A DNA stretch of 64,000 nt from a virus. Position 1 is the stretch's first letter, and each line of letters opens with the position of its first letter. This document shows positions 1-64,000 of this stretch, one piece after another. A program made the translations under genes and the position numbers. The notes under the pieces were generated by a model. The model saw only the letters and a program-made list of their open reading frames with translations. It was not told where the DNA came from and ran no database searches. Location of the stretch: positions 19,235 through 83,234 of the IMG/VR virus record IMGVR_UViG_3300038701_002504; one strand, written 5' to 3'.

Positions 1-21
1 TGCGAAGCATGTGAGGTATAA

Positions 22-255
22 ATGAACGAATTTTTAATCTTTATAATGGTTCTTTTCCACCCTTCTCCAGAATCAGAGGGAATTAAGATACCATTTACAA
101 TGAAACCAGCAATATATAATACAGCAAAAGAATGCGAATTGGAAAATATTAACAAAGTAAAGAAATATTTACAGGAATTTTCATCGCAAGAGAGATTAAT
201 AGCTCCGCGTGCTACAATTTTCGTCATATGTAAACCAAATGGAATTCCTACATAA
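22..255 (+). CDS. Hypothetical protein
   Basis: 77-aa ORF with GAGG RBS upstream; no recognisable motif. Confidence 0.5.
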   Translation: MNEFLIFIMVLFHPSPESEGIKIPFTMKPAIYNTAKECELENINKVKKYLQEFSSQERLIAPRATIFVICKPNGIPT

Positions 256-258
256 ATA
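251..258 (+). promoter_or_regulatory. T4-type late promoter variant (CATAAATA)
   Basis: One mismatch to TATAAATA, 17 nt upstream of the ORF at 276. Confidence 0.55.
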
Positions 259-275
259 ATCATAAAGGGTGTTTT

Positions 276-1775
276 ATGATTAATTTTAAAGAATTTTTAA
301 ATGAGCATATTGTAGTAGGGGATTTGAAAAAGTCTCCTACTGATTTGTATTATGTATCTCCAGGGAGGGATGACAAGTCAAAATTGTTCATCTATCCAAA
401 AATCAAAGATATGCAATATGATTTTAAAATGGTATATACTGAAAAAGGTTTCGATGTCATTGATGAAGCTATATCTCTATGGGACAAGACAGAAAAATAT
501 CCATACCCAGAATTAAAAAAGATATTGATGTCAAAATCAAAAGAGATTATGCAAAATACATATCTAAAAGCTGAGGAAATTTTAGATAAGAATTTGGTGT
601 TAGAAATTGAAAAACAGTTTAATAAACCCGAAAACATTCAACGCGCTATGGAAAGTCTGAGTTCAAGTATAACATATTCAGGATTTCTGAATAATTATGA
701 TTCATACAGAGATTATGCGAAGAAAAACACAAATTCTTATGGTAGAATAATCGTAACATTACAGTCAATATATAAAATTATCGTTAATACAAACACAAAA
801 TCTATATATCCTGAATCAAACCCTATTCAACTTGCTTCAAGAATTGGAAAAATAGGATACGATGGCCAAAGCAAACAGACGTATATTATTCCTATGTCTG
901 AGGTTTCTATTGATTCTCCCAGAGAAATATATAAAATACTTCAATCATTGGTAAAAAAATATCCAGAATTAGCCAATTATTCATATATTGATGCTATGTC
1001 CAGATCACAAGAAAGAACTTTAATCAAAGATGTTCTTGATGGCGCAGGCGAAGTTGGCAAAATGAACACTTCATATAATAACATGTTTTCTCGAAGAAAT
1101 TCTATCACAGTCTATCATGGAACATCTGAAAAAATTTATAATGATTATATTAAAAATAGCGGATTACAACCTGATAAAGGACACCATTATAGCGACAAAA
1201 TTATGGGACATTCTGATAAAAATGTATATTTCACAGCAAATATAGGTGATGCTCGAAAATATGCAGTAAGAGCTTCTGGTGCAAGCTCTAGATCAATGGT
1301 TCTTGAAGTTAAAATTACTGATTTCGATAAAATCACATTTGATGAAGATAATATGTATGGCGCACTGAGAAGAATACCTGAAAAAATTATGAAAGAAATA
1401 AAAGTTAGATTTTACAATCTCTATCTTCAGAATGATACAATATGGCCATTTGAACACACAAAAGAACATGTTGCAGACGTTGGTTTAGATCAAACAGAAA
1501 TTTCTATTCATAGCTTAAAATACAATCTAGAAAAAAATCCTGGTAATATGAAATTGATAAAACCACTATTAGATTTCATTGGATATTATGCTGTGAAAGG
1601 CTCAACATTTACTTTCGCATATAATGGAATTATCTCTCCACGCGATATTAAAGTGAAAGAGACATTTAAATCAAAAGCATATAAAGATTCTGGCGGAGAG
1701 GCGGGCGACTGGGAAACAAAGAATTTCAAAAAGAAATATTCAGGGATTTTGAAAAGTTTCAAATCAGGAAAATAA
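276..1775 (+). CDS. Putative head-packaged protein with C-terminal H-Y-type ADP-ribosyltransferase-like domain
   Basis: N-terminus MINFKEFLNE resembles the T4 capsid-targeting sequence. C-terminal half has VYHGTS...SGL...VYFT...ARKYA...VLEV, the strand order of H-Y-class ART/Tpt1-like folds. Confidence 0.6.
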   Translation: MINFKEFLNEHIVVGDLKKSPTDLYYVSPGRDDKSKLFIYPKIKDMQYDFKMVYTEKGFDVIDEAISLWDKTEKYPYPELKKILMSKSKEIMQNTYLKAEEILDKNLVLEIEKQFNKPENIQRAMESLSSSITYSGFLNNYDSYRDYAKKNTNSYGRIIVTLQSIYKIIVNTNTKSIYPESNPIQLASRIGKIGYDGQSKQTYIIPMSEVSIDSPREIYKILQSLVKKYPELANYSYIDAMSRSQERTLIKDVLDGAGEVGKMNTSYNNMFSRRNSITVYHGTSEKIYNDYIKNSGLQPDKGHHYSDKIMGHSDKNVYFTANIGDARKYAVRASGASSRSMVLEVKITDFDKITFDEDNMYGALRRIPEKIMKEIKVRFYNLYLQNDTIWPFEHTKEHVADVGLDQTEISIHSLKYNLEKNPGNMKLIKPLLDFIGYYAVKGSTFTFAYNGIISPRDIKVKETFKSKAYKDSGGEAGDWETKNFKKKYSGILKSFKSGK

Positions 1776-1778
1776 ATA

Positions 1779-1806
1779 TGTACATTGTTGAGAAATAGTG
1801 TATATT
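1779..1806 (+). promoter_or_regulatory. Sigma70-like early promoter TGTACA-N16-TATATT
   Basis: Motif recurs upstream of several accessory clusters; 26 nt identical to the minus-strand copy at 57613-57638. Confidence 0.65.
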
Positions 1807-1837
1807 TAATATTATAGAAACAAACTGGAGATATGAT

Positions 1838-1930
1838 ATGACTGCTATTAGATTTGCTATTGCTGAATTTTTGGTTCGACCAGAAGGTCTTTTTTATCTT
1901 CTTGTAATCGCAGAGCGAATTTTTTCGTAA
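1838..1930 (+). CDS. Small hydrophobic ORF (30 aa, not in ORF track)
   Basis: GGAG RBS, first ORF after the early promoter, TAATG overlap with the next ORF. Confidence 0.4.
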   Translation: MTAIRFAIAEFLVRPEGLFYLLVIAERIFS

Positions 1931-2103
1931 TGAAAAAATTGACTCGAGTAATGGTAAAGAGCTCTCCAAATCATTCAGAAGAAATTGGAGAGCTCCTCGA
2001 AACCACAACTAAAGGTGTAAAGGTTCTTTGGCCAAATAGGTCAATTGGAATTTATACTTTCGAAACGAATGATATTGTTTTCATAGGAGAAAATAATGAG
2101 TAA
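1930..2103 (+). CDS. Small hypothetical protein (57 aa, not in ORF track)
   Basis: MKKLTRVMVK...GENNE read manually; overlaps neighbours on both sides. Confidence 0.45.
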   Translation: MKKLTRVMVKSSPNHSEEIGELLETTTKGVKVLWPNRSIGIYTFETNDIVFIGENNE

Positions 2104-2290
2104 ATTTCTTGATAAATTAGCTTTTGTGCTATCTATTGCAACAGTACTTGGCATCATGTTTATTAATGTGCTGCCAGAAATTTCTATTCTAACACTTTTG
2201 ACGATTGGATTTATCGCGTATTTCGCATTTTTAAATATCGTTACGTGGTTTAAACCTGAAATTTTCAGTGAAAGTGTAATGAAAAAATAA
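2096..2290 (+). CDS. Small two-TM membrane protein
   Basis: Two hydrophobic stretches; GGAG RBS. Confidence 0.55.
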   Translation: MSKFLDKLAFVLSIATVLGIMFINVLPEISILTLLTIGFIAYFAFLNIVTWFKPEIFSESVMKK

Positions 2291-2302
2291 TGAGGTAGCT
2301 AA

Positions 2303-2812
2303 ATGAAGTATTATGCTGGAATCGGAGCAAGAAAAACTCCAAAAATTACATTAGATGAAATGAAAGTGATTGCGAGTATTCTTTCGAAAGAAGGATATAC
2401 GCTTCGTTCCGGTGGTGCTCATGGAGCTGATCAGGCTTTCGAAAAAGGTTGTAAAGGGCCGAAGGAAATTTATATTCCATGGTTTCTCTTCAATGGCTAT
2501 ATTGAAGATGATCAAATTTTCAATGCAGCACGCTTAAACAATTATCAGGAAGCGAAGACAATAGCAGCAAAATTTCATCCAACATGGAATACATTGTCTT
2601 CTACTTCACGTAAATATCACACAAGAAATGTGTATCAAATTCTTGGAAAAGATCTGAACACACCTTCAAATCTTGTTGTGTGCTGGACTTCTGACGGAAA
2701 AGCCTCTGGAGGAACTGGTCAAGCATTACGAATGGCAAAACATTACAAAATACCAATCATAAATCTGAAAATTCACTCATTTGACTTACACAATCTAAGT
2801 CAATTTCAATAA
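2303..2812 (+). CDS. SLOG-superfamily (DprA/Smf-like) protein
   Basis: YAGIGARKTP, LRSGGAHGADQAFE and SGGTGQALRMA motifs. Confidence 0.7.
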   Translation: MKYYAGIGARKTPKITLDEMKVIASILSKEGYTLRSGGAHGADQAFEKGCKGPKEIYIPWFLFNGYIEDDQIFNAARLNNYQEAKTIAAKFHPTWNTLSSTSRKYHTRNVYQILGKDLNTPSNLVVCWTSDGKASGGTGQALRMAKHYKIPIINLKIHSFDLHNLSQFQ

Positions 2813-2827
2813 GAGAAAGATTATATT

Positions 2828-3493
2828 ATGAATATTGAGAAAATTGTAGAAGTACTCATCGTAGTAGCTTTATCTATTGTCCTTACGACAGTAACTTACC
2901 TTATTGGTCTTCAATTAGGATGGATTCTTCTTATTGACAATATTGAATTTATTGGTGTTGTCCTGAATTATTCATGCGTTATTCTTACTGTTCGGCAAAA
3001 CATCTGGGCATGGCCTATTGGTATTTTAGCTGTAATTTTTCTGGGAATTCTTTTCTGGAATTATTCTCTATATTCAAGTTTAGCTCTTTCCATTCTTTAC
3101 TTCCTTCCGGTTCAGTTTCTTGGCTGGTGGGCGTGGCTTAAAGGCGGTAAAGATCGAACTGAATTAAATGTCTCAAATCTCACATTCAACCAATGGGGTA
3201 TGATTATTATTAGTGTACTTCCTCTATATTTTGGTGTATCATATCTTAATGTGTTTTTAGGTGGAGCCTCTCCATTTCTTGACACTGCAATTTTGATTGT
3301 TTCAATTCTTGCTCAATATCTTCTTATCTGGAAGAAAATTGAGAGTTGGGGAGCTTGGATTATTGTGAATATTGTGTCGATCTATGTTTATGGTACAACT
3401 GGAGCGTTCCTACTAGCAACACAATATCTATTATTCCTTGGAAATGCCGTATATGGATACATCATGTGGAAAAAGGATTCGAAAAATGTCTAG
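2828..3493 (+). CDS. pnuC: Nicotinamide riboside transporter PnuC
   Basis: Multi-TM protein with RQNIWAWPIG, QFLGWWAW, AQYL and ESWGAWIIVN motifs; directly upstream of nadR. Confidence 0.85.
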   Translation: MNIEKIVEVLIVVALSIVLTTVTYLIGLQLGWILLIDNIEFIGVVLNYSCVILTVRQNIWAWPIGILAVIFLGILFWNYSLYSSLALSILYFLPVQFLGWWAWLKGGKDRTELNVSNLTFNQWGMIIISVLPLYFGVSYLNVFLGGASPFLDTAILIVSILAQYLLIWKKIESWGAWIIVNIVSIYVYGTTGAFLLATQYLLFLGNAVYGYIMWKKDSKNV

Positions 3494-4526
3494 AATTGCA
3501 ATCACGCTTGGAAAGTTCTATCCTTTTCACGAAGGTCATAAAGCATTAATAGATTTTATGCTTGAATATCCGTTGGATTTTGATGAACATTTCACATTGG
3601 TATGTGGAAAACCTGGAGATTTAATTCCAACTAAAGTGCGATTTGAGGCAGTACGTCAATATAATCACAGAAATAATTATGATGTTGATTATATTGACGA
3701 CCCTGATATGCCAGATTATCCAAAGGATGATGTAGACTTTTGGGAAAAATGGGTGAATGTAATTGAAAAAAATCTGTGGAAAGATACAGATGAAGTTTAT
3801 CTTTTTACATCCGAAGTATACGGCGAACAGTTTGCTCGAGAGATTCAAGCAAGAATTCCATATGTAAAGAAATGTGTTCATATTCCATTTGATCCAGATC
3901 GAACATCTTATTCTATTTCTGGATCTGAAATTAGGGATGATTTTCTCAATATGGAATATGCTGTTGACAAACATATTATCAATTATTTGACTAAATATGT
4001 TTATTTTGTCGGGGCAGAGTCCACAGGTAAAACTACAACAGCTAAAAGAATTTCAAATAGAATTCTTTCCTCGCTATATGTGTCTGAATATGCTCGCGGA
4101 TATCTTGAAATGAAGGGTGCTCGATTAACGCCTGAAAAATTTCATGATATCATTAATGGCCAATATGCACAGGAATTATCATCTACTAGATCTTGTCATC
4201 TGTTCAAATTTTATGACACATGTCTTATCACAACCTATGGCTGGGCTAAACTGTATTATCCTGAAATTGCTTTCTATATTAAAAAAATGTTTGACCTGAA
4301 AGCAATTTACACTAGCAGAAATACTCTTTTTGTGATGATGGATGATGACATTCCATTCACGCCTGATAGTTTACGATATGGTGTGGATAAAAGAGATACA
4401 ACAACAGAATATTGGGCAAGTATTCTGAACGAATTCGATATTCCATTTGTGATGTATAATCGTGAAATGGAAAACAAAATTATTGACGTATTTAACGAAA
4501 AGGGTTTATATAATGGAATTTCCTGA
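3486..4526 (+). CDS. nadR: NadR-like NMN adenylyltransferase / ribosylnicotinamide kinase (no HTH)
   Basis: GKFYPFHEGH (HxGH) N-domain, ISGSEIR, P-loop GAESTGKTT C-domain; start moved to MSRIAI. Confidence 0.85.
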   Translation: MSRIAITLGKFYPFHEGHKALIDFMLEYPLDFDEHFTLVCGKPGDLIPTKVRFEAVRQYNHRNNYDVDYIDDPDMPDYPKDDVDFWEKWVNVIEKNLWKDTDEVYLFTSEVYGEQFAREIQARIPYVKKCVHIPFDPDRTSYSISGSEIRDDFLNMEYAVDKHIINYLTKYVYFVGAESTGKTTTAKRISNRILSSLYVSEYARGYLEMKGARLTPEKFHDIINGQYAQELSSTRSCHLFKFYDTCLITTYGWAKLYYPEIAFYIKKMFDLKAIYTSRNTLFVMMDDDIPFTPDSLRYGVDKRDTTTEYWASILNEFDIPFVMYNREMENKIIDVFNEKGLYNGIS

Positions 4527-5634
4527 ACTGTATAAAAAAGATGAAAATGAAAACATTCGCGTATGGTGGATGGAAGTAGAAGAAGATCGATATCGCGCAC
4601 ATTCTGGTGTATTGGGTGGTAAGATTGTGACTTCTAAATGGAAAACTGCTATTCCAAAAAATGAGGGTAAAACAAACTCTACAACCGGTGCTGAACAAGC
4701 ATTATCTGAAATTGAAGCGAAATATACGTTTCAGAAATTTCAGGGAAAGTATTTTGAAACCGTTGAGGAAGCACAGAAAACAAAGGCACAATATTTTAAT
4801 CCTATGCTTGCTAAAAAATATGAGGATGTTAATTTTACATTTCCTATTTTTGCACAACCAAAGCTTGATGGTGTGAGATGCATTGCCACTAAAGAAGGAC
4901 TGTTTTCGCGTAATGGAAAACGCCTTGTCGCGACACCTCATATTTCAGAAGCGCTTGAGGAGTTTTTTGATAACAATCCAGAAGCAGTTCTTGATGGAGA
5001 ACTTTATAATCATGAACTAAAACACGATTTTGAGCGAATTATTTCTCTTGCTCGTAAAACAAAGCCAACAGATCTTGATTTAGAAGAGTCTGAAATGATT
5101 CAATATCACATCTATGATATTGTCTCAGACAAAACATTTAATGATAGGTTCTACACAGCTAAAGATGATATTGAGGCAATTCTAACTTCAGCTTATGATT
5201 TTGGTTGTATTAAGATTGTTGATACATTTCTTGTTGATTCTCAGGAAATGCTTGATATGTATTATGGTAAATTTCTTGAGGATGGCTATGAAGGTCAAAT
5301 GCTTCGTGACACTTCTACCGGATATGAACAGAAGAGGTCAAAGTCTCTTCTAAAGCGTAAAGAATTTGAGGATGCTGAATTTGAGATTGTTTCTATTGAA
5401 GAAGGAATCGGAAATTGGGCAGGATACGCAAAAGTATGTGTGATTCGCCTTGAGGATGGCACAACTCAGAAAGCGTCTCTACGAGGAAACTTCAAGGATA
5501 ATAAAAAACTTCTTGATGAAAGAGAAGAATATGCTGGAGGTGAAGCAACCGTTCGTTATCAGAACCGCACATCAGATGGAAAATTACGATTTGGTGTTGT
5601 AACAGCTTTTTATAAAAATAAGCGCGATCTATGA
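4513..5634 (+). CDS. ATP-dependent DNA ligase
   Basis: QPKLDGVRC (KxDG), LDGELY, YEGQMLR, LLKRK motifs; start moved to MEFPEL. Confidence 0.92.
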   Translation: MEFPELYKKDENENIRVWWMEVEEDRYRAHSGVLGGKIVTSKWKTAIPKNEGKTNSTTGAEQALSEIEAKYTFQKFQGKYFETVEEAQKTKAQYFNPMLAKKYEDVNFTFPIFAQPKLDGVRCIATKEGLFSRNGKRLVATPHISEALEEFFDNNPEAVLDGELYNHELKHDFERIISLARKTKPTDLDLEESEMIQYHIYDIVSDKTFNDRFYTAKDDIEAILTSAYDFGCIKIVDTFLVDSQEMLDMYYGKFLEDGYEGQMLRDTSTGYEQKRSKSLLKRKEFEDAEFEIVSIEEGIGNWAGYAKVCVIRLEDGTTQKASLRGNFKDNKKLLDEREEYAGGEATVRYQNRTSDGKLRFGVVTAFYKNKRDL

Positions 5635-5807
5635 TAACAACTTACTATTTATTAGGTGCATTGATTTGCCATACTCTACTTTTACAGTGGATAAATGGCA
5701 AATCAATGATGCCAATACAACCTCTATTGCAAATGGCATTAGCTTTAGTATCTCTGGCGTGGCCCCTTTTATTAGTTGCTTATATTATAGATCTTATGCA
5801 AAAGTAG
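5631..5807 (+). CDS. Small membrane protein with WP motif (58 aa, not in ORF track)
   Basis: ATGA overlap with ligase stop; hydrophobic; LAWPLLL. Confidence 0.45.
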   Translation: MITTYYLLGALICHTLLLQWINGKSMMPIQPLLQMALALVSLAWPLLLVAYIIDLMQK

Positions 5808-5836
5808 TGTACATTGAACATCTTTTAGTTTATATT
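5808..5836 (+). promoter_or_regulatory. Early promoter TGTACA-N17-TATATT
   Basis: Same motif family as 1779. Confidence 0.6.
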
Positions 5837-5857
5837 AAAAGATGAAAGGAATATTAT

Positions 5858-6283
5858 ATGTTTGTAAGTGATAAAGTAGATAACGCAATGATCAAAATCA
5901 CTCTGGACTTTGATCCAGAGACTGGTTCTTTTCAGCTTATTGAAGAAAATGGAGCTCTTGAACTTTATTGCAATAAACATCATATTTCACGACCTGAATT
6001 AGCATTTCTTATGGGTATTTGCAAAGTAAATGATTACTATGCTGATAGATATATCGAATTTATAGATGAAACATATTACATGACAAACAATCCGGCATTC
6101 TATCGTCATTGGTGTAAAGCTGTTATCGATATTTCTTTTACATATCTATACACTAAAGTCGAAAATTTTTATTCTTCTCAGGGATTGAAGGGTAAAAAAC
6201 TGGAGAATAAATGTATAAAAGTGGTTTTTGATGCATATAACAAATTTGTGGATGGCGAGGATGAATGGTATATTTTTTCATAA
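5858..6283 (+). CDS. Hypothetical protein
   Basis: 141-aa ORF with RBS after the promoter. Confidence 0.55.
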   Translation: MFVSDKVDNAMIKITLDFDPETGSFQLIEENGALELYCNKHHISRPELAFLMGICKVNDYYADRYIEFIDETYYMTNNPAFYRHWCKAVIDISFTYLYTKVENFYSSQGLKGKKLENKCIKVVFDAYNKFVDGEDEWYIFS

Positions 6284-6531
6284 TTTATTGCATTGGAGTG
6301 ATAATAGTTGCTCCAATGATGTATTACAAATATGTTTTAGAAAATACAAGAAATAAAACTAAAACAGATATGTTTCAAATGTGCGACATATTTTTTTCGG
6401 CTTTTCTTTGGCCTATTGTTATGCCATTTTTATTTTTGGAAATAGTAATCAGTAAAACAATAGATATATTTTATTCTATTCATATTACGCTTTATAATTT
6501 TTTTGAAAAGAGAGTGAAAGAGAAAAAATGA
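6265..6531 (+). CDS. Small membrane protein, YxIG...LWP family
   Basis: Two hydrophobic helices, AFLWPIVMP. Confidence 0.55.
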   Translation: MVYFFIIYCIGVIIVAPMMYYKYVLENTRNKTKTDMFQMCDIFFSAFLWPIVMPFLFLEIVISKTIDIFYSIHITLYNFFEKRVKEKK

Positions 6532-8501
6532 AATATGATGTGATTGAACGAGAAATCAAAACATCTAGTGAAAATGCCAAGAAAATCAAGTTAAAGGCTG
6601 GATCCAAGGCCTTTAAAATTCTTTTTGGTAGTATCTATAAAGACATCATTAAAGGTGTCGTACGAGAACTCTTCACAAACGGATGGGATTCTCAAAAGAT
6701 GGCCGGCACACTGGATATTCCAATTCAAATTCACGCTCCATCTAAATTTGAACCATATTTCTCAATCAGAGATTTTGGAACTGGTATGACACCGGAAATT
6801 GTTGATGAAATCTATTCAGTTGGTTTTGCATCAACAAAAGATGATTCAAATGAACAAGCGGGTTTCATGGGTCTTGGATCAAAGACTCCACTTGGATATA
6901 GCGATATCTTTTCTCTTGTTTCATATGTTGATGATAAATACTACGCATACGAGATTTATCTTGATGGCGATGGTGACCCTGTCATTAATCTTCAGGATAG
7001 TGGTGATACAACAGAACATAATGGTGTTCTTGTTCAGCTTCCAGTTGAAGATGGTGACATCCTGCACTTCACTAAGATGATTAATGACTTTGTTATTATG
7101 TCTACTGCAAATGTGAAGATCGATGGTAAAAAGATCGAAAATAATCTAGAGATTGATTTCATTTCATCAGAAGGTCATAAAATTTATGTATCTGACGCGT
7201 TTTCAGGTGTTTATTTGAAAATGGGTTGTGTTCTATATAAGTATTCGAATGACAATGCATATCATCTTAGAATTCCAGATAAGTTGAATCTTATTATGGA
7301 TTTTCCTATTGGTACTTTCAATGTGACTGCGTCTCGTGATGATATCATTTATAATAATACTGTTGAGAATCTAATTAAAGAATCATACACCAAGTTTCTG
7401 GAAGAATATAAAATCCACTTTGAAAAGAAATTAGAAAAATTCCGAACATTTATTGATGCGAACACATATGTTCACCAACATCGAAATTTGCTAAACACTT
7501 TATATGGATATAATGTATTTTTTAAATGGCGTTCTACCGAAATAAACGGTAGAGATACTGATTATGTTCAAAAATTCAGGTTTAAACATCGTGGATACGA
7601 TATTACACCACTATCATTTAGATGGGGTTCTAATAAACCAAATTTTAAGAGATCGGCCGAAAAATATAATAAGAATAAGACCTTCATATCAAAATATATA
7701 GCATTTTTTGATGATGGTTCAAATAAAAATGTATATTATAAAATTCAGAGATATATTGAAGAGTATAATAAGAGTGATACTCAATATGTCTACATTAAGG
7801 GAGATAGTAGAAAAAATCTGAAATTTCTTCTATTGACATACAGTCTTGGTGTTACAACTGTTGTTGATCTATCACTTCTGGATTATAAGTGTCCTAAAAA
7901 AATAGTTGAAAAAGAGAAAAAACATTATGTAAGAATGTGCAATTCAAGGTGTACTCCAGGCAGTACACGTGATATAAGTAATATCGAAAAGGATGATGTT
8001 TACCATTTCATCTTTAAAGATGATGATGAATCTATTGTAGATAGTGCAATTAATTACTTTGAATTAAATCACGAAGATGTTATTTATGCATATAAGAAAG
8101 ACATAAGCTATTTCAATAAACATCCAGGACACTTTGTCAATTTGATTGAGACATTCAAAGCTTCAGCAGAAACATTGAATTTTTCTGATTTAGAAATCGA
8201 TGAATACATTTTCAATTCAGAACAAAATTATCGCGAAAAAAATATGTTGTATTTTATCTTTCATGATAAAGTAGATTCATTTAAGAAAAAAAATATCATT
8301 TCAAAAATGAATTTGAAATGGCTTTCTGATAATGCGAGAGATAAAATTGAGAAGAGAATTCAAGAGATAAACGACATCCAGGAAAATTTAAAAAACCAAT
8401 ATTATTATGATATGCTTGTTGCATATTCCAGCAGATTTGGTGATAAAGAGCATAGAGAAAACACAATTAAACTTTTGAGAAAAGCAGGAGAAATCACATG
8501 A
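6528..8501 (+). CDS. rIIA: RIIA protein
   Basis: GHKL/HSP90-like N-terminus (VRELFTNGWD, IRDFGTGMT, GFMGLGSK); followed by rIIB. Confidence 0.88.
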   Translation: MKYDVIEREIKTSSENAKKIKLKAGSKAFKILFGSIYKDIIKGVVRELFTNGWDSQKMAGTLDIPIQIHAPSKFEPYFSIRDFGTGMTPEIVDEIYSVGFASTKDDSNEQAGFMGLGSKTPLGYSDIFSLVSYVDDKYYAYEIYLDGDGDPVINLQDSGDTTEHNGVLVQLPVEDGDILHFTKMINDFVIMSTANVKIDGKKIENNLEIDFISSEGHKIYVSDAFSGVYLKMGCVLYKYSNDNAYHLRIPDKLNLIMDFPIGTFNVTASRDDIIYNNTVENLIKESYTKFLEEYKIHFEKKLEKFRTFIDANTYVHQHRNLLNTLYGYNVFFKWRSTEINGRDTDYVQKFRFKHRGYDITPLSFRWGSNKPNFKRSAEKYNKNKTFISKYIAFFDDGSNKNVYYKIQRYIEEYNKSDTQYVYIKGDSRKNLKFLLLTYSLGVTTVVDLSLLDYKCPKKIVEKEKKHYVRMCNSRCTPGSTRDISNIEKDDVYHFIFKDDDESIVDSAINYFELNHEDVIYAYKKDISYFNKHPGHFVNLIETFKASAETLNFSDLEIDEYIFNSEQNYREKNMLYFIFHDKVDSFKKKNIISKMNLKWLSDNARDKIEKRIQEINDIQENLKNQYYYDMLVAYSSRFGDKEHRENTIKLLRKAGEIT

Positions 8502-9481
8502 TTCCATATACAATTACACCTCGTGGAGTATCTTTCATCATTGAAGGTCGTCCACGCAACATTTTAAACAGCCATCCAATGTTCGATAAAATTATTGAGG
8601 CAATTCATTCATATGATATTAATTTGCTTAAAGAACTATGTGATCTTGGTAAATTCGTTGCTAAGATTTCACATGGAGCAGTTCAGATTAATGATGACGA
8701 AGTTCGTTATAATGGTATGAAGGTAAATCAATATCTTGCTGAACGTATTATTGAACATTGGAAGAAAGACTTTCCAATCGAACCTCTCTGTAATTTTACA
8801 GAGCGCTTAATGCAAAATCCTACTTTTGACGTGCGCGAAGACCTATTCCGTTGGCTTGAAAATGGTAATATGCCGGTTTGTTCAAATGGTAATTTTATCG
8901 CGTATAAATTTGTGCGTTCTAATTTCACTCCAATTCATAATGGTCCATATGGACAAGATCAGTCTGTCGGACAAACGGTTGAGATGCCACGCGAAGCATG
9001 TGATAGTAATCGAAATTCAACGTGTTCAACAGGTCTTCATTTCTGTTCTTTTGAATATCTTCCATCATTTGGATATGATAGAAGTGGTAATGTAGTTATT
9101 ATCCTGGAAATTGATCCTGCTGATGTAGTGGCAATCCCAACCGATTATAATCTTTCAAAGGGCCGCACCTGTAAGTTCAAAGTGATTGGTACAGTACATC
9201 ATGAAGATGCAAAGGAAATCATGGGTTCAAATATATATGATTACGATTATAATGATGAAGATTTTGATGATTATAACGATGAGGTTGATGAAGAGGAAGA
9301 TTATAATGATCACATCATGTATTTCTATCATAAAGCGACTAATCAGACATTTTCAAGTGATGATCTGATGCTGATGAAGGATGAATTGGGAACATACGCA
9401 GCAATGTCTCGTCAAACTAGAGTTCCTGCTGATACAATTAGTGGTTGGTATTCAAAAATCGTAAAGGCTGGTTTATGCTAA
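8498..9481 (+). CDS. rIIB: RIIB protein
   Basis: FIAYKFVR, CSTGLHFCSFEYL, DVVAIPTDY, KGRTCKFKV motifs; acidic linker then HTH-like tail. Confidence 0.88.
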   Translation: MIPYTITPRGVSFIIEGRPRNILNSHPMFDKIIEAIHSYDINLLKELCDLGKFVAKISHGAVQINDDEVRYNGMKVNQYLAERIIEHWKKDFPIEPLCNFTERLMQNPTFDVREDLFRWLENGNMPVCSNGNFIAYKFVRSNFTPIHNGPYGQDQSVGQTVEMPREACDSNRNSTCSTGLHFCSFEYLPSFGYDRSGNVVIILEIDPADVVAIPTDYNLSKGRTCKFKVIGTVHHEDAKEIMGSNIYDYDYNDEDFDDYNDEVDEEEDYNDHIMYFYHKATNQTFSSDDLMLMKDELGTYAAMSRQTRVPADTISGWYSKIVKAGLC

Positions 9482-9530
9482 CTTTTATAATTATGTTGGT
9501 GATATTCATATTAATTTTAAGGAAAGTAAA

Positions 9531-9797
9531 ATGGAAATGAAAGTTGGAGAAACAAAAGATTTAACTCCCGAGGAGTTTGAGAATATCGAATATAGTGATT
9601 CTTATAAAGAAATTGAAAGCGAGATTGTAGATCAGTCTCGCTGGGAGACCTGGCATACTTCAGTTTATGAAAAAGACGGAGAGTTTTTTCGAGTAGATTA
9701 TAGTAGAGGATCCACAGAATATCAAGACGAAGGACCTCAGAATATCACAATTCAGAGGGTTGAGAAAAAAGAAAAAATTATTTGGGTTTATGAATAA
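9531..9797 (+). CDS. Hypothetical protein
   Basis: 88-aa acidic ORF with AAGGA RBS. Confidence 0.6.
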   Translation: MEMKVGETKDLTPEEFENIEYSDSYKEIESEIVDQSRWETWHTSVYEKDGEFFRVDYSRGSTEYQDEGPQNITIQRVEKKEKIIWVYE

Positions 9798-10063
9798 TGG
9801 TTAGCGCTTATATCAGACCATGTTATTTAAATCTTGATAAACCATTCATCATTGAAGGTCGTATACATGATCTTGGTGGTACTGTTTATTGGACTATTGC
9901 TAGATTAACTGAAGATGATGCTAGATTGTTGGTTGATGAAGGTTTAAATTGGCGCGATGTTATTGACTGGGAAAAGCATTGGTATAAATTAGAAATTCTA
10001 AAACTTGAAAAACAACAAAATGAAATTGCGAACAAGCTAAAGGAGCTTAAAAATGAAAATTAA
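9797..10063 (+). CDS. Hypothetical protein
   Basis: 88 aa, TAATG coupling. Confidence 0.55.
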   Translation: MVSAYIRPCYLNLDKPFIIEGRIHDLGGTVYWTIARLTEDDARLLVDEGLNWRDVIDWEKHWYKLEILKLEKQQNEIANKLKELKNEN

Positions 10064-10505
10064 TAAAGATGCTTGGCATTACAAATTCTATCGTTGGTAT
10101 GCCACAATGCGAAGAGACGTCGGCCGAGAAAGAGTAAGTAATGGTGGATCCTATGACAGATATTTCGATAATTTTCTGTATATGCCACACGATTTTTGTA
10201 CTTATTGGCGAGGTGTTATTTTATGGCCATTGGTTAATCTAATTATCAATATTGTTATCTTTGGAGGAGTTATTGTAGCATCGATTTTCAGCGTTGTGAA
10301 TAGCGGATACATCTTAGTCGGATTTGCTGCAATCGGGTTTTTAATCGCCGCCATCGTTGTAGCAATATCACTTATTGGTGGATATTTAAGTAAAATTGCT
10401 CGTAAAAGCAATACTATTTTTAAAGATGATAATTTTGTAGCTCAGATTTACAAGAGCAATAAAGATAAAATTTGTCCCGTAATTGAATATGAAAAAGGTG
10501 AATAA
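10053..10505 (+). CDS. Membrane protein
   Basis: Two TM segments; MKINKDAWHYK, DFCTYWR, KDKICP. Confidence 0.6.
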   Translation: MKINKDAWHYKFYRWYATMRRDVGRERVSNGGSYDRYFDNFLYMPHDFCTYWRGVILWPLVNLIINIVIFGGVIVASIFSVVNSGYILVGFAAIGFLIAAIVVAISLIGGYLSKIARKSNTIFKDDNFVAQIYKSNKDKICPVIEYEKGE

Positions 10506-10506
10506 T

Positions 10507-10701
10507 ATGAAAAAATACGCTTTTGATTTATTTTTCGATGATATGTATAAAATGTTTGCAATAGTCATTCTAATAGTATTATTTTTCATAAATATACCAT
10601 CATTTGTTGAAACAAGTGAAAAAACACATGAAAGTTATTCATGTGTTATAAGCACTGTGAATCTCGTAGATGATAAACTATCATGTACTTTGTATAAATA
10701 A
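10507..10701 (+). CDS. Small membrane-anchored protein
   Basis: One TM segment; start moved to MKKYAF. Confidence 0.45.
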   Translation: MKKYAFDLFFDDMYKMFAIVILIVLFFINIPSFVETSEKTHESYSCVISTVNLVDDKLSCTLYK

Positions 10702-10722
10702 GAAAAAGAAAGCAAATAATAT

Positions 10723-10935
10723 ATGAGCAAACAAAAATATGTTTATGGTATATGGTGTGAATATGATATGGGTTTTGATGGAATCTTATTTGAGGATTTA
10801 GAAGAAGCTTGGGATTATGCCAAAAAAACCGCAAAAGTATATGAAGAAGATAGTGAAATGTCTTTTAGTGAACTTGTTGAAAATGCCTTAATTGGATATG
10901 ATACATATACACTTAACATATCAACGAAGACATAA
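10723..10935 (+). CDS. Hypothetical protein
   Basis: 70-aa acidic ORF. Confidence 0.5.
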   Translation: MSKQKYVYGIWCEYDMGFDGILFEDLEEAWDYAKKTAKVYEEDSEMSFSELVENALIGYDTYTLNISTKT

Positions 10936-10947
10936 TTCATTTAATAA

Positions 10948-11047
10948 TGTACATTTACATGGATTGTGTATAAATAAAAATGTAATACGGAACATCAGTT
11001 GTTCTAGGGAATATCGAATACAGACTTAAATAGCAAAGGAGTTTTGC
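10948..11047 (+). promoter_or_regulatory. nadV leader: TGTACA (10948) overlapping TATAAATA late box (10969), two short hairpins, SD in a hairpin loop
   Basis: GAACA-tcagt-TGTTC at 10990-11004; GCAAA-ggagt-TTTGC at 11033-11047, directly before the ATG. Confidence 0.45.
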
Positions 11048-12448
11048 ATGTCAAATATTAATCTCATTCTACAAGCCGATTCATACAAATATTCACACTT
11101 TCAGTTGTTTCCTGAAGGAACTGAAATCAATAACTCGTATATTGAATCTCGAGGTGTTGATAATACATCAGGTCTTCCAGCAAACACTGAAATTGTGTTT
11201 TTCGGCCTGCAAGCATACATTCAAGAATATCTCACTAAGCCAGTTACGATGAATGACGTTGACGAAGCTGAAAAGCTTATTACAGCTCACGGTCTTCCAT
11301 TCAATCGTAGTGATTGGGAAATCATCGTAAATGAGTTTGACGGATATCTTCCAATTTATATTGAAGCTCTACCTGAAGGAACAGTTGTAAAACCTGGAGT
11401 TGCAATGGTTCAGGTTCGTAATACTGATCCACGTTTCGCATGGCTTGCAAGCTTTATGGAAACAGCAATTCTTCGTGCTGTATGGTATCCTTCAACTGTT
11501 GCAACACTATCACGCGAAGCAAAGAAAATCATTAAGAAGTTTCTTGTTGATACTGCTGATAATACGGATGGTCTCCCATTCAAACTTCATGACTTTGGTG
11601 CTCGCGGAACCTCAAGCTCTGAAACAGCAATGCTTGGTGGTATGGCCCACCTTGTGAACTTCATGGGAACCGATACTGTGGAAGCTCTCGTTGGAGCAAT
11701 TCGTTATTATGGAGCTGATGGTCCAGTTGGATACTCAATTCCAGCATCTGAACACTCAACAATTACATCATGGGGCCGCGAAAATGAAGTCAAGGCATAT
11801 GAAAATATGCTTGACAAATTTGCGAAACCAGACGCAATTATCGCATGTGTGAGTGATAGCTACAATATCTATAATGCCGTGGAAAATCTATGGCCTTCCC
11901 TGAAGGACAAGATCGTAGAATCTGGTGTGACACTTGTTATTCGTCCTGACTCTGGAGACCCTGTAACTGTTGTAACAGAGATTACAGAAACTCTTTCTCA
12001 GAAATTTGGTTACACTACGAATAGTAAGGGATATAAAGTTCTGAATAATGTACGTGTTATTCAGGGTGATGGTATTGATATCACATCTCTTCGTAGCATT
12101 CTGTATGGTCTTATGAGCAAAGGTTTCTCTGCTGATAATATCGCGTTCGGTATGGGCGGCGGCCTTCTTCAGAAGGTCAATCGAGATACCCTTAAATTCG
12201 CAATGAAAACTAATGCTATCCGTAACGATGGAAAATGGATCGATGTATACAAGCAACCCATCGGTTCTGAATTTAAGAAGTCAAAGGCTGGTATTCTCAA
12301 AACTGTAAATAGGAATGGCGAATTTATTACAGTTCGAGCTAGTGAAGCTGATGATGAATTAAATTCAATGTTGACGGTGTTTATAAACGGTAATATTCCA
12401 ACACCGTACACTTTTGACCAAGTACGTGCTAATGCGGAGGTGAAGTAA
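11048..12448 (+). CDS. nadV: Nicotinamide phosphoribosyltransferase (NAMPT)
   Basis: ADSYKYSH, LHDFGARG, PASEHS, VSDSYN, IRPDSGDP, VIQGDG, FGMGGGLLQ, KKSKAG. Confidence 0.95.
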   Translation: MSNINLILQADSYKYSHFQLFPEGTEINNSYIESRGVDNTSGLPANTEIVFFGLQAYIQEYLTKPVTMNDVDEAEKLITAHGLPFNRSDWEIIVNEFDGYLPIYIEALPEGTVVKPGVAMVQVRNTDPRFAWLASFMETAILRAVWYPSTVATLSREAKKIIKKFLVDTADNTDGLPFKLHDFGARGTSSSETAMLGGMAHLVNFMGTDTVEALVGAIRYYGADGPVGYSIPASEHSTITSWGRENEVKAYENMLDKFAKPDAIIACVSDSYNIYNAVENLWPSLKDKIVESGVTLVIRPDSGDPVTVVTEITETLSQKFGYTTNSKGYKVLNNVRVIQGDGIDITSLRSILYGLMSKGFSADNIAFGMGGGLLQKVNRDTLKFAMKTNAIRNDGKWIDVYKQPIGSEFKKSKAGILKTVNRNGEFITVRASEADDELNSMLTVFINGNIPTPYTFDQVRANAEVK

Positions 12449-13467
12449 TGCGTAAAGTTAGTATTTTCATTGGCCGTTTTCAACCGTTCCATATGGGACA
12501 TTATGCAATTGTTAAGTCTGCTCTTGAGCAGACTGACTTCCTTGTGATGGTTTTGGGATCACATAAGAAATCCATTAATACACGTGACCCACTCACGACA
12601 CACCAGCGAATTGATATTATCAAAAGATCTTTATCTCAAGAACAGCTAGAGCGTATTCGATTTGTAAAAGTTGAAGACTATGAATATAATCTGGATAAGT
12701 GGATCGCATCTGTAAATACTGCTATTGCGAATGCTAATCTTCCTTGGCATTCTGGACCAACTTCATATTATCTTGCTGGTATGATGAAGGATCATAGTTC
12801 GTTTTATCTTAATCTTTTTCCTAATTACAAATCAATTATTTGTGAGACAGACGAGAATAATACTCTTAGCTCAACATTTATTCGTAAAATGTGGTATGAA
12901 GGAGAACAAGGTCTATATGATGCGTTTGTTTCAACAGAAGCATATAATTTGTTCGATGTGTATATTGAACAAAATGATAAGAAATATAGTCTAAAATACG
13001 AATACAATTTTGAACAGGAATATCCTGGAAAATGGGGTAAAGGTCCTCACCTAACTGTTGATTCTTGTGTTGTTCAAGCTGGACATGTGCTTCTTATTCA
13101 ACGCGGTAAGGAATATGGCCACAATAAGTGGGCATTACCAGGTGGGTTTGTGAATCCTTATGAAACCACTCTTGATGCCTCACTTCGCGAATTGGATGAA
13201 GAAACACAGATTAAATTACCAATGAAGATTTTACGTGGTAGTTTGGTTTCTTCTAAACTTTATGACTCTCCATATAGGTCAAACCGTGGTAGAGTTGTAA
13301 CGAATGCATTTCAATATCGTCTTTCCGATGTTGGACCTTTGCCTAAAGTTGTTGGTTCTGATGACGCAAAAGATGCACAATTTGTTCCAATTTCTAAGTT
13401 TTTGACAATGCAGGATGAAATGTTTGAAGATCACTACTCCATGATTTGCGATATATTAAAATTATAA
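12448..13467 (+). CDS. nadM: Bifunctional NMN adenylyltransferase / Nudix ADP-ribose pyrophosphatase
   Basis: GRFQPFHMGH (HxGH), LSSTFIR, Nudix box GGFVNPYETTLDASLRELDEET, GSDDA, FEDH. Confidence 0.93.
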   Translation: MRKVSIFIGRFQPFHMGHYAIVKSALEQTDFLVMVLGSHKKSINTRDPLTTHQRIDIIKRSLSQEQLERIRFVKVEDYEYNLDKWIASVNTAIANANLPWHSGPTSYYLAGMMKDHSSFYLNLFPNYKSIICETDENNTLSSTFIRKMWYEGEQGLYDAFVSTEAYNLFDVYIEQNDKKYSLKYEYNFEQEYPGKWGKGPHLTVDSCVVQAGHVLLIQRGKEYGHNKWALPGGFVNPYETTLDASLRELDEETQIKLPMKILRGSLVSSKLYDSPYRSNRGRVVTNAFQYRLSDVGPLPKVVGSDDAKDAQFVPISKFLTMQDEMFEDHYSMICDILKL

Positions 13468-13470
13468 ATA
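13463..13470 (+). promoter_or_regulatory. T4-type late promoter TATAAATA
   Basis: Exact consensus upstream of AAGGAG RBS and the ORF at 13487. Confidence 0.7.
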
Positions 13471-13486
13471 TCATAAAGGAGAAATA

Positions 13487-13729
13487 ATGATTTATAAATT
13501 ACTAGCAACACAAATAAGCTTATCAACAGCAAATACTGTATATGATTCAAAATATGTTAGATGCGCAAACGATTCTGCAAATAGTTCGGTTATAACTCTT
13601 GCAAATACAAGTGGAACAATAGGAACTGTTACTCTTGCAGGTCATTCATATATAGTTATTAATAAAAATACTGCTGATACTCTACAGGGTAATAATATAG
13701 TAGGAGCCCCAGTTTCAGTTACTGGATAA
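13487..13729 (+). CDS. Small late protein, probably a virion component
   Basis: Late promoter; Thr/Ser/Asn-rich beta-like composition. Confidence 0.5.
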   Translation: MIYKLLATQISLSTANTVYDSKYVRCANDSANSSVITLANTSGTIGTVTLAGHSYIVINKNTADTLQGNNIVGAPVSVTG

Positions 13730-13737
13730 TTTAACTG

Positions 13738-13766
13738 TGTACATCTCAGTTGATTTGACTTATATT
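13738..13766 (+). promoter_or_regulatory. Early promoter TGTACA-N17-TATATT
   Basis: Same motif family. Confidence 0.6.
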
Positions 13767-13794
13767 AAATTATTAAATCAACGGAGATTATATC

Positions 13795-14133
13795 ATGTCG
13801 ATGGTGGAAAAGGTACTTCAGCTTACTCAATCAGCATATTCTATTAATCGATATCGTTCTTGGGAGGGTGTTGCAAAGACAATCCTCTCATTTGGATATT
13901 CGGTTGAAGAAACTGCTGCTATCATGAATAGCAAGCAGAACTTACTCGAGCTGAATTTGCTGCACGAGCAAATAAAGAACTCGCAGAAGGCCTTGGTGGT
14001 CCTGAAGCATATCTTCGTTATATCTATATTCGTATGCTTGAAGAAAGTGGTAATGAAGGACAAATTATCTACATTCCCACTGAAGCAGGTATGCCAATTC
14101 TTGAAGCTGGAAAAAGGTAAGAGTAATGCATAA
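13795..14133 (+). CDS. Hypothetical protein, probably chimeric (3' half runs over an out-of-frame gene remnant)
   Basis: AYSINRYRSW...IMNSK N-terminal half; the C-terminal half looks non-native. Confidence 0.4.
   Translation: MSMVEKVLQLTQSAYSINRYRSWEGVAKTILSFGYSVEETAAIMNSKQNLLELNLLHEQIKNSQKALVVLKHIFVISIFVCLKKVVMKDKLSTFPLKQVCQFLKLEKGKSNA
13932..14120 (+). pseudogene. Start-less C-terminal remnant of an SPFH/band-7-like phage protein
   Basis: Alternative frame reads QAELTRAEFAARANKELAEGLGGPEAYLRYIYIRMLEESGNEGQIIYIPTEAGMPILEAGKR*, with an in-frame TAG at 13929-13931 and no start codon. Confidence 0.55.
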
Positions 14134-14298
14134 TTTGCTGTTCATCTTTTTAACTGTACTTGTGTGGTTTCTTCTAATTATGGTTGCTTATATGTATGAT
14201 GAGAAAAACAATATCATTATATGTTATGAAAGCGGAAATCATTATTTTCAAGGCGTATGTTTAAAAGAAAAACCTGTTATTGCTAATAAGGATAAATA

Positions 14299-14661
14299 AT
14301 GAAACCCTGGATTCATAGTAGAAATAGTGTTAGACGATATGGCGGGAAGGAAGAGGATTATCTTCCCATTCATGATTGGTTCGACCAAACAAAAGCAGCA
14401 TATCCAGATGTGAAACACCGTGCAATTCTTCATCACTCATTTGGTATTTACATTTGTGAACAGGTTTTCGGTACTACACTTACAAATAGTGATGGAAAAG
14501 TTATTTCTGTTCGTGATGTAGCTGAAGATCACGTGAAAGAAGATTTTGGAGGAGTGATTCCAACAATTGAGCATTGGTTAAAAAATATGGAAACTGTGAA
14601 TTGGATGACTGGTCGAGGTCAGAAAAAATTCGCAGAAAAAGAAAACGTATATTCAGATTAA
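14299..14661 (+). CDS. Conserved phage protein (DUF6915-like, His-rich)
   Basis: IHDWFDQTK, HRAILHHSFGI, RDVAEDHVKEDFG motifs. Confidence 0.6.
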   Translation: MKPWIHSRNSVRRYGGKEEDYLPIHDWFDQTKAAYPDVKHRAILHHSFGIYICEQVFGTTLTNSDGKVISVRDVAEDHVKEDFGGVIPTIEHWLKNMETVNWMTGRGQKKFAEKENVYSD

Positions 14662-14673
14662 AGGGAAAGTATA

Positions 14674-15183
14674 ATGTTAAATGTAAAGACTATTGAAGCT
14701 GAAATTGAAAACGAGATTGCAGAAGCCAAAGCAGCAATCGAAAAGTTGAATGAAGAAATCAAGAATCGTTCTCAACAGGTATTTGCAAATGCAATCAGTA
14801 AGTATTTTACTGCATTTCCAATTGTTGAATATATCACATGGACTCAGTATACACCTGGATTTAATGATGGTGAACCATGCGAGTTCGGTGTGAATGGTCC
14901 ATATATTCGTCTAAAAGGCGATCCATTTGACGATGAAGATGATTATGATGAGGGTACCTATATTCCAAGTGAATGGAGTCGAAAGAATTATCCAAAAGAT
15001 GCTGCAAAATTTGATGAAAAATATGGAACACATTTGAATTCAATTCAGAAAGCAAAGTCTGTTGCTGAGAGTATTATTGGATGTATGGATGAATCTGTAT
15101 TGAATATGATGTATGGCGATGGAAGTAAGATTAAAATCTATGCCGATCGCATCGATGTAACTGATTATGATTGTGGGTACTAA
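14674..15183 (+). CDS. Hypothetical protein
   Basis: WTQYTPGFNDGEPCEF motif; coiled-coil N-terminus. Confidence 0.6.
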   Translation: MLNVKTIEAEIENEIAEAKAAIEKLNEEIKNRSQQVFANAISKYFTAFPIVEYITWTQYTPGFNDGEPCEFGVNGPYIRLKGDPFDDEDDYDEGTYIPSEWSRKNYPKDAAKFDEKYGTHLNSIQKAKSVAESIIGCMDESVLNMMYGDGSKIKIYADRIDVTDYDCGY

Positions 15184-15185
15184 TT

Positions 15186-15638
15186 ATGAGAGTCGTTCAG
15201 GGAGATTTACTTGAAGCGAAAGAAGAAATCATTGCGCATGGGTGTAACTGCCAGGGTGTAATGGGTTCGGGTGTTGCAAAAGTTATTAAAGAAAAATGGC
15301 CAGAAGCATTTGAAAGGTATGTAGACGATTTAAGTAACTTTTCCACCAAACTTGGCGATGCGACAATAGTTTTTACTGAAGAAGGTAAATGCGTTTTTAA
15401 TCTTCTTACTCAGAACAATTATGGTACAGTAGATCGTATGGTAAACTATGCGGCTCTTATTACATCTCTGCAATTCGCTATTGTATTGTATCATATTGAG
15501 ACAGGCAAAAATGTTACAAGTATAGCTATTCCAAAGATAGGTGCTGGTTTAGGTGGTGGTAACTGGGAAATTATTCATCAACTTTTAGAAGATTTTGAAA
15601 AAATGTATAATGTGGAATTTGTATTATATATCATTTAA
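15186..15638 (+). CDS. Macrodomain ADP-ribose-binding/hydrolase (T4 Tk.4 / DarG-TARG1-like)
   Basis: QGDLL, IAHGCNCQGVMGSGVAK, IAIPKIGAGLGGGNW. Confidence 0.88.
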   Translation: MRVVQGDLLEAKEEIIAHGCNCQGVMGSGVAKVIKEKWPEAFERYVDDLSNFSTKLGDATIVFTEEGKCVFNLLTQNNYGTVDRMVNYAALITSLQFAIVLYHIETGKNVTSIAIPKIGAGLGGGNWEIIHQLLEDFEKMYNVEFVLYII

Positions 15639-15642
15639 ACTG

Positions 15643-15670
15643 TGTACAAACATAGATATTGGTATATAAT
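15643..15670 (+). promoter_or_regulatory. Early promoter TGTACA-N16-TATAAT
   Basis: Perfect -10 box; same family. Confidence 0.65.
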
Positions 15671-15688
15671 ATAAAAATAAATGGAGAT

Positions 15689-16114
15689 ATGATCATGCCA
15701 AGACTTATCATTGTTCGCGGAGCTCCTGGTTCTGGAAAGTCTACTTTCGTAAAGAGCTATATTCAGTATCTGGAGCCTCAGAAGAGTTATGCTCATTTCG
15801 AAGCTGATATGTATTTTGAGATTAAAGGTGAATATCTCTTTAATCCAAGTCTTCTCAAGAATGCACATAATTGGTGTAAAGAACAAACCGAAAAATCAAT
15901 GAAGAATTTAGTTGATTGTGTTTTTGTGAGCAACACCTTCACAAAACATTGGGAGATGCAAGCGTATCTCAATCTCGCAAAGAAGTATAATTACGAAGTC
16001 AATGTTTATTATTTGAAATCTTCATATCAGAATGTTCACGGTGTTCCCGAAGAAGTTGTTCAGCGTATGATTTCTCAATATGAACCTTATGAGGATGAAG
16101 AAATTGTTTATTGA
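15689..16114 (+). CDS. P-loop NTPase/kinase (AAA_33-like)
   Basis: IIVRGAPGSGKST, EADMYF, VSNTF, NVHGVP. Confidence 0.8.
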   Translation: MIMPRLIIVRGAPGSGKSTFVKSYIQYLEPQKSYAHFEADMYFEIKGEYLFNPSLLKNAHNWCKEQTEKSMKNLVDCVFVSNTFTKHWEMQAYLNLAKKYNYEVNVYYLKSSYQNVHGVPEEVVQRMISQYEPYEDEEIVY

Positions 16115-16277
16115 AATCTATCTTATTATTGGTATGCTATTATTGCTATACGCAATTTATAAGAATGGAAAAGATATTGAAGAAGGTTGGCTTCCTGTTT
16201 TAGTCGCAATGGTTGTTTTCGTGTGTCTATGGCCATTTGTAATAATTTATTTTTCTATAAGAAAGGAAAAAAAATGA
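16095..16277 (+). CDS. Small membrane protein, YxIG...LWP family
   Basis: IYLIIG...VCLWPF. Confidence 0.55.
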   Translation: MKKLFIEIYLIIGMLLLLYAIYKNGKDIEEGWLPVLVAMVVFVCLWPFVIIYFSIRKEKK

Positions 16278-16456
16278 TTTATTATTTTATTATTGGAGTG
16301 GTGTTAGCATTGGCAGGACATTTTGCTGCTGAATATCTAGATCCTAAATATAAAGAATTTAACTTTAAAACTAAAATTGCCGCATTTATGACAAATGTGA
16401 TTTTATGGCCTATTACTATTACATTAGCTGTTTGGAGAAAAATGAATGGCGAGTGA
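16274..16456 (+). CDS. Small membrane protein, YxIG...LWP family
   Basis: YFIIG...VILWPI; start moved to MIYYF. Confidence 0.55.
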   Translation: MIYYFIIGVVLALAGHFAAEYLDPKYKEFNFKTKIAAFMTNVILWPITITLAVWRKMNGE

Positions 16457-17027
16457 TTTAATTATTGACTTTGAAACACTCGGAAATGGTTCTGAAACCG
16501 ATTCTTTTATTGTAGTTGATATTTCATATCTTTTTTTCGATATCACTCAATCTGAAAAATTTGATGATCTTGTTGAACGAGCTGTACGTTGTAAGTTTTT
16601 ACTTGATGAACAACGCGAAATTGGTTGGAAAGCTGAAAAAGATACTATGGAATGGTGGAAAACTCAATCCAAGGAAGCTTTAGCAGAGTTAAAATCAACT
16701 GATGGCGCTATGACATTATCTGATTTCACTTCAAAATTTAAGTCAGATGTTTCTAAACATAAAGTTAAGAGGGCGTGGTCACGTGGTACCGATTTTGATT
16801 TTCCTATCCTTAAAAGGATATTCAGAGAAGTTGATGATAACATCAACAAAGTTTTCAAATATTCGTCTGTCCGGGATATTAGAACATATATGGATGTTAT
16901 GGGTAATTTTGAATTAAAGGACCTTGGTGCAATTCCTCCTACAGCTGAAGGTGTGAATTTTATTAAACATGATTCGCGGCATGACGTAGCAATGGACGTC
17001 ATGCGTCTACAATATTTTATGAACTAG
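16446..17027 (+). CDS. DEDD 3'-5' exonuclease (DexA-like)
   Basis: IIDFETLG, WSRGTDFDFPIL, RDIRT, HDSRHD. Confidence 0.8.
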   Translation: MASDLIIDFETLGNGSETDSFIVVDISYLFFDITQSEKFDDLVERAVRCKFLLDEQREIGWKAEKDTMEWWKTQSKEALAELKSTDGAMTLSDFTSKFKSDVSKHKVKRAWSRGTDFDFPILKRIFREVDDNINKVFKYSSVRDIRTYMDVMGNFELKDLGAIPPTAEGVNFIKHDSRHDVAMDVMRLQYFMN

Positions 17028-17036
17028 GAGAAAGCT

Positions 17037-17240
17037 ATGACATTTCTGATTTATATTTTGATTGGTATCGTTTATTCTATTTACGATGTTTATATGGCTG
17101 AAAAAACAAATGAACTTGGATATAGAGACCATAGTATTGCATTAAAATCATTCGTTTTCATCATTACAACGCTTATCTGGCCTTTTGCTATTCTGATGTT
17201 TGTTATTAGAGCCATCACTAAACTAGCAAGAAAGAATTAA
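17037..17240 (+). CDS. Small membrane protein, YxIG...LWP family
   Basis: IYILIG...LIWPF. Confidence 0.55.
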   Translation: MTFLIYILIGIVYSIYDVYMAEKTNELGYRDHSIALKSFVFIITTLIWPFAILMFVIRAITKLARKN

Positions 17241-17241
17241 G

Positions 17242-17937
17242 ATGACAGAAAAAATGATGCCTGGAATTGATGGCACAAAGGATTTTTATTGGGATGCAAA
17301 CGACACAGGTCTCTATGGGTATTACAAAGATATAAATACCAATAGTGGTCCTGTTGGAGATTGGTTTGCATCGCATAAAGACGTTATTCAGAAAATACCT
17401 AGTGATCGCCGTAATACTGTTATTCAGGCTGGCGGAGCGTTCGGCATGTATCCGATTCTTCTTAGTAGGTATTTTAAAACTGTATTTACGTTTGAACCTG
17501 ATCCTGTTAACTATCGGATACTTTGCAAGAATCTTCAACATCATGAAGTAGATAATGTTTTCGAAAGTAATTTAGCTCTAACATCAGAAGAAAGCAAAAA
17601 TTACTTAGCATTAGTTGATGGGGATCCTTCAAATCGTGGAACCACAAGAGTGCAAACTCATTTAAGTTTTATCAATAATTCACTTGCTGCTACTACAATC
17701 GACTATATGTTTGAACAGAGTGATAAAAAGATCGATTTAATATGGTTAGATATTGAGGGACATGAATATTCAGCTCTTCAAGGAGCAGTTAAAACCATTC
17801 GTAAGCATAATCCTATTATCGGAGTTGAACGTCCTACAAACGAAGTATTTGATTTCATGAATCGAAATGGTTATATTCCATGGAAGAATTCTAAGATGGA
17901 TGTGTTTTTTGTGGGAACAGTAGGTAGACAAATTTAA
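17242..17937 (+). CDS. FkbM-family SAM-dependent methyltransferase
   Basis: VIQAGGAFG, FEPDPVNY, IDLIWLDIEGHEYSALQGA. Confidence 0.8.
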   Translation: MTEKMMPGIDGTKDFYWDANDTGLYGYYKDINTNSGPVGDWFASHKDVIQKIPSDRRNTVIQAGGAFGMYPILLSRYFKTVFTFEPDPVNYRILCKNLQHHEVDNVFESNLALTSEESKNYLALVDGDPSNRGTTRVQTHLSFINNSLAATTIDYMFEQSDKKIDLIWLDIEGHEYSALQGAVKTIRKHNPIIGVERPTNEVFDFMNRNGYIPWKNSKMDVFFVGTVGRQI

Positions 17938-18122
17938 TGCCGTTTCTGAGCTTCGGCTTCCATTTTTTTACGCTCTTCTTTATCTTTCACTAAAGCAACG
18001 ACAATATCCCGTTCATAAGGAACTAGATTATCATATTCATCAACAGAATAGTGATAGTTATCCTTTAGAAGAAACTGTAGCTGGTAATAATTTTCGATGT
18101 TATTACCAGCTAGACATATCAT
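17934..18122 (-). CDS. gp51: Baseplate hub assembly catalyst (gp51-like)
   Basis: NYYQLQF...YSVDEYDNLVPYERDI; follows gp26. Confidence 0.75.
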   Translation of the reverse strand: MICLAGNNIENYYQLQFLLKDNYHYSVDEYDNLVPYERDIVVALVKDKEERKKMEAEAQKRH

Positions 18123-18823
18123 AAAAAATTTCGAATATCCTTGATGGTTACTTCTTTTCCGCTATCTAATTTGAATGTATACTGGATAGATGGCATAGTT
18201 TCCATAAACTTATAAAGCTTAGTTGAAATACCACTCAGAGAACCTACGAAAGTTTCAAGTTCTTCACGTGTAGTATCATCTCCAATTGTGTATACTTTGT
18301 CGGAGTCATATATGGATTCAATACAATCAAGTATTGAATCGTATGTGACTTCGGCTTTTTTCGTTTCATCAGAATTACTTAGCTTTTCCTGATATGATAG
18401 GATTTTATCAAATGTAAGATCCTTCATGATGAAACCAACCTCAGCATTAATTTCAATCTTATATTCATGATCTTCTGGAAATGTTACATCGATTTTCTCA
18501 AGATCGATTTCGAGTTTTTTCTTTTCTTTGGTTTCTTCATCAACATAATCAATTTCAACAATTTCACCTGAAGACTTAGCACGAATTTTAAGTAAAAGAT
18601 TTTCAACATCATATGATGCAAGTTTTGAAATGGATACATCAGGATCAAGAATACAACCCTGTAAAACTTTTCTAATATTTGTGTTGATAAAAACTGGGTC
18701 AGTTGATTGAGAAACCATCATCAAAATCTTTTCTTCTCCAACTGTATATGGTCTGTATTCAACCTTTTTCTTTACCGAATGTAAATGAATTGTGTAGGAT
18801 GGTTGTTTTACGATAGGTAGCAT
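18119..18823 (-). CDS. gp26: Baseplate hub subunit (gp26-like)
   Basis: YRPYTVGEEKIL, DVENLLLKIRAKSSGE. Confidence 0.85.
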   Translation of the reverse strand: MLPIVKQPSYTIHLHSVKKKVEYRPYTVGEEKILMMVSQSTDPVFINTNIRKVLQGCILDPDVSISKLASYDVENLLLKIRAKSSGEIVEIDYVDEETKEKKKLEIDLEKIDVTFPEDHEYKIEINAEVGFIMKDLTFDKILSYQEKLSNSDETKKAEVTYDSILDCIESIYDSDKVYTIGDDTTREELETFVGSLSGISTKLYKFMETMPSIQYTFKLDSGKEVTIKDIRNFL

Positions 18824-18832
18824 AATATCTCC

Positions 18833-19483
18833 TTATGTTATAATAGAATTTGTAATTTCAATCGCGTCAGTCACTGATAGCGAGTTATCCAGTGATGTGT
18901 TTTTTTCTGTAGTAGTATTTATTGTCTCTTCGGTAGAGAATGATCTATATGCAAATGTGACAGGTAAACGAGCAATCGCATCATTATTTTCCCAGCCCAA
19001 TGTAATACTTCCCATATTCAAAGGAAAAACCTTTTCCATATTATATGTTATCACTTTCCCATCAGCAATATTTTTAATTGTAATTTCCATTGTTCCATAA
19101 TATTCTTCTGGGTAATTGAATGATTCCAGAGACATTCCATTTACCTTTTCTCTACTGTGATTGGGATCAAATGAATAAACCATTTGTACCCATTTCTGGA
19201 AGAAACCCAGTATCACATTTGAGTTATCAATGAAGAAGGTAGCAGTGATATCATCCATTTCCATTGATGTAGGTCTTTTTTCAATAAGACCATATCCCTT
19301 ATGTTTGATTTGTTCAGATGCGAACTGAACTCCAGGTATATTGACTGTATCACACAGAAATGGAATATCACGCGATATTGAAATAAGCTGTGATGGCGGC
19401 GTGATTTGAACTGTAAAGCGATTAAGTGTGGCCAGACCATCTAATTTATTGATTGTAGACATGATGTCAACGATTCGGGACAT
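18833..19483 (-). CDS. Tail-tube-fold protein (gp54-like tube initiator)
   Basis: NRFTVQI, LCDTVNIPG, FFQKWVQ, LPVTFAYR; gp19/gp54-type pattern. Confidence 0.65.
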   Translation of the reverse strand: MSRIVDIMSTINKLDGLATLNRFTVQITPPSQLISISRDIPFLCDTVNIPGVQFASEQIKHKGYGLIEKRPTSMEMDDITATFFIDNSNVILGFFQKWVQMVYSFDPNHSREKVNGMSLESFNYPEEYYGTMEITIKNIADGKVITYNMEKVFPLNMGSITLGWENNDAIARLPVTFAYRSFSTEETINTTTEKNTSLDNSLSVTDAIEITNSIIT

Positions 19484-19495
19484 TGTTCCTCTTTT

Positions 19496-19503
19496 TATAA
19501 ATA
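19496..19503 (+). promoter_or_regulatory. Late promoter TATAAATA for the ART-like/gp4/gp2 operon
   Basis: Exact consensus 34 nt upstream of 19538. Confidence 0.75.
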
Positions 19504-19520
19504 ATAAGAATTCTTAATTA

Positions 19521-19528
19521 TATTTATA
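19521..19528 (-). promoter_or_regulatory. Late promoter TATAAATA for the gp54/gp26/gp51 operon
   Basis: TATTTATA on the + strand. Confidence 0.7.
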
Positions 19529-19537
19529 AGGAAAAAG

Positions 19538-20164
19538 ATGAACAGTTTTAAACAATTTCTCGAAGAAGGTAGAGATGCTCCTTTATATCATGGGACTGAT
19601 ACTCATGCTGCAATTCAAATCATTGATGCCGATACACTCGAAGGAAGAACCGACAACCATTCAAGACTCGAGCCTTTAAATTCATGGGGCGAAAAGAAAA
19701 AAGAGTTAGTTGTAAATGTGAATCATTTCAAACCAAAAAAATATACAAAATTTAACGGTTCGTCTTTTTCTCGCGATATGAGGAGATCATTGCATTGGAG
19801 AGGCGGAGGACTGTGTTTTGAAGTAGATCAGAGAAAACTATCTCAAAGACATAAGTTAGTTCCTATCAACATCTTTATGGCTATGGGTTATAATAAACAT
19901 GCGAAGGACGAAGAACTTGCAGAAGAATTTGTGATTGGAGATATTAAAAACTTTAGACGATATATAACAAGAATCATATTTCTAAAAGAATGGGATTTAT
20001 CCACATTTTTATTAAATGCTCAATTCTCTTTAAACCCAGACAAACTTCTGGGTTTCAGATATTTTCTATATTCAGAAAAGAAAACATATGATGTAAAATC
20101 GAAAAAGGATTTTATTAATATGTTGAAAGATTTGAAAATTTATGAAAAGATTATGAATGGCTAA
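19538..20164 (+). CDS. EGRDAPLYH-family paralogue 1 (putative capsid-targeted ART-like protein)
   Basis: MNSFKQFLEEGRDAPLYHGT; SSFSRD; FEVDQRKL; LAEEFV. Confidence 0.65.
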   Translation: MNSFKQFLEEGRDAPLYHGTDTHAAIQIIDADTLEGRTDNHSRLEPLNSWGEKKKELVVNVNHFKPKKYTKFNGSSFSRDMRRSLHWRGGGLCFEVDQRKLSQRHKLVPINIFMAMGYNKHAKDEELAEEFVIGDIKNFRRYITRIIFLKEWDLSTFLLNAQFSLNPDKLLGFRYFLYSEKKTYDVKSKKDFINMLKDLKIYEKIMNG

Positions 20165-20609
20165 GTATAAACAAGGCGTCTTCAAACCGCTTAGACCAGA
20201 AAAATATAAGGGAGACCTTAAGAAGAACCCACCGGTGTATCGCTCAAGCTGGGAATTAAAGCTTATGGTCAAATTGGACAATCACCCTGACGTGATCCAG
20301 TGGTCATCAGAAGGTATCGTAATTCCCTATAAGTCTCCAATCGATAATAAGTATCATAGATATTTTGTGGATTTCTATGTTAAGTTAAAAGATAAAGATG
20401 GAAATATACAGGAAATGATTATTGAAGTTAAACCATTGGGCCAAGTTATGGAACCAAAAAGAAGAAAGAATCAACAGGATAGAACTTTTCTACGTGAAGT
20501 AATGACCTGGGGAGTGAACCAAGCAAAATGGGATGCTGCTCGCGCTGCTGCAAAAAATAAAGGATGGAAATTTGAAATATTCACAGAGGATGATCTTAAT
20601 GTCCTTTAA
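20157..20609 (+). CDS. gp4: Head completion nuclease (gp4-like)
   Basis: YKQGVFKP, YRSSWE, WSSE, HRYFVDF, IIEVKP, NQAKW. Confidence 0.9.
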   Translation: MAKYKQGVFKPLRPEKYKGDLKKNPPVYRSSWELKLMVKLDNHPDVIQWSSEGIVIPYKSPIDNKYHRYFVDFYVKLKDKDGNIQEMIIEVKPLGQVMEPKRRKNQQDRTFLREVMTWGVNQAKWDAARAAAKNKGWKFEIFTEDDLNVL

Positions 20610-21129
20610 ACAATTCCTAGAAGAAGGTAGAGATGCTCCTTTATATCATGTTACTCCATTGGATAACTTTTTTGATATAGCTATGTCAAATAGACTAAAT
20701 GCAAGTAATTTATGGACATATGGAGCTAAACCCACAGTATCATTTACTCGTAATTATAAATTTTGTTTCGAATTTGCCAGACAACATCTGGATACTGGAA
20801 CAGGCCAATTGAGAGATACGAAAGATATCGCAATACTTGAAATCGATCAAAGAAGACTTTCACAGAGATATAAGATTATTCCTTATAGAGATTTAATTAA
20901 TTTGGGTGATGGATCAAGACTACATTATAATGAATTTGAAGAATATATTCAGGGAGATGTGAAGAATGTAAGCGACTATATTATAAAAACTCATATACCC
21001 GCAAGAGAATATTGGCATTCAAACGATGTTGCGTTATCGTATAAAAAGAAATACAGGAGATTTATATCATTAGTAATGGACTTTAAACCCTGGGATACTA
21101 AATCAAGAAAGTTTATTGATGCCATATAG
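20599..21129 (+). CDS. EGRDAPLYH-family paralogue 2
   Basis: MSFKQFLEEGRDAPLYHVT; VSFTRN; LEIDQRRL; EFEEYI. Confidence 0.65.
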   Translation: MSFKQFLEEGRDAPLYHVTPLDNFFDIAMSNRLNASNLWTYGAKPTVSFTRNYKFCFEFARQHLDTGTGQLRDTKDIAILEIDQRRLSQRYKIIPYRDLINLGDGSRLHYNEFEEYIQGDVKNVSDYIIKTHIPAREYWHSNDVALSYKKKYRRFISLVMDFKPWDTKSRKFIDAI

Positions 21130-21628
21130 TTTCAAACAATTTCTTGAAGAGGGACGAGACGCTCCGTTATATCATAGCACTGCTTATCGTTCAGGTTGTA
21201 TCATCTTTGAAGATAATGAAATACGCGCGAGAACATATCATATCAAAAAGTCCATGTTAGATGATAAAGCAAAAATAAAAAAAGCGTTCTCCAAGCGTGT
21301 TTTTGGTGGCTCTGATGAATATGTTGATGGTGTTGCAGGTGTTTCACTAACTCGTAATTTTAAGTTTGCAAAATCCTGGGGTGATATAATATTTGAAGTA
21401 GATCAGAAAAGATTAACTCAAAGATATAAGATTATTCCATTTAACTATTTTGTTGACCAGAGCAGTAAACCCGCAAATTTTAGAAAAGAAGCAGAAGAAT
21501 TTGTAATTGGCAACATATTTCCTTTAAATAAATATCTTATAAAAATACATATAAGCGTTGATTATATGTCTGAATTTGAAGAACGATATGGAAATAAACT
21601 TAAAGGAATTGAAGTTGTTGGGGTTTAA
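21119..21628 (+). CDS. EGRDAPLYH-family paralogue 3
   Basis: MPYSFKQFLEEGRDAPLYHST; VSLTRN; FEVDQKRL; EAEEFV. Confidence 0.65.
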   Translation: MPYSFKQFLEEGRDAPLYHSTAYRSGCIIFEDNEIRARTYHIKKSMLDDKAKIKKAFSKRVFGGSDEYVDGVAGVSLTRNFKFAKSWGDIIFEVDQKRLTQRYKIIPFNYFVDQSSKPANFRKEAEEFVIGNIFPLNKYLIKIHISVDYMSEFEERYGNKLKGIEVVGV

Positions 21629-22121
21629 AGAATATTTATTAGAAGGACGAGATGCTCCTTTGTTTCATGGTTCGTCATCAGGCAATGTAAACAACATGCT
21701 TGAAGAGAATATGATATCCTCGGAAACACTCCAGAAGATTGACGGAAAAAACCTAAAAGGTGTATCTCTTACAAGATCATATAAATTTGCATTAACTCAT
21801 ATTGGTCCAGCTTCATTTAAGCATGGCTATGACGTAATACTTGAATTAGATCAAAGACTTCTTTCTCAGAACTATAAGATTATTCCTTTTAATTGGTCTC
21901 CATCGTGGAAAGGCCCGCCTAAAGCAAGATATATGGATGATCTAGGTTCAGAGTTTGAAGAATTTGTGGTCGGTCCTATTCGTAATTTGAATAAGTATAT
22001 TGTTAAAATACACGCATCACACGAAATCTATTATAATGCTTCACAGGAAACAAAAGATAGATCTTCATTTTTATTGAAACATCCTAAACTCTTTATTGAT
22101 AGAAAGTTTGTCAATGCTTAA
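21615..22121 (+). CDS. EGRDAPLYH-family paralogue 4 (TTG start inferred)
   Basis: GFKEYLLEGRDAPLFHGS; VSLTRS; LELDQRLL; EFEEFV; AAAGGA RBS at 21602. Confidence 0.62.
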   Translation: MLGFKEYLLEGRDAPLFHGSSSGNVNNMLEENMISSETLQKIDGKNLKGVSLTRSYKFALTHIGPASFKHGYDVILELDQRLLSQNYKIIPFNWSPSWKGPPKARYMDDLGSEFEEFVVGPIRNLNKYIVKIHASHEIYYNASQETKDRSSFLLKHPKLFIDRKFVNA

Positions 22122-22650
22122 TTTCAAACAATACTTGGAAGAAGGTAGAGATGCTCCTTTATATCATGCAACTGAGTACAGAGCTCTTTTGAATATTCTT
22201 ATAACGAATAAATTGGAAGCCCTGAATTATCATGAGTTTAATAGTAAAATAAAAAAGAAACATAGAAATTCCTGGGGTGATGTGAAGATTATATCATTTA
22301 CACGAAACATAAGATTTGCTAGAGCTTGGTTAAATCAATTAATGGGTTATGGACCTATACTTGAACTAGATCAGAGAAAACTTGCGCAGAGATATAAATT
22401 TGTTCCATTTAACTTTTTTTCCTATGGTGCTAGAGTCGACACCGATGAACTTGGTATAGACTATGATGGCGATTATGGTATGAATTTCCCATATAATCAA
22501 TTTGAGGAAAATGTGATAGGTGATATTAAGAACCTCGATAAATATTTAACTAAAATAATAGTTGTAGATGATAGATGGAAATCCGATAAAATAATATCGT
22601 CACATCCTCTTTTATATGATCTAAAAACGAAAAGGTTTATCAATGCTTAA
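22114..22650 (+). CDS. EGRDAPLYH-family paralogue 5 (QxE subtype)
   Basis: MLNFKQYLEEGRDAPLYHAT; ISFTRN; LELDQRKL; QFEENV. Confidence 0.65.
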   Translation: MLNFKQYLEEGRDAPLYHATEYRALLNILITNKLEALNYHEFNSKIKKKHRNSWGDVKIISFTRNIRFARAWLNQLMGYGPILELDQRKLAQRYKFVPFNFFSYGARVDTDELGIDYDGDYGMNFPYNQFEENVIGDIKNLDKYLTKIIVVDDRWKSDKIISSHPLLYDLKTKRFINA

Positions 22651-23149
22651 TTTTAAACAATTCCTAGAAGAAGGTAGAGATGCTCCTTTATATCACGGGA
22701 CTGATGCAACACTTAAAATTCTTGAGACAAATACATTGAAAGGTACACGCAGCCATTCATATCAGAGCCTGATGATTGATAAGGATGGAGAAGCAAAAGG
22801 AGTTTCTCTTACAAGAAACATAAAAGTAGCTTCACAGTTTCAAAAATGGGCTGATCACAGCAATTATGCAATCTTTGAGTTGGATCAGAAGAAACTTGCT
22901 CAGAATCATAAAATCATTCCTGTAAACTTCTGGGGAGCTCTGAAAGGTGAGCCCGCAAGATCAAAATCAATTCCAAAAGATGAAGTGGGTTCTGAATATG
23001 AAGAATTTGTGATGGGTGATATTAAGAACCTCGATAAATATATCATAAGAATATTCATTTTTAGTAAGAAGAGTAAGTTGTATGGAAAGCCGAATGTTCT
23101 TCTTGTAAAGAAGAACGATCTCATACTTGGAAAGCATAGAAGAAGATGA
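22643..23149 (+). CDS. EGRDAPLYH-family paralogue 6
   Basis: MLNFKQFLEEGRDAPLYHGT; VSLTRN; FELDQKKL; EYEEFV. Confidence 0.65.
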   Translation: MLNFKQFLEEGRDAPLYHGTDATLKILETNTLKGTRSHSYQSLMIDKDGEAKGVSLTRNIKVASQFQKWADHSNYAIFELDQKKLAQNHKIIPVNFWGALKGEPARSKSIPKDEVGSEYEEFVMGDIKNLDKYIIRIFIFSKKSKLYGKPNVLLVKKNDLILGKHRRR

Positions 23150-23703
23150 ACAGTTTTAAGCAATATTTGGAAGAAGGTCGAGCTGGGCCTCTGTATCATG
23201 CTACGAATGTCGATAGAGCTTCGTTTATTGTGGGTGATAATAAAATAATGGCTAAAACGATACATAAGTTAAAGCCAGATTATAGAACAATAAATGGTGT
23301 TTCTCTTACACGCGATTATAAATTTGCGATACATTTCGGTTTTCATGAAATGAGATATTTTACTCTTGTTATATTTGAACTTGATCAAGCAAAACTTTCT
23401 CAAAAATTTAAAATAATGCCAATCAATTATTATAACACAACATTTCCAATAGAACAAGGGTTTAGACCATATAAAGGTGCTAGAAGATCTCAAGGTCGTC
23501 ACCTGCTGGGTGATGAGAACAATGAATCGGAAGAGTTTGTGCTAGGTAATATAAAAGATGTATCAAAATATATTGTAAAAATTCATGTATGTTCTGACTT
23601 AACAAAGGAAAGAATAGATGAACATTATCCAAGACTGGCGAAACATCCTAAACTTTGGTTTGCTGAAAAGAATAACGAAAAAGGTTATTTCTACAATGCT
23701 TAA
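23146..23703 (+). CDS. EGRDAPLYH-family paralogue 7
   Basis: MNSFKQYLEEGRAGPLYHAT; VSLTRD; FELDQAKL; ESEEFV. Confidence 0.65.
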   Translation: MNSFKQYLEEGRAGPLYHATNVDRASFIVGDNKIMAKTIHKLKPDYRTINGVSLTRDYKFAIHFGFHEMRYFTLVIFELDQAKLSQKFKIMPINYYNTTFPIEQGFRPYKGARRSQGRHLLGDENNESEEFVLGNIKDVSKYIVKIHVCSDLTKERIDEHYPRLAKHPKLWFAEKNNEKGYFYNA

Positions 23704-24283
23704 TTTCAAACAATACTTGGAAGAAGGACGAGATGCTCCACTTTATCATACTACAGATGAATCTTATATGCGCTACATCATCGAAAAAAATTCAATAAAA
23801 GCGAAAACAGAACATCAAGTTGGTTATAGACCTGGTAATAGATCAGGTAATAAATGGAAAGATGTGATATCTCTTACACGTTCTATAAAATTTGCTCATC
23901 GTTGGGGAGAAAGAAAAGGTTCTGGTTATTATTTTATATTTGAACTAGATCAGAGAAAACTTTCTCAGAGACATAAATTTGTTCCCTATAACCATTTTGG
24001 CGATCATTATTATAATGACGAAAAAGGTGCAGCTCGTAGAATGAATGATGTTACTGATTTTAATTTTCCTATTAATCAATATGAGGAGAATATTATTGGA
24101 GATATCAAAAATTTAAATCAATATTTAACTAAAATAATATTATCCGAAAAATTATATAATGGATATTTTTCAGAAAAAAATTCAGATAGACAAGATGCAG
24201 TTATTAAATATGGAAAAGAAGTAGTGTATCATAAACTGTTATGGTATAATGGAAAATTCATCAATGCTCATTATTATAAGTAG
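23696..24283 (+). CDS. EGRDAPLYH-family paralogue 8 (QxE subtype)
   Basis: MLNFKQYLEEGRDAPLYHTT; ISLTRS; FELDQRKL; QYEENI. Confidence 0.65.
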   Translation: MLNFKQYLEEGRDAPLYHTTDESYMRYIIEKNSIKAKTEHQVGYRPGNRSGNKWKDVISLTRSIKFAHRWGERKGSGYYFIFELDQRKLSQRHKFVPYNHFGDHYYNDEKGAARRMNDVTDFNFPINQYEENIIGDIKNLNQYLTKIILSEKLYNGYFSEKNSDRQDAVIKYGKEVVYHKLLWYNGKFINAHYYK

Positions 24284-24289
24284 GAATCA

Positions 24290-24754
24290 ATGAATAACTT
24301 TAAACAATTCTTAGAAGAAGGTCGCGATGCTCCTTTATATCATGGAACATATGCTGAAGCAGCTGATGAAATTATAAAAGATAACACTATGATAGCCTAT
24401 ACAAATCACGGAAGAAAAGTAACTTCATTTTCTTATTATTCAAAAAATTTTAGAGGTAAAGTTGAGCAGGATGGCATATCTCTTACGCGTGATATTCGCT
24501 TTGCATGGTCGTGGAATGGACAAGTAGTATTTGAACTTGACCAAAGAAAGCTTGCGCAAACTCATAAGATTGTTCCCATTAAGATAGAAGGTGTTTTAAG
24601 AGGAAAAAATCGAAATGCTTTTATGCATATGGCAGAAGAATTTGTAATCGGACCTATTAAAAACTTTGATAAATACTTAATAAGAATTCATTTAAAAAAA
24701 GAATGGACTTATCCAGAATCTTTATTAAAACATCCTCTAATTAAGTGGCATTAA
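24290..24754 (+). CDS. EGRDAPLYH-family paralogue 9
   Basis: MNNFKQFLEEGRDAPLYHGT; ISLTRD; FELDQRKL; MAEEFV. Confidence 0.65.
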   Translation: MNNFKQFLEEGRDAPLYHGTYAEAADEIIKDNTMIAYTNHGRKVTSFSYYSKNFRGKVEQDGISLTRDIRFAWSWNGQVVFELDQRKLAQTHKIVPIKIEGVLRGKNRNAFMHMAEEFVIGPIKNFDKYLIRIHLKKEWTYPESLLKHPLIKWH

Positions 24755-25365
24755 TGACATCATTACTCTTTACAAAAGTATTAGAAAAAGCAGCAAGATC
24801 AGGAAACCCGAAATTCGGATCTGTTGAATTGCGAGATTTCCTGCGTGATAAAGCTTTGGCAGCTACATCTCGTAATGTGAGCAGTAAAAGATTCGTTGAG
24901 ACAAAGAAAGCAAAAGCAAATGTAGTCACAACAATCAAACCTGGAACAATGGTTTGTTATTTCTATGATGCGAAACATAAAGCTACATTACCATATTATG
25001 ATAAATTTCCAGTTGGATTTGTTATTGATGTTCAAAAAGATTATAATTTATTCTTAAATCTGCATTACTTACCGCCGATTTTTAGAGCTAGATTAATGGA
25101 TGCATTATACGATTTATTAAATAATCAAAAATATGACGACACTACAAAGCTTAAAATGTCATATGACATTTTAAGAAGTGCTGCTAAATTTAAATATTTT
25201 AAACCGTGTATAAAAAAACATTTACATAATCGAATACAAAGTCATATGATTCAAATAGATGTAAGAGAGTGGGATTATGTGGCATTTTTACCTTTAAATC
25301 GTTTTTCTGGTGCAAATCAAAGAAAAGTGTGGGATGACTCAATTAAGATCATTAATAAGTCTTGA
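24754..25365 (+). CDS. gp2: DNA end protector (gp2-like)
   Basis: PGTMVCYFYDAKHKATLPYYDKFP, LNLHYLPP, KPCIKKHL; TAATG coupling. Confidence 0.9.
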   Translation: MTSLLFTKVLEKAARSGNPKFGSVELRDFLRDKALAATSRNVSSKRFVETKKAKANVVTTIKPGTMVCYFYDAKHKATLPYYDKFPVGFVIDVQKDYNLFLNLHYLPPIFRARLMDALYDLLNNQKYDDTTKLKMSYDILRSAAKFKYFKPCIKKHLHNRIQSHMIQIDVREWDYVAFLPLNRFSGANQRKVWDDSIKIINKS

Positions 25366-26094
25366 TTTACACTTATCAAAATGCCATCTTAACATGATCC
25401 GACCACCTGATTTTAAACAATGTGGACATGTGTATGTTTTATTATGTGTTTCTGCTATAGCTTTCTTATGTTCAAATGTTTTAGGAACATTCTTAAGCTT
25501 TTTGCTAACTTTAATAGCATGTTCAGGTCTTTTCTTTCCATAAAATGGGTTTTTGTCCCCAGATTTTGATTCCGATAGTTTAAGTTTAGTTTTATCGCTA
25601 TGCTTTTTTCCATAAAAACCGTTTAAATTACCTATTTTCTTTTTGCCAGCTTTTGATAATTTTTCTTTTGTTTCATCATATAATATCCATCCTTTAACCC
25701 AATCATCCCCTGGACATTCTAAAGAAAGAGTATTTTTAACACCATTATTCCATCTTGATAAATCATTTATGTCTATACTATGAGAAGATGTTATATTTAA
25801 AAATTTTTTCCACATATTATATTTCCGTATCTTCTTTAAAAAATTATGCTCCCATAATTGAGCAGATTTAGCATCTTCAAACGTTTTTCTTATTTGTATA
25901 ATATCAGGCTCACCATATTTTTCTCTAAACATTTTCACATGTTTAGAGGAAGTAAAATATGTTTTCCATAAATCATCTGGGTGACATCCGCTATCATATA
26001 ATGAGCAAAATCTTTTAGCAGTTCTAACACCATAGTAAAATTTTTGGTGTTCGCTCCAGCCTATAAGATAAGTATAAGGTGTATAAATAGACAT
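25339..26094 (-). mobile_element. Free-standing GIY-YIG-like homing endonuclease with NUMOD3-type repeats
   Basis: YTYLIGW...FYYGVR...YFTSS N-domain; GKKHSDKTKLKLSESKSG and GKKRPEH repeats; Zn-knuckle CPHC...HFDKC. Confidence 0.7.
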
Positions 26095-26125
26095 ATCATA
26101 TTTCTCCTTCTTATAATGTATATAA

Positions 26126-26160
26126 TATTTATGATATTATGAAGAAAAGGATAATAAATA
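26126..26160. promoter_or_regulatory. Pair of late-promoter variants (CATAAATA on minus at 26126-26133; AATAAATA on plus at 26153-26160)
   Basis: Between the endonuclease and gp48, one on each strand. Confidence 0.5.
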
Positions 26161-26176
26161 TCATAAAAGGACTTAA

Positions 26177-26986
26177 ATGGTAGCTTCAAATAACCCAAAT
26201 GAAACATCAGGATCAGCAAACGCTAGAGTTTCAAACCTCTCATTTCCAGTGGGAGAGATGTTAACAAAACGAACTGTTCTGCGATTTGAACAATACAATA
26301 GAGAAACACCAAGCAGTTCTATCAACTCCAACACAACCGCCATCATAAATTTACCTATGCCGATGCAAATTCCTGATAATATGTCAATGAAATCCGGTGC
26401 TGTTGATATGGACTTTACTGAAAACGTTGGCGCATTATATGAAGCAGCATCAGGAACTTCTGTTGCAGACTTAAAAGCCAAAATTGGTGGCGTATTTAAT
26501 GGAAATACGAACAAAAATTTAGCTCGTGCTGCTGCTCTTGTTCCTGCAATTGTGAGTGATGACCGTAGAACTGCTGCTTCAATCGTCGGCGGTGTGGTGA
26601 AAAATCCTCACACAACCGCGTTCTTTGATGGTGTAAACCTACGTGGCTATTTTCTCAACTGGAGATTTTCTCCAAGATCACAACAAGAATCAGATGAACT
26701 AAAGAGAATTATTGATACAATCAGAGAAAGAATTCACCCTGCCGAAACATTGGGCGGTTATGCATTGGATTATCCTGATCTTGTATATGTTGATTTTGAA
26801 GGCGAGTCAAAAGAATATTTACCTAAATTCTATCGTTCATTCATCAGTGAAGTTACAGTAAATAGTTCTGTTGGCGAAGGTATGGCATTTTATAAATCAG
26901 GCGCTCCAATTGTTGTGGAACTTGGTTTACGTCTGAACGAAACAAACATCGTTACTCGTGACGTTCTTTCAAGAGGAAGTTTCTAA
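26177..26986 (+). CDS. gp48: Baseplate tail-tube cap (gp48-like)
   Basis: NPHTTAFFDGVNLRGYFLNWRFSPRSQQES. Confidence 0.8.
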   Translation: MVASNNPNETSGSANARVSNLSFPVGEMLTKRTVLRFEQYNRETPSSSINSNTTAIINLPMPMQIPDNMSMKSGAVDMDFTENVGALYEAASGTSVADLKAKIGGVFNGNTNKNLARAAALVPAIVSDDRRTAASIVGGVVKNPHTTAFFDGVNLRGYFLNWRFSPRSQQESDELKRIIDTIRERIHPAETLGGYALDYPDLVYVDFEGESKEYLPKFYRSFISEVTVNSSVGEGMAFYKSGAPIVVELGLRLNETNIVTRDVLSRGSF

Positions 26987-27531
26987 TGGATATCTTTAAA
27001 TTTTTCCCACAGATCACATATAATGGAAAGTCTTCTCGTAATATTATTTCAAAGTCTGCGTTTGTGAAGAATGTTCTGGAAAGATATAAGATCTATTACC
27101 CATACACAATCAAAGATGGTGAAAGACCGGATACAATTGCATTTGACTATTACGGACAGTCATCCTATGAATGGCTGGTGTGTTATCCCAACAACATTAT
27201 AGACATTCATTCAGACTGGCCGAAGTCCTATGCCGAGTTCTACAGGTATCTGAACACTTCATATGGTGATATCAATACCACTAAAACAACAGTACACCAT
27301 TACAAATATACAGGAATTAACGATACTCCAGCTTCTGAAATTGCGAGAAAGACATGGTTTATCACTCCATATTCATGGTCTAAACTCTCTACTGAAGAAA
27401 AAACTGGTTGGGAAGCTGTATATCTATATGACTATGAAATGGAATTAAATGAAAGAAAGAGAAATATAAAGCTTCTTTCAAATGAGTATCTTCCACAGAT
27501 CAATCGTGAAGTGAGAGAATTGTACTCGTAA
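26986..27531 (+). CDS. gp53: Baseplate wedge subunit (gp53-like)
   Basis: FKFFPQITY, IKDGERPDTIAFDYYG, WP, ELNERKRNIKLL. Confidence 0.85.
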   Translation: MDIFKFFPQITYNGKSSRNIISKSAFVKNVLERYKIYYPYTIKDGERPDTIAFDYYGQSSYEWLVCYPNNIIDIHSDWPKSYAEFYRYLNTSYGDINTTKTTVHHYKYTGINDTPASEIARKTWFITPYSWSKLSTEEKTGWEAVYLYDYEMELNERKRNIKLLSNEYLPQINREVRELYS

Positions 27532-28886
27532 TGGAAGCTTTAACACAGATTGAAGAAGTTGTTTTATACAAGTTTGGATATAATCCTATATCTTTAACAA
27601 ATGATTTCATAAACATTGCTCCACAGACTTTGGAAGTGAATATTTTTGACAGTATATTCTCACCTGTTGTGAGAGCAGAAATCGTGGTGAATGACGCAAT
27701 TGGTCTCTTTACTAACTTTCCTCTTACTGGTGAAGAGATTGTAAAGATATCAATTAAAAATGATGATTATAGCAGAACCGAATTCTTTGTAATTGATTTA
27801 ATTAAAGAAATTGAAATATCGGATGATAACAGAGTTGCAACCTATAATATGAATCTGGTAAGCATGGAATCATGGGCAAATGCTCGTAGAACAGTTCAGA
27901 AAGCATATAATATGCCTCTGATGGAGGCTGCTGGCGAAATTTATAATGAATACATTATTAAAGAATTAAAGAAAATTCTTCCATATTACGAACCAAAGCC
28001 ATTTAATGAAGGTTTATCTGATGAAAGCACGAAGCTCACAATCATACCAAACCTAAATCCATTTGCTGCAATCAATATGTTGGCTAAGTTGATTGAGCCT
28101 GCAAAGGATTCTCCTCTTACATCATATATGTTTTATCAGAACGTGGATGGATATCACCTGAAATCTTTACAGGAAATGTTTGATGATATGAGAGCATATG
28201 CGCAACGTAAGTTAGCTTATGAGAACAAATACAGATATACATCAGATGACATTCCAGGTAATGATAAATTCTCGAATGATGGGCGAATTGTTTCAAATAT
28301 TGTATTCAATAAGAGACATTCTCCTCTTCAGAAGATTCAACTGGGTTATTTTCAGAATAAATTATTTGAAATAAACATTGCTCAGAAGGGTTATCATATC
28401 ACTGAAACAAAACCTGATGAGATTGAACGAATTTCTGCGCATCGTCTAAATACAACAAAATATGAAGCACTCACTCCAATATTTGAAGGCGAAGAGTATT
28501 CAAACCGCACAAGATACGCAGTTACCACACAAAAAGAAAACGATCTCTCTTTTCCTGTATCGGAAAGAAGAAATCGTTGGGGTAGAGATTTGATATCTCA
28601 TATTGCAATGTCACAGATTGATTTGACTATCACAATTGATGGTAATCCTGATCTAAAACCAGGCGGATTGATTTATCTAGAAGTTGCAAAAGCACATGGC
28701 TTCAATGAGAATGAGGAAGACGATCTGATATCTGGTTATTTTCTTATAACAGAAAAAAGGGATGTTGTATCGCAAACTGGGCAATACAAATCATCCCTTC
28801 GAATTCAGAAAGATTCTTACGAATCAGATGTGAATAGACCTTCTGAATATAAAGTTGGTGTAGAGAAAGAATTATTCTATTTCTAG
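27531..28886 (+). CDS. Baseplate hub protein (gp27-like)
   Basis: Position after gp53; IFDSIFSP, PLTGEE, MFYQNVDGYHLKSL, IDGNPDLKPG, SGYFLI. Confidence 0.6.
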   Translation: MEALTQIEEVVLYKFGYNPISLTNDFINIAPQTLEVNIFDSIFSPVVRAEIVVNDAIGLFTNFPLTGEEIVKISIKNDDYSRTEFFVIDLIKEIEISDDNRVATYNMNLVSMESWANARRTVQKAYNMPLMEAAGEIYNEYIIKELKKILPYYEPKPFNEGLSDESTKLTIIPNLNPFAAINMLAKLIEPAKDSPLTSYMFYQNVDGYHLKSLQEMFDDMRAYAQRKLAYENKYRYTSDDIPGNDKFSNDGRIVSNIVFNKRHSPLQKIQLGYFQNKLFEINIAQKGYHITETKPDEIERISAHRLNTTKYEALTPIFEGEEYSNRTRYAVTTQKENDLSFPVSERRNRWGRDLISHIAMSQIDLTITIDGNPDLKPGGLIYLEVAKAHGFNENEEDDLISGYFLITEKRDVVSQTGQYKSSLRIQKDSYESDVNRPSEYKVGVEKELFYF

Positions 28887-29551
28887 TACGTAACTTTTAA
28901 GAACGTTGGGCAGTCACTTCTATTACAAACATATCCCATCACAGTTTGTAATGAAAGACCACATACTGAACAAGTACACGCACTTGTTTTATCATATGGT
29001 GGCCATGTAAATGGCGATGGAATACTTGGCGATGGAACAAGAGGCTTAATCTTCTTAGGTTTGTCTTTAATATCCATTACAACTTGATATATAGCATCCT
29101 CAAAGTTTTCTGTAATCAGAAGATGTTCCATATCATGATACTTCAAAGTTTCATAAACATTTGTGTAACGATAATATAATTCAGGACACCAAACAAGAAT
29201 TCTTTTATTTGAATTAATTGCTAAGCCAAGCTCGAGAAGAGTAATAGGACTTGTTGTATTCTCATCAAAGAAGAAAACAATTAGATCTGAGATTTCCTGA
29301 GCATTCAGCTCCCAATCAATCTGTTCACGAACTGCATCCACAGTTGCATCTGGATCCCAATTTTCTCTACGCGGATTAAAAATGATCACATTATCACCGA
29401 ATTTATTCTGTAGATTTTGTGCAAGAGATTTCTGCCAATTCTTTGCTCTGCCATTCTCAATTGAGCCAGCAAGAAAAACTTTTGTAGTGCTTTTTTCGTC
29501 ACAGGCTTTCATGGCCTTGAATGTTAATTTTGTTTCAGGTGTGAGTATCAT
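28883..29551 (-). CDS. Nucleoside 2-deoxyribosyltransferase-like protein with Cys-rich tail
   Basis: VFLAGSI, NPRRENWD, QIDWEL, SPITLLELG; C-terminal CTCSVC...CNRSDCP. Confidence 0.75.
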   Translation of the reverse strand: MILTPETKLTFKAMKACDEKSTTKVFLAGSIENGRAKNWQKSLAQNLQNKFGDNVIIFNPRRENWDPDATVDAVREQIDWELNAQEISDLIVFFFDENTTSPITLLELGLAINSNKRILVWCPELYYRYTNVYETLKYHDMEHLLITENFEDAIYQVVMDIKDKPKKIKPLVPSPSIPSPFTWPPYDKTSACTCSVCGLSLQTVMGYVCNRSDCPTFLKVTY

Positions 29552-29783
29552 TTGTTTCCTTTATTGTGATTTTCCCAGTTTTGACCAACCATCCTAAATA
29601 TGTTTGCATTGGTCCTACAGCAGTGAATGTATCAATCATAGTTCGTTTTGAATATACATCCCTAAATTCGTGATGGAAGTTTAATAAACTTGATGCAACA
29701 AAAATAGGATCAATACACTCCTGTGCTTCCTCTAATGTGATTTTTTTCTCTTCAGGCTTTTTGAAATATTTGAAAATATTCAT
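29535..29783 (-). CDS. Hypothetical protein
   Basis: Part of a tightly packed minus-strand cluster. Confidence 0.5.
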   Translation of the reverse strand: MNIFKYFKKPEEKKITLEEAQECIDPIFVASSLLNFHHEFRDVYSKRTMIDTFTAVGPMQTYLGWLVKTGKITIKETNDTHT

Positions 29784-30025
29784 TCGTCCCTCACATATGC
29801 TAAATATGATTCAGCAAAATCTTCTTCCATAGAATCTGTCACAAGACTGTATAGAACATCGCTTTCTACACGAATATTTATCGGCCTATCGTCTTCATAT
29901 AGTTGATAATCAGCGATGATAGGCGAATATTCAACGCCATCATCGTCTTCAAGTGTGAGAGTGATATTATACACTTCATCATCGATCTGAATATCAGTGT
30001 AATAATCTTTTGTGAAATAACCCAT
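29780..30025 (-). CDS. Hypothetical acidic protein
   Basis: AGGAG RBS; overlaps neighbours. Confidence 0.55.
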   Translation of the reverse strand: MGYFTKDYYTDIQIDDEVYNITLTLEDDDGVEYSPIIADYQLYEDDRPINIRVESDVLYSLVTDSMEEDFAESYLAYVRDE

Positions 30026-30187
30026 CTTACTCTTCCTTTACTACTGCTTGAGCATACAAATCCCGGTAACCATTCGTATGCGATACCGAAACACCACCAT
30101 GTAATTTATATCCATAATCATTCACCCACATTAACACCTGTTTTTCCAGAGAAAGTGTGCTATATGCTGTTAATACACGATATTTCA

Positions 30188-30391
30188 TTACATTGCTTCC
30201 TTGTCAATATATGTAATCACAATATCCTGACCAGGAACACTTCGCATTGAGGCAAAGATGTAATCAGGGTTATCCTTTTCAAACTCAGCAATAAGAATAT
30301 CATTCTCCTCTTCTGTGTTCTTCAGAGGAAGAGTAAGGCTTTTCATAGTGTCATTTTTCAGAAGTTCAAAAAATTCTTTTGAAAAAGTCAT
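30188..30391 (-). CDS. Hypothetical protein
   Basis: 67-aa ORF in the cluster. Confidence 0.5.
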   Translation of the reverse strand: MTFSKEFFELLKNDTMKSLTLPLKNTEEENDILIAEFEKDNPDYIFASMRSVPGQDIVITYIDKEAM

Positions 30392-30578
30392 GGCTTATAT
30401 CTTTCTTAGATTATTAATCATAGAGTTCATTGAGCAAATCCTCATTATCTATCCGTAAATTTCTCATTTTACTTTCAATTTGCTGAAGTAATAATAGAGC
30501 TTCGTCAATGTCGTCATCGTCATACATTGCTTCGATGATTAAATCACGTAGTTTCTTTTCAGGACTTTCAATCAACAT

Positions 30579-30893
30579 TTAAACCTCACTTAAAAACAAA
30601 ACTTCTTCAGAAATCTTATATGCCAACACATCGATTTGATCATAATGAGATTTTAAAATATTCATAATTTTAATAATTTCATCTCGAGTGCAAGCGATGC
30701 GTACTGGGATCATTCTTTCACGATATTCTATACCAGTTGTTTGATCCTGCCATATGCCAATAGATGGTGTATAGATAGTCAAACCTTTAGAAATAGATTT
30801 TACACGTCTATCCCATTCACGATGATGACGGGTTCTGAAAGGTTTACCTTCATTTGATATAGTAGGTACCATTATTTCCCATAAAGCTTTCAT
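30579..30893 (-). CDS. Hypothetical protein
   Basis: 104-aa ORF; WEIMVPT, ERMIPVRIAC. Confidence 0.55.
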   Translation of the reverse strand: MKALWEIMVPTISNEGKPFRTRHHREWDRRVKSISKGLTIYTPSIGIWQDQTTGIEYRERMIPVRIACTRDEIIKIMNILKSHYDQIDVLAYKISEEVLFLSEV

Positions 30894-30894
30894 T

Positions 30895-31140
30895 TCAATC
30901 CCCAGTAAATTCTAATGGGATTTCTTCTTCAAGATCATTCATATATCTCCAACACAGGATTTCTGTTGAAAAATCCCATTCAAAGAGACCATCAATAATA
31001 ACCATATATCCATTGCTGATTTTAACACTCTTATACACAGCAAATCGACTTTTATGTCTAGGCTCTGCTAGATAAATGAGTACATTTTCACCATCAGGTG
31101 GTTTCTGATCTTTGAATTTGATCCATGGAGAATTAGACAT
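30895..31140 (-). CDS. DUF551-like protein
   Basis: WIKFKDQKPPDGENVLIY N-terminus, W-x-Y/P-like C-terminus. Confidence 0.6.
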   Translation of the reverse strand: MSNSPWIKFKDQKPPDGENVLIYLAEPRHKSRFAVYKSVKISNGYMVIIDGLFEWDFSTEILCWRYMNDLEEEIPLEFTGD

Positions 31141-31644
31141 TTAGTTTCCAAACTTATCTTTAAGGCGCTCATATTCCGCCTTTTCTTTTTCCTCTTTGAA
31201 TTTTGCAGCTGCATCATCCTTTGCTTTTTCTTCAAGTTCCTTGATTTGAAGAAGTTCTTTTTTAATACGTTCTTCTTTTTCATAACAAGTTGGATCGCCC
31301 AGATAGGACTGTGGAAAGATGACATATATAGTATCGCCGCCGCCCTGATTGCTCCAATAAAATCGAACTACAACCACTTCTTTATTTGGTGGATAATTCA
31401 CATTACACTCAGGATAATATCCAGGGTCACCAAATATTTTTAAGTCATAAGAATCAAACCCATAGCGCCTCGAATCTATATCAGATCCAGTTCGAATCTT
31501 ATAGATTTTTGCTGCAATATTTGATAATTCAACCCCAATTTGATTGATTTTTTCTTCAGCCTTTAGAATTTCATTCGCAGTAACCATAACAATTCTCCTT
31601 AGTCTGGATCGTCCAAAACCTGAACTAAAGTTTCGTATTCCCAA
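31141..31644 (-). CDS. Hypothetical protein with coiled-coil tail
   Basis: Open frame with Glu/Lys-rich tail; true start probably MVTANE. Confidence 0.5.
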   Translation of the reverse strand: MGIRNFSSGFGRSRLRRIVMVTANEILKAEEKINQIGVELSNIAAKIYKIRTGSDIDSRRYGFDSYDLKIFGDPGYYPECNVNYPPNKEVVVVRFYWSNQGGGDTIYVIFPQSYLGDPTCYEKEERIKKELLQIKELEEKAKDDAAAKFKEEKEKAEYERLKDKFGN

Positions 31645-31820
31645 GTGCTTCTACCATATGATGGTACTAAAACATGATCTCGATAATATTCGGCTTTTTC
31701 TTGACAAGAAAAAACACCGACAACACCACCACCACTATCTATAACTTCGTTGTAGACGTCACAAACAGGGTAGCTAAATAATATCCATACTATCATAACG
31801 TCTCTCCTTCATTTAACTTT

Positions 31821-31848
31821 AATATATACAAATTTCTCGACATGTACA
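31821..31848 (-). promoter_or_regulatory. Early promoter TGTACA-N16-TATATT driving the minus-strand accessory cluster
   Basis: Reverse complement TGTACAtgtcgagaaatttgtaTATATT; back-to-back with late box ATAAATA at 31851. Confidence 0.65.
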
Positions 31849-31874
31849 CAATAAATATCAATAAAAGGATAAAA

Positions 31875-32774
31875 ATGAATTTCTATGGAGATAATGTCCG
31901 CCATTGGGTGGGCATCGTAAAAGAAAAAGTTGATGAGACATATGTAAAGGTACGTATATTCGGAATTCATCCTCTGGAAGAATCTGAATTAAGCTCATCT
32001 GACTTACCACTCGCTGTTGTGCTTTATCCTACAACAGGAGCACAGATGGGCTTTGGTAATGTATCTCATAATTTAGAACCTGACACATGGGTGATGGGTA
32101 TCTCTCTGGATGATACATTTATGCAGCCAATTATTACTGGAGTGATACAGGGAACTGATTATTCAATGTCTACATCGTCTTCGGGCGGCGGTGTTTTTCC
32201 TAATGATGAAAACTACACCGGTAATGGCGAAAATCCAAATGTAGATACGACCGCTGTCACAAATATTCCAGGTGGTTCTAATATAGAAAAGACTTATAAT
32301 TATGTGTATTCGAAACTCACTGCGGAAGGATCGTCGAATGATCCACATCTTCATGCGTCTGCACTTGTTGGTGTTCTACGTCTAGAGACCACTAATATAA
32401 ATCCTGCTGTAGTAGGCGGCTATAAAGGAAGAGCATGGGGTATATGTCAATGGTTAGGAAGTCGTAGAGTTAAATTATTTAAAAAATACGGAAGAACAAA
32501 GAGATTAGATCATCAGTTGGATTTTATGTGGTGGGAATTGAATGGTGATGAAGCACGAGCAAAAAGAAGATGGCTTTCAGCAACAAACCTTCCTGATGCT
32601 GTCGCAGGTTTTGCAGCATTTGAAAGAAATGAGAACTGGGATTTAAAGACGGCACAAGTGAAGCGAGGTCACCCCAATTTTAAGAAACAGTTAAGATATG
32701 CGTATGAAGTTTACAATACAATCAGTCATACGAAATATCCACAGGAAAATTCTGCATATAGAGGACCACAATGA
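31875..32774 (+). CDS. gp5 N-terminal OB-fold fused to a phage-tail lysozyme domain
   Basis: HWVGIVK...VKVRIFGIHP...WVMGISLD...PIITG (gp5 OB); AWGICQWLGSRR...QLDFMWWEL (lysozyme). Confidence 0.75.
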   Translation: MNFYGDNVRHWVGIVKEKVDETYVKVRIFGIHPLEESELSSSDLPLAVVLYPTTGAQMGFGNVSHNLEPDTWVMGISLDDTFMQPIITGVIQGTDYSMSTSSSGGGVFPNDENYTGNGENPNVDTTAVTNIPGGSNIEKTYNYVYSKLTAEGSSNDPHLHASALVGVLRLETTNINPAVVGGYKGRAWGICQWLGSRRVKLFKKYGRTKRLDHQLDFMWWELNGDEARAKRRWLSATNLPDAVAGFAAFERNENWDLKTAQVKRGHPNFKKQLRYAYEVYNTISHTKYPQENSAYRGPQ

Positions 32775-34660
32775 CGCGTAAAAAAATCAAAGAGAACACA
32801 GCGATTGGTAATGGGTTAGATCCAAGTTCTTCAAACATAACAAATGCATCTTCACCTTTAAGATCACAAGTTTCTACTGGATCACGCAATCCACATTACG
32901 AAGAAGAAAGTGAATCAGCTACATCATTGATGGGGCCAGGAGACGGTGTTCCACAGGTTGGTGGATCCATATTAAGCCAAAAATATGGTTGGGTTGGAGC
33001 ATCTGGAACTTCAATAGTGATGGATGATACTCCAGGTAATGAAACGGTTGAAATTACACATCATTCCGGTGCAACAGTAAGAATAGATCCTGATGGTTCT
33101 GTATTTCTAGTATCTTCTTCATCAAAAGGAATTGGTGTATCTGCTCCATATGGTGATGCTTACATGAGCGCTGCTGGAGATATTGTGTTGAAAGGCTCCT
33201 CTCTTTCATTTGATACAACCGGTGATGCTACATTCTCTGTTGGTGGAACTTTTAATCTCGTATGTGATGCTTATAAACTTACAACAAATGTGATGGATGA
33301 AACAATAGATGGTTCAGCTTCTCGTTCTGTTACAAATGATGATTCGGAAGTGATTGGAGGCATTCAAAGATCTACTGTTGCTGGAGATCGTATGCAACAA
33401 ACAACAGGTAAAAATCTTACACATGTTGGAGGAGATAACAGTACAAACGTAAATGGTAAAGAAACAATTGATGTAATGGGTGATAGAGATATCGCTGTTG
33501 GTGGAGATGCACAATATTCTGCTGTTGGAACACAGAAAATAGTATCTGAGGGAGATGCTTTCCTTAGTTCTTCTGGTAATTCGAAAGTGTTGGCTGGCGC
33601 TGATGCTGTTGTTGCCGGTGCAACTGAAGCGAGAGTACTTGGTGGATCTTCTGTGAAAGTTTCTGCTCCCACTGCAATTATGTCGGGTGATGCAACAAAG
33701 GTAACAGCAACAGGAACTATTAACGTAACAGGTGGTCTATCTGCGAAGGTATCTGCACCTGATGCTTCAGTTCATGGTAATGCCATTACTCTTGGTACTG
33801 GAAATCTAATCGCTCCTGAACCATCAGGTTCTCCATCTGCTTCTATTGGTGCGGCTGAGACCGTTGATGGCCCAGATGATACTGAAGCAACATGTGAATC
33901 TTCTGAAGCACAGATTGTTCCAGCAAATGATATTGTTGATTCACTTACATCAACTAGAAAATATCCGCAATTCCCAGGAAATGGATATCGTATGTCTGCT
34001 GATGCTGGATCGATTTACACAGTATCGCATGACAGTTCGCCAGGAGCTGAGGAAGTATACAGCTCCTATTCTTCACAAAATTATGGCAACGCAAATCCAG
34101 CTTCTATGGAGTCATATGGTTCTGTTCCAGAAATCGATAATGGATCTAGACGTGAAGGTATTACGGGAACAGAACCAGGAATATCAGTGCCTGGTAAACA
34201 TAATAATTCTTCTAAGATTTCAAGATTCTTTACGCTTGGCGCTTTGGTAAATGCTAAACATTCACATAGAATTCCTCCTAGTGTTTATGAAAATGTAGTA
34301 AAGAACCACATCTATGCTGCGTATAATGTGCTGGATCCAATTAAAGAAAGATTTCCTAACATTATTATCACGTCTGCATATAGAGGAAATAGTTCTAATC
34401 ATAGAACAGGTCTCGCAATTGATTTGGTTGTGGAATCTCGTTCATTAGATCAACATGCTGAAATTGCACGATTTGTAAGAGATAATCTACCAGTAGATCA
34501 GGTTTTCCTTGAAAGAAATACATCAGGGAGAACTCATGTTCATATACGCGCATCAAGATCTGGTGCTACTCCAACTGTATTAACATGCGGCGATCCTCGT
34601 TGTAGATCCAGAACATCAGGAATATCTATTGAATATTTAAGAAAAAAGGGCGTTAGATAA
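32771..34660 (+). CDS. gp5 C-terminal beta-helix spike fused to an M15-family peptidase
   Basis: MDDTPGNE..EITHHSG, repeated VxGD strands; ITSAYR..SNHRTGLAIDL...HVHI. Confidence 0.75.
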   Translation: MTRKKIKENTAIGNGLDPSSSNITNASSPLRSQVSTGSRNPHYEEESESATSLMGPGDGVPQVGGSILSQKYGWVGASGTSIVMDDTPGNETVEITHHSGATVRIDPDGSVFLVSSSSKGIGVSAPYGDAYMSAAGDIVLKGSSLSFDTTGDATFSVGGTFNLVCDAYKLTTNVMDETIDGSASRSVTNDDSEVIGGIQRSTVAGDRMQQTTGKNLTHVGGDNSTNVNGKETIDVMGDRDIAVGGDAQYSAVGTQKIVSEGDAFLSSSGNSKVLAGADAVVAGATEARVLGGSSVKVSAPTAIMSGDATKVTATGTINVTGGLSAKVSAPDASVHGNAITLGTGNLIAPEPSGSPSASIGAAETVDGPDDTEATCESSEAQIVPANDIVDSLTSTRKYPQFPGNGYRMSADAGSIYTVSHDSSPGAEEVYSSYSSQNYGNANPASMESYGSVPEIDNGSRREGITGTEPGISVPGKHNNSSKISRFFTLGALVNAKHSHRIPPSVYENVVKNHIYAAYNVLDPIKERFPNIIITSAYRGNSSNHRTGLAIDLVVESRSLDQHAEIARFVRDNLPVDQVFLERNTSGRTHVHIRASRSGATPTVLTCGDPRCRSRTSGISIEYLRKKGVR

Positions 34661-35901
34661 TGGCTGAACAAGATCCTTCGCGTGGTACGGTAAACGATAC
34701 ATCAACTGTAGTTCTGGACGCGGACACTCTGGCAGATGTACAGCGTGGTAAAATAAAGAGACCTGAATTCTACGGAGATATGTCAATGTCTGCGATGGGT
34801 TTCGGTAATTTCCAACAAGCTGTAAGCACCGCCGGAACATATTTTAATTTTGCAAAAAATATAGCCGACAGTTTGACTGATGCAAGATCTGCTGATGATC
34901 GAGTATTTCGTCTCACAAGAGATGAATATACACAGATTGAAAAGAAAGCTGCAAGCATCTCGAGATTCGGTTCTGTTCCATATGAAACAATACTTACCTT
35001 TATTACGATTCTTTGCTTGGTTGATAATAAAGTTGATATGGAAAAGATATCCTCAGTGCTTGAAATAGAGGAATTGAACGAGAGTGTGATACGTAAACCA
35101 TATCTTATCATAGAAATACGAGACCTTTATAAGATTGTTTACATGGCTTCTGCTCTGGATTCGTTGATAAAACTCTTTAATCGTTATCTCACAGCATCAC
35201 AGGCAACAGCACAGAATATTAATAGTGACGATATATCAGACTTATTTTCAAATATTGGTTCACTTCTGGGAGGTCTTTCTGGAGGTGGAGCGTCTTCAAA
35301 ATTAGCGAATATGACCGGATCTGAGGATGCCCTGGGTCACTTTATGTCAGAATTGCTGGAAGGAAAGAGAATTCCGATGCCAGTGATCGCAAAGAACCCA
35401 ATGAAACAATCACCATCATATACAGGTCAGGCTCTATTTGGAGAGTCTCCAACCCCACTTTCATTGATGGATATTACTGAAGTTTTTAATAAGAAAATTG
35501 CTGTCTTTCCTAAACCTTCAAATGGTGCAGGTATGAGTTCATTTGGTATGCAGAATTTCTCTTCTCTTTCAGGTTCTATGAACTTATCAACAATGATCAG
35601 TAAGCTGAATTTTGGCGGAAGCACACCTACTCCAGGTTCTTATATTGATAAACAGATTACTGCGATTGGCGAAAAGATAAAACTTATGACAGGTGTGAAG
35701 GATACTGAAACATTTGAATTAAATCGAGCTGATGTGGCAATTCCAATGCAGATTGCAATGTCAGCATCTAATTGTGGATTGGATAAGACTCCATTTGCTA
35801 CGAAGTCGTTTCAGAATGGTTGGCAATTGTCAAATCATATAAATAATTTCATGCAAAATAACAATCCCGATTTCTTCAAAATAATTAAAGGTCTATCATA
35901 A
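34660..35901 (+). CDS. Hypothetical virion protein
   Basis: 413 aa in the baseplate operon, translationally coupled. Confidence 0.55.
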   Translation: MAEQDPSRGTVNDTSTVVLDADTLADVQRGKIKRPEFYGDMSMSAMGFGNFQQAVSTAGTYFNFAKNIADSLTDARSADDRVFRLTRDEYTQIEKKAASISRFGSVPYETILTFITILCLVDNKVDMEKISSVLEIEELNESVIRKPYLIIEIRDLYKIVYMASALDSLIKLFNRYLTASQATAQNINSDDISDLFSNIGSLLGGLSGGGASSKLANMTGSEDALGHFMSELLEGKRIPMPVIAKNPMKQSPSYTGQALFGESPTPLSLMDITEVFNKKIAVFPKPSNGAGMSSFGMQNFSSLSGSMNLSTMISKLNFGGSTPTPGSYIDKQITAIGEKIKLMTGVKDTETFELNRADVAIPMQIAMSASNCGLDKTPFATKSFQNGWQLSNHINNFMQNNNPDFFKIIKGLS

Positions 35902-35902
35902 A

Positions 35903-37075
35903 ATGCAACCATATTCACTAATGCATAATCTATCCTTTAAAATGTTATTGGAGAATCGTATTGATTTTCTTCAGAAGTACTATGAAGATAAAGTATCTAA
36001 ACATGGGTTTAGATTTAATATGCCCATGTGGGCTTCAATACTAAATGCCGATCCTACAAATAAAAAGATTTATCTTCAGTGGATCATTAATCAAGTATTC
36101 AATATGGGAAATGATAGACTTTATGATGAGGATCTTTATAAAGTAACAGATGCTTTGATCATTTATGATCGTATCAAAAGACAATTCTCTAAGAAAGACA
36201 TTAATCAATATAAGACTTATAGAGAATTGGTGAATGAAGCTGATAATCTTTCAGATAATAAATCTGGTAAAGAAATTAAAAAAGATGAAATGAAAAAAGC
36301 TCTAGAGCAGTCAAAAATTGTATATAAAGGCTCAGATGGAAGCATCATCATTCCATATACAAAGGAAGCTTCTTGTATTCTTGGTCGTGGTACTAAATGG
36401 TGTACTGCTGCTACTGGTTCAAAGAATTTTTTCCAAGCATATAATAAAGATGGCCCTCTGTATGTTATTGAATATAAAAGTAAGAAATATCAATTTCATT
36501 TAGAATCTAATTCATATATGGATGAAAGAGACTATGAAATTAATGAAGATGAGCCTGTCGTTGCTTGGTTTTTCAATAAAATACCTATAAAGAATATATT
36601 GGACGCAGCTCGTATAGAAGCGAATGGCATTCTTAAATGGTATCCCAGCGCATCAAAACAAATACAGTTAGTCGCTGTGAAAGCTTCTCCATATTCAATA
36701 TCATACATTCAAAATCCATCTGAAGATGTACAGCTTGCTGCTGTTAGATCAGAAGTTGAATGTATAGATCATTTCAAACCAACCGAAAAGGTTCAACTAT
36801 ATGCTGTTAAGACAGAACCTACAAATATTATGTATATAGAAAATCCAACTGAAGTTGTGCAGGAATATGTTGTAAGAAAAATATTCGCTAAAAAGAGCAT
36901 TACGCCTTTAAATCTCACATTTTTTCCAAAAGAAGAAAAAGTGAGTGAAAAAATAAAGGAACTCTGTATATCACTGGAATCCAATAGTATATTTAGATTG
37001 TTTCGTCCATCAGAAAACCTTAAACGGTTTTATGAAAAGAAAACTGGTAAACTTTACATTAATGGCGGAAAATAA
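35903..37075 (+). CDS. Putative capsid-targeted protein with WCT-motif domain and ~23-aa C-terminal repeats
   Basis: MHNLSFKMLLE leader (35921); LGRGTKWCTAA...GPLY...KYQFH; four PS/TExVQLxAV repeats (DUF4116-like). Confidence 0.5.
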   Translation: MQPYSLMHNLSFKMLLENRIDFLQKYYEDKVSKHGFRFNMPMWASILNADPTNKKIYLQWIINQVFNMGNDRLYDEDLYKVTDALIIYDRIKRQFSKKDINQYKTYRELVNEADNLSDNKSGKEIKKDEMKKALEQSKIVYKGSDGSIIIPYTKEASCILGRGTKWCTAATGSKNFFQAYNKDGPLYVIEYKSKKYQFHLESNSYMDERDYEINEDEPVVAWFFNKIPIKNILDAARIEANGILKWYPSASKQIQLVAVKASPYSISYIQNPSEDVQLAAVRSEVECIDHFKPTEKVQLYAVKTEPTNIMYIENPTEVVQEYVVRKIFAKKSITPLNLTFFPKEEKVSEKIKELCISLESNSIFRLFRPSENLKRFYEKKTGKLYINGGK

Positions 37076-37462
37076 ATGAGACAAGTAATATACAGAGACC
37101 TTAAAAAGTCATTCGACAAACATCCTGTGAGTAATGATCTTCTCACAATATCCGAAGAGGATGCTGTAAAAGACTCTATTATGAATATTGTCTTCACATC
37201 TCCGTATGAGAGATATCGTAATCCAAGATTTGGCGCAGGAATTCCTGCTGATTTGTTTGAAAATTTGAGCCCACAGACCGAATACCAAGTAAAGAACCGT
37301 ATTGAGAATGCAATTAATACATACGAGCCACGTGCTATTCTTCAGAATGTTGCTGTTGCAGCAAATCTAGATCAGAATAATTATGTTGTGAGTATTCAAT
37401 TCCGCGTGAGAAACAGTTTTGAAATTATTACTGTACAGAATATTCTAAGGAGAATACGATGA
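37076..37462 (+). CDS. gp25: Baseplate wedge subunit (gp25-like)
   Basis: AVKDSIMNI..T..YER..NPRFG, INTYEPRA. Confidence 0.88.
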   Translation: MRQVIYRDLKKSFDKHPVSNDLLTISEEDAVKDSIMNIVFTSPYERYRNPRFGAGIPADLFENLSPQTEYQVKNRIENAINTYEPRAILQNVAVAANLDQNNYVVSIQFRVRNSFEIITVQNILRRIR

Positions 37463-37899
37463 CATTTAAAGAGTATCTAACAGAGCTATTCGACAGACCT
37501 GCCAAAATCTATACACTTGCTGATAATTTGACGGACAGGGAAGCCATATTCACTGTTGGAAATAACAAGTACAGTATATATTTAAGTAAGGAACCCATCA
37601 GAAAAATCGTATGGAACGTAACATTTGCTATTATAGAAATAGATGGTATGCCTGTGGGTGGTATAGATAGCATTAAAACAACAAATCTGAATGTTGATAA
37701 AAATGTTGTATTCGCAACAGTAATTAAGTTTATTGAGTCACATCACAGAAAAGAAGATACATATAAATTTACCACATGGAAGATTGAAAAGTCGCGCATT
37801 AGACTTTATGATACATTATCCAAAAGATTGGCAAAAAAATATAATATGAAAGTAGAGAAATCAGTATTTGGAAATGTTATTGAATGGCAATTGTCATAA
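37459..37899 (+). CDS. Putative capsid-targeted small protein
   Basis: MTFKEYLTELFD leader, resembling both the CTS motif and the T4 Alt N-terminal ITELFD. Confidence 0.45.
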   Translation: MTFKEYLTELFDRPAKIYTLADNLTDREAIFTVGNNKYSIYLSKEPIRKIVWNVTFAIIEIDGMPVGGIDSIKTTNLNVDKNVVFATVIKFIESHHRKEDTYKFTTWKIEKSRIRLYDTLSKRLAKKYNMKVEKSVFGNVIEWQLS

Positions 37900-37902
37900 A
37901 TA
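37895..37902 (+). promoter_or_regulatory. Late promoter variant CATAAATA
   Basis: Upstream of gp6. Confidence 0.55.
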
Positions 37903-37919
37903 ATAATAAAAAGGGTTAA

Positions 37920-39725
37920 ATGGCAAACTTTCTATCTACATCAGACCTAAATGCTGAGTCTCTGAAGACTAATTTTATTACTTATCTACAGTCGCAGGAT
38001 AAGTTTAAAGATTACGATTTCACTGGTTCTAACATGTCTGTTCTCATCGACATTCTGATGCAGAATACAATGTATAACAATCACTATTTGAATATGATGG
38101 GCGCTGAATCTTATCTTGACTCAGCGCAACTTCGTGAATCGATTGTATCTCGTGCAAAGGAACTGAACTATGTTCCTCGTTCAAGAACGGCTTCTCGCGC
38201 AGTCATTACAGTTGAAATCTTTCCTGAAGACTCTCCTAACTCTATATTGATTCCAAAGGGATATGTTTTCAAATCCACAATTAATAACGAGACATATTAC
38301 TTTCACACACGCCAGAATTACACGATTACGAAATCAAATGACAGATATGTTCTATCAAATATTGAAATATTTGAAGGGTATGCTGTGCAGGAATTCTTCT
38401 CTGTAGTATCTGAAATTGGAACAGATGGTTACACAACTTATTCTTCATCACATGTGATTAATTCAGAGAACTGTGATACAAACTCTCTGGATGTATACGT
38501 TACATTAAACGGCGTAAGAACAAAGTTTGAAAGAGCAACCTCATTATATGGTCTTACATCAGAATCAAATGTATACTTCCTTCAGGGATATAAAGATAAT
38601 TTTTATGAAGTTGTTTTCGGTGATGGTGTATTTGGTAAAGCAATTGCTACAGGAACTGAAGTTGATATTACATACACTGATACTCTAGGACCGGGCGCAA
38701 ATGGTATCTCTGTTTTTTCTAAAACAACATCAATTTCAGGCTATTCATCTGTAAGCATTACAACAACCACAACTTCATATGGTGGTGGAGATGCTGAAAC
38801 AAATGAGAATATAAAGTTTAATTCGGTTCGTCATTTTCAGACACAGGAAAGAGCTGTTATTGAGAATGATTATCGAAACCTTGTAATTACTAACTTCCCT
38901 GAAATACAGGCTGTGAATGTATATGGCGGCGAAAATGATAATCAATACGGTAAAGTAATTGTTTGCGTAAAGCCATTTAATACTACAAAGATTTCAGACT
39001 CGTTAAAAAATCGTATCACACAATTTCTTGAAAGTAAAAATCTTGTAACGGAACCTGTTATTAAAGAACTCGAATATTTCTATATTAAAGTTGATGCTGC
39101 TGTAAGATATATTCGAAACAATACTACAAGCACTGAGGGCGAACTGAAATCTACTGTTATTTCCAAACTATTGGAATTGAATGACAACCGTTTCAATAAA
39201 TTTAATCAGAGCGTATATTCATCATTCTTATCACGTACAATCGATGAGTCTGATCTCGCGATTACAAGCAACAGTCTCTTTCTTAAAATCATCAAGAAAT
39301 TGTTTCCTGTTCCGAATGTAGAAACAACATATATTCTTGAATTTGACAATGCGTTACCTGATTTTGGTTCTGCTGATAAAGCAGGTCAGACATTTCCGTC
39401 CAACCACCCAGCAATGATTGAATCAAGCAAGTTTACCTATACTATGAATGGAACCGACTACGAAGCATGGGTTCAGGACAACGGAGCTGGAATATTAGGT
39501 GTATACACATATGACAGTGAGGGAATTAAAGTTAGGTTGAAAGTTGTTGGAACAGTTGATTATTCAATTGGTAAATGTGTGATGACTCTGGCAATTAAAG
39601 GATACACGGGAAATGTTTCTGTGTATGCGAAACCAAGATCACGTGATATTATTATTTCAAAGAATAAATTCATTATACTTGATTCCGCAGACTTTAATAT
39701 AACGATGGTTGCAGATGCTGAATAA
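37920..39725 (+). CDS. gp6: Baseplate wedge subunit (gp6-like)
   Basis: DYDFTGSNMSVLID, SAQLRESIVSRAKELNYVPRS, FGDGVFG, QERAV..DY. Confidence 0.92.
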   Translation: MANFLSTSDLNAESLKTNFITYLQSQDKFKDYDFTGSNMSVLIDILMQNTMYNNHYLNMMGAESYLDSAQLRESIVSRAKELNYVPRSRTASRAVITVEIFPEDSPNSILIPKGYVFKSTINNETYYFHTRQNYTITKSNDRYVLSNIEIFEGYAVQEFFSVVSEIGTDGYTTYSSSHVINSENCDTNSLDVYVTLNGVRTKFERATSLYGLTSESNVYFLQGYKDNFYEVVFGDGVFGKAIATGTEVDITYTDTLGPGANGISVFSKTTSISGYSSVSITTTTTSYGGGDAETNENIKFNSVRHFQTQERAVIENDYRNLVITNFPEIQAVNVYGGENDNQYGKVIVCVKPFNTTKISDSLKNRITQFLESKNLVTEPVIKELEYFYIKVDAAVRYIRNNTTSTEGELKSTVISKLLELNDNRFNKFNQSVYSSFLSRTIDESDLAITSNSLFLKIIKKLFPVPNVETTYILEFDNALPDFGSADKAGQTFPSNHPAMIESSKFTYTMNGTDYEAWVQDNGAGILGVYTYDSEGIKVRLKVVGTVDYSIGKCVMTLAIKGYTGNVSVYAKPRSRDIIISKNKFIILDSADFNITMVADAE

Positions 39726-41265
39726 AACATCTATTACAGATAAAGTAAAATCTCAATTCCCTGAATTCTATAATGAATATGGGCTCAGTTTTATTGACTT
39801 CATTCAACTGTATTATCAGTGGATGGAAGCAAGAAAGTATACAGGACCAACGAAAGACGTTCCATCTCTCTTAGATATTGATGAAACAACTGAATTGTTT
39901 CTTGAATTCTTTAAAAAACAGTATATGGCAGGTCTTCCTGAGAAAATTATCGGTAACCAGAGATTTCTTCAGAAGCATATATTAGATCTTTATAGAGCAA
40001 AGGGAAGTGAAGAAGGTTTTAGACTTTTATTTAGACTTCTATATAATAAAGAAATCGATATATACATACCTGGAAAAGATATATTTAAACCTTCTCACGG
40101 TAAATGGCAACGAAAAAGATATATTCAAATCTCTAGTGAACCTATCTCATCAACATTTGAGGGTAAAACTATTACTGGAGAAATATCACAGGCTACAGCT
40201 GTTGTAGAATCATATGATAGAGTGAATTATAATGGTATTACAAATCATATTCTTTGGCTTTCATCAATTGAAGGAAGCTTTCTTGTAAATGAAAGAGTTT
40301 ATGTTGATTTTGATGATATTGAAAGTTGCCCTGTTATAAAAGGATCTGTGATAGGATTCAATATTCTAAACTCTCATATTAATTTCAATGTTGGAGATAT
40401 TGTAACATATTCTGAAGATACAAATCTAAAATTTTCTGTATCTGCATTGGATGTTATCGAATTGAATGGTATTCTTGAACCAGTAGTTCTTAAGATTGGT
40501 GATGGTTACCGTGAAGGCGAAATTACAACAGCATACACGCCGCGTGGAGCAAATGGATCTGGTGCTGAAATAGGATATTTTTTACGTCCATCAGGTGTGT
40601 ATCGGTTATTCTCTGATGAACCATTGGCTCCTTATGCAAATACAGATTTGGATGCTTTGGATTATGATATGCCATCTGATGATGTTGATGATGTTGACTC
40701 TATCATTGCTGATGCGTTACTCTTTACAAATACAGAATTTAAAGAATTATATGGAGCATACACTATCGCTGGGTCTGGTTATGATGATGTTGTTGACATA
40801 TATCCTGTTGATGAAGATGTTGTGAGACTGGAATGGGAAGTATCTCCTGGTGAATATTACGGAAATAACGCTATAGTTGAAGGTTATCCTGCATTTGGAA
40901 CCAACAGAGCTTTAACTCTTGAATTGGTTAATTCGTCTTTCAACTATAGCGAACCTCTCTTTATAACATTAAATAATGGTATTCGTGAAATATATGGACA
41001 GCTTATAATTGGAGCTATTGGCATCGCTGAAGGATATTATAGTGATACAAACAGCTTTATCAGTGCTGATAAATATCTGCAGGATAGTTATTATTACCAA
41101 GAATATTCTTATGATATCAAGATTGATGAATTATTTACTCAATACTTTGACATATTAATTAAAACAATCCACCCATCTGGTAAGAAACCGTTTGGTAATC
41201 CTCGTATCATATCAACATATAATTTTGAACCAGATATAGAAACCATTTTTGAAGAAGTAAGATAA
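39709..41265 (+). CDS. Baseplate wedge initiator (gp7-like)
   Basis: QFPEF, LYRAKGSEEGFRLLFR, QDSYYYQEYSY, IHPSG. Confidence 0.7.
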   Translation: MQMLNKTSITDKVKSQFPEFYNEYGLSFIDFIQLYYQWMEARKYTGPTKDVPSLLDIDETTELFLEFFKKQYMAGLPEKIIGNQRFLQKHILDLYRAKGSEEGFRLLFRLLYNKEIDIYIPGKDIFKPSHGKWQRKRYIQISSEPISSTFEGKTITGEISQATAVVESYDRVNYNGITNHILWLSSIEGSFLVNERVYVDFDDIESCPVIKGSVIGFNILNSHINFNVGDIVTYSEDTNLKFSVSALDVIELNGILEPVVLKIGDGYREGEITTAYTPRGANGSGAEIGYFLRPSGVYRLFSDEPLAPYANTDLDALDYDMPSDDVDDVDSIIADALLFTNTEFKELYGAYTIAGSGYDDVVDIYPVDEDVVRLEWEVSPGEYYGNNAIVEGYPAFGTNRALTLELVNSSFNYSEPLFITLNNGIREIYGQLIIGAIGIAEGYYSDTNSFISADKYLQDSYYYQEYSYDIKIDELFTQYFDILIKTIHPSGKKPFGNPRIISTYNFEPDIETIFEEVR

Positions 41266-42713
41266 TGACAAACAATATACGAACAAGCAAATATTTAATT
41301 GAAAAAATAACAGCTGACGTTGATGCAGGAAAATTTTATATTGTAATAGGAAATCATTCCGGTGTATCTTCTAATGTAGTAAATTATTCATATAATAATA
41401 TTGAAGATGTGAAAACAAAGAACATATTTGGTAAAAAAGTGAAATCAGCCGACTGTTCTCCTGTGATTCCAAGTATAACATGGATCTCTGGTACTGTTTA
41501 TGAGAGAGCTGATAATCACACCAATAATAATTTTTATGTGTTGAACCAAAATGATGATGTGTTCAAATGTATATGGAATAATGGTGGAGAAGCATCTACT
41601 TCAGAACCAATTACAAAATCTGAAACATATCTTACAACAGCCGATGGGTATATTTGGAAATATATGTACACAATTTCATCCGGTGATATGAGCAAATTTG
41701 CATTCACAGGTTATATTCCAGTTTCTTCAAATGCTTCTATTGTGAATACCGCGGTAAATGAGAGTATTGATTATATTGAAGTTTTGAATGGTGGTCAGAA
41801 TTATTCTGTTCATAACTCTGGAACCATACAACAGAACATTGGATCCAACGTATATCGAATTGCAAATACTGCATCTGATATATTAAATGTTTATGTTGGA
41901 TCTTCATTATATGTTGAGAACGGAACATCAGCTGGTCTTTTGAAAACAATTTCTGGCTCATTTTCAAATAGTAGTGGTAAATATATATCATTTTCAAGTA
42001 ATACTACACTTTCAACAGACTCAGAGTATATCATATCACCACGTGTTGTTGTTGAATCTCATAGCGGAAGCGGATTTGAGGCATATTCAACCATTACAGA
42101 AAATAATACAGTAGATAAGATTGTTATCATTAATAATGGAAGTGATTATGTAAATCCAACAGTATCGCTTTATACAACTGCAACAGTTACAGCTGCAAAT
42201 TTAAATATCATCACGTCTCCACAGAACGGACATGGTTATGATCCTGTTGAAGAGCTTGGAGCTACGCGTCTCGTATTTACATCGAATTTTCTATTAGCTG
42301 AGGATACAACATTACCTGAAAGTAATTTTTCATATTATAACACATCTCTCGTATATGCTCCAAATACAGCAGTAGCAGCACAGAATACAGCATCATGGGG
42401 AGCTTCATTTGATGTGAATGCCACATTCTCTACTGATGACTTTATCACAGGAGACACTTCATCTGCAAAGGGAATTGTGTATTGGGCAAACACTTCTCAT
42501 GTGAAATTAAACACAATCATTGGAACATTCTCAAATAATGAGATAATTTTTAATCAAAGCGGCGTGAATTCTACAATAAATATAATTAAAGATAAGGATG
42601 TAGAGACTTCTTCAGGCAAATTACTTCAATATACTATACATGAAGATGGAATTCACAGAAGTTTAAACATATCGGAAAATATAAAATATATTTTTAAATT
42701 AGAAAGTAATTGA
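41265..42713 (+). CDS. gp8: Baseplate wedge subunit (gp8-like)
   Basis: VFKCIWNN, DGYIWKYMY, YIPV, GHGYDPVEELGA. Confidence 0.8.
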   Translation: MTNNIRTSKYLIEKITADVDAGKFYIVIGNHSGVSSNVVNYSYNNIEDVKTKNIFGKKVKSADCSPVIPSITWISGTVYERADNHTNNNFYVLNQNDDVFKCIWNNGGEASTSEPITKSETYLTTADGYIWKYMYTISSGDMSKFAFTGYIPVSSNASIVNTAVNESIDYIEVLNGGQNYSVHNSGTIQQNIGSNVYRIANTASDILNVYVGSSLYVENGTSAGLLKTISGSFSNSSGKYISFSSNTTLSTDSEYIISPRVVVESHSGSGFEAYSTITENNTVDKIVIINNGSDYVNPTVSLYTTATVTAANLNIITSPQNGHGYDPVEELGATRLVFTSNFLLAEDTTLPESNFSYYNTSLVYAPNTAVAAQNTASWGASFDVNATFSTDDFITGDTSSAKGIVYWANTSHVKLNTIIGTFSNNEIIFNQSGVNSTINIIKDKDVETSSGKLLQYTIHEDGIHRSLNISENIKYIFKLESN

Positions 42714-45700
42714 TGACAAATAAAATTAACACTAACTTAAATATTTCTCCATATTGGGATGACTTCGATGAAGACAAACAGTATGTGAGAATCTTATTTA
42801 AGCCATCTGTTGCTGTTCAAACACGTGAACTAAATCAAATTCAGACTATACTTCAAAATCAGATTTCACGATTTGGTTCACATATATTTAAAGACGGCTC
42901 CATTGTGAATGGTGTTGCTATCACATATAACAATGCGCAGAAATATGTCCGCGTAAAGAACTTATTTAATGCAAATAACGAACGTGATTTAAATGAAATC
43001 GCAAATACATATCTTATTACTTCTAATACCGGTGTGCGAGCTGTTCCTACTCTTGTTGTAAAGGGATTTGAAACTCAATATCCAGATACAAACGTTCTAT
43101 ACATCAAATATATTTCAACAGGTAAAGATGTATCAAACAATGACGTAACAGAATTCCTTTCAGGCGAAACTCTTTCAATATATGATGAAAATCAGTTAAA
43201 AATTGGTTCATTGGATTCTAATAATTTAGTTGATAGCATTGATGTGTTAACTGCGAATGCGTCAATCACTGTAACAGGCAATGCTTATGCAATTACATGT
43301 TCTGATGGTATCGTTTATCAGAAGGGATATTTTTCTAAAGTATTACCACAAACTGTTCTGGTTAAAAAATATGATACAAATACAGCAAACTATGCTGTTG
43401 GTTTTGATACTTCTGAAAGCACTGTTACAACAGCGCAAGACTCTAGCTTGTTTGATAATGCAATTGGAGCTCCTAATGAAGCTGCTCCCGGCGCAGATAG
43501 ACTGAAGCTTACTCCATCTCTTATATCTGTAAATAAAGATGAAATATCATCTAACTCTTCATTCTTTCCTATTGTTGAATTCAATGATAGTATGCCAGTT
43601 GAAGAAAATACAGATCCACAATACGACATACTTGGAGATGCTCTTGCTAAAACTGTATGGGAAGAATCTGGTGACTATGTTATCAAGCCTTTCCCAGTTG
43701 AAACACTTACTCACGCAAATTCACAGCTTATGTATTATGAAGTGTCTCCTGGTATCGGATATGTACAGGGGCGTAGAGTAGAACTTATTGGTGCTAAAAA
43801 AATCGCTACAACACGCGCTGTAGATACAGATGAAGGTCAAGCCCAGATTATTACTTCAAACTACGGTAACTATGTCATTGTTGATGAATATCTCGGTAAT
43901 TTTGACATTAATGATATCGCCACAGTTTCAATCTATGATACGGCTCAGGATGCCGTATCTTCTGTTTCAGGTGCTGGTTCTGCTCCTACAGGAAATCTGA
44001 TTGGTACAGCAAATATAAGATCTACTGTTTATGATAATGGTAGAAAAGGAACTCCCTCAGCTCAGTATAGATTGTATGTATTCAACATTGTGATGAATAG
44101 CGGCAAGTCGTTTTCAAATGATGCTAAATCTTTTTATATTGACGGTTCCTTCGGTAAAGCAAAAGCCGATATTGTACTTGAAAGTTCTAAAGCAGTTATC
44201 AAGGATAGTTTGAAAAATACTCTTCTTTTCGATATTGGTATTGACTCAATCAAAAGACTTACTGATAAGAATGGGGTGAATGATACACAGTTCATTATCA
44301 GAGACACTATTAGTGCGACACTTCAGTCAAATGGTTTTGCAACATTCACATTGAATACTCCATACGCTGGTGGTTCTGAAAGAATTAATTATTCTACAGG
44401 AACTCTATCTGATACAAATGAACTTAATTTTGACATCACTCTTTCAGCAGAAGCTTATTCAGCGAATGCAAGTGGAACATTAACAGCAGCGGGTACAACA
44501 GCAACAGGAACTGGCACATCTTTTACAACTGTTTTTGGTGTTGATGATTTCATTAGAATTCCTTCATCTGGGGCTGTGAGAAGAGTTACCGCAATTGCAA
44601 ATAATACTTCTATGACTTTGAATGCATCACTTACAGAAACTGATGAGGCGTTCCAAAAATATTGGCCTGAAGGAACTGTTCTTGATGTATCCGGTGCCAA
44701 TGGTTCAATTAACGTTCTTTCAAATACACAGTTCTCTGTTTCTACAGATGTTGAGACTGCTGGTGGATCTGGAACACAGACAATTCACGCAAATCTTCCA
44801 GTTCTAAGATCTACAGCAGTAGGTATTAAAAAGGAAATCAAAAAAGATACATATGTAAAGATTGACTGTTCATCAGCTGGTGTAATCGGACCATTTAATC
44901 TTGGTCTTGTTGACGTTACAAAACTTAAAAATGTATATGTTGGTACTGATTATCTTGACACAAACCCAGATAGATCTGTTTGGTTTGAATTAAATACAGG
45001 TCAAACAGCAAACACATATGAACACGCTAAATTAGTTGTGAAGCCAGAATTTAAGAGCATGCTTTCAACCGCAAGTAGAATTCTTGTAAAATTAGACCAT
45101 TTTGTTGCAAATACAACAGCTGGTGCAGGATTCTTCTCAGTTGATTCATACCCAATTAAAGGCGAAGCCGATACATCAAACTCAACTAACATTGATATTG
45201 GTGATATCCCAACAATCGGCGGTCTGGACACAAGAAGATATATTGATTACAGACTACAGCGTTATAATACAGCAAATACAGCCACAACAATTGGTGGAGC
45301 AACTGTAAACCCTGCTGCAGCAAATACATCGTTTATTAAAGTTTCAACTGGATCATATATACCAGATCCAGATAGCAACTTCCAAGCTGATATTGAATAT
45401 TATCTACCTCGTATAGATCTATTGTCTATTACAAAGAATGGTGATTTGGTTGTGAATAATGGAAGAGCATCGCTTACTCCAAAATCACCAAAACCTTCAG
45501 ATGACTCTATGGAAATTGCGAATATCTATGTGCCTGGATATCCTTCACTCACAACAAGAGAAGGGGAAGCATTCAATAGAACCGATATCAAAACTAAGAT
45601 TAATCTGGTATACAATGTAGGTCATACTATGAAAGACATTGGTACTCTGAAAGAAAGAATTAAGAGACTTGAATATTACTCTGTTCTAAACTTGCTAGAA

Positions 45701-48430
45701 CAATCAGCAAAAGATCTTACAATTTCAGACGAAAATGGATTGGATAGATTTAAGAATGGATTCTTCGCTGAACCGTTCATGAGTCATAAACTCGGCAATG
45801 TTTCAGATTTTGAGTATAAAATTGCTATAGATGCTGATAATAAATTAGCTAGACCATTTTTCGAGAAACACTCAATTGATTATACACTGAATTCAGCTAA
45901 TTCTACAAATATTCAAGTAAGTGGATCAAAGGTTACTCTTCCATATACTTCTGTTGAATACATCAAACAACCATATGCTACAAAATTCAGAAATTGTACT
46001 GAGAGTGTGTGGCAGTGGAATGGCTCTATATCTCTATATCCTGAATACGACCATCATAAAAATGAATCATCTATTCCTGCTGTCAATGTGAATATTGATT
46101 TGGCTACACCGTTTGAACAGTTTGCTGCGTCACCATTTGGAACTACTTTTGGTGATTGGAGAACGGTAAATCAATCAACTCGTACAGACGTGTCAATATT
46201 AGGAAACACTCAAGTCACCTCAAGCACAACATCAACTAATCAACAAAGATCACAGTCTATTCTAAATGTTGATGTAAGTTCACAAACTTATAACTTCGGT
46301 TCATTTGTAAAAGATATATCATTAAACCCATATATGAGAAGCCGCGAAATTGCGTTTGTTGTTACAGGTCTTAAACCAAATACTAGAATGTATGCGTTTT
46401 TTGATAGCGAACCTGTAAGTTTATACTGTGGTCAGGGTGTTCTATCCGGCGTATCATCAGTATTAGAAGGTCAGGAAAATAGAATAGTGAGCAGAACCAA
46501 CTCTTTTGGTTCTCCTATGTTAACAGATTCCGCAGGTAACTTATACGGTATATTTAGAATTCCCGACAATATGTTTAGAGTTGGGGATAGAGAGTTTGTA
46601 ATATGTAATGTTGACAATCTAGAAACTGGAACAGATGCGATATTATCAGCAGCTAGAGCAATTTATACTGCTTCAAATCTTTCAGTATCTACTCAACAAA
46701 TATCTCTTAATACTAGAACTCCTTCATTGTCTACATCTGTGGGTATTAACACTAGAGTTCTTACCGATACTATCACAAACACAGGAAATCTTAATAATGG
46801 CTTTGGTGGCATTAATGGTGGCGGTGCTGCTGGTGGCGACGGCGCCGATCCAATATCACAGTCGTTCCTTGTGACAACTCCAAATTCGACAGTTATGTTT
46901 TTGGATAAAGTTGGAGTGTATTTTAAGAGTAAAGATCCTACACTTGGCGTTACTGTTTATATTACAGAAATGGCGAATGGATATCCAAATTCAAGCAAAA
47001 TTATAGCGAAAAAATATCTTCCAGCAGCATCAGTGAATGTATCAGATGATGCATCTCTTGAAACAGTATTCAATTTTGATGATGTAATTGCTCTTACACG
47101 TGGTATGTATTATGCATTCCAGGTAAAACCAGATGGTGATTCGCCTGAATATACTATTTGGATGTCTGAAATTGGCGGAAAAGATATTGCTTCAAATCAA
47201 CAAGTATTCTCAAACCCATATGTTGGAGTAGCATTTATTTCTGCTAATATGAACACATGGACAGCAATACAGACAGAGGATATTAAATTCAATATCTACA
47301 GAGCTTCATTCACATCTCTATCTGGTACTGCGTATTTTGAAAACGAAGACGATGATTATATCACTGTCGATGGTTTAAATAAAGCAAACTCATCAGTTGC
47401 AGTTGAAGTTGGAGATATTGTTTATTCTGCCAACTCAACTGGTGGTCTACTCACAGCGAACACAGATCCGGTTGGATATATCCAAAGGGTTGATGAAGCA
47501 AGAAATTCTATCATAATTGATAAATCGAATGGATTGTTTGAAGCAAATACACCTCTTCAAATTCATAGAGAATTTATGAATGATCAGGAAACTCTGAATG
47601 CAAACACCCTTATTGCAACAGGAAATATTGTATCTATCGATAATAAATCATATTCAATTATAGTACCTCGCTTTGCTACGATCGCACCCGCTGGATCAAG
47701 TCTTGAATATTCATATAAGGGTACTGATGAATCGCTTATTGTTGACTCAGTGTATTACAGTGTTGTTCCTGAAAACGATAATGAAAAGTTTGATAAACTT
47801 AGAAATATTGTAAGTAAATCAAACGAAGTAGCTGATATGTCTTCAGCAAAATCATCACGATTCAATATCATATTATCAAGCGATAATGATTATGTATCTC
47901 CAGTTATTGATATGACTCGTAAGTCTTCGTATGTAATTGAGAATATCATAAACAATGATTCTACTGACGAGCATACACGTTATGGTAATGCTTTAACAAA
48001 ATATATTAGCAGAGGGATTACATTAGAAGAAGGACAAGATGCTGAAGATATTGAAATATATGTTGGAGCATATCGTCCTGTAGGTTCAAATATTGAATTG
48101 TATGTCAAATTCTTAAATAATGAAGATTATGAAAGCATAAACGATAAGGTTTGGACTAAAATGTCATTCAAATCTGGAGAGTTTACTTATTCTTCAACAG
48201 GCAACGTAAAAGACTTTAGAGAGTATAAATTCGGTCTCCCAATCGCTGTTGGAGAAGATTATACAGCTTTTGCAAATACTGACAATAACAACATCATTCA
48301 ATACACAGATGCGAATGGATCAGTGTATGTCGGATATAAATCATTCATGATTAAAGTTGTTCTATTGTCTGATAATAAAGTAAAAGTTCCAATGCTGTCA
48401 GATTTGAGAGCTATTTGTCTTCAGATTTAA
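42713..48430 (+). CDS. Large virion structural protein (DUF4815/VrlC-like)
   Basis: PYWDDFD...RILFKP..AVQTRELNQIQTILQNQ, APGADRLK, YLPRIDL, DRFKNGFFAEPF. Confidence 0.8.
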   Translation: MTNKINTNLNISPYWDDFDEDKQYVRILFKPSVAVQTRELNQIQTILQNQISRFGSHIFKDGSIVNGVAITYNNAQKYVRVKNLFNANNERDLNEIANTYLITSNTGVRAVPTLVVKGFETQYPDTNVLYIKYISTGKDVSNNDVTEFLSGETLSIYDENQLKIGSLDSNNLVDSIDVLTANASITVTGNAYAITCSDGIVYQKGYFSKVLPQTVLVKKYDTNTANYAVGFDTSESTVTTAQDSSLFDNAIGAPNEAAPGADRLKLTPSLISVNKDEISSNSSFFPIVEFNDSMPVEENTDPQYDILGDALAKTVWEESGDYVIKPFPVETLTHANSQLMYYEVSPGIGYVQGRRVELIGAKKIATTRAVDTDEGQAQIITSNYGNYVIVDEYLGNFDINDIATVSIYDTAQDAVSSVSGAGSAPTGNLIGTANIRSTVYDNGRKGTPSAQYRLYVFNIVMNSGKSFSNDAKSFYIDGSFGKAKADIVLESSKAVIKDSLKNTLLFDIGIDSIKRLTDKNGVNDTQFIIRDTISATLQSNGFATFTLNTPYAGGSERINYSTGTLSDTNELNFDITLSAEAYSANASGTLTAAGTTATGTGTSFTTVFGVDDFIRIPSSGAVRRVTAIANNTSMTLNASLTETDEAFQKYWPEGTVLDVSGANGSINVLSNTQFSVSTDVETAGGSGTQTIHANLPVLRSTAVGIKKEIKKDTYVKIDCSSAGVIGPFNLGLVDVTKLKNVYVGTDYLDTNPDRSVWFELNTGQTANTYEHAKLVVKPEFKSMLSTASRILVKLDHFVANTTAGAGFFSVDSYPIKGEADTSNSTNIDIGDIPTIGGLDTRRYIDYRLQRYNTANTATTIGGATVNPAAANTSFIKVSTGSYIPDPDSNFQADIEYYLPRIDLLSITKNGDLVVNNGRASLTPKSPKPSDDSMEIANIYVPGYPSLTTREGEAFNRTDIKTKINLVYNVGHTMKDIGTLKERIKRLEYYSVLNLLEQSAKDLTISDENGLDRFKNGFFAEPFMSHKLGNVSDFEYKIAIDADNKLARPFFEKHSIDYTLNSANSTNIQVSGSKVTLPYTSVEYIKQPYATKFRNCTESVWQWNGSISLYPEYDHHKNESSIPAVNVNIDLATPFEQFAASPFGTTFGDWRTVNQSTRTDVSILGNTQVTSSTTSTNQQRSQSILNVDVSSQTYNFGSFVKDISLNPYMRSREIAFVVTGLKPNTRMYAFFDSEPVSLYCGQGVLSGVSSVLEGQENRIVSRTNSFGSPMLTDSAGNLYGIFRIPDNMFRVGDREFVICNVDNLETGTDAILSAARAIYTASNLSVSTQQISLNTRTPSLSTSVGINTRVLTDTITNTGNLNNGFGGINGGGAAGGDGADPISQSFLVTTPNSTVMFLDKVGVYFKSKDPTLGVTVYITEMANGYPNSSKIIAKKYLPAASVNVSDDASLETVFNFDDVIALTRGMYYAFQVKPDGDSPEYTIWMSEIGGKDIASNQQVFSNPYVGVAFISANMNTWTAIQTEDIKFNIYRASFTSLSGTAYFENEDDDYITVDGLNKANSSVAVEVGDIVYSANSTGGLLTANTDPVGYIQRVDEARNSIIIDKSNGLFEANTPLQIHREFMNDQETLNANTLIATGNIVSIDNKSYSIIVPRFATIAPAGSSLEYSYKGTDESLIVDSVYYSVVPENDNEKFDKLRNIVSKSNEVADMSSAKSSRFNIILSSDNDYVSPVIDMTRKSSYVIENIINNDSTDEHTRYGNALTKYISRGITLEEGQDAEDIEIYVGAYRPVGSNIELYVKFLNNEDYESINDKVWTKMSFKSGEFTYSSTGNVKDFREYKFGLPIAVGEDYTAFANTDNNNIIQYTDANGSVYVGYKSFMIKVVLLSDNKVKVPMLSDLRAICLQI

Positions 48431-48615
48431 GGAAAATGGATATGAAAGATCAGTTTATAAAAAGATCAGATGAGAATCCTGGAGCTATATTGAATACTGA
48501 TACGGAAGGCTTAAAGCAATACAAAAAACTTAAAAATTCAAGAAGGATTCTTGAAGATGAGATAAATATATTAAAAGAAGAATTAAGAATGATTAAGGAA
48601 ATGCTTACTAAATGA
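48415..48615 (+). CDS. Small coiled-coil protein
   Basis: GAILNTD..GLKQYKK motif; true start probably MDMKDQ. Confidence 0.55.
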   Translation: MSSDLRKMDMKDQFIKRSDENPGAILNTDTEGLKQYKKLKNSRRILEDEINILKEELRMIKEMLTK

Positions 48616-49208
48616 CAACTCGTTATTCAAATATTGTTATTGCAACAGATAACTTTTCCACATGGATTGAGAGAACAAACCAGATTCTTTATGCTCTGGA
48701 TACGATAGTTGTCACAACAAATTCGAACACGGCCGTTGGAAATTCGGCCATTACTGGAACATTTACTTCAAATAATATTTTCACAAATGAAATATCAGGT
48801 GGATCTTTTGGTAATACTCAACCACTTGTAATATCAACCAATACTTCTATTAGTGGAACGTTATCTACAAATGGAGCGGTTGTTTTAAGTTCTACACTTA
48901 CAGTTGGCGGAATTTTAACTGTAAATGCAAATACTTCAGTCAACGGAGATTTATCTTCAACTGGAAACACTTCTATTGGTGGAGCATTAACCGTTGGAAA
49001 TACTCTATCGGTAAATACTGCTACGGTAAGTAACACATCACATGATTTCTTTCTATCTGGAACTGGTAATACAGTTTTTAAGAATGATGCATCGGGATTT
49101 AGAACTTCACTGGATGTTTATTCAAAAAATGAAGCAAATACAATCATAAATAACAAGACAGCAGAAGTAGATGCTTCTGCAATCGCTTACGCAATCGCAC
49201 TAGGATAA
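48612..49208 (+). CDS. Virion structural / fibre-base protein
   Basis: TDNFSTWIERTN start, beta-repeat core, AIAYAIALG end. Confidence 0.6.
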   Translation: MTTRYSNIVIATDNFSTWIERTNQILYALDTIVVTTNSNTAVGNSAITGTFTSNNIFTNEISGGSFGNTQPLVISTNTSISGTLSTNGAVVLSSTLTVGGILTVNANTSVNGDLSSTGNTSIGGALTVGNTLSVNTATVSNTSHDFFLSGTGNTVFKNDASGFRTSLDVYSKNEANTIINNKTAEVDASAIAYAIALG

Positions 49209-49211
49209 TAA

Positions 49212-49544
49212 ATGGCAAACAATTTCAAAAGATATGCTTCAAGGGATGTAGGAACGGTTGCTGCTACTGTCGGTTCTTATACTGTTGCTGCAAACACACA
49301 AACAACTGCTATTGGTCTAACACTAGCAAATATCTCTAACTCTGCAATCACGGTAACAGCAATGCACAATGATGGTGCAAATGATACTCACATTGTTAAA
49401 GACGCAACACTACCTGCTGGTGGTGCACTGATTGTGATTGGTGGCAATCAGAAGTTGGTTATGGAGACAGGTGATTCAATCAAGGTAAGTGCATCTGCAA
49501 ATACTTCTGTTGATGCTATTCTTTCTGTTTTGGAGATAACATAA
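49212..49544 (+). CDS. Small virion structural protein
   Basis: MANNFK...GLTLAN...KLVMETGD; typical partner of AIALG-ending fibre genes. Confidence 0.6.
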   Translation: MANNFKRYASRDVGTVAATVGSYTVAANTQTTAIGLTLANISNSAITVTAMHNDGANDTHIVKDATLPAGGALIVIGGNQKLVMETGDSIKVSASANTSVDAILSVLEIT

Positions 49545-49545
49545 T

Positions 49546-50622
49546 ATGTCATTTATTGGTAATCCATATCAGCCTCTAAGATTAGATCAATCTGTTCTGG
49601 ACACTAAGCAGAATAAGACTTCATCAGAAAATCTTGATATGAATGGATTTGGAATATCCGGTGTTGGTAGTATCAACGGCGGCTCTCTGTCAGGCTTCCG
49701 TAACCGCCTGATCAATCCTTTGTTTCAAGTTGATATTGAAGGCAATGCTGCTGCTGTGACGACGAGCGGACACGTTGTTGAAGGATGGATTATTTCACAT
49801 ACCAACAGCGTCACAACACAAACACTAAGCCGTGTGACCGGAGACAGCGTTCCGTATGCTTTGCGCTATGCTGTCACGACAGGTAGCGATGCCAGCATTG
49901 CTGCATCCGAGTATGCGTTTATTCAAACTGCAGTCGAAGGGTACGACATTTCAGATGCTCTGTGGGGGACGGCAGACGCAAAGTCGATATGGATTAGTGG
50001 GCGCGTCAAGGCTCCGACAACAGGGACGTACTGCATCAGCCTTCGCAACTCTGCTGGCAACCGCTCTTACGTATTTGAGGTTTCTTGCACAGCAGGAACA
50101 TGGGTTAACTTTGAAAAGGAAATCCCCGGCGACACATCTGGTACGTGGATCAAAACAAACAGTGTTGGACTGACTATTACATTTGTTGTTGCAGTAGGCT
50201 CGACGTTCCAAACGACAGCAGACACTTGGGCAAGCGGCTTGTACTTCGCCACTGTTAATCAAGCCAACGGCCTCGCAACCAACGGTAACATCTACGAAAT
50301 CGAGAACATCCGCGTAAGCGTAGGTGGTCCGATCCCGACTGAATGGCGTCCGTATCAGGTCGATGAAGCGCATTGCATGAGATACTTTGAGAAGAATGTG
50401 ACGGCGATATATGGATCATACTCAACGGTCGTTAATCAGAGCTACACTCGTTGGTCTTTTAAGGTCAGAAAGCGGGTTGTCCCCACTATTGCTAATGGCG
50501 CAGCGGCCACATCTACCGCTGATAACATTACAGTGGATGGTTTTAATGTATACGGCGTATCTACAGGTAACGGATATGCTGCCGTTGGTGGGTCTGCAAC
50601 AGCTTCAGCTAGGCTCATCTAA
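49546..50622 (+). CDS. Tail fibre / receptor-binding protein A
   Basis: MSFIGNP start; FRNRLINPLF carbohydrate-binding-like domain; followed by chaperone. Confidence 0.65.
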   Translation: MSFIGNPYQPLRLDQSVLDTKQNKTSSENLDMNGFGISGVGSINGGSLSGFRNRLINPLFQVDIEGNAAAVTTSGHVVEGWIISHTNSVTTQTLSRVTGDSVPYALRYAVTTGSDASIAASEYAFIQTAVEGYDISDALWGTADAKSIWISGRVKAPTTGTYCISLRNSAGNRSYVFEVSCTAGTWVNFEKEIPGDTSGTWIKTNSVGLTITFVVAVGSTFQTTADTWASGLYFATVNQANGLATNGNIYEIENIRVSVGGPIPTEWRPYQVDEAHCMRYFEKNVTAIYGSYSTVVNQSYTRWSFKVRKRVVPTIANGAAATSTADNITVDGFNVYGVSTGNGYAAVGGSATASARLI

Positions 50623-50658
50623 TGAACACCAGAATTTTATATAAACAAGGAAACTAAA

Positions 50659-51189
50659 ATGAATATTACATCAAAGAAATGGACTAGTCCAGATCAAACT
50701 ACAATCGAAGCTGTCATTGATGGTGTGACAATGTTCATACCGAATGATATGGCAAACATGCACCGTCAAGCAATTGAAGAAGATGTCAATAATGGTGGCG
50801 ATCCGATTGCGGATTATACTCCACCAGCACCGACAAGTTCTGATGTTAACACCGAGAGAAATAGCAGAATTGAAGCAGGTTTCACATTCGGCGGCAAGGT
50901 ATATGACTTTGATCCGAAGTCAAAAGCAAATATCTCTGGTGCTGCTTTGAATGCATTCATGGCAATTGTAGGTGGTGCACAGGTCGGTGATCTGAGATGG
51001 CACGGCGGATCATCTGATTTTGCTTGGATTGCACAGGACAATTCCTTGACGACAATGGATGCTCAAACAGTTGTTGCATTTGGTCAAGCTGCTGCTGCAC
51101 ATGAAACAGCACACATTTTTGCTGCAAGAGCATTGAAAGAATCCGATCCAATTCCAACTGATTATGCAGATGATGTGAATTGGCCATAA
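50659..51189 (+). CDS. Tail fibre assembly chaperone (DUF4376-like)
   Basis: DVNTERNSRI, WIAQDNS, PIPTDYADDVNWP. Confidence 0.7.
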   Translation: MNITSKKWTSPDQTTIEAVIDGVTMFIPNDMANMHRQAIEEDVNNGGDPIADYTPPAPTSSDVNTERNSRIEAGFTFGGKVYDFDPKSKANISGAALNAFMAIVGGAQVGDLRWHGGSSDFAWIAQDNSLTTMDAQTVVAFGQAAAAHETAHIFAARALKESDPIPTDYADDVNWP

Positions 51190-51199
51190 GGGGAACTAA

Positions 51200-52153
51200 G
51201 TGACTAAGATAGTACAAAATCTAGACAGACTCAATGAAGTAACAGCAAGCGGTTTGAATTTATTCGAGAATAGACTGATCAATCCTTTGTTTCAGGTGGA
51301 CATTGAAGGCAATGCTGCTGGCGTGACGACGAGCGGAAAACATGTTGTTGAGGGTTGGATTACATTGTTCAACAACGACGTCACCGCACAGACAACAAGC
51401 CGTGTCACAGGCAATAGCGTACCTTATGCGCTACGATACACGGTTACAACAGGCTCAGATACTAGCATTACTACAGGACAGTATGCGGCGATTATGACTG
51501 CGGCTGAAGGCTACGATATTTCAGACGCGATGTGGGGAACATCCGACGCAAAGTCAGTTTGGGTATCTGGTAGGATCAAGGCCCCAACGACAGGGACGTA
51601 TTGTGTTGCACTCGAAAACGCTGGTAATGATCGCTCTTATGTCTTCGAGGTTTCCTGCACGGCGGGGACATGGGTTAACTTTGAAAAGGAAATTCCCGGA
51701 GATACAAGTGGAACATGGGACAAAACAAACGGACGAGGGCTTCTAGTCGTCTTCACTATCGCCGCAAGTTCTGCATCACACACGACCTCTGACACATGGG
51801 CCGCAGGTGACTTTATCGCCACTTCCAACCAAGAAAATGGTCTTGCAACTAACGGTAACGCTTATGAAATCGAAGATATTCGCGTTTCAGTCAGCAAGCC
51901 AATCAAGACTGAATGGCGTCCGTATGCGCTCGATCTGGCGCATTGTGAGAGGTATTATGAAAGTCAAGCACTCTTTGTGACAACTTCCTCTAAAGCTGGT
52001 ACTTGGCGAAAGCAAAAAAGGGCCACGCCGACTGCTTCTGGTGGTGGTGGTGCAGGCTTCACCACATCAGGTGTTTTGACACAAGATGCATTTAGCTACC
52101 TACAGACAACACCTGCATATCAAACTATTTACGGTAATGCGAGGCTAATCTAA
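51200..52153 (+). CDS. Tail fibre / receptor-binding protein B, paralogue of 49546
   Basis: Colinear similarity to 49546 from NRLINPLF to EWRPY. Confidence 0.65.
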   Translation: MTKIVQNLDRLNEVTASGLNLFENRLINPLFQVDIEGNAAGVTTSGKHVVEGWITLFNNDVTAQTTSRVTGNSVPYALRYTVTTGSDTSITTGQYAAIMTAAEGYDISDAMWGTSDAKSVWVSGRIKAPTTGTYCVALENAGNDRSYVFEVSCTAGTWVNFEKEIPGDTSGTWDKTNGRGLLVVFTIAASSASHTTSDTWAAGDFIATSNQENGLATNGNAYEIEDIRVSVSKPIKTEWRPYALDLAHCERYYESQALFVTTSSKAGTWRKQKRATPTASGGGGAGFTTSGVLTQDAFSYLQTTPAYQTIYGNARLI

Positions 52154-52169
52154 TGAACAAGGAAAATCA

Positions 52170-53036
52170 ATGAGTTATTTAGGAAATAGCCCACAAACAG
52201 TTACCACGGTCGATTATCAGTTCATTGCAACTGCTGGTCAAACTGTATTCACTGGCAACGACTCTGATGGTAAGATACTCGCATTTGAATTAGGCAATGT
52301 TGATGTGTTTGTCAACGGTTTTCTAATGTCATCAGATGATTATACTGAAACAACTGGTACAATCACTTTGAATGATGCTAGAGACGCAAGTGACGTTGTA
52401 CTAATCAGAGCAAAGGGTACTTATTCATCTACTGATCATTATACCAAAGCGGAAGTGGATGCTGAATATTTAAATTTCAGTTCTGATCTGGTCCCTGATG
52501 CTGACGGAACTCGCGACCTTGGCGCACCCTCGTTCGAGTTCGCGGAAGTCCACGCCAGAAAGCATTTCTCTGCCGGGAATGAGCTTATTCGCATTCTCGA
52601 CATTGATGCCTACAGAGACGACGCGACTTACACCACTTCGTCCACAACGTCTTTTGCCGCCTCTGGCTGTACTGCCATCAACACCCGTACACCACTTACC
52701 GACACCTCAAGCATTAAGTTTAGCTCGAGCGCAGTAGTGCGTCATGTCCCTTCCGGGGATGACTTTGGAGTGCGAGCAAGACTGGAATACTTCGATGGAG
52801 CAAATTGGTATGGAGTCCCAAACAGTAATCTGCCTCGTCCATTGCTTGTAAATTGGACAGGTGGGTCGCCGATAATGGATTGGGATATTTCTGCTGGTGG
52901 GATTCTTACAAATGCTCAGAAGCGGTTGGATACTGGCGCTTGGCTCGTAAGGTGGAAATTTTCCAGCATCTATGCGGGGGTGTCCTCGATGTTTGAAGCA
53001 TCAACACTTATCACTGAGTTTGAACCGGGGGCTTAA
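52170..53036 (+). CDS. Tail fibre-like protein C
   Basis: MSYLGNSP start, ATAGQTVF, VDVFVNG, LVPDADGTRDLG. Confidence 0.6.
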   Translation: MSYLGNSPQTVTTVDYQFIATAGQTVFTGNDSDGKILAFELGNVDVFVNGFLMSSDDYTETTGTITLNDARDASDVVLIRAKGTYSSTDHYTKAEVDAEYLNFSSDLVPDADGTRDLGAPSFEFAEVHARKHFSAGNELIRILDIDAYRDDATYTTSSTTSFAASGCTAINTRTPLTDTSSIKFSSSAVVRHVPSGDDFGVRARLEYFDGANWYGVPNSNLPRPLLVNWTGGSPIMDWDISAGGILTNAQKRLDTGAWLVRWKFSSIYAGVSSMFEASTLITEFEPGA

Positions 53037-53039
53037 CAA

Positions 53040-53561
53040 ATGACCAGCTACACACAAGCAGCGGCAGAAGTCCTTGGCCATAACGAATTCAGCGTCGAGA
53101 CGAAAGACGGCGTGCAGACAATCGTACTGTTTGCAGGTGGCAATCCCTCTTCGCAGCAAAAAGCTGACATCGACGCGCTTTGGCAGACCGATGCGTATCA
53201 GAACCCAGCTCCCTCATCTGATAACGTAAATACAGAACGCGAAAGAAGAATCATTGAAGGCACGCTTATCAATATTACAGGATACGGCGATGTTAATCTA
53301 GAAGGCAGAGCTATTGATAGAAGTAATCTATCTGATCTTGCATTTGCAGCTTCTCTTAGAATTTCAATAGGTGATACAACAACCACAACACCTTTTAGAG
53401 ATAAAGATAATGTTAGTCATGATCTAACACCTCCAAATATCATCGAACTCTGGACAAAGGCCAGTGCTTATGTATCTTTTCTTTATGAAAAATCATGGGA
53501 AATAAAAGCAATGGACCCTATTCCAGATGATTATACAGATGATAGTTACTGGAGTGTCTAA
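53040..53561 (+). CDS. Tail fibre assembly chaperone (DUF4376-like), second copy
   Basis: NVNTERERRI, FRDKDN, PIPDDYTDDSYW. Confidence 0.7.
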   Translation: MTSYTQAAAEVLGHNEFSVETKDGVQTIVLFAGGNPSSQQKADIDALWQTDAYQNPAPSSDNVNTERERRIIEGTLINITGYGDVNLEGRAIDRSNLSDLAFAASLRISIGDTTTTTPFRDKDNVSHDLTPPNIIELWTKASAYVSFLYEKSWEIKAMDPIPDDYTDDSYWSV

Positions 53562-53908
53562 TGAGCCTTTACACAAACAAACTTCCAGTTGTTGCTCTTG
53601 GCGACAACACTTATATGACTGATATGCCTATCATCTGGGAAATCGGTAGAAAAGGTTCGGGCTTGAGATATATAGTTCCAGCAGGTTTTAGGTTTGATGT
53701 TTCAATTCCCAAGCTATTTCAGTGGGCATTCAATCCCAACGACAAACGATTTCTGAAAGCCGCCGCCCTACATGATCACATGCTTGTAAATGAATGGTCA
53801 CGTATTGAAGCCGCCGCCGTCTTTCATGAAGCATTGAAAGCCGATCAAGTTGAAAAGTGGAAGAGATTTTCAATGTTTATAGCAGTTGTTATCTGGAAAT
53901 ATAAATAA
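53561..53908 (+). CDS. DUF1353-like protein
   Basis: VPAGFRFDVSIP, KAAALHDHML, FHEALK. Confidence 0.75.
   Translation: MSLYTNKLPVVALGDNTYMTDMPIIWEIGRKGSGLRYIVPAGFRFDVSIPKLFQWAFNPNDKRFLKAAALHDHMLVNEWSRIEAAAVFHEALKADQVEKWKRFSMFIAVVIWKYK
53900..53907 (+). promoter_or_regulatory. Late promoter TATAAATA
   Basis: Exact consensus upstream of 53924/gp13. Confidence 0.7.
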
Positions 53909-53923
53909 AATAAAGGAAACAAA

Positions 53924-54181
53924 ATGGCACGCAAACCAAAAACTCAAAAAACAGAAGATTTTATCTTTCCTAAAAGAGATGAAAAACGTAAAACCGAAGT
54001 AACAACATTACCGCTTACAGGTGAAGAAGTTCTTGTTCTCCTAAATAAGAAGGGCTTGAAAACTGGTAAATCTTTGGATGATAAATTGACAAAAACCGCA
54101 ATCAAATTTTTCCAAAAAACAAACGGTTTAAAAATTACTTCTGATATAAATGACGAAACTCTGGCCAAATTGAAAGGCTAA
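53924..54181 (+). CDS. Stand-alone peptidoglycan-binding-domain protein
   Basis: LLNKKGL...TKTAIKFFQKTNGLKITSDINDETLAKL (PG_binding_1 pattern). Confidence 0.65.
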   Translation: MARKPKTQKTEDFIFPKRDEKRKTEVTTLPLTGEEVLVLLNKKGLKTGKSLDDKLTKTAIKFFQKTNGLKITSDINDETLAKLKG

Positions 54182-54184
54182 TAT

Positions 54185-54934
54185 ATGTCAACATCGCGTC
54201 CTGCAACACGAGCTGAATTTAAAGAATTTATGCTTAGACAGCTTGGTAAACCTGTTATTGAAATCAATGTGGATAATGACCAAGTTGAGGACGCTGTAGA
54301 AATTGCTCTTTCATATTATATAGACCATCACTTCGATGGAGCATTTCCTACTTTTCTTAAATTACAGCTAACTGCTGATAATGTTGCAAATGGTTATATC
54401 GACATACCTGAAGAAGTCGTTGCAATTCGTCGTGTAATGCCTCTGGGTGGTTCTTCTGGCATATCAAATATATTCTCATATGATTATCAATTTACACAAT
54501 CATTAAGCAATGAATTAGCTTCTTCATATTCACTCATTCCATATTTTACAATGAGAATGCAATATGAACAGATTCAGGAAATGTTAATTGGTCAGTTTCC
54601 AATCCGTTATTCTAAACATTTTAATAAGCTTTATCTGGATTGTAATAAATCTAAATTGGCTGAGGGTAATTATATTGTTGCTGAAGCCTATACAGCTATC
54701 AATCCAGAAACACAAACAGATATATGGAATGATAGAATTCTTCAAAGACATGCGACAGCATTATTGAAGAAAACATGGGGACAGAGCATGTCTAAATATG
54801 AAGGTGTACAACTACCTGGTGGTCTCACAATGAATGGTCGACAAATATACGATGATGCTATCACCGAATTGCAACAAATTGAAGATGACTACATTACGAA
54901 TTATTCGCTTCCACCGGAAGATTTGATAATGTAG
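54185..54934 (+). CDS. gp13: Neck protein (gp13-like)
   Basis: LRQLGKPVIEINVD.DQVED, KKTWGQ..SKYEGVQLPGGLTMNG. Confidence 0.92.
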   Translation: MSTSRPATRAEFKEFMLRQLGKPVIEINVDNDQVEDAVEIALSYYIDHHFDGAFPTFLKLQLTADNVANGYIDIPEEVVAIRRVMPLGGSSGISNIFSYDYQFTQSLSNELASSYSLIPYFTMRMQYEQIQEMLIGQFPIRYSKHFNKLYLDCNKSKLAEGNYIVAEAYTAINPETQTDIWNDRILQRHATALLKKTWGQSMSKYEGVQLPGGLTMNGRQIYDDAITELQQIEDDYITNYSLPPEDLIM

Positions 54935-56378
54935 GACTTTTGTCCACAATCGTAAATTTTCTTCCAGCCTCTATCTCTCATATAAGAATCTTCTGTTTCG
55001 TCTTCTTTTATATCCACAAATTTATGTCTTTGGGTTTGATATCTTGAAAGAGTTTGTATTCCGTTGTGATTTTTCCACCATATATATGATGGCGGACTAG
55101 TTTTAAAGAAAGAAAACCCATTTTTTTCATAAGAATTTCCAGAGAAAAATCTTCTTTGTGTATATGATATAATAGATTTTTCTGGATGATTTTTAATAAA
55201 ATGATTTAAGAGTTTACTCATTCCTCCAATAACTATTGTATCTTTTAACGAACACATTCTATGTAATTCATAATCAAAACTTTTATTATATCTAGATTTA
55301 CCAAATGTGAGAAGATACACAAGCTCATCCTGTAAATACAATCCATAGCAAATTGAACTACCCGCATTATATCCCTGTATATGATTATCATTTAAAAACT
55401 GTTTATAAGATTTTACTTCTTTAATAACACAATTTCTAGCATATATTTTTCTCTGGTTTAGATTACAATGAGATTTGATCATACTTTTTATAATATCAAA
55501 TTTTTGCCCATCCATAATCTCATGTTCCATAAGGTGAATTAATCTAATTCCCTTTTCTTCACATAATTTAGTTTTGTTTAAATGATATTCTTTATTGTCT
55601 GAGTGCCAATTTAGTCCATTTACTTCTATGGCTAATTTTTTACTTGGAATATAGAAATCTAATTCTAATGGAGATATAACTTTTCTTATATTTGAAACAA
55701 AATCAATATTTAATTCCTTTAGAAATTCTTTCATTCTAAATTCTGGTTCAGATCTGTTTCGTGGAAGTTTAACTCCATTTTCACGAAGATTTTCACATAT
55801 GTAACTTCTGCTAAGTCCCAATTCATCTGATAACATTGAACTTGTATATTTCTTATCTACTTTATCCTGAACCCATTCTTCATTTGATAATAATTCTAAA
55901 GAAGTTTTGTTATTAGAACTCCATTTATTTTTTATTAATCTTTTGAATCTTTCAGATATATATATTCATTCGTATATGTTTTCTGTACATAATCGCCAAA
56001 TAGTGAAGATCCTATCTTACATATATCATCAAGTCTCATATCAGTATTTTCATATAGATGAATACAATGTTGAAAATTTTCTTCAAATTTTTTAAGTTTT
56101 TTTTCACGTCTCCTATCATTGGCAGATGACCCGAAATTATATTTTCTACAATTAATACTGCATGTTTCTGAATAACCGCCATTATAGAATTTTAGATTAT
56201 TACCGCAATGGCACTTTGGTGGTGTCTCAGCATCTATTGAAGCTAAATAAATAGATTCACGTATATCTAGACCTTGATAGTTATTTGGTATATCTTCATC
56301 CATTATTAGGGAAATCTTTTTACTTGATACTCTTTTCTTATTGCGTTTAAGTTCTACACACTCAAAAAATGAATTCAT
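54901..56378 (-). pseudogene. PD-(D/E)xK (Hef/DUF559-like) homing endonuclease split by a frameshift at (AT)5, 55956-55965
   Basis: 5' ORF has Zn finger PKCHCGNNLKF..CS..C; 3' ORF has ELDFYIP..LAIEVNGLNWH; deleting one AT unit joins them into a 491-aa frame. Confidence 0.7.
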
Positions 56379-56401
56379 TCTAAACCCTTATTTCAATATA
56401 T

Positions 56402-56426
56402 TATAAATAATCATATAATATTTATA
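56402..56426. promoter_or_regulatory. Two exact late promoters: plus 56402-56409 (gp14) and minus 56419-56426 (endonuclease)
   Basis: TATAAATA and TATTTATA. Confidence 0.7.
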
Positions 56427-56443
56427 AGGAAATGTACATATAG

Positions 56444-57073
56444 ATGGCCACAAATAGTTACTTTAACCAATTCAGCTCAAATACAGAACAAACTCTCATT
56501 GAAAATCTCATTGTAGAGGCGATCAAAATTTATGGTCATGATATGTATTATCTTCCACGTACTGGTGTGAATAAAGATGCTACTCTGAATGAATGGGAAT
56601 ACAGTGAATTTAATACAGCTCTACCATGTGAATTCTATATTAAGTCAAGTTCTTCATTCGAAGGGCAGGGTCAGCTTCTTGAAAAATTTGGCTTACAGAT
56701 TAAAGATCAATTAACTCTGCAAATTTCTGTTCGTTCTTTTAATGAATTTATTAAACCTACAACAGGTGAAGAAAGACCTTTGGAAGGTGATTTGATCTAC
56801 ATCCCAATGATTAAAGCTCTTTATGAAGTGAATTATCTGGACAAAGCTGTAACATTCTTTCAATTGGGATCTCTTCAGAGTTATGACATTGTTCTAGAAC
56901 TTTATGAATCAAACAATGATAAATTTGCCACAGGCATCGCTGCGATAGATGACACTTACAATGCTATAAACAATATTGTAAATGATCCATTTGATCAGGG
57001 CGACAACCTGGAGACAGAAGGCGAGACCGTTCTGGACTTTACTGAGAAGAATCCGTTTACAGATTTATACTAG
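56444..57073 (+). CDS. gp14: Neck protein (gp14-like)
   Basis: EQTLIENLIVEAIKIYG.DMYYLPR, KFGLQIKD, RPLEGDLIY, FTEKNPF. Confidence 0.92.
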   Translation: MATNSYFNQFSSNTEQTLIENLIVEAIKIYGHDMYYLPRTGVNKDATLNEWEYSEFNTALPCEFYIKSSSSFEGQGQLLEKFGLQIKDQLTLQISVRSFNEFIKPTTGEERPLEGDLIYIPMIKALYEVNYLDKAVTFFQLGSLQSYDIVLELYESNNDKFATGIAAIDDTYNAINNIVNDPFDQGDNLETEGETVLDFTEKNPFTDLY

Positions 57074-57350
57074 GTTTCGCTTTTAAAATTGGTGGTATTA
57101 AAGAAAAAATTTCACCTTTAGGTTTTGTCATAGGTTGATGATTTATGATTAGAAAAATTGTCTGTGATGATACAACTTCACACTTCTCCATTATTTCTTG
57201 AATACGTCTCTTTGGAATATCATAATGAGGTTTATCTCCTCCATGATACCAACAACGTTTAATATTTAGTATGCGTGCCATTTCATGTAGATTTTCCACA
57301 GAATATGGCACGCATACTAAATGTCGTTTATTGTCGCAATAGAATTTCAC
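57057..57350 (-). CDS. DUF4031-like protein
   Basis: RHLVC..SVENLHEMA...WYH...PHYDIP. Confidence 0.6.
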   Translation of the reverse strand: MKFYCDNKRHLVCVPYSVENLHEMARILNIKRCWYHGGDKPHYDIPKRRIQEIMEKCEVVSSQTIFLIINHQPMTKPKGEIFSLIPPILKAKPSINL

Positions 57351-57583
57351 AGAAAACTCATGTAATACTTTGATCCATTATAAACTTCATCTCGCATGAA
57401 TTCGGGAAGCGTAATAAGAAACTCCTCAACATACATTGTATCAATCATATCTTCAACATTTTGAAAATCGGTATTCCTATTGTTGATAAGATACATTGCA
57501 ACTGCATATCGGCATTTTTCTGTGGTTTCAATTTCATCAACCGAATCGAAATCCATGAATACATATTTTTGCAGATCTTCCAT
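57347..57583 (-). CDS. Hypothetical acidic protein
   Basis: Start moved to MEDLQ, downstream of the promoter and GGAG RBS. Confidence 0.55.
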   Translation of the reverse strand: MEDLQKYVFMDFDSVDEIETTEKCRYAVAMYLINNRNTDFQNVEDMIDTMYVEEFLITLPEFMRDEVYNGSKYYMSFL

Positions 57584-57612
57584 TTCATATCTCCATTTGT
57601 TCCGATAAGAAT

Positions 57613-57640
57613 AATATACACTATTTCTCAACAATGTAAA
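57613..57640 (-). promoter_or_regulatory. Early promoter TTTACA-N16-TATATT
   Basis: 26-nt identity with the promoter at 1781-1806. Confidence 0.7.
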
Positions 57641-57641
57641 C

Positions 57642-57649
57642 TATAAATA
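57642..57649 (+). promoter_or_regulatory. Late promoter TATAAATA
   Basis: Exact consensus upstream of gp15. Confidence 0.75.
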
Positions 57650-57669
57650 AATAAAAAATAGGATTTATT

Positions 57670-58458
57670 ATGGCATCAACATCACCGGGTTATTTTTATC
57701 ATTCGTTAATTAAAAAAGCTATCCAAATTTTTGGTAGCAGGTTTAATGACATCCAGATCAAGAGAATGAACACTGATGATACAGTTGAGCAGACTTTATC
57801 AGTTCCTATCCAATATGGTCCTATTCAGAAATATCTAGCTCGTATACAGGGTGATAGAGATAACAAAAGAAATGTGAATGCGATCTTTCCTCGTATGGCA
57901 TTTGAAATAACGGGTTTTCAACGAGATGCATTAAGAAAAATAAATCCAACTGAAAAATTAAATTATGGTGTAAATAGCGGTTATGTTCCAGTTCCATATG
58001 ATATTCAATTTCAGCTAAATGTAGTAAGCATTAATGCTGAGGATGGTCTGAAGATTGTTGAACAGATTATTCCATATTTTAACCCACAACTTGGTCTATC
58101 TGCCAAACTGATGGACGGATATGATAAAGTTTTTAATATTCCACTTGTATTAGATTCTGTAAATATGACAGATACATATGAAGGTGACTTTATGTCCAGA
58201 AGAGCCATCATATGGCAATTGGATTTCACATTAAAATATTATTTCATTGGTCCGGTTACAGAATCTAAGTTGATTAAGTTTGTAAAGGTGAATACATACT
58301 CAACTCCTGAAATGGATGAGATTGATGAATTTTACACAGCACAACCAGGTCTTACTGCGAATGGACAGCCTACAACTGACATTAATGAAACGGTTGCTTA
58401 TACATTGATTAATGAGGACGATGATTATGGATTTATTTTTCAAAGGAATCCTGAATGA
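57670..58458 (+). CDS. gp15: Tail sheath stabiliser/terminator (gp15-like)
   Basis: YFYHSLIKK..FG..FNDI, VPIQYGP.QK, PRMAFEI, VPVPYDI, EQIIPYFNP. Confidence 0.92.
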   Translation: MASTSPGYFYHSLIKKAIQIFGSRFNDIQIKRMNTDDTVEQTLSVPIQYGPIQKYLARIQGDRDNKRNVNAIFPRMAFEITGFQRDALRKINPTEKLNYGVNSGYVPVPYDIQFQLNVVSINAEDGLKIVEQIIPYFNPQLGLSAKLMDGYDKVFNIPLVLDSVNMTDTYEGDFMSRRAIIWQLDFTLKYYFIGPVTESKLIKFVKVNTYSTPEMDEIDEFYTAQPGLTANGQPTTDINETVAYTLINEDDDYGFIFQRNPE

Positions 58459-59012
58459 ATAGCTTTAAACAATTCCTAGAAGAAGGTCGCGATGCTCCTT
58501 TATATCATGCATTATACGATGAATATGCTGTTTCAGCGATAAAACACAATCATCTTTTAGCTAAATCTGTGCATAATATAAAGTTGGATATCAAACAGAA
58601 TAGACTTAACAGATTTAGAGAAGCAAAAGTTATATCCCTCACCAGAAATTTAAGATTTGCTCTGAGATGGGCCGGCGGTGGAAGAGTTGATGGAGAATAT
58701 AAAGTAATTTTCGAATTAGATCAAAGAAAACTAACTCAAAATTATAAACTTATTTCATATAACTTCTTTGCTAATTATGGAAAACATCCAACAAGAAAAG
58801 GTGATAATGAATTAGGGATGGATGAATATAACTTTCCAAAAAATCAATATGAAGAATCAATAATTGGTGATGTAAAAAATTTAAATAAATATTTAACAAA
58901 AATAATGTTTGTTGATGTTTCAAATGTTAAAAAAGAAAACGAATATATGAAAATACTATTGAAACACCCACTAGCATGGGATATGAAAACAAAAAGGTTT
59001 ATAAATGGCTAA
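58455..59012 (+). CDS. EGRDAPLYH-family paralogue 10 (QxE subtype)
   Basis: MNSFKQFLEEGRDAPLYHAL; ISLTRN; FELDQRKL; QYEESI. Confidence 0.65.
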   Translation: MNSFKQFLEEGRDAPLYHALYDEYAVSAIKHNHLLAKSVHNIKLDIKQNRLNRFREAKVISLTRNLRFALRWAGGGRVDGEYKVIFELDQRKLTQNYKLISYNFFANYGKHPTRKGDNELGMDEYNFPKNQYEESIIGDVKNLNKYLTKIMFVDVSNVKKENEYMKILLKHPLAWDMKTKRFING

Positions 59013-59421
59013 TGATCCAGTCTATGACAAATTAAATTTGAGACCTATATCAAACAAGTCTATTGAATTGGTGCCTCTTGATAAAAACAAAGGCGAACAA
59101 CTTTCAGATGATTTAGATGAAGCTCGCACAAATACGAGACATCTTATCAATGTCGGTGAAGAAGCTTTGAAAGAACTTCAGGATCTTTCGTCACAATCTC
59201 AAGATCCAAAGGCATATAGAGAACTTTCTGTTCTGATCAAAGTGATGTTAGATGCAAATAAATCACTTGTTGATACCGCGCGAGCTAGAAAAGAAATCGT
59301 CGTTGATGCGGATAAAGTTGTGAGTGATAATCCACAAACAGTTACAAATAATCTTTATGTTGGAACTACAACAGACGCTGTTGATATTCTTAAACAGAAG
59401 AGATCTATAAAAGATGACTAG
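59005..59421 (+). CDS. gp16: Terminase small subunit (gp16-like)
   Basis: PKAYRELSVLIK, VTNNLYVGTT; position before gp17. Confidence 0.8.
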   Translation: MANDPVYDKLNLRPISNKSIELVPLDKNKGEQLSDDLDEARTNTRHLINVGEEALKELQDLSSQSQDPKAYRELSVLIKVMLDANKSLVDTARARKEIVVDADKVVSDNPQTVTNNLYVGTTTDAVDILKQKRSIKDD

Positions 59422-59926
59422 TTTTAAACAATTTCTTGAAGAAGGTCGCGATGCTCCTTTATATCATGCCACGAGACTTGATAATATAGATAGCATTATT
59501 CAAGCCGGTTTAAAACCTACTTCATCCCACTTCAGAAAAAAGCTAGGTTTAAATAGAAAAGAAAATGATTCTACTTCAACTCATGGAATATCATTTACAA
59601 GAGATTTTAAAATAGCTCATAGATATGGCCAACATTATTTTGTTCAAAGATCATATGTTATATTTAAATTTGATCAGAGAAAACTTACACAAAGATATAA
59701 ATCTATTCCTGTTGATTATTTTTCTGATATGAGATCTAAAAAGATTTATGACAAAAGTAATCCAGATTTAAGCACTCGTAGATTTTTTGAAGCTGAAAAA
59801 TTTATCATAACGAAAAATCCCATACCATTATCATTTGCGACAGAAATATTTGTTCCTCAGGATATATCTGAACAATATTTAAAACTAATACAAGATACAC
59901 ATTTGAAAGTAACATATTTTAAATGA
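59414..59926 (+). CDS. EGRDAPLYH-family paralogue 11
   Basis: MTSFKQFLEEGRDAPLYHAT; ISFTRD; FKFDQRKL; EAEKFI. Confidence 0.65.
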   Translation: MTSFKQFLEEGRDAPLYHATRLDNIDSIIQAGLKPTSSHFRKKLGLNRKENDSTSTHGISFTRDFKIAHRYGQHYFVQRSYVIFKFDQRKLTQRYKSIPVDYFSDMRSKKIYDKSNPDLSTRRFFEAEKFIITKNPIPLSFATEIFVPQDISEQYLKLIQDTHLKVTYFK

Positions 59927-61539
59927 CAGATAACATTGGTTATAACAGAAATCCCAATCTTCCTAAAGCTGGAGTCGAAAAACAATTCACTGATCATGAG
60001 TGGTCTGAGCTTGAAAAATGTATGGACGATCCAGTTTATTTTGCGAAGACATATTTTAAAATTGTTCATGTTGATCATGGACTGATACCATTCGATTTAT
60101 ACGATTATCAGGAAAAAGCAATTCGTATTTTTCAAAATCATAGAAATATGATTATGTGTGCATCACGTCAATGTGGTAAGACCTCATTTGCGACAGTTGT
60201 ACTTCTTCATACAGCGCTTTTTAATAAAAACAAACTTATAGCCATTCTTGCTAACAAAGCAGCCACATCAAAAGAAATTCTAGAAAGAGTAAAAAGAGCA
60301 TATGAATATCTGCCTTCATTCTTAAAGGGCGGTGTAAAAGAATGGAATAAAGGATCTGTTGAATTTGAAAATGGATCCAAAATTATGGCTGAAGCATCTT
60401 CATCCGATAACATTCGTGGTAAATCTGTATTCTTACTTTATATCGACGAACATGCCTTTATTGAGAATTGGGATGAGTTCTCTGCGTCTGTTTTACCTAC
60501 ACTTTCATCAGGTAAAACAACGAAGATGATATTCACATCAACTCCACATGGTCTGAATCACTTTTATTATTATGTTGAAGGAGCTAGACAAAAGAAAAAT
60601 GGTTTTGGATATATTGAAGTTCCGTGGTGGGAAGTTCCTGGACGAGATGAAGAATGGAAAGAGAAGACTCTCCATGGAGAGTTAAATGGTGATCAGCAAA
60701 AATTCGACCAAGAATACGCCTTGGAATTTATTGGTTCTTCTGGAACTCTGATTTCTGGTGCTGCTCTTAAAATTATGCAATATCAAAATCCACTTGTTAC
60801 AAATCCGCATCTTTATCAATATAAAGAAAAGGATGGAAATCATCAATATATTATGACGGTGGACACATCGCGCGGAAAGGGATTAGACTATTCAACCTTT
60901 CACGTAATTGATGTTTCTACAGAGCCATATGAGTCTGTATGCGTATATAGAAACAATATGGCAACACCTACGGACTTCGCTGATGTGTGTTATCAAATGG
61001 CAACATATTATAATAACGCTTTTATTCTCGTTGAACTCAATGACCTGGGGTCACAGGTAGCTGACATTCTTTTTGATTATGAGATGGATCTTATCTTTAC
61101 GAAAACAAAGGGACGTCTGGGTAAGCAAGTTTCATATGAATCTGGTGCTGATAGAGGAATTGTGACAACACACGGTTCTAAGTCAGAAGGTTGTTCTATG
61201 CTTAAACTTTTGATAGAACAGAACAAACTTAAAATATGTGATAAAAATACAATTGAAGAATTGAAAACATTTTCATCAAAAGGCAAAGGATGGGAGGCTG
61301 AACCAGGAAAACATGATGACCTTGTAATGTGTCTTGTTCTTTTTTCTTGGTTAGCTTCAGCAGGCTTTATTGATCAGCTTACAGATGATTCTATTATGGC
61401 TAAATTACGTGAAAAAACGGAAGAAGACCTTGAATCCGATCTTCTTCCGTTTGGTATTATGATAGATGGTCATGATGATTTCGAAGAGATCATTGATCCT
61501 GAAACTCTTCGAAATCCTTTGAACGATCTATTTAATTAA
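59923..61539 (+). CDS. gp17: Terminase large subunit (gp17-like)
   Basis: YNRNPNL, ASRQCGKT, YIDEHAF, STPHG, VDTSRGKGLDYS, HDDLVM. Confidence 0.96.
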   Translation: MTDNIGYNRNPNLPKAGVEKQFTDHEWSELEKCMDDPVYFAKTYFKIVHVDHGLIPFDLYDYQEKAIRIFQNHRNMIMCASRQCGKTSFATVVLLHTALFNKNKLIAILANKAATSKEILERVKRAYEYLPSFLKGGVKEWNKGSVEFENGSKIMAEASSSDNIRGKSVFLLYIDEHAFIENWDEFSASVLPTLSSGKTTKMIFTSTPHGLNHFYYYVEGARQKKNGFGYIEVPWWEVPGRDEEWKEKTLHGELNGDQQKFDQEYALEFIGSSGTLISGAALKIMQYQNPLVTNPHLYQYKEKDGNHQYIMTVDTSRGKGLDYSTFHVIDVSTEPYESVCVYRNNMATPTDFADVCYQMATYYNNAFILVELNDLGSQVADILFDYEMDLIFTKTKGRLGKQVSYESGADRGIVTTHGSKSEGCSMLKLLIEQNKLKICDKNTIEELKTFSSKGKGWEAEPGKHDDLVMCLVLFSWLASAGFIDQLTDDSIMAKLREKTEEDLESDLLPFGIMIDGHDDFEEIIDPETLRNPLNDLFN

Positions 61540-61883
61540 GCTGCACGCTTTCCAAGATATGCGCGAATTGTCTGTTCATCACAAACCCAACGCTTGCCGT
61601 CCTTCATGTAAACAAAAGGCCGCTTCCAAGAACGCTGCTTGAAATCCACAAGCTTGATACCATTCCGTTCTGGAACAATGTTGTAAAGCTTGCAAAGATT
61701 CTCAATCTGAGAGCTTTGAGCTTCCTTTGCCTTTTCAGTTTCAGCGATCTTCACCTTCATTGTGAGAGAGACACTATCAAACTTTCCGCCTTCAGATGTA
61801 ATGGTAAGTCCACGAGCTTTCGCAAATTCCTGAAGTTCTGCGATGATGTCCTTCGAGATCGTAGTTGCAGCTTTCTTGTCCAT
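61536..61883 (-). CDS. Hypothetical early protein
   Basis: GGAG RBS and upstream early promoter. Confidence 0.6.
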   Translation of the reverse strand: MDKKAATTISKDIIAELQEFAKARGLTITSEGGKFDSVSLTMKVKIAETEKAKEAQSSQIENLCKLYNIVPERNGIKLVDFKQRSWKRPFVYMKDGKRWVCDEQTIRAYLGKRAA

Positions 61884-61915
61884 GAGAGTGTCTCCATGTT
61901 TGTTTCGATAATGGT

Positions 61916-61943
61916 ACTATACACTATTTCTAGGATATGTACA
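61916..61943 (-). promoter_or_regulatory. Early promoter TGTACA-N16-TATAGT
   Basis: Shares the AGAAATAGTGTATA core with 1779 and 57613. Confidence 0.65.
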
Positions 61944-61961
61944 TATCTTTTTTGAAAAAAG

Positions 61962-62120
61962 TTATAGGTTTTTTGTCCATGAAATTTCAAAAGTTAAAAA
62001 CATGAGAATAACAACCAGAAGCACATAAAGAAACGGCTGGCTCAATGCAACTGAAATTAGATATGTTGCGATCAACTTTCCGATAAATCCACCGATGTCG
62101 ATTTTATATGTCACTTTCAT
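61962..62120 (-). CDS. Small membrane protein (52 aa)
   Basis: Start moved to MKVTYK after AAGGAG; TTTACA-N17-TATAAG promoter at 62169-62197. Confidence 0.45.
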   Translation of the reverse strand: MKVTYKIDIGGFIGKLIATYLISVALSQPFLYVLLVVILMFLTFEISWTKNL

Positions 62121-62207
62121 TTCAGATCTCCTTCTCATCGTTATTATTATCTCCGTTTCGTTAATTATCTTATAAAACATATCCCATGCTTTGTAAACTG
62201 TATTTTT

Positions 62208-62215
62208 TATAAATA
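62208..62215 (+). promoter_or_regulatory. Late promoter TATAAATA
   Basis: Exact consensus upstream of gp18. Confidence 0.75.
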
Positions 62216-62244
62216 TCAATAAAATATAAAAGGAGAAGAAACAA

Positions 62245-64000
62245 ATGGCATTCAGTATTTCACCAGCCGTGACTGTGCGTGAATTTGACTTGAGCGGGTA
62301 CATTTCTAATGTATCAATTACTATAGGAGCGATGGCCGGAGTATTTAGATGGGGACCTGTTGACGATGCTGGTTTAGTTTCATCTGAACAAGCCCTTGTT
62401 GCTCGTTATGGTAAACCAAATTCAAATAACTTTGAAACATTTTACACAGCATCAAACTATCTTGCTTATTCTGATAAATTATACGTATCAAGAGCTTCTG
62501 ACGCAGCCGCATATAACGCTGGAGCAGGTTCAGGTGCTATTGCGAACACTCAGATCAAAAATGAAACCGATTTTAATAATAATGCTAACACTCTTCCAGC
62601 TGCTTCATATTTCTTTGCAAAATATCCTGGAGCAATTGGTAACAGCCTTAAAGTTTCTGTATGTGATTCTGCAAACGCATATGGAGAAACAATCACCCCA
62701 TCAACAGCAAATCTTGAAATTGATTTCGTTGTAAATAGCAATGTTGCTACAATTACAGTGACAGGTGCTAATACTGCTGATGCTGAAACTCAGGCTAACA
62801 CAGTCCTAAATCAGTTGCAGGTTGGAGATATTATCACAGCAGGTAATACAACAATCGGTAAACAGTTCCTTAAGATTTCTACACTTGGAACAATTTCTTC
62901 AAACGGTGCCGTTGCAACTTTTGATGTGAATACAACAACAAAATACACATTAAGCTCAAACAACACTCTTGAATCAGTAAAAAGAAACTGGGAATATTAC
63001 AACTCTGTTGATCTTACACCAGGAACTTCTCCATATGTTGAAGCACGTGGCGGCGTAGGCGACCAGATGCATGTTATAGTTGTTGATGAGGATGGAGAAT
63101 TCACAGGACAACCAGGTCAGATTCTTGAAGTATTTGAAAATGTTTCTCGTGCTACAGACGCAAGAGGTGAACAGGGTGGTTCAATCTATTACAAAGATGT
63201 GATTAATAACTCATCTAAATTCCTTTGGGCAACAAATGATAGAGCTGGATCAGTTTCAAACACATCAATCAATATGACAGCTGTTGATACTCAGCCATTC
63301 ACAGCTTCAATGAGTGGTGGTACAGATTCTCTTTCTGAATCTGCGATTCCTCTTGTTGATCTTGCTCGCTCATATGATCTATACAAATCATCTGAAAAGT
63401 TTGATATCTCTGTTATTCTAACAGGTAAATCAGTTGGTGGTGTACATGGTGAAGGACTTGGTAATTACATTATTGACAATATTGTTGAAGCTCGTAAAGA
63501 TTGTGTGGTAGTTCTATCACCTCAATTTGATGATGTTGTGAACAACCCTTATCAGGAAGCCGAAGCAATTGTTCAGTTTAGACAAGCTCTACGTTCAACA
63601 TCATATGCATTCCTAGATTCTGGTTACAAATACCAGTACGACAGATATAATGATGTTTATCGTTGGATTCCATTAAACGGCGATATTGCTGGAACATTCT
63701 CAAGAACTGACGTTGATCGTGATCCTTGGTGGTCACCTGCTGGATACAATCGTGGTAATATCAAAAATGTTACTAAGCTTGCTTACAACCCAGATAAAGC
63801 TGATAGAGATATTCTTTACAAGAATTCAATTAACCCAGTTTTCCAGAGTGGTAATAGAGGACCAGTTCTATTCGGAGATAAAACTCTTCTAGCGAAGACT
63901 TCTGCTTTCGATAGAATTAACGTTCGTAGATTGTTCATTGTTCTTGAAAAAGCAATTGCAACTGCTGCACAAGATCTTCTATTCGAATTCAATGATGCAT
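62245..64000 (+). CDS. gp18: Tail sheath protein (gp18-like), 3' truncated by the window; absent from the ORF track
   Basis: Read manually: MAFSISPAVTVREFDL, GVFRWGP, RYGKP, DSGYKYQYDRYND, WIPLNGDIAG, PWWSPAGYNRG, FDRINVRRLF. Confidence 0.93.
   Translation, partial: MAFSISPAVTVREFDLSGYISNVSITIGAMAGVFRWGPVDDAGLVSSEQALVARYGKPNSNNFETFYTASNYLAYSDKLYVSRASDAAAYNAGAGSGAIANTQIKNETDFNNNANTLPAASYFFAKYPGAIGNSLKVSVCDSANAYGETITPSTANLEIDFVVNSNVATITVTGANTADAETQANTVLNQLQVGDIITAGNTTIGKQFLKISTLGTISSNGAVATFDVNTTTKYTLSSNNTLESVKRNWEYYNSVDLTPGTSPYVEARGGVGDQMHVIVVDEDGEFTGQPGQILEVFENVSRATDARGEQGGSIYYKDVINNSSKFLWATNDRAGSVSNTSINMTAVDTQPFTASMSGGTDSLSESAIPLVDLARSYDLYKSSEKFDISVILTGKSVGGVHGEGLGNYIIDNIVEARKDCVVVLSPQFDDVVNNPYQEAEAIVQFRQALRSTSYAFLDSGYKYQYDRYNDVYRWIPLNGDIAGTFSRTDVDRDPWWSPAGYNRGNIKNVTKLAYNPDKADRDILYKNSINPVFQSGNRGPVLFGDKTLLAKTSAFDRINVRRLFIVLEKAIATAAQDLLFEFNDA

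Follow-up and report, generated by a model that had tools for sequence, protein, structure and literature searches.

A T4-like phage recovered from an algal metagenome carries, within the 64,000-nucleotide stretch of its genome analyzed here (the window), an array of nine paralogous open reading frames on one strand (154–208 amino acids; positions 19538–24754), and the complete 109.5 kb record contains twelve such genes, occupying about 6% of the recovered genome. Structural modeling supports the view that their products form one family of small, basic proteins that have an ADP-ribosyltransferase (ART) fold. Each copy begins with a tag resembling that with which T4 loads its head, and the twelve proteins are therefore probably weapons that are packed in advance and injected into the next host cell.

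The arrangement of the genes is shown in Table 1, and there are several features of note. First, a gp4-type gene separates copy 1 from copies 2–9, a gp2-type gene comes after copy 9, and neighboring genes of the array abut or overlap, an organization suggesting that they are co-transcribed. The late promoter that the earlier note placed upstream of the array corresponds to a match to the T4 consensus. Second, copies 2–9 share 29–44% identity with copy 1, and the four ordered blocks by which the nine genes had been grouped coincide with residues that are invariant (in copy 1 numbering G11, R12, P15, L16 and H18; S76 and R79; E95, D97, Q98, L101, Q103, K106 and P109; and E129, E130, G134 and Y142), apart from a slight deviation in the first block of copy 7. 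The blocks are also visible in the DNA as repeat families of 8–9 copies. Third, a motif scan agrees with the count of 11 copies in the window (of which copies 10 and 11 flank the gene for the small terminase subunit), and when the complete record was searched with a profile, a twelfth was added upstream of the window (G000:C1:14045-14641); with E-values of 2e-65 to 1.5e-32, this copy number is far beyond chance. Start refinement places the start of copy 4 at a TTG at 21615 or 21618, and those of copies 5 and 8 at ATG codons (22114 and 23696, respectively).

Table 1. Genes and sites of the ART-like family and its surroundings (window coordinates)
Feature	Coordinates	Strand	Remarks
ART-like protein with the same leader	276..1775	+	499 aa; separate H-Y-type ART-like domain; possible Alt analogue
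T4-type late promoter consensus TATAAATA	19496..19503	+	35 nt upstream of copy 1; consensus match only
Second, divergent T4-type late promoter consensus	19521-19528	-	Consensus match only
ART-like paralogue 1	19538..20164	+	208 aa; leader MNSFKQFLEE
gp4-type head closure protein	20157..20609	+	phrog_218 4.7e-54; TnsA-like N domain; non-member inside array
ART-like paralogue 2	20599..21129	+	176 aa
ART-like paralogue 3	21119..21628	+	169 aa
ART-like paralogue 4	21615..22121	+	~168 aa; TTG start within end of copy 3
ART-like paralogue 5	22114..22650	+	178 aa; Q-x-E variant
ART-like paralogue 6	22643..23149	+	168 aa
ART-like paralogue 7	23146..23703	+	185 aa; GRAGPLYH in first block; longest strand 4–strand 5 loop
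ART-like paralogue 8	23696..24283	+	195 aa; Q-x-E variant
ART-like paralogue 9	24290..24754	+	154 aa; copy used for structure model
gp2-type DNA end protector	24745..25365	+	phrog_429 4.4e-45; closes operon-like run
Leader-bearing protein, unrelated fold family	37459..37899	+	146 aa; leader MTFKEYLTE; weak DUF6934 match; within baseplate gene run
ART-like paralogue 10	58455..59012	+	185 aa; between tail sheath stabilizer (gp15-type) and small terminase genes
Small terminase subunit	59005..59421	+	phrog_445 2.4e-18; context, non-member
ART-like paralogue 11	59414..59926	+	170 aa; E-K for E-E, invariant Glu retained; directly before large terminase gene

In phage T4, a short leader loads proteins into the head, from which they are injected with the DNA. 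The proteins of the array start with the pattern M-x-x-F-K-x-F/Y-L-x-E, which is the strongest new evidence that they may be injected. In T4, the capsid targeting sequence (CTS) reads MKTYQEFIAE (PMC8442874), in which residues 4 and 7 serve in targeting and residues 8 and 10 in processing (PMC9026906). These four functional positions are the ones conserved in the family leader, with F4 present in 122 of 136 sequences, Y/F7 in 125 of 137, and L/I8 and E10 in 140 of 140 each, and one relative has the N-terminus MKTYQEFLTE. A strict regular expression returned the family only, and a looser pattern found unrelated carriers too: a T7 gp0.7-like kinase, an Acb1-like protein, the 499-aa ART-like protein (whose profile has no match among PDB sequences), the DUF6934-like protein, and a basic 103-aa protein, as well as unrelated proteins in other phage contigs. 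The phage also encodes a gp21-type prohead protease (PF03420, 2.8e-39; G000:C1:89311-89952), and the propeptide of its gp23 ends in L-S-E, followed by A.

Domains homologous to the family occur as tandem repeats, two to eight per protein, within giant phage polyvalent proteins, where their companions are ART-PolyVal, GNAT, Nudix and ParB_N domains. In one such fusion protein (P0029), [ILV]-x-E precedes all eight repeats; as proof of protease processing this is suggestive only, since another group has the aliphatic residue but Ala in place of Glu. Some of the leader may in fact be domain sequence: within fusion proteins, internal repeats retain the aliphatic residue at −3 before G-R-D-A-P even where −1 is Ala, not Glu.

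The proposal of an injected arsenal is thus strengthened by a CTS-type leader common to unrelated proteins, by the protease gene and by relatives in virion-type polyvalent proteins, whereas the argument that had been drawn from a transcript shared with gp2 says little. Could the proteins instead be active ARTs that are never packaged, the N-terminus that they share representing either a cassette for translation or recombination or no more than the domain's first helix? Conservation of the 5′ ends at the DNA level (identities of 29–31 nt), the aliphatic −3 residue of the internal repeats and a leaderless homologue in Bacillus phage SP-15 would fit such an explanation, but it would not account for the same decapeptide on proteins whose folds are unrelated, both here and in other phages, for the exact coincidence of its conserved positions with those functional in T4 (PMC9026906), or for the location of the gene for the basic 103-aa protein between the portal gene and a gp67-like head-core gene, and we regard it as quite unlikely.

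The ART-like fold that had been suggested from sequence motifs was examined using an AlphaFold2 model of copy 9 (pLDDT 83, pTM 0.79), which has strands at residues 16–20, 61–66, 79–83, 94–97, 116–120 and 130–135 with helices in between. When this model was compared with 48,161 chains using VIA-align, ART-fold proteins made up all of the 50 best rows, among them Tpt1 (7yw4; Z 10.5, rmsd 2.6, 104 aa), DarT (7yk3, Z 9.5; 7omv, Z 9.3) and KptA (Z 8.8). The 50 best Foldseek rows against the PDB are likewise exclusively ARTs, with individual E-values of only ~1e-2, and the AFDB clusters matched are those of DarT, DUF2971 and Tox-ART-HYD1; the fold check thus failed to refute the proposal. Of four weak matches between the family profile and PDB sequences, three are DarT1 (E 0.054), Tpt1 and DarT, each aligned at the strand-1 L-Y-H-x-T motif, and the only Pfam families matched repeatedly by 141 members are PARP (9 members), Tpt1 (5) and DarT (2), all below threshold. 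Searches of the nine array copies against Pfam and PHROGs gave nothing meaningful, no curated model reaching threshold.

The H / S-x-[TS] / E signature recognized by the earlier note holds across these 141 relatives, with H18 and S64 present in 140 each, T/S66 and R67 in all, E116 in all and E117 in 140. In the predicted strand order, the His lies at the end of strand 1, S-x-T/S on strand 2 and the Glu where strand 5 begins, an order also found in ARTs, and 124 of the 141 have E or Q two residues before E116. Aligned by profile to PDB sequences, H18 corresponds to the His of the strand-1 motifs of DarT1, DarT and Tpt1, T66 to DarT1 Ser63 (the 'Y' position of H-Y-E), and F72 to the DarT1 helix aromatic that follows strand 2. 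In DarT1, Ser63 occupies the 'Y' position and the helix aromatic contacts nicotinamide (PMC11543638). A strand-1 His together with S-x-T and [EQ]-x-E makes an unusual combination, which weighs against the explanation favored here. Two segments located between conserved blocks (41–61 and 101–113) are hypervariable, and the longest variable segment is between predicted strands 4 and 5, where ARTs carry the ARTT substrate loop, in agreement with the suggestion that the variable loops lie at sites of substrate recognition.

[quoted passage not shown] The T4 proteins are small, non-enzymatic and of unrelated folds, whereas the array family has a single enzyme-like fold in 12 copies, its genes inserted among head-completion, terminase and baseplate genes. 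The internal proteins of T4 inhibit defences and, diverse as they are, have only the CTS in common (PMC3012670), and that precedent, together with the basic character of all the mature forms (pI 9.2–9.8) and the hypervariable loops, lends something to an alternative in which the proteins are packaged but non-catalytic, an ART scaffold serving to condense DNA or, like T4 IPI*, to inhibit host enzymes, with paralogues diversified against host defence proteins. We nonetheless judge this very unlikely. The family evolves fast (median terminal branches exceed one change per site among 141 sequences), and unless there is a conserved pocket for a small molecule, it is difficult to see why H18, S64, R67 and E116 should nevertheless be invariant or nearly so.

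Comparison with known enzymatic systems places the family beside several ARTs. T4 Alt, an ADP-ribosyltransferase that is packaged in the head, processed by gp21 and injected, is likewise a phage ART-fold protein, and modification of host targets upon arrival with the DNA is the role proposed for the array proteins too, but Alt belongs to the R-S-E (Alt/VIP2) clade and is large and single-copy, with a propeptide of 7 residues (PMC9026906), whereas the array proteins are 12 paralogues of 150–200 aa with an IP-type leader. Membership in the Alt/VIP2 clade was rejected, as strand 1 has His and not Arg and there is no Alt/VIP2-type Pfam match. The likeness to DarT and DarT1 (PF14487) extends to the predicted fold (Z 9.3–9.5), the strand-1 L-[YF]-H-x-T motif, and, for DarT1, Ser/Thr for Tyr at the 'Y' position and the aromatic in the helix after strand 2; the substrate loops of the array family, however, are shorter and different. 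Only two of the 141 members match PF14487, weakly (best E 0.02, below threshold), and membership was rejected. The toxin DarT is bacterial and has DarG or NADAR as its antitoxin partner, whereas these are phage genes with structural genes as neighbors and neither a DarG (Macro) nor a NADAR gene beside any copy; the only Macro gene (15171-15638) lies about 4 kb upstream of the array and is paired with none of them.

Tpt1/KptA (PF01885) provides the best structural match, confined to the NAD+-binding lobe, and weak recurrent Pfam matches (5 of 141). Membership was rejected here also, since the proteins are 150–200 aa long and only residues 107–230 of yeast Tpt1 (the C-terminal lobe) align. This match, along with the two routes of NAD+ supply and the Nudix and Macro domains that the phage encodes, raises the question of whether the proteins are packaged but, instead of being target-specific transferases, would act as NAD+ glycohydrolases or as Tpt1-like phosphate-directed enzymes, depleting or reshaping host NAD+/ADP-ribose pools at entry or capping 5′- or 2′-phosphate ends of nucleic acids; twelve NAD+ consumers delivered together could simply be NADases. 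We give this a very low probability, because the RNA-binding lobe of Tpt1, which bears the catalytic Arg-His residues, is absent, because the family has an invariant Glu, typical of transferases and to our knowledge lacking in Tpt1, and because a simple NADase would have no need to exist as twelve divergent paralogues whose loops vary.

ART domains of phage polyvalent proteins (ART-PolyVal, PF18760, and Tox-ART-HYD1, PF15633) have reportedly been described by Iyer et al. in 2017 and 2022; the concept of a virion-delivered ART is shared, but in the array every domain is a gene to itself and carries a leader of its own. The copies in the window do not match either Pfam model. Two relatives (P0062 and P0044) pass the whole-protein cut-off for HYD1, only over profile positions 1–23 or 1–42 of 97, and the ART-PolyVal matches in two others (P0035 and P0039) are on another domain of the same protein.

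Relatives are plentiful in metagenomes, where a profile search yielded 2,636 protein clusters (at 50% identity). Among cultured phages, tblastn of one copy matched only gene 243 of Bacillus phage SP-15 (the leaderless homologue, with an uninformative gene context), the array itself is found in none, and 50,697 phage records compared with it by megablast contained no match. The stretch is present only in two 'algae metagenome' DNA runs, one of them probably the run from which it derives, and in none of the RNA runs. A single recent burst of duplication was rejected, as the 12 copies do not form one clade in the family tree, which has long branches and leaves many of its deep forks unresolved. 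Copies 1, 4, 9 and 11 instead pair with orthologues in other contigs (L002, L004, L001 and L015, respectively), and only copies 5, 8 and 10 form a clade specific to this phage.

Taking these points together, we consider it somewhat more probable than its negation that the family as a whole is ART-fold, CTS-led, head-packaged, injected and NAD+-using on paralogue-specific targets. Paralogy, predicted fold, motif invariance, a modular leader, a protease gene and a late-promoter consensus were found in silico. Packaging, cleavage, injection, catalysis and targets can be envisaged from the sequences as follows. The proteins would be made late in infection and loaded by the leader into the prohead core, the aromatics at positions 4 and 7 acting in targeting. 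The gp21-type protease would then cut the leader off after L-x-E, and the proteins would remain in the head with the DNA and be ejected into the next host cell, where each paralogue would ADP-ribosylate its own target using NAD+, with two hypervariable loops, placed around a putative conserved H / S-x-T-R / E pocket, determining which target that is. Because the nearest structures are ARTs directed at nucleic acids (Tpt1/KptA and DarT), targets among nucleic acids (DNA or RNA) and among proteins are equally likely. The NAD+-related genes of the phage comprise PnuC, a NadR-like protein, NAMPT, NMNAT-Nudix and a Macro domain.

For many phage ARTs, transport in the head has been predicted by comparative genomics. 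The statement in the earlier note that no described T4-like phage has such an expansion is too strong, since head-packaged ARTs and phages with at least ten ARTs have already been described (PMC9503650). What the locus provides is the definition of an abundant, unnamed ART family lacking a Pfam or PHROG model, its connection to a recognizable targeting leader, and the same leader on a kinase and an anti-CBASS enzyme. A broader proposal, which we advance tentatively and regard as rather unlikely in full, is that a clade of T4-like phages uses the capsid-targeting leader as a general export signal, the head being loaded in advance with a mixed arsenal of a dozen DarT/Tpt1-like ARTs, diversified in their loops, for ADP-ribosylation of DNA or RNA of the host or of the phage itself, plus a kinase and the anti-CBASS nuclease Acb1. 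If so, counter-defence and host take-over would start before any phage gene is expressed. The size and variety of the phage injected proteome, the delivery of anti-defence enzymes in pre-made form, and the use of DarT/Tpt1-like nucleic-acid chemistry in phage attack and not only in bacterial defence all become testable, and T4-style tools for packaging proteins could, by means of this leader, be carried over to other phages.

We recovered all nine open reading frames of the array between positions 19538 and 24754, on the plus strand and with products of 154–208 aa, together with the four ordered blocks that the earlier note had described in them. The array is therefore confirmed as an observation. 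The copies share 29–44% identity with copy 1, and the blocks contain the invariant positions G-R-x-x-P-L-x-H, S-x-x-R, E-x-D-Q-x-x-L-x-Q-x-x-K-x-x-P and E-E-x-x-x-G; at the DNA level they appear as repeat families of 8–9 copies. A gp4-type head-closure gene sits between copy 1 and copies 2–9, and a gp2-type DNA end protector gene closes the array. Two further paralogues flank the small terminase gene (see table), and a profile search of the whole record places a twelfth upstream of the window (E-values across the copies range from 2e-65 to 1.5e-32). Together the twelve genes sum to about 6.5 kb, about 6% of the recovered genome, the record being a 109.5-kb IMG/VR fragment with an estimated completeness of 64%. 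The late-promoter consensus TATAAATA is located 35 nt 5′ of copy 1, the genes of the array abut or overlap, and it may reasonably be inferred that they are co-transcribed. Within the 3′ end of copy 1, immediately ahead of gp4, a hairpin and adjoining T-run (20032–20055) resemble a terminator and could attenuate read-through into the remaining array. Beyond gp2, and before a gp48-like baseplate tail tube cap gene, there is a homing-endonuclease-like gene on the minus strand (25339–26094; phrog_314, 1e-13). The phage itself, whose DNA source is given as 'algae metagenome', keeps the T4 gene order gp20, gp67-like, gp21, gp22, gp23, and the identity of its large terminase is 60% with Rhizobium phage RHph_I1_18 and about 50% with the Sinorhizobium phiM12 group.

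Scans of the copies against Pfam and PHROGs gave no matching model. An AlphaFold2 model of copy 9 was built on 141 relatives (pLDDT 83, pTM 0.79) and compared exhaustively with 48,161 PDB representatives. The top structural matches are all ART-fold proteins: yeast Tpt1 (Z 10.5, rmsd 2.6 over 104 residues), DarT of M. tuberculosis (Z 9.5) and Thermus (Z 9.3), KptA (Z 8.8), and further SopF, DarT1, TreX, diphtheria toxin, pertussis S1 and PARPs. Foldseek is concordant, with single E-values no better than about 1e-2, and a structure search of AlphaFold DB clusters additionally returns DarT, DUF2971 and Tox-ART-HYD1. The family profile has four weak matches among all PDB sequences, three of which are DarT1, Tpt1 and DarT, each aligned on the strand-1 motif; of the families in Pfam, only PARP, Tpt1 and DarT are matched by more than one of the 141 members. 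The predicted structure thus bears out the ART-like fold proposed earlier, and we regard it as very probable that the family has this fold.

Residues H18, S64, T/S66, R67, E116 and E117 (numbered as in copy 9) are invariant or nearly so among the 141 fast-evolving relatives. In the predicted strand order the conserved residues lie where strand 1 ends, within strand 2 and where strand 5 begins, which in the model are the three canonical ART positions, and we infer that they converge on one cleft. Position 114 is E in 96 of the 141 aligned sequences, Q in 28 and L in 14, giving an [EQ]-x-E motif at strand 5. Such a motif typically marks members of the R-S-E clade. The description of the family as having a hybrid H / S-x-T / E signature is accurate, because the predicted pocket residues are H18, S64/T66 and E116 within [EQ]-x-E. 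In an alignment to E. coli DarT1, T66 occupies the 'Y' position of H-Y-E and a conserved W/F in the helix after strand 2 aligns with F72; DarT1 has a serine at this 'Y' position, and its F72 stacks on nicotinamide (PMC11543638). Two segments are hypervariable, residues 41–61 (helix 1 to strand 2) and 101–113 (strand 4 to strand 5), and the second is the site of the ARTT substrate loop in ARTs and varies from 18 to 36 residues across the twelve copies. The proposal that the variable segments lie where substrates would be recognized is consistent with the placement of this second segment in the model. Genuine NAD+-dependent catalysis is fairly probable. Judged by the nearest structures, the targets could equally be nucleic acids or proteins. 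Membership of three known groups was considered and rejected: Tpt1 for lack of the RNA lobe, DarT on account of matches below threshold and the lack of an antitoxin partner, and the Alt/VIP2 clade by the strand 1 residue, which is His and not Arg.

All copies start with M-x-x-F-K-x-F/Y-L-x-E, followed immediately by G-R-D-A-P-L-Y-H. This leader resembles the T4 capsid targeting sequence (CTS) MKTYQEFIAE, which is removed by the prohead protease (PMC8442874) and in which residues 4 and 7 serve targeting and residues 8 and 10 processing (PMC9026906). The positions conserved in the 141-member alignment (F4, F/Y7, L/I8 and E10) are these same four, while positions 2, 3, 6 and 9 vary freely, and a relative in another contig starts with MKTYQEFLTE, identical to the T4 CTS at 8 of 10 positions. 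For a capsid-targeting reading the decisive point, judging from sequence, would be the modularity of the leader. F-K-x-[FY]-L-x-E occurs 17 times in the genome, each time right at the beginning of an open reading frame, and in other phage contigs ART-like arrays are interspersed with kinase-like, 2H-like and DUF6934-like proteins that again carry the leader. The phage encodes a gp21-family protease, and its gp23 has L-S-E|A at the expected propeptide end. The mature proteins, i.e. those without the leader, are basic in all twelve cases (pI 9.2–9.8), as are the T4 internal proteins, which carry the same type of tag. With the leader, its modularity and the protease gene giving in silico support to the candidate injected arsenal of the earlier note, packaging and injection of the ART-like proteins is quite likely. 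The gp21-type protease (G000:C1:89311–89952 in coordinates of the whole record; L034:5312–5953) has N-L-E-E-G-R-K-P near its N-terminus, resembling the family's leader/domain junction F-L-E-E-G-R-D-A-P; this could be an autocleavage site, or coincidence.

Features associated with the ART-like array (positions are those of the window, except that G000:C1 refers to the whole record, of which L033 and L034 are stretches)
Feature	Position	Remarks
PnuC, NadR-like NMNAT/kinase, NAMPT, NMNAT-Nudix fusion, Macro domain protein	2828–4526, 11048–13467, 15171–15638	NAD+ context; Macro domain protein at 15171–15638
ART-like paralogue 10	58455–59012	One side of small terminase gene
ART-like paralogue 11	59414–59926	Other side of small terminase gene
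T7 gp0.7-like protein kinase	G000:C1:12417–13070 (L033:918–1571)	Upstream of window; phrog_15752, 3.5e-10; leader MINFKSYLAE, GTG start
Acb1-like anti-CBASS 2H phosphodiesterase	G000:C1:13070–13558 (L033:1571–2059)	Pfam Acb1, 2.8e-11, above cut-off; leader MISFKDYLKE
499-aa protein	276–1775	Leader MINFKEFLNE; C-terminal H-Y-type ART-like domain
Very basic 103-aa protein	G000:C1:86658–86969 (L034:2659–2970)	Leader MIKFKNFLFE; between portal gene and gp67-like core gene
146-aa protein	37459–37899	Leader MTFKEYLTE; weak DUF6934 match; between gp25-like and gp6-like baseplate genes

Several other proteins of the phage carry the leader (see table). The gp0.7-like kinase gene has TATAAATA about 50 nt upstream, and the leader on the Acb1-like protein suggests an anti-defence nuclease delivered pre-made; a similar 2H-like protein with a leader is encoded in another phage contig (L016:9562–10008). 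The 499-aa protein has YHGT and NVYFT motifs in its ART-like domain and a weak PARP Pfam match (E 0.01); nearly all top Foldseek rows for its AlphaFold2 model (pLDDT 72) are ARTs, at E 0.03 or weaker, and it is a possible Alt analogue. The gene for the 103-aa protein stands where an internal head protein gene is expected. The 146-aa protein has a look-alike in a further phage contig (L011:8307–8747). A putative 390-aa open reading frame (35903–37075, with its start as predicted) without a match in Pfam has, directly after an internal Met, the sequence H-N-L-S-F-K-M-L-L-E, which resembles the leader more loosely.

The NAD+-related genes of the phage (see table) appear to provide NAD+ by two routes and to include an eraser of ADP-ribose, a set that fits a phage consuming NAD+ and having to defend its own supply. 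Counter-defence against depletion of NAD+ would by itself account for the same set.

When 1.84 billion representatives were searched with a profile of the ART-like family, 2,636 clusters passed E≤1e-3, of which 1,056 also passed E≤1e-10; those with recorded taxa are viral. Arrays occur elsewhere, with at least nine copies on one 46-kb contig and six on a 147-kb contig, where they are split between two locations. The domain is also repeated 2–8 times within single giant phage proteins. One of these, P0029 (2,290 aa; L032:639–7511 in another phage contig), has eight tandem copies, and the next gene encodes a PG_binding_1 (peptidoglycan-binding) protein. [ILV]-x-E stands ahead of all eight repeats, with G-R-D-A after it, which fits release by a protease, and P0029 may be a polyprotein cut by a prohead protease. 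Part of the leader motif may belong to the domain itself, because a second group of fusion proteins keeps the aliphatic residue with Ala instead of Glu. Other giant proteins with the domain also contain ART-PolyVal, GNAT, Nudix, ParB_N and nucleotidyltransferase domains; such 'polyvalent proteins' were proposed to be virion-delivered by Iyer and colleagues (PMC5512222, PMC9503650).

Head-packaged ARTs, their placement beside head genes and phages with at least ten ARTs have already been published (PMC9503650), so that the novelty claimed for the expansion is overstated; for the family itself we found no named model. Our literature search found no paper tying a CTS to any ART except Alt. In its proposed mode of action the family is likened to T4 Alt, a packaged ART, and its interpretation as an injected ART arsenal is supported in silico. 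For the full mechanism, with ART fold, packaging and injection, and NAD+-dependent catalysis holding jointly, the balance tips slightly in favor. In the family tree the twelve copies do not form a single clade, and we rejected their origin in a single recent expansion; only c5, c8 and c10 look like a local duplication; several copies have orthologues in other contigs, and the ART-like repertoire therefore appears to be old and maintained.

Follow-up and report, generated by a model that had tools for sequence, protein, structure and literature searches.

Small predicted ADP-ribosyltransferase-fold proteins with T4-type leaders form a multi-copy family in an uncultured T4-like phage

ADP-ribosyltransferases (ARTs) of the cholera-toxin class follow a simple rule, whereby an ExE motif denotes an arginine acceptor and QxE denotes asparagine, cysteine, threonine or guanine. 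Within the H-H-h clade, an invariant glutamate on strand 5 typifies transferases such as DarT, not Tpt1. The ARTC motif comprises an ARTT loop ending in X-X-phi-X-X-E/Q-X-E, a specificity-giving motif that is absent from ARTD-type enzymes (PMC11281641). The DNA-modifying enzymes DarT2 and DarT1 both carry QxE (158-QxE-160 and 150-QxE-152, respectively; PMC11281641), yet modify thymine and guanine, respectively, with specificity arising where the loop begins, from N104 or H119 (PMC11543638, PMC11281641); residue roles in DarT1, including that of the base-reading Asn104, have been described (PMC11543638).

Packaging of ARTs in the head has precedents among myoviruses (surveyed in PMC9503650); T4 Alt is carried in the head, processed by protease and injected (PMC9026906, PMC9503650). 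The capsid-targeting sequence (CTS) of T4 has been mapped to targeting residues 4 and 7 and processing residues 8 (L/I) and 10 (E), the gp21 cleavage site being L/I-X-E, while T4 internal proteins are diverse defence inhibitors with only the CTS in common (PMC9026906, PMC3012670).

A 64-kb window, i.e. the whole stretch of DNA analysed here, was taken from a sequence read as an IMG/VR contig of an uncultured T4-like phage. It was shown to encode 11 paralogues, of which 1 to 9 are located at 19538-24754 and 10 and 11 at 58455-59926 (Table 1), and a degenerate DNA pattern for EEGRDAPLYH matched 11 sites and no others, each of them on the + strand, compared with none in shuffled sequences. The span 19538-59926 put forward in the sequence-only reading holds all 11 paralogues, but consists mostly of unrelated structural genes. 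A twelfth copy (EFE) is located upstream on the contig, outside the window (G000:C1:14045-14638). In metagenomes, the family encompasses about 2,400 representative clusters, with a median pI of 9.4. The nucleotide sequence of the array did not match any cultured phage, and a protein search returned Bacillus phage SP-15 as its sole match (36% identity). When the paralogues were scanned with Pfam, PHROG and NCBIfam, no curated model reached or approached its cut-off; the family has no model of its own in these databases. The best explanation, to which we assign a probability of roughly 0.55 as a whole, is that the paralogues represent a family of small, basic ART-fold proteins (150-210 aa) in T4-like myoviruses, without existing annotation, which would be injected and fall into about eight anciently separated specificity classes; the analysis shows the fold (in the models), the place of the motif in the predicted secondary structure, conservation, orthology and genomic context, and infers catalysis, packaging and acceptor classes.

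Table 1. Paralogues and neighbouring features in the window (position 95 as in paralogue 6)
Feature	Position	Strand	Length (aa)	Details	Relative elsewhere (identity)
PnuC + NadR-like gene	2828-4526				
NAMPT + NMNAT-Nudix	11048..13467	+		NAD+ salvage	
Macro-domain protein	15171..15638	+		possible ADP-ribose eraser; PF01661, E 1e-10	
Late-promoter-like box (T4), TATAAATA	19496..19503	+		35 nt upstream of paralogue 1	
Paralogue 1	19538..20164	+	208	L-type, KDEE-LAE-EF; motif codons 19916-19924	nearest, P0070 (53%); KDEELAEEF identical
gp4-like head completion gene	20157..20609	+		inside array; phrog_218, E 5e-54	
Paralogue 2	20599..21129	+	176	from ATG 20599, ORF open from 20533; EFE; R replaces N at position 95	
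Paralogue 3	21119..21628	+	169	EAE	
Paralogue 4	21588..22121	+	177	EFE; deviant leader GFKEYLLE; start uncertain (ATG 21588 or TTG 21609-21618)	relatives (56-58%); retain SEYEEF
Paralogue 5	22114..22650	+	178	Q-type, NFPYN-QFE-EN; motif codons 22498-22506 (CAA TTT GAG)	P0158 (66%); FPYNQFEEN identical
Paralogue 6	22643..23149	+	168	EYE; reference for residue numbers (H18, S55, T57, R58, P93, N95, E118, E120, E121)	P0166 (75%); EVGSEYEEF identical
Paralogue 7	23146..23703	+	185	ESE; ARTT-like loop of 36 residues, longest in window	P0163 (60%); retains NNESEEF
Paralogue 8	23696..24283	+	195	from ATG 23696; Q-type, NFPIN-QYE-EN	P0157 (66%); FPINQYEEN identical
Paralogue 9	24290..24754	+	154	MAE; K at position 95	P0160 (55%); retains K95 and HMAEEF
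gp2-like DNA end protector	24745..25365	+		closes array; phrog_429, E 4e-45	
Paralogue 10	58455..59012	+	185	Q-type, NFPKN-QYE-ES; between gp15-like and gp16-like genes	
Paralogue 11	59414..59926	+	170	EAE then K (GAA GCT GAA AAA); D at position 95; between gp16-like and gp17-like genes	orthologue P0047 (50%); FEAEEY

Protein structure predictions using AlphaFold (AF2) were obtained for paralogue 6 (m23d9e96ac31c; pLDDT 86, pTM 0.82) and the Q-type paralogue 5 (mba0cff5065ca; pLDDT 88). In an exhaustive PDB comparison, all 50 matches listed for each model were ART-superfamily folds (best Z 9.8 and 10.2), the leading ones among those listed being DarT (Z 9.7-10.2 over 139-159 residues), KptA/Tpt1 at Z 8.8-9.1 and DarT1 at Z 8.6, and the top Foldseek match was DarT1. 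The predicted fold of the paralogues is the split beta-sheet ART fold. The Q-type model ranked neither DarT1 nor ScARP higher, the order of matches being the same as for the E-type. Among PDB sequences, a profile of the 11 paralogues retrieved just one chance ribosomal match, and DarT1 was reached only with a profile built from 138 family members (8baq, E 0.004, the only significant match). In that alignment, H18 corresponds to the strand-1 histidine, T57 to S63 and P93-x-N95 to P-T-N104 (residue numbering as in paralogue 6). Weak Pfam matches across members were confined to ART families (PARP 8, Tpt1 5, DarT 2 and ART-PolyVal 1); for Pfam DarT (PF14487), the best score was that of paralogue 11 (12.2 bits, E 0.009, below the cut-off of 22.5), with two of the 138 members at E<1.

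The same comparisons bear on whether the paralogues might be Tpt1/KptA-like RNA 2'-phosphotransferases for tRNA repair, which we consider very improbable. KptA/Tpt1 structures are among the top listed matches (Z 7.1-9.1, rmsd 2.0-3.1 Å over 87-106 residues), paralogue 11 matches the NCBIfam RNA 2'-phosphotransferase model (E 0.001), and five members weakly match Pfam PTS_2-RNA; however, the match is confined to the NAD+ lobe (chain residues ~91-180), and the proteins, 154-208 aa in length and filled by the ART domain, are too short for an N-terminal RNA lobe. An invariant strand-5 glutamate is not known as a Tpt1 feature, and twelve divergent, leader-bearing copies in late operons would be ill-suited to housekeeping repair.

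All 11 loop-end motifs ([E/Q/L/M]-x-E-E) were as given in the sequence-only reading, with E/Q-x-E in nine paralogues and L/M-x-E in two, and the NFPxNQ and GD[IV]KNL..YLTKI stretches reported as common to paralogues 5, 8 and 10 were present; in these NFPxNQ types, the aromatic residue is located four residues before Q, not three. Conservation was counted over 198 family members, i.e. the window copies and metagenomic relatives. The ExE glutamate, proposed earlier to be the invariant one, is indeed present in 198/198 (E120), as is R58, while H18 and S55 each occur in 197/198, the single strand-1 exception being an arginine in P0067. The following glutamate (E121) is found in 197/198, its loss in paralogue 11 being the sole exception, as previously noted; this E-to-K change is private to that copy, since its orthologue P0047 has FEAEEY. 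To our knowledge, no ART described so far has an invariant second glutamate. The first motif position is E in 135 members, Q in 38, L in 22, M in two and W in one.

Counterparts of the ART triad would be H18, S55 with T/S57 (within an S-x-[ST]-R motif on strand 2) and E120, on predicted strands 1, 2 and 5, respectively, the strand-5 equivalence being one of topology. A hypervariable ARTT-like loop (12-41 residues family-wide, 18-36 in the window) starts at a P-x-N turn and has [E/Q/L]-x-E-E at its end; in both AF2 models, strand 5 begins with E120, after this low-confidence variable loop, residue 118 lying in a stretch with a pLDDT of about 51-69. The location of the motif at this junction is among the points in favour of the sequence-only reading, which is supported in part. 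E120 is likely the catalytic glutamate, because the motif sits where the variable loop meets strand 5, a prediction based on topology and invariance rather than residue-level superposition. In the C-terminal part of the 138-member HMMER alignment, E121 pairs with a DarT1 loop glutamate, not with the catalytic E152; this half was rejected as a guide to catalytic residues, the mispairing probably resulting from differing loop lengths.

Acceptor specificities had previously been proposed by applying the cholera-toxin rule to these motifs. Strand 1 carries histidine in 197/198 members, not arginine, and DarT, Tpt1/KptA and DarT1 come closest in structure, so that neither the designation cholera-toxin-like nor a direct transfer of the ExE/QxE rule is warranted; moreover, ARTD-type enzymes lack the motif (PMC11281641), which argues against a simple read-across. 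Given these closest structures, the Q-types, which combine the DarT1 landmarks, i.e. the histidine, a small hydroxyl on strand 2, P-x-N and Q-x-E, are the foremost candidates for modifying nucleic-acid bases. QxE and P-x-N occur together in the Q-types, the other types being ExE or LxE, the P-x-N equivalence stemming from the profile alignment at E 0.004. E-types may act on arginine or further protein side chains, or on nucleic acids as well.

Eight of the 11 paralogues have a closer relative in another phage than in their own genome, and the nearest such relative shows the same loop-end motif (orthologues 50-75% identical, compared with 38-50% for in-genome paralogues). Of the earlier proposal of at least three functional subtypes, the E, Q and L states are indeed kept in the orthologues of other phages, but the conserved units number about eight sets of orthologues, and the loop end is particular to each set. 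Conserved subfamilies are marked by the state at position 118 (E, Q or L/M) and probably have different targets, as judged from sequence comparison; as these states would mark several conserved specificity classes, the copies would not be redundant. Mixed E/Q/L sets also occur in other phages, including a contig with at least 13 members (two Q and one L among them).

Position 118 co-varies with positions 96, 97, 100, 114-117, 122, 53 and 62, the contrast between G53/F122 and [VI]53/[NAS]122 giving a raw Fisher p of 1e-21, and L-types have a near-invariant lysine four residues upstream (23/25). By prediction, the co-varying positions are close to the active site. This co-variation may reflect shared ancestry, because a phylogeny-aware test of independent pairs was underpowered (3-5 pairs, p about 0.1-0.5). 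Neither for the Q set nor for the L set is a single origin rejected, as each can be accommodated in one clade (AU p 0.61 and 0.94, respectively). FastTree and quick IQ-TREE reconstructions gave 10-17 state changes (10 for the Q state in the quick tree), a count that is unreliable, since trees constrained to one Q or L clade had a higher likelihood.

These data also bear on a possible but less probable alternative, namely that the proteins are active ARTs in which E/Q/L does not set the acceptor: position 118 would mark the lineage and be linked to local packing (G53/F122 versus [VI]53/[NAS]122), with target choice residing elsewhere in the loop or protein, and the same kind of acceptor being modified on different targets. 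Consistent with this are the lack of a specificity-giving E/Q-x-E in ARTD-type enzymes (PMC11281641), the differing acceptors of the two QxE enzymes DarT1 and DarT2 (PMC11543638, PMC11281641), the failure of the co-variation to hold in the independent-pairs test and the single nucleotide that separates the E and Q codons (GAA/CAA). Conversely, orthologues have the same fixed state at 118 even where identity drops to 50%, mixed sets are retained in several phages, and the L-types, which swap the polar residue and gain a lysine, resemble a re-built site rather than drift.

The paralogues begin with a 10-residue leader, M-x-x-F-K-Q-[FY]-[LI]-x-E, in which F4, [FY]7, [LI]8 and E10 are present in 11/11 window copies and E10 in 137/138 members family-wide; its likeness to the T4 CTS was judged on the mapped determinants. 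A gp21-type prohead protease (Peptidase_S77, E 3e-39) is encoded at G000:C1:89368-89808, and in a metagenomic polyprotein each of seven domains has GRDAPLYH directly after [LI]-x-E. The same leader is also found on unrelated ORFs. The T4-type leader, the gp21-type protease and the position of the paralogue genes in late structural operons suggest that the proteins are head-packaged and injected. The box upstream of paralogue 1 is not enriched in the whole window (13 matches to TATAAATA, compared with 9.6 expected).

Under the preferred reading of injected ARTs, late synthesis would be followed by packing in the head, with the leader probably being cut by the gp21-type protease so that the mature protein would begin G-R-D-A-P-L-Y-H, with its histidine on strand 1, and by injection with the DNA. 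The injected proteins would then ADP-ribosylate host molecules with NAD+ that comes from the host or is replenished by the phage; E120 would polarise the NAD+, and residues 95 and 118, together with the loop, would select and position the acceptor. A search for an adjacent DarG or NADAR antitoxin found none, the neighbours being structural genes; the sole Macro gene is about 4 kb upstream. A tentative extension is that the phage injects a dozen DarT/KptA-like ARTs of about eight classes, some of which (QxE with P-x-N) would modify host DNA or RNA bases and others proteins, an offensive use of defensive DarTG chemistry fuelled by the NAD+ salvage genes and checked by the Macro domain.

A further reading takes the proteins as non-transferases, i.e. 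basic, DNA-associated proteins inside the head, whose ART-like shell would serve NAD+/ADP-ribose binding, NAD+ hydrolysis or host-defence inhibition like T4 IPI*, the loops being binding surfaces. The shared CTS of otherwise diverse T4 defence inhibitors (PMC3012670), the basic character of the members (median pI 9.4), the sub-threshold scores of all curated ART models and the loss of E121 in paralogue 11 are in line with this. It is nevertheless improbable, as the invariance of H18, S55, R58 and E120 over 198 divergent members is the pattern of a catalytic site, not a scaffold, and NAD+ salvage and Macro genes are present in the same phage.

The family lacks a curated model and forms arrays that hold up to 12-13 copies. 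Should its loop-end classes really differ in acceptor, they would represent a natural series for retargeting a minimal DarT-like ART scaffold, and phages would deploy multiplexed nucleic-acid or protein ADP-ribosylation on entry.

Compared with known systems, DarT2 and DarT1 (PDB 7omv, 7yk3 and 8baq) are the best structural matches among those listed (Z 8.6-10.2 over 139-159 residues). The paralogues resemble DarT1 in the strand-1 histidine, the small hydroxyl at the 'Y' position (as DarT1 S63) and the P-x-N aligned with N104, and three Q-type paralogues share with DarT the QxE before the catalytic glutamate. In contrast to DarT, whose ARTT loop comprises 44 residues, the paralogues have loops of 18-36 residues, an extra invariant glutamate (E121) and arginine (R58), and a capsid-targeting leader; they are phage-encoded in 12 copies with no adjacent DarG/NADAR, most family members are ExE or LxE, and a counterpart of the DarT proton-relay arginine (R51/R52) was not identified. 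The Tpt1/KptA NAD+ lobe shares the strand-1 L-[FY]-H-G-T, whereas the paralogues lack the RNA-binding N-lobe and are multi-copy, with a leader and the invariant strand-5 glutamate. With the ARTC enzymes (R-S-E; C3, iota, ScARP and T4 Alt/ModA/ModB), they have S-x-[ST] on strand 2 and [E/Q]-x-E at the loop/strand-5 junction in common, but structural Z values are just 5-7 (LT, PT, Scabin), two paralogues have L/M at the first position, and all are far smaller than T4 Alt. Finally, T4 IPI-III have a comparable 10-residue N-terminal leader, in which positions 4 and 7 are aromatic and 8-10 read L/I-x-E, and likewise vary in their mature parts, are expressed late and go with a gp21-type protease in the genome; however, the IPs are unrelated small proteins, whereas the mature parts of the paralogues represent one conserved, enzyme-like family.

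The paralogues are predicted to be ADP-ribosyltransferase (ART)-fold proteins, an assignment implied in the sequence-only reading and borne out by two AF2 models, a comparison with PDB structures and a profile match to DarT1. The models of the E-type paralogue 6 (22643-23149; pLDDT 86, pTM 0.82) and the Q-type paralogue 5 (pLDDT 88) displayed the same topology, where types are named by residue 118, two before the invariant E120, and numbering is that of paralogue 6. L-Y-H-G-T lies on strand 1 and S-x-T closes strand 2; next come a helix, two further strands, a low-confidence loop, a strand starting at E120 and its hairpin partner. Exhaustive structure comparison against 48,161 PDB chains returned only ART-superfamily folds among the best 50 matches listed, headed by M. 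tuberculosis and Thermus DarT (Z 9.7-10.2, 139-159 residues aligned), with KptA/Tpt1 (Z 8.8-9.1), DarT1 (Z 8.6) and DarTG (Z 8.4-8.8) next, and heat-labile enterotoxin, pertussis toxin, Scabin and diphtheria toxin at Z 5-7. DarT1 was also first in the Foldseek ranking and was matched by a 138-member profile (E 0.004). Weak Pfam matches over the members were to PARP (8), Tpt1 (5), DarT (2) and ART-PolyVal (1), paralogue 11 touched the DarT and RNA 2'-phosphotransferase models, and ESM Atlas neighbours comprised unnamed viral clusters and one named DarT/PARP. The family is thus DarT/KptA-like rather than cholera-toxin-like.

Scans of the paralogues against Pfam, PHROG and NCBIfam gave no match near the cut-off. 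An 11-copy profile search of 1.8 billion proteins retrieved 2,382 representative clusters (E<1e-3), of which all named ones are 'hypothetical', and no Pfam domains were present on the family's named metagenomic matches. Among cultured phages, a relative was found only in Bacillus phage SP-15.

The window belongs to a 109.5 kb IMG/VR contig of a T4-like myovirus. A degenerate pattern based on EEGRDAPLYH occurred at 11 sites in the window and at none in shuffled sequences, yielding 11 genes of 154-208 aa. The nine-gene array is flanked by baseplate and tail-tube genes on one side and by a gp2-like gene on the other. There are TATAAATA boxes upstream of both paralogue 1 and the gp15-like gene, although across the window such boxes are no more numerous than expected by chance.

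Positions of the paralogues and of other features of the phage (window coordinates; G000:C1, whole-contig coordinates)
Feature	Position	Remarks
Paralogues 1-9 (nine genes)	19538-24754	Surround gp4-like gene
Paralogues 10 and 11	58455-59012, 59414-59926	Either side of gp16-like small terminase gene, between gp15-like and gp17-like genes
Twelfth paralogue	G000:C1:14045-14638	~5.2 kb upstream of window start; E-type (SEFEER), A at position 95
Homing-endonuclease-like gene	25339-26094 (-)	phrog_314, E 1e-13; opposite strand, directly after the array-ending gp2-like gene
Nucleoside 2-deoxyribosyltransferase-like protein	28883-29551 (-)	PF15891, E 2e-28; among baseplate genes
PnuC and NadR-like protein	2828-4526	NAD+ supply route 1
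NAMPT and NMNAT-Nudix	11048-13467	NAD+ supply route 2
Macro-domain protein	15171-15638	
Leader-bearing non-family ORFs	276-1775, 37459-37899, G000:C1:13070, G000:C1:86658	Same leader (e.g. MINFKEFLNE, MTFKEYLTE); last two outside window

The family proteins are basic (median pI 9.4) and carry an N-terminal leader of 10 residues in which positions 4 and 7 are aromatic, position 8 is L/I and position 10 is E. These features match the mapped determinants of the T4 capsid-targeting sequence, where residues 4 and 7 govern targeting, and residues 8 (L/I) and 10 (E) govern processing at the gp21 L/I-X-E site (PMC9026906). A Peptidase_S77 protease is encoded on the contig. In the metagenomic relative P0001 (2,290 aa), [LI]-x-E directly precedes GRDAPLYH in each of seven tandem domains, and the units of such polyproteins look as if they would be released by a prohead-type protease. 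P0017 and P0019 are polyproteins of the same kind, with up to seven domain copies, and relatives P0002, P0004 and P0007 carry x-A, not [LI]-x-E, before GRD. One leader-bearing non-family ORF, of 499 aa, showed a faint family-profile match (E 0.002) in its C-terminal half. The two NAD+ supply routes and the Macro-domain protein occur in the same phage as 12 ART-like genes; the literature describes head-packaged ARTs encoded close to morphogenesis genes as a theme among myoviruses (PMC9503650).

The profile alignment with DarT1 pairs H18 with the strand-1 His, T57 with S63 (the 'Y' position of H-Y-E) and P93-x-N95 with P-T-N104, the Asn of which reads the guanine (residue roles in PMC11543638). 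Among 198 members, 130 carry N at position 95, with Q, D, S or E in others. The stretch 94-119, of 12-41 residues across the family and 18-36 in the window, is the counterpart of the ARTT loop. The [E/Q/L]-x-E motif therefore lies at the loop end, with E120 opening strand 5, an arrangement shared with known ARTs. The AF2 models place the motif at the loop/strand 5 junction, in keeping with the putative catalytic loop originally suggested. The C-terminal part of the HMMER alignment is off, since the DarT1 residue opposite E121 is a loop Glu instead of E152, so that the putative catalytic role of E120 rests on topology and invariance.

Each motif reading for the 11 paralogues was rechecked and found correct: LAE and MAE in paralogues 1 and 9, EFE, EAE, EFE, EYE, ESE and EAE in 2, 3, 4, 6, 7 and 11, respectively, and QFE, QYE and QYE in 5, 8 and 10. 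Across 198 single-domain members, invariant or near-invariant positions were R58 and E120 (198 each) and H18, S55 and E121 (197 each), whereas residue 118 was E in 135, Q in 38, L in 22, M in two and W in one. The proposal that invariance belongs to the ExE glutamate, prompted by loss of the next Glu in paralogue 11, holds but depends on one sequence; in paralogue 11 a Lys directly follows the motif (GAA to AAA), whereas its orthologue P0047 retains EE. To our knowledge, a Glu right after the catalytic Glu, as E121 is to the putative one here, has no counterpart in known ART motifs. The metagenomic P0067, a Q-type protein (NFPVNQYEEN), alone among the members has Arg in place of the strand-1 His (APLYR), and its R...S-x-T...QxE pattern resembles an ARTC enzyme.

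For eight of the 11 paralogues, identity to the nearest relative elsewhere (50-75%) exceeds that to any copy in the same genome (38-50%), and in every case the relative has the same loop end (KDEELAEEF, FPYNQFEEN, EVGSEYEEF, NNESEEF, FPINQYEEN, K95 with HMAEEF or D95 with FEAE), indicating that the copies are old and belong to orthologous groups that have each been conserved separately. The three-way E/Q/L division thus simplifies what are about eight classes. Of the earlier claim of at least three functional subtypes, the part that the variants mark conserved subfamilies stands and the number of classes exceeds three; these classes may differ in function. Mixed sets also occur on other contigs, such as IMGVR_UViG_3300007289_000010, which carries at least 13 members, among them two Q and one L.

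The state of residue 118 co-varies with positions 53, 62, 96, 97, 100, 114-117 and 122: L-types have a Lys four residues upstream (23/25), and Q-types have [FW]-P-x-N-Q or F-[DE]-N-Q plus a small residue at 122. The pairing of G53/F122 versus [VI]53/[NAS]122 (raw Fisher p 1e-21) fits packing of strand 2 against strand 5. A phylogeny-aware test had too few supported contrasts, so shared ancestry may explain the co-variation. Residue 118 states were clustered on trees from which the loop columns had been left out (17 changes versus 58 in shuffles; 11 versus 47 on a second tree). A single clade was not rejected in AU tests for Q (p 0.61) or L (p 0.94), the constrained one-clade trees scoring better than the free quick tree.

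The sequence-only reading had applied the cholera-toxin-like ExE/QxE acceptor rule to these variants. That rule belongs to the ARTC class, ARTDs being without this specificity motif (PMC11281641), and since the family has a strand-1 His and resembles DarT and Tpt1 most closely, the rule is not transferable as such. The same review labels QxE in DarT2 (158-QxE-160) and DarT1 (150-QxE-152). Q-type paralogues therefore appear to share QxE, P-x-N, the His and, on strand 2, a small hydroxyl residue with DarT1, a guanine-specific DNA ART, a likeness that provides a lead towards possible nucleic-acid targets. However, QxE is common to DarT1 and DarT2 although their acceptors differ, which favours the view that the start of the ARTT loop has at least as much influence.
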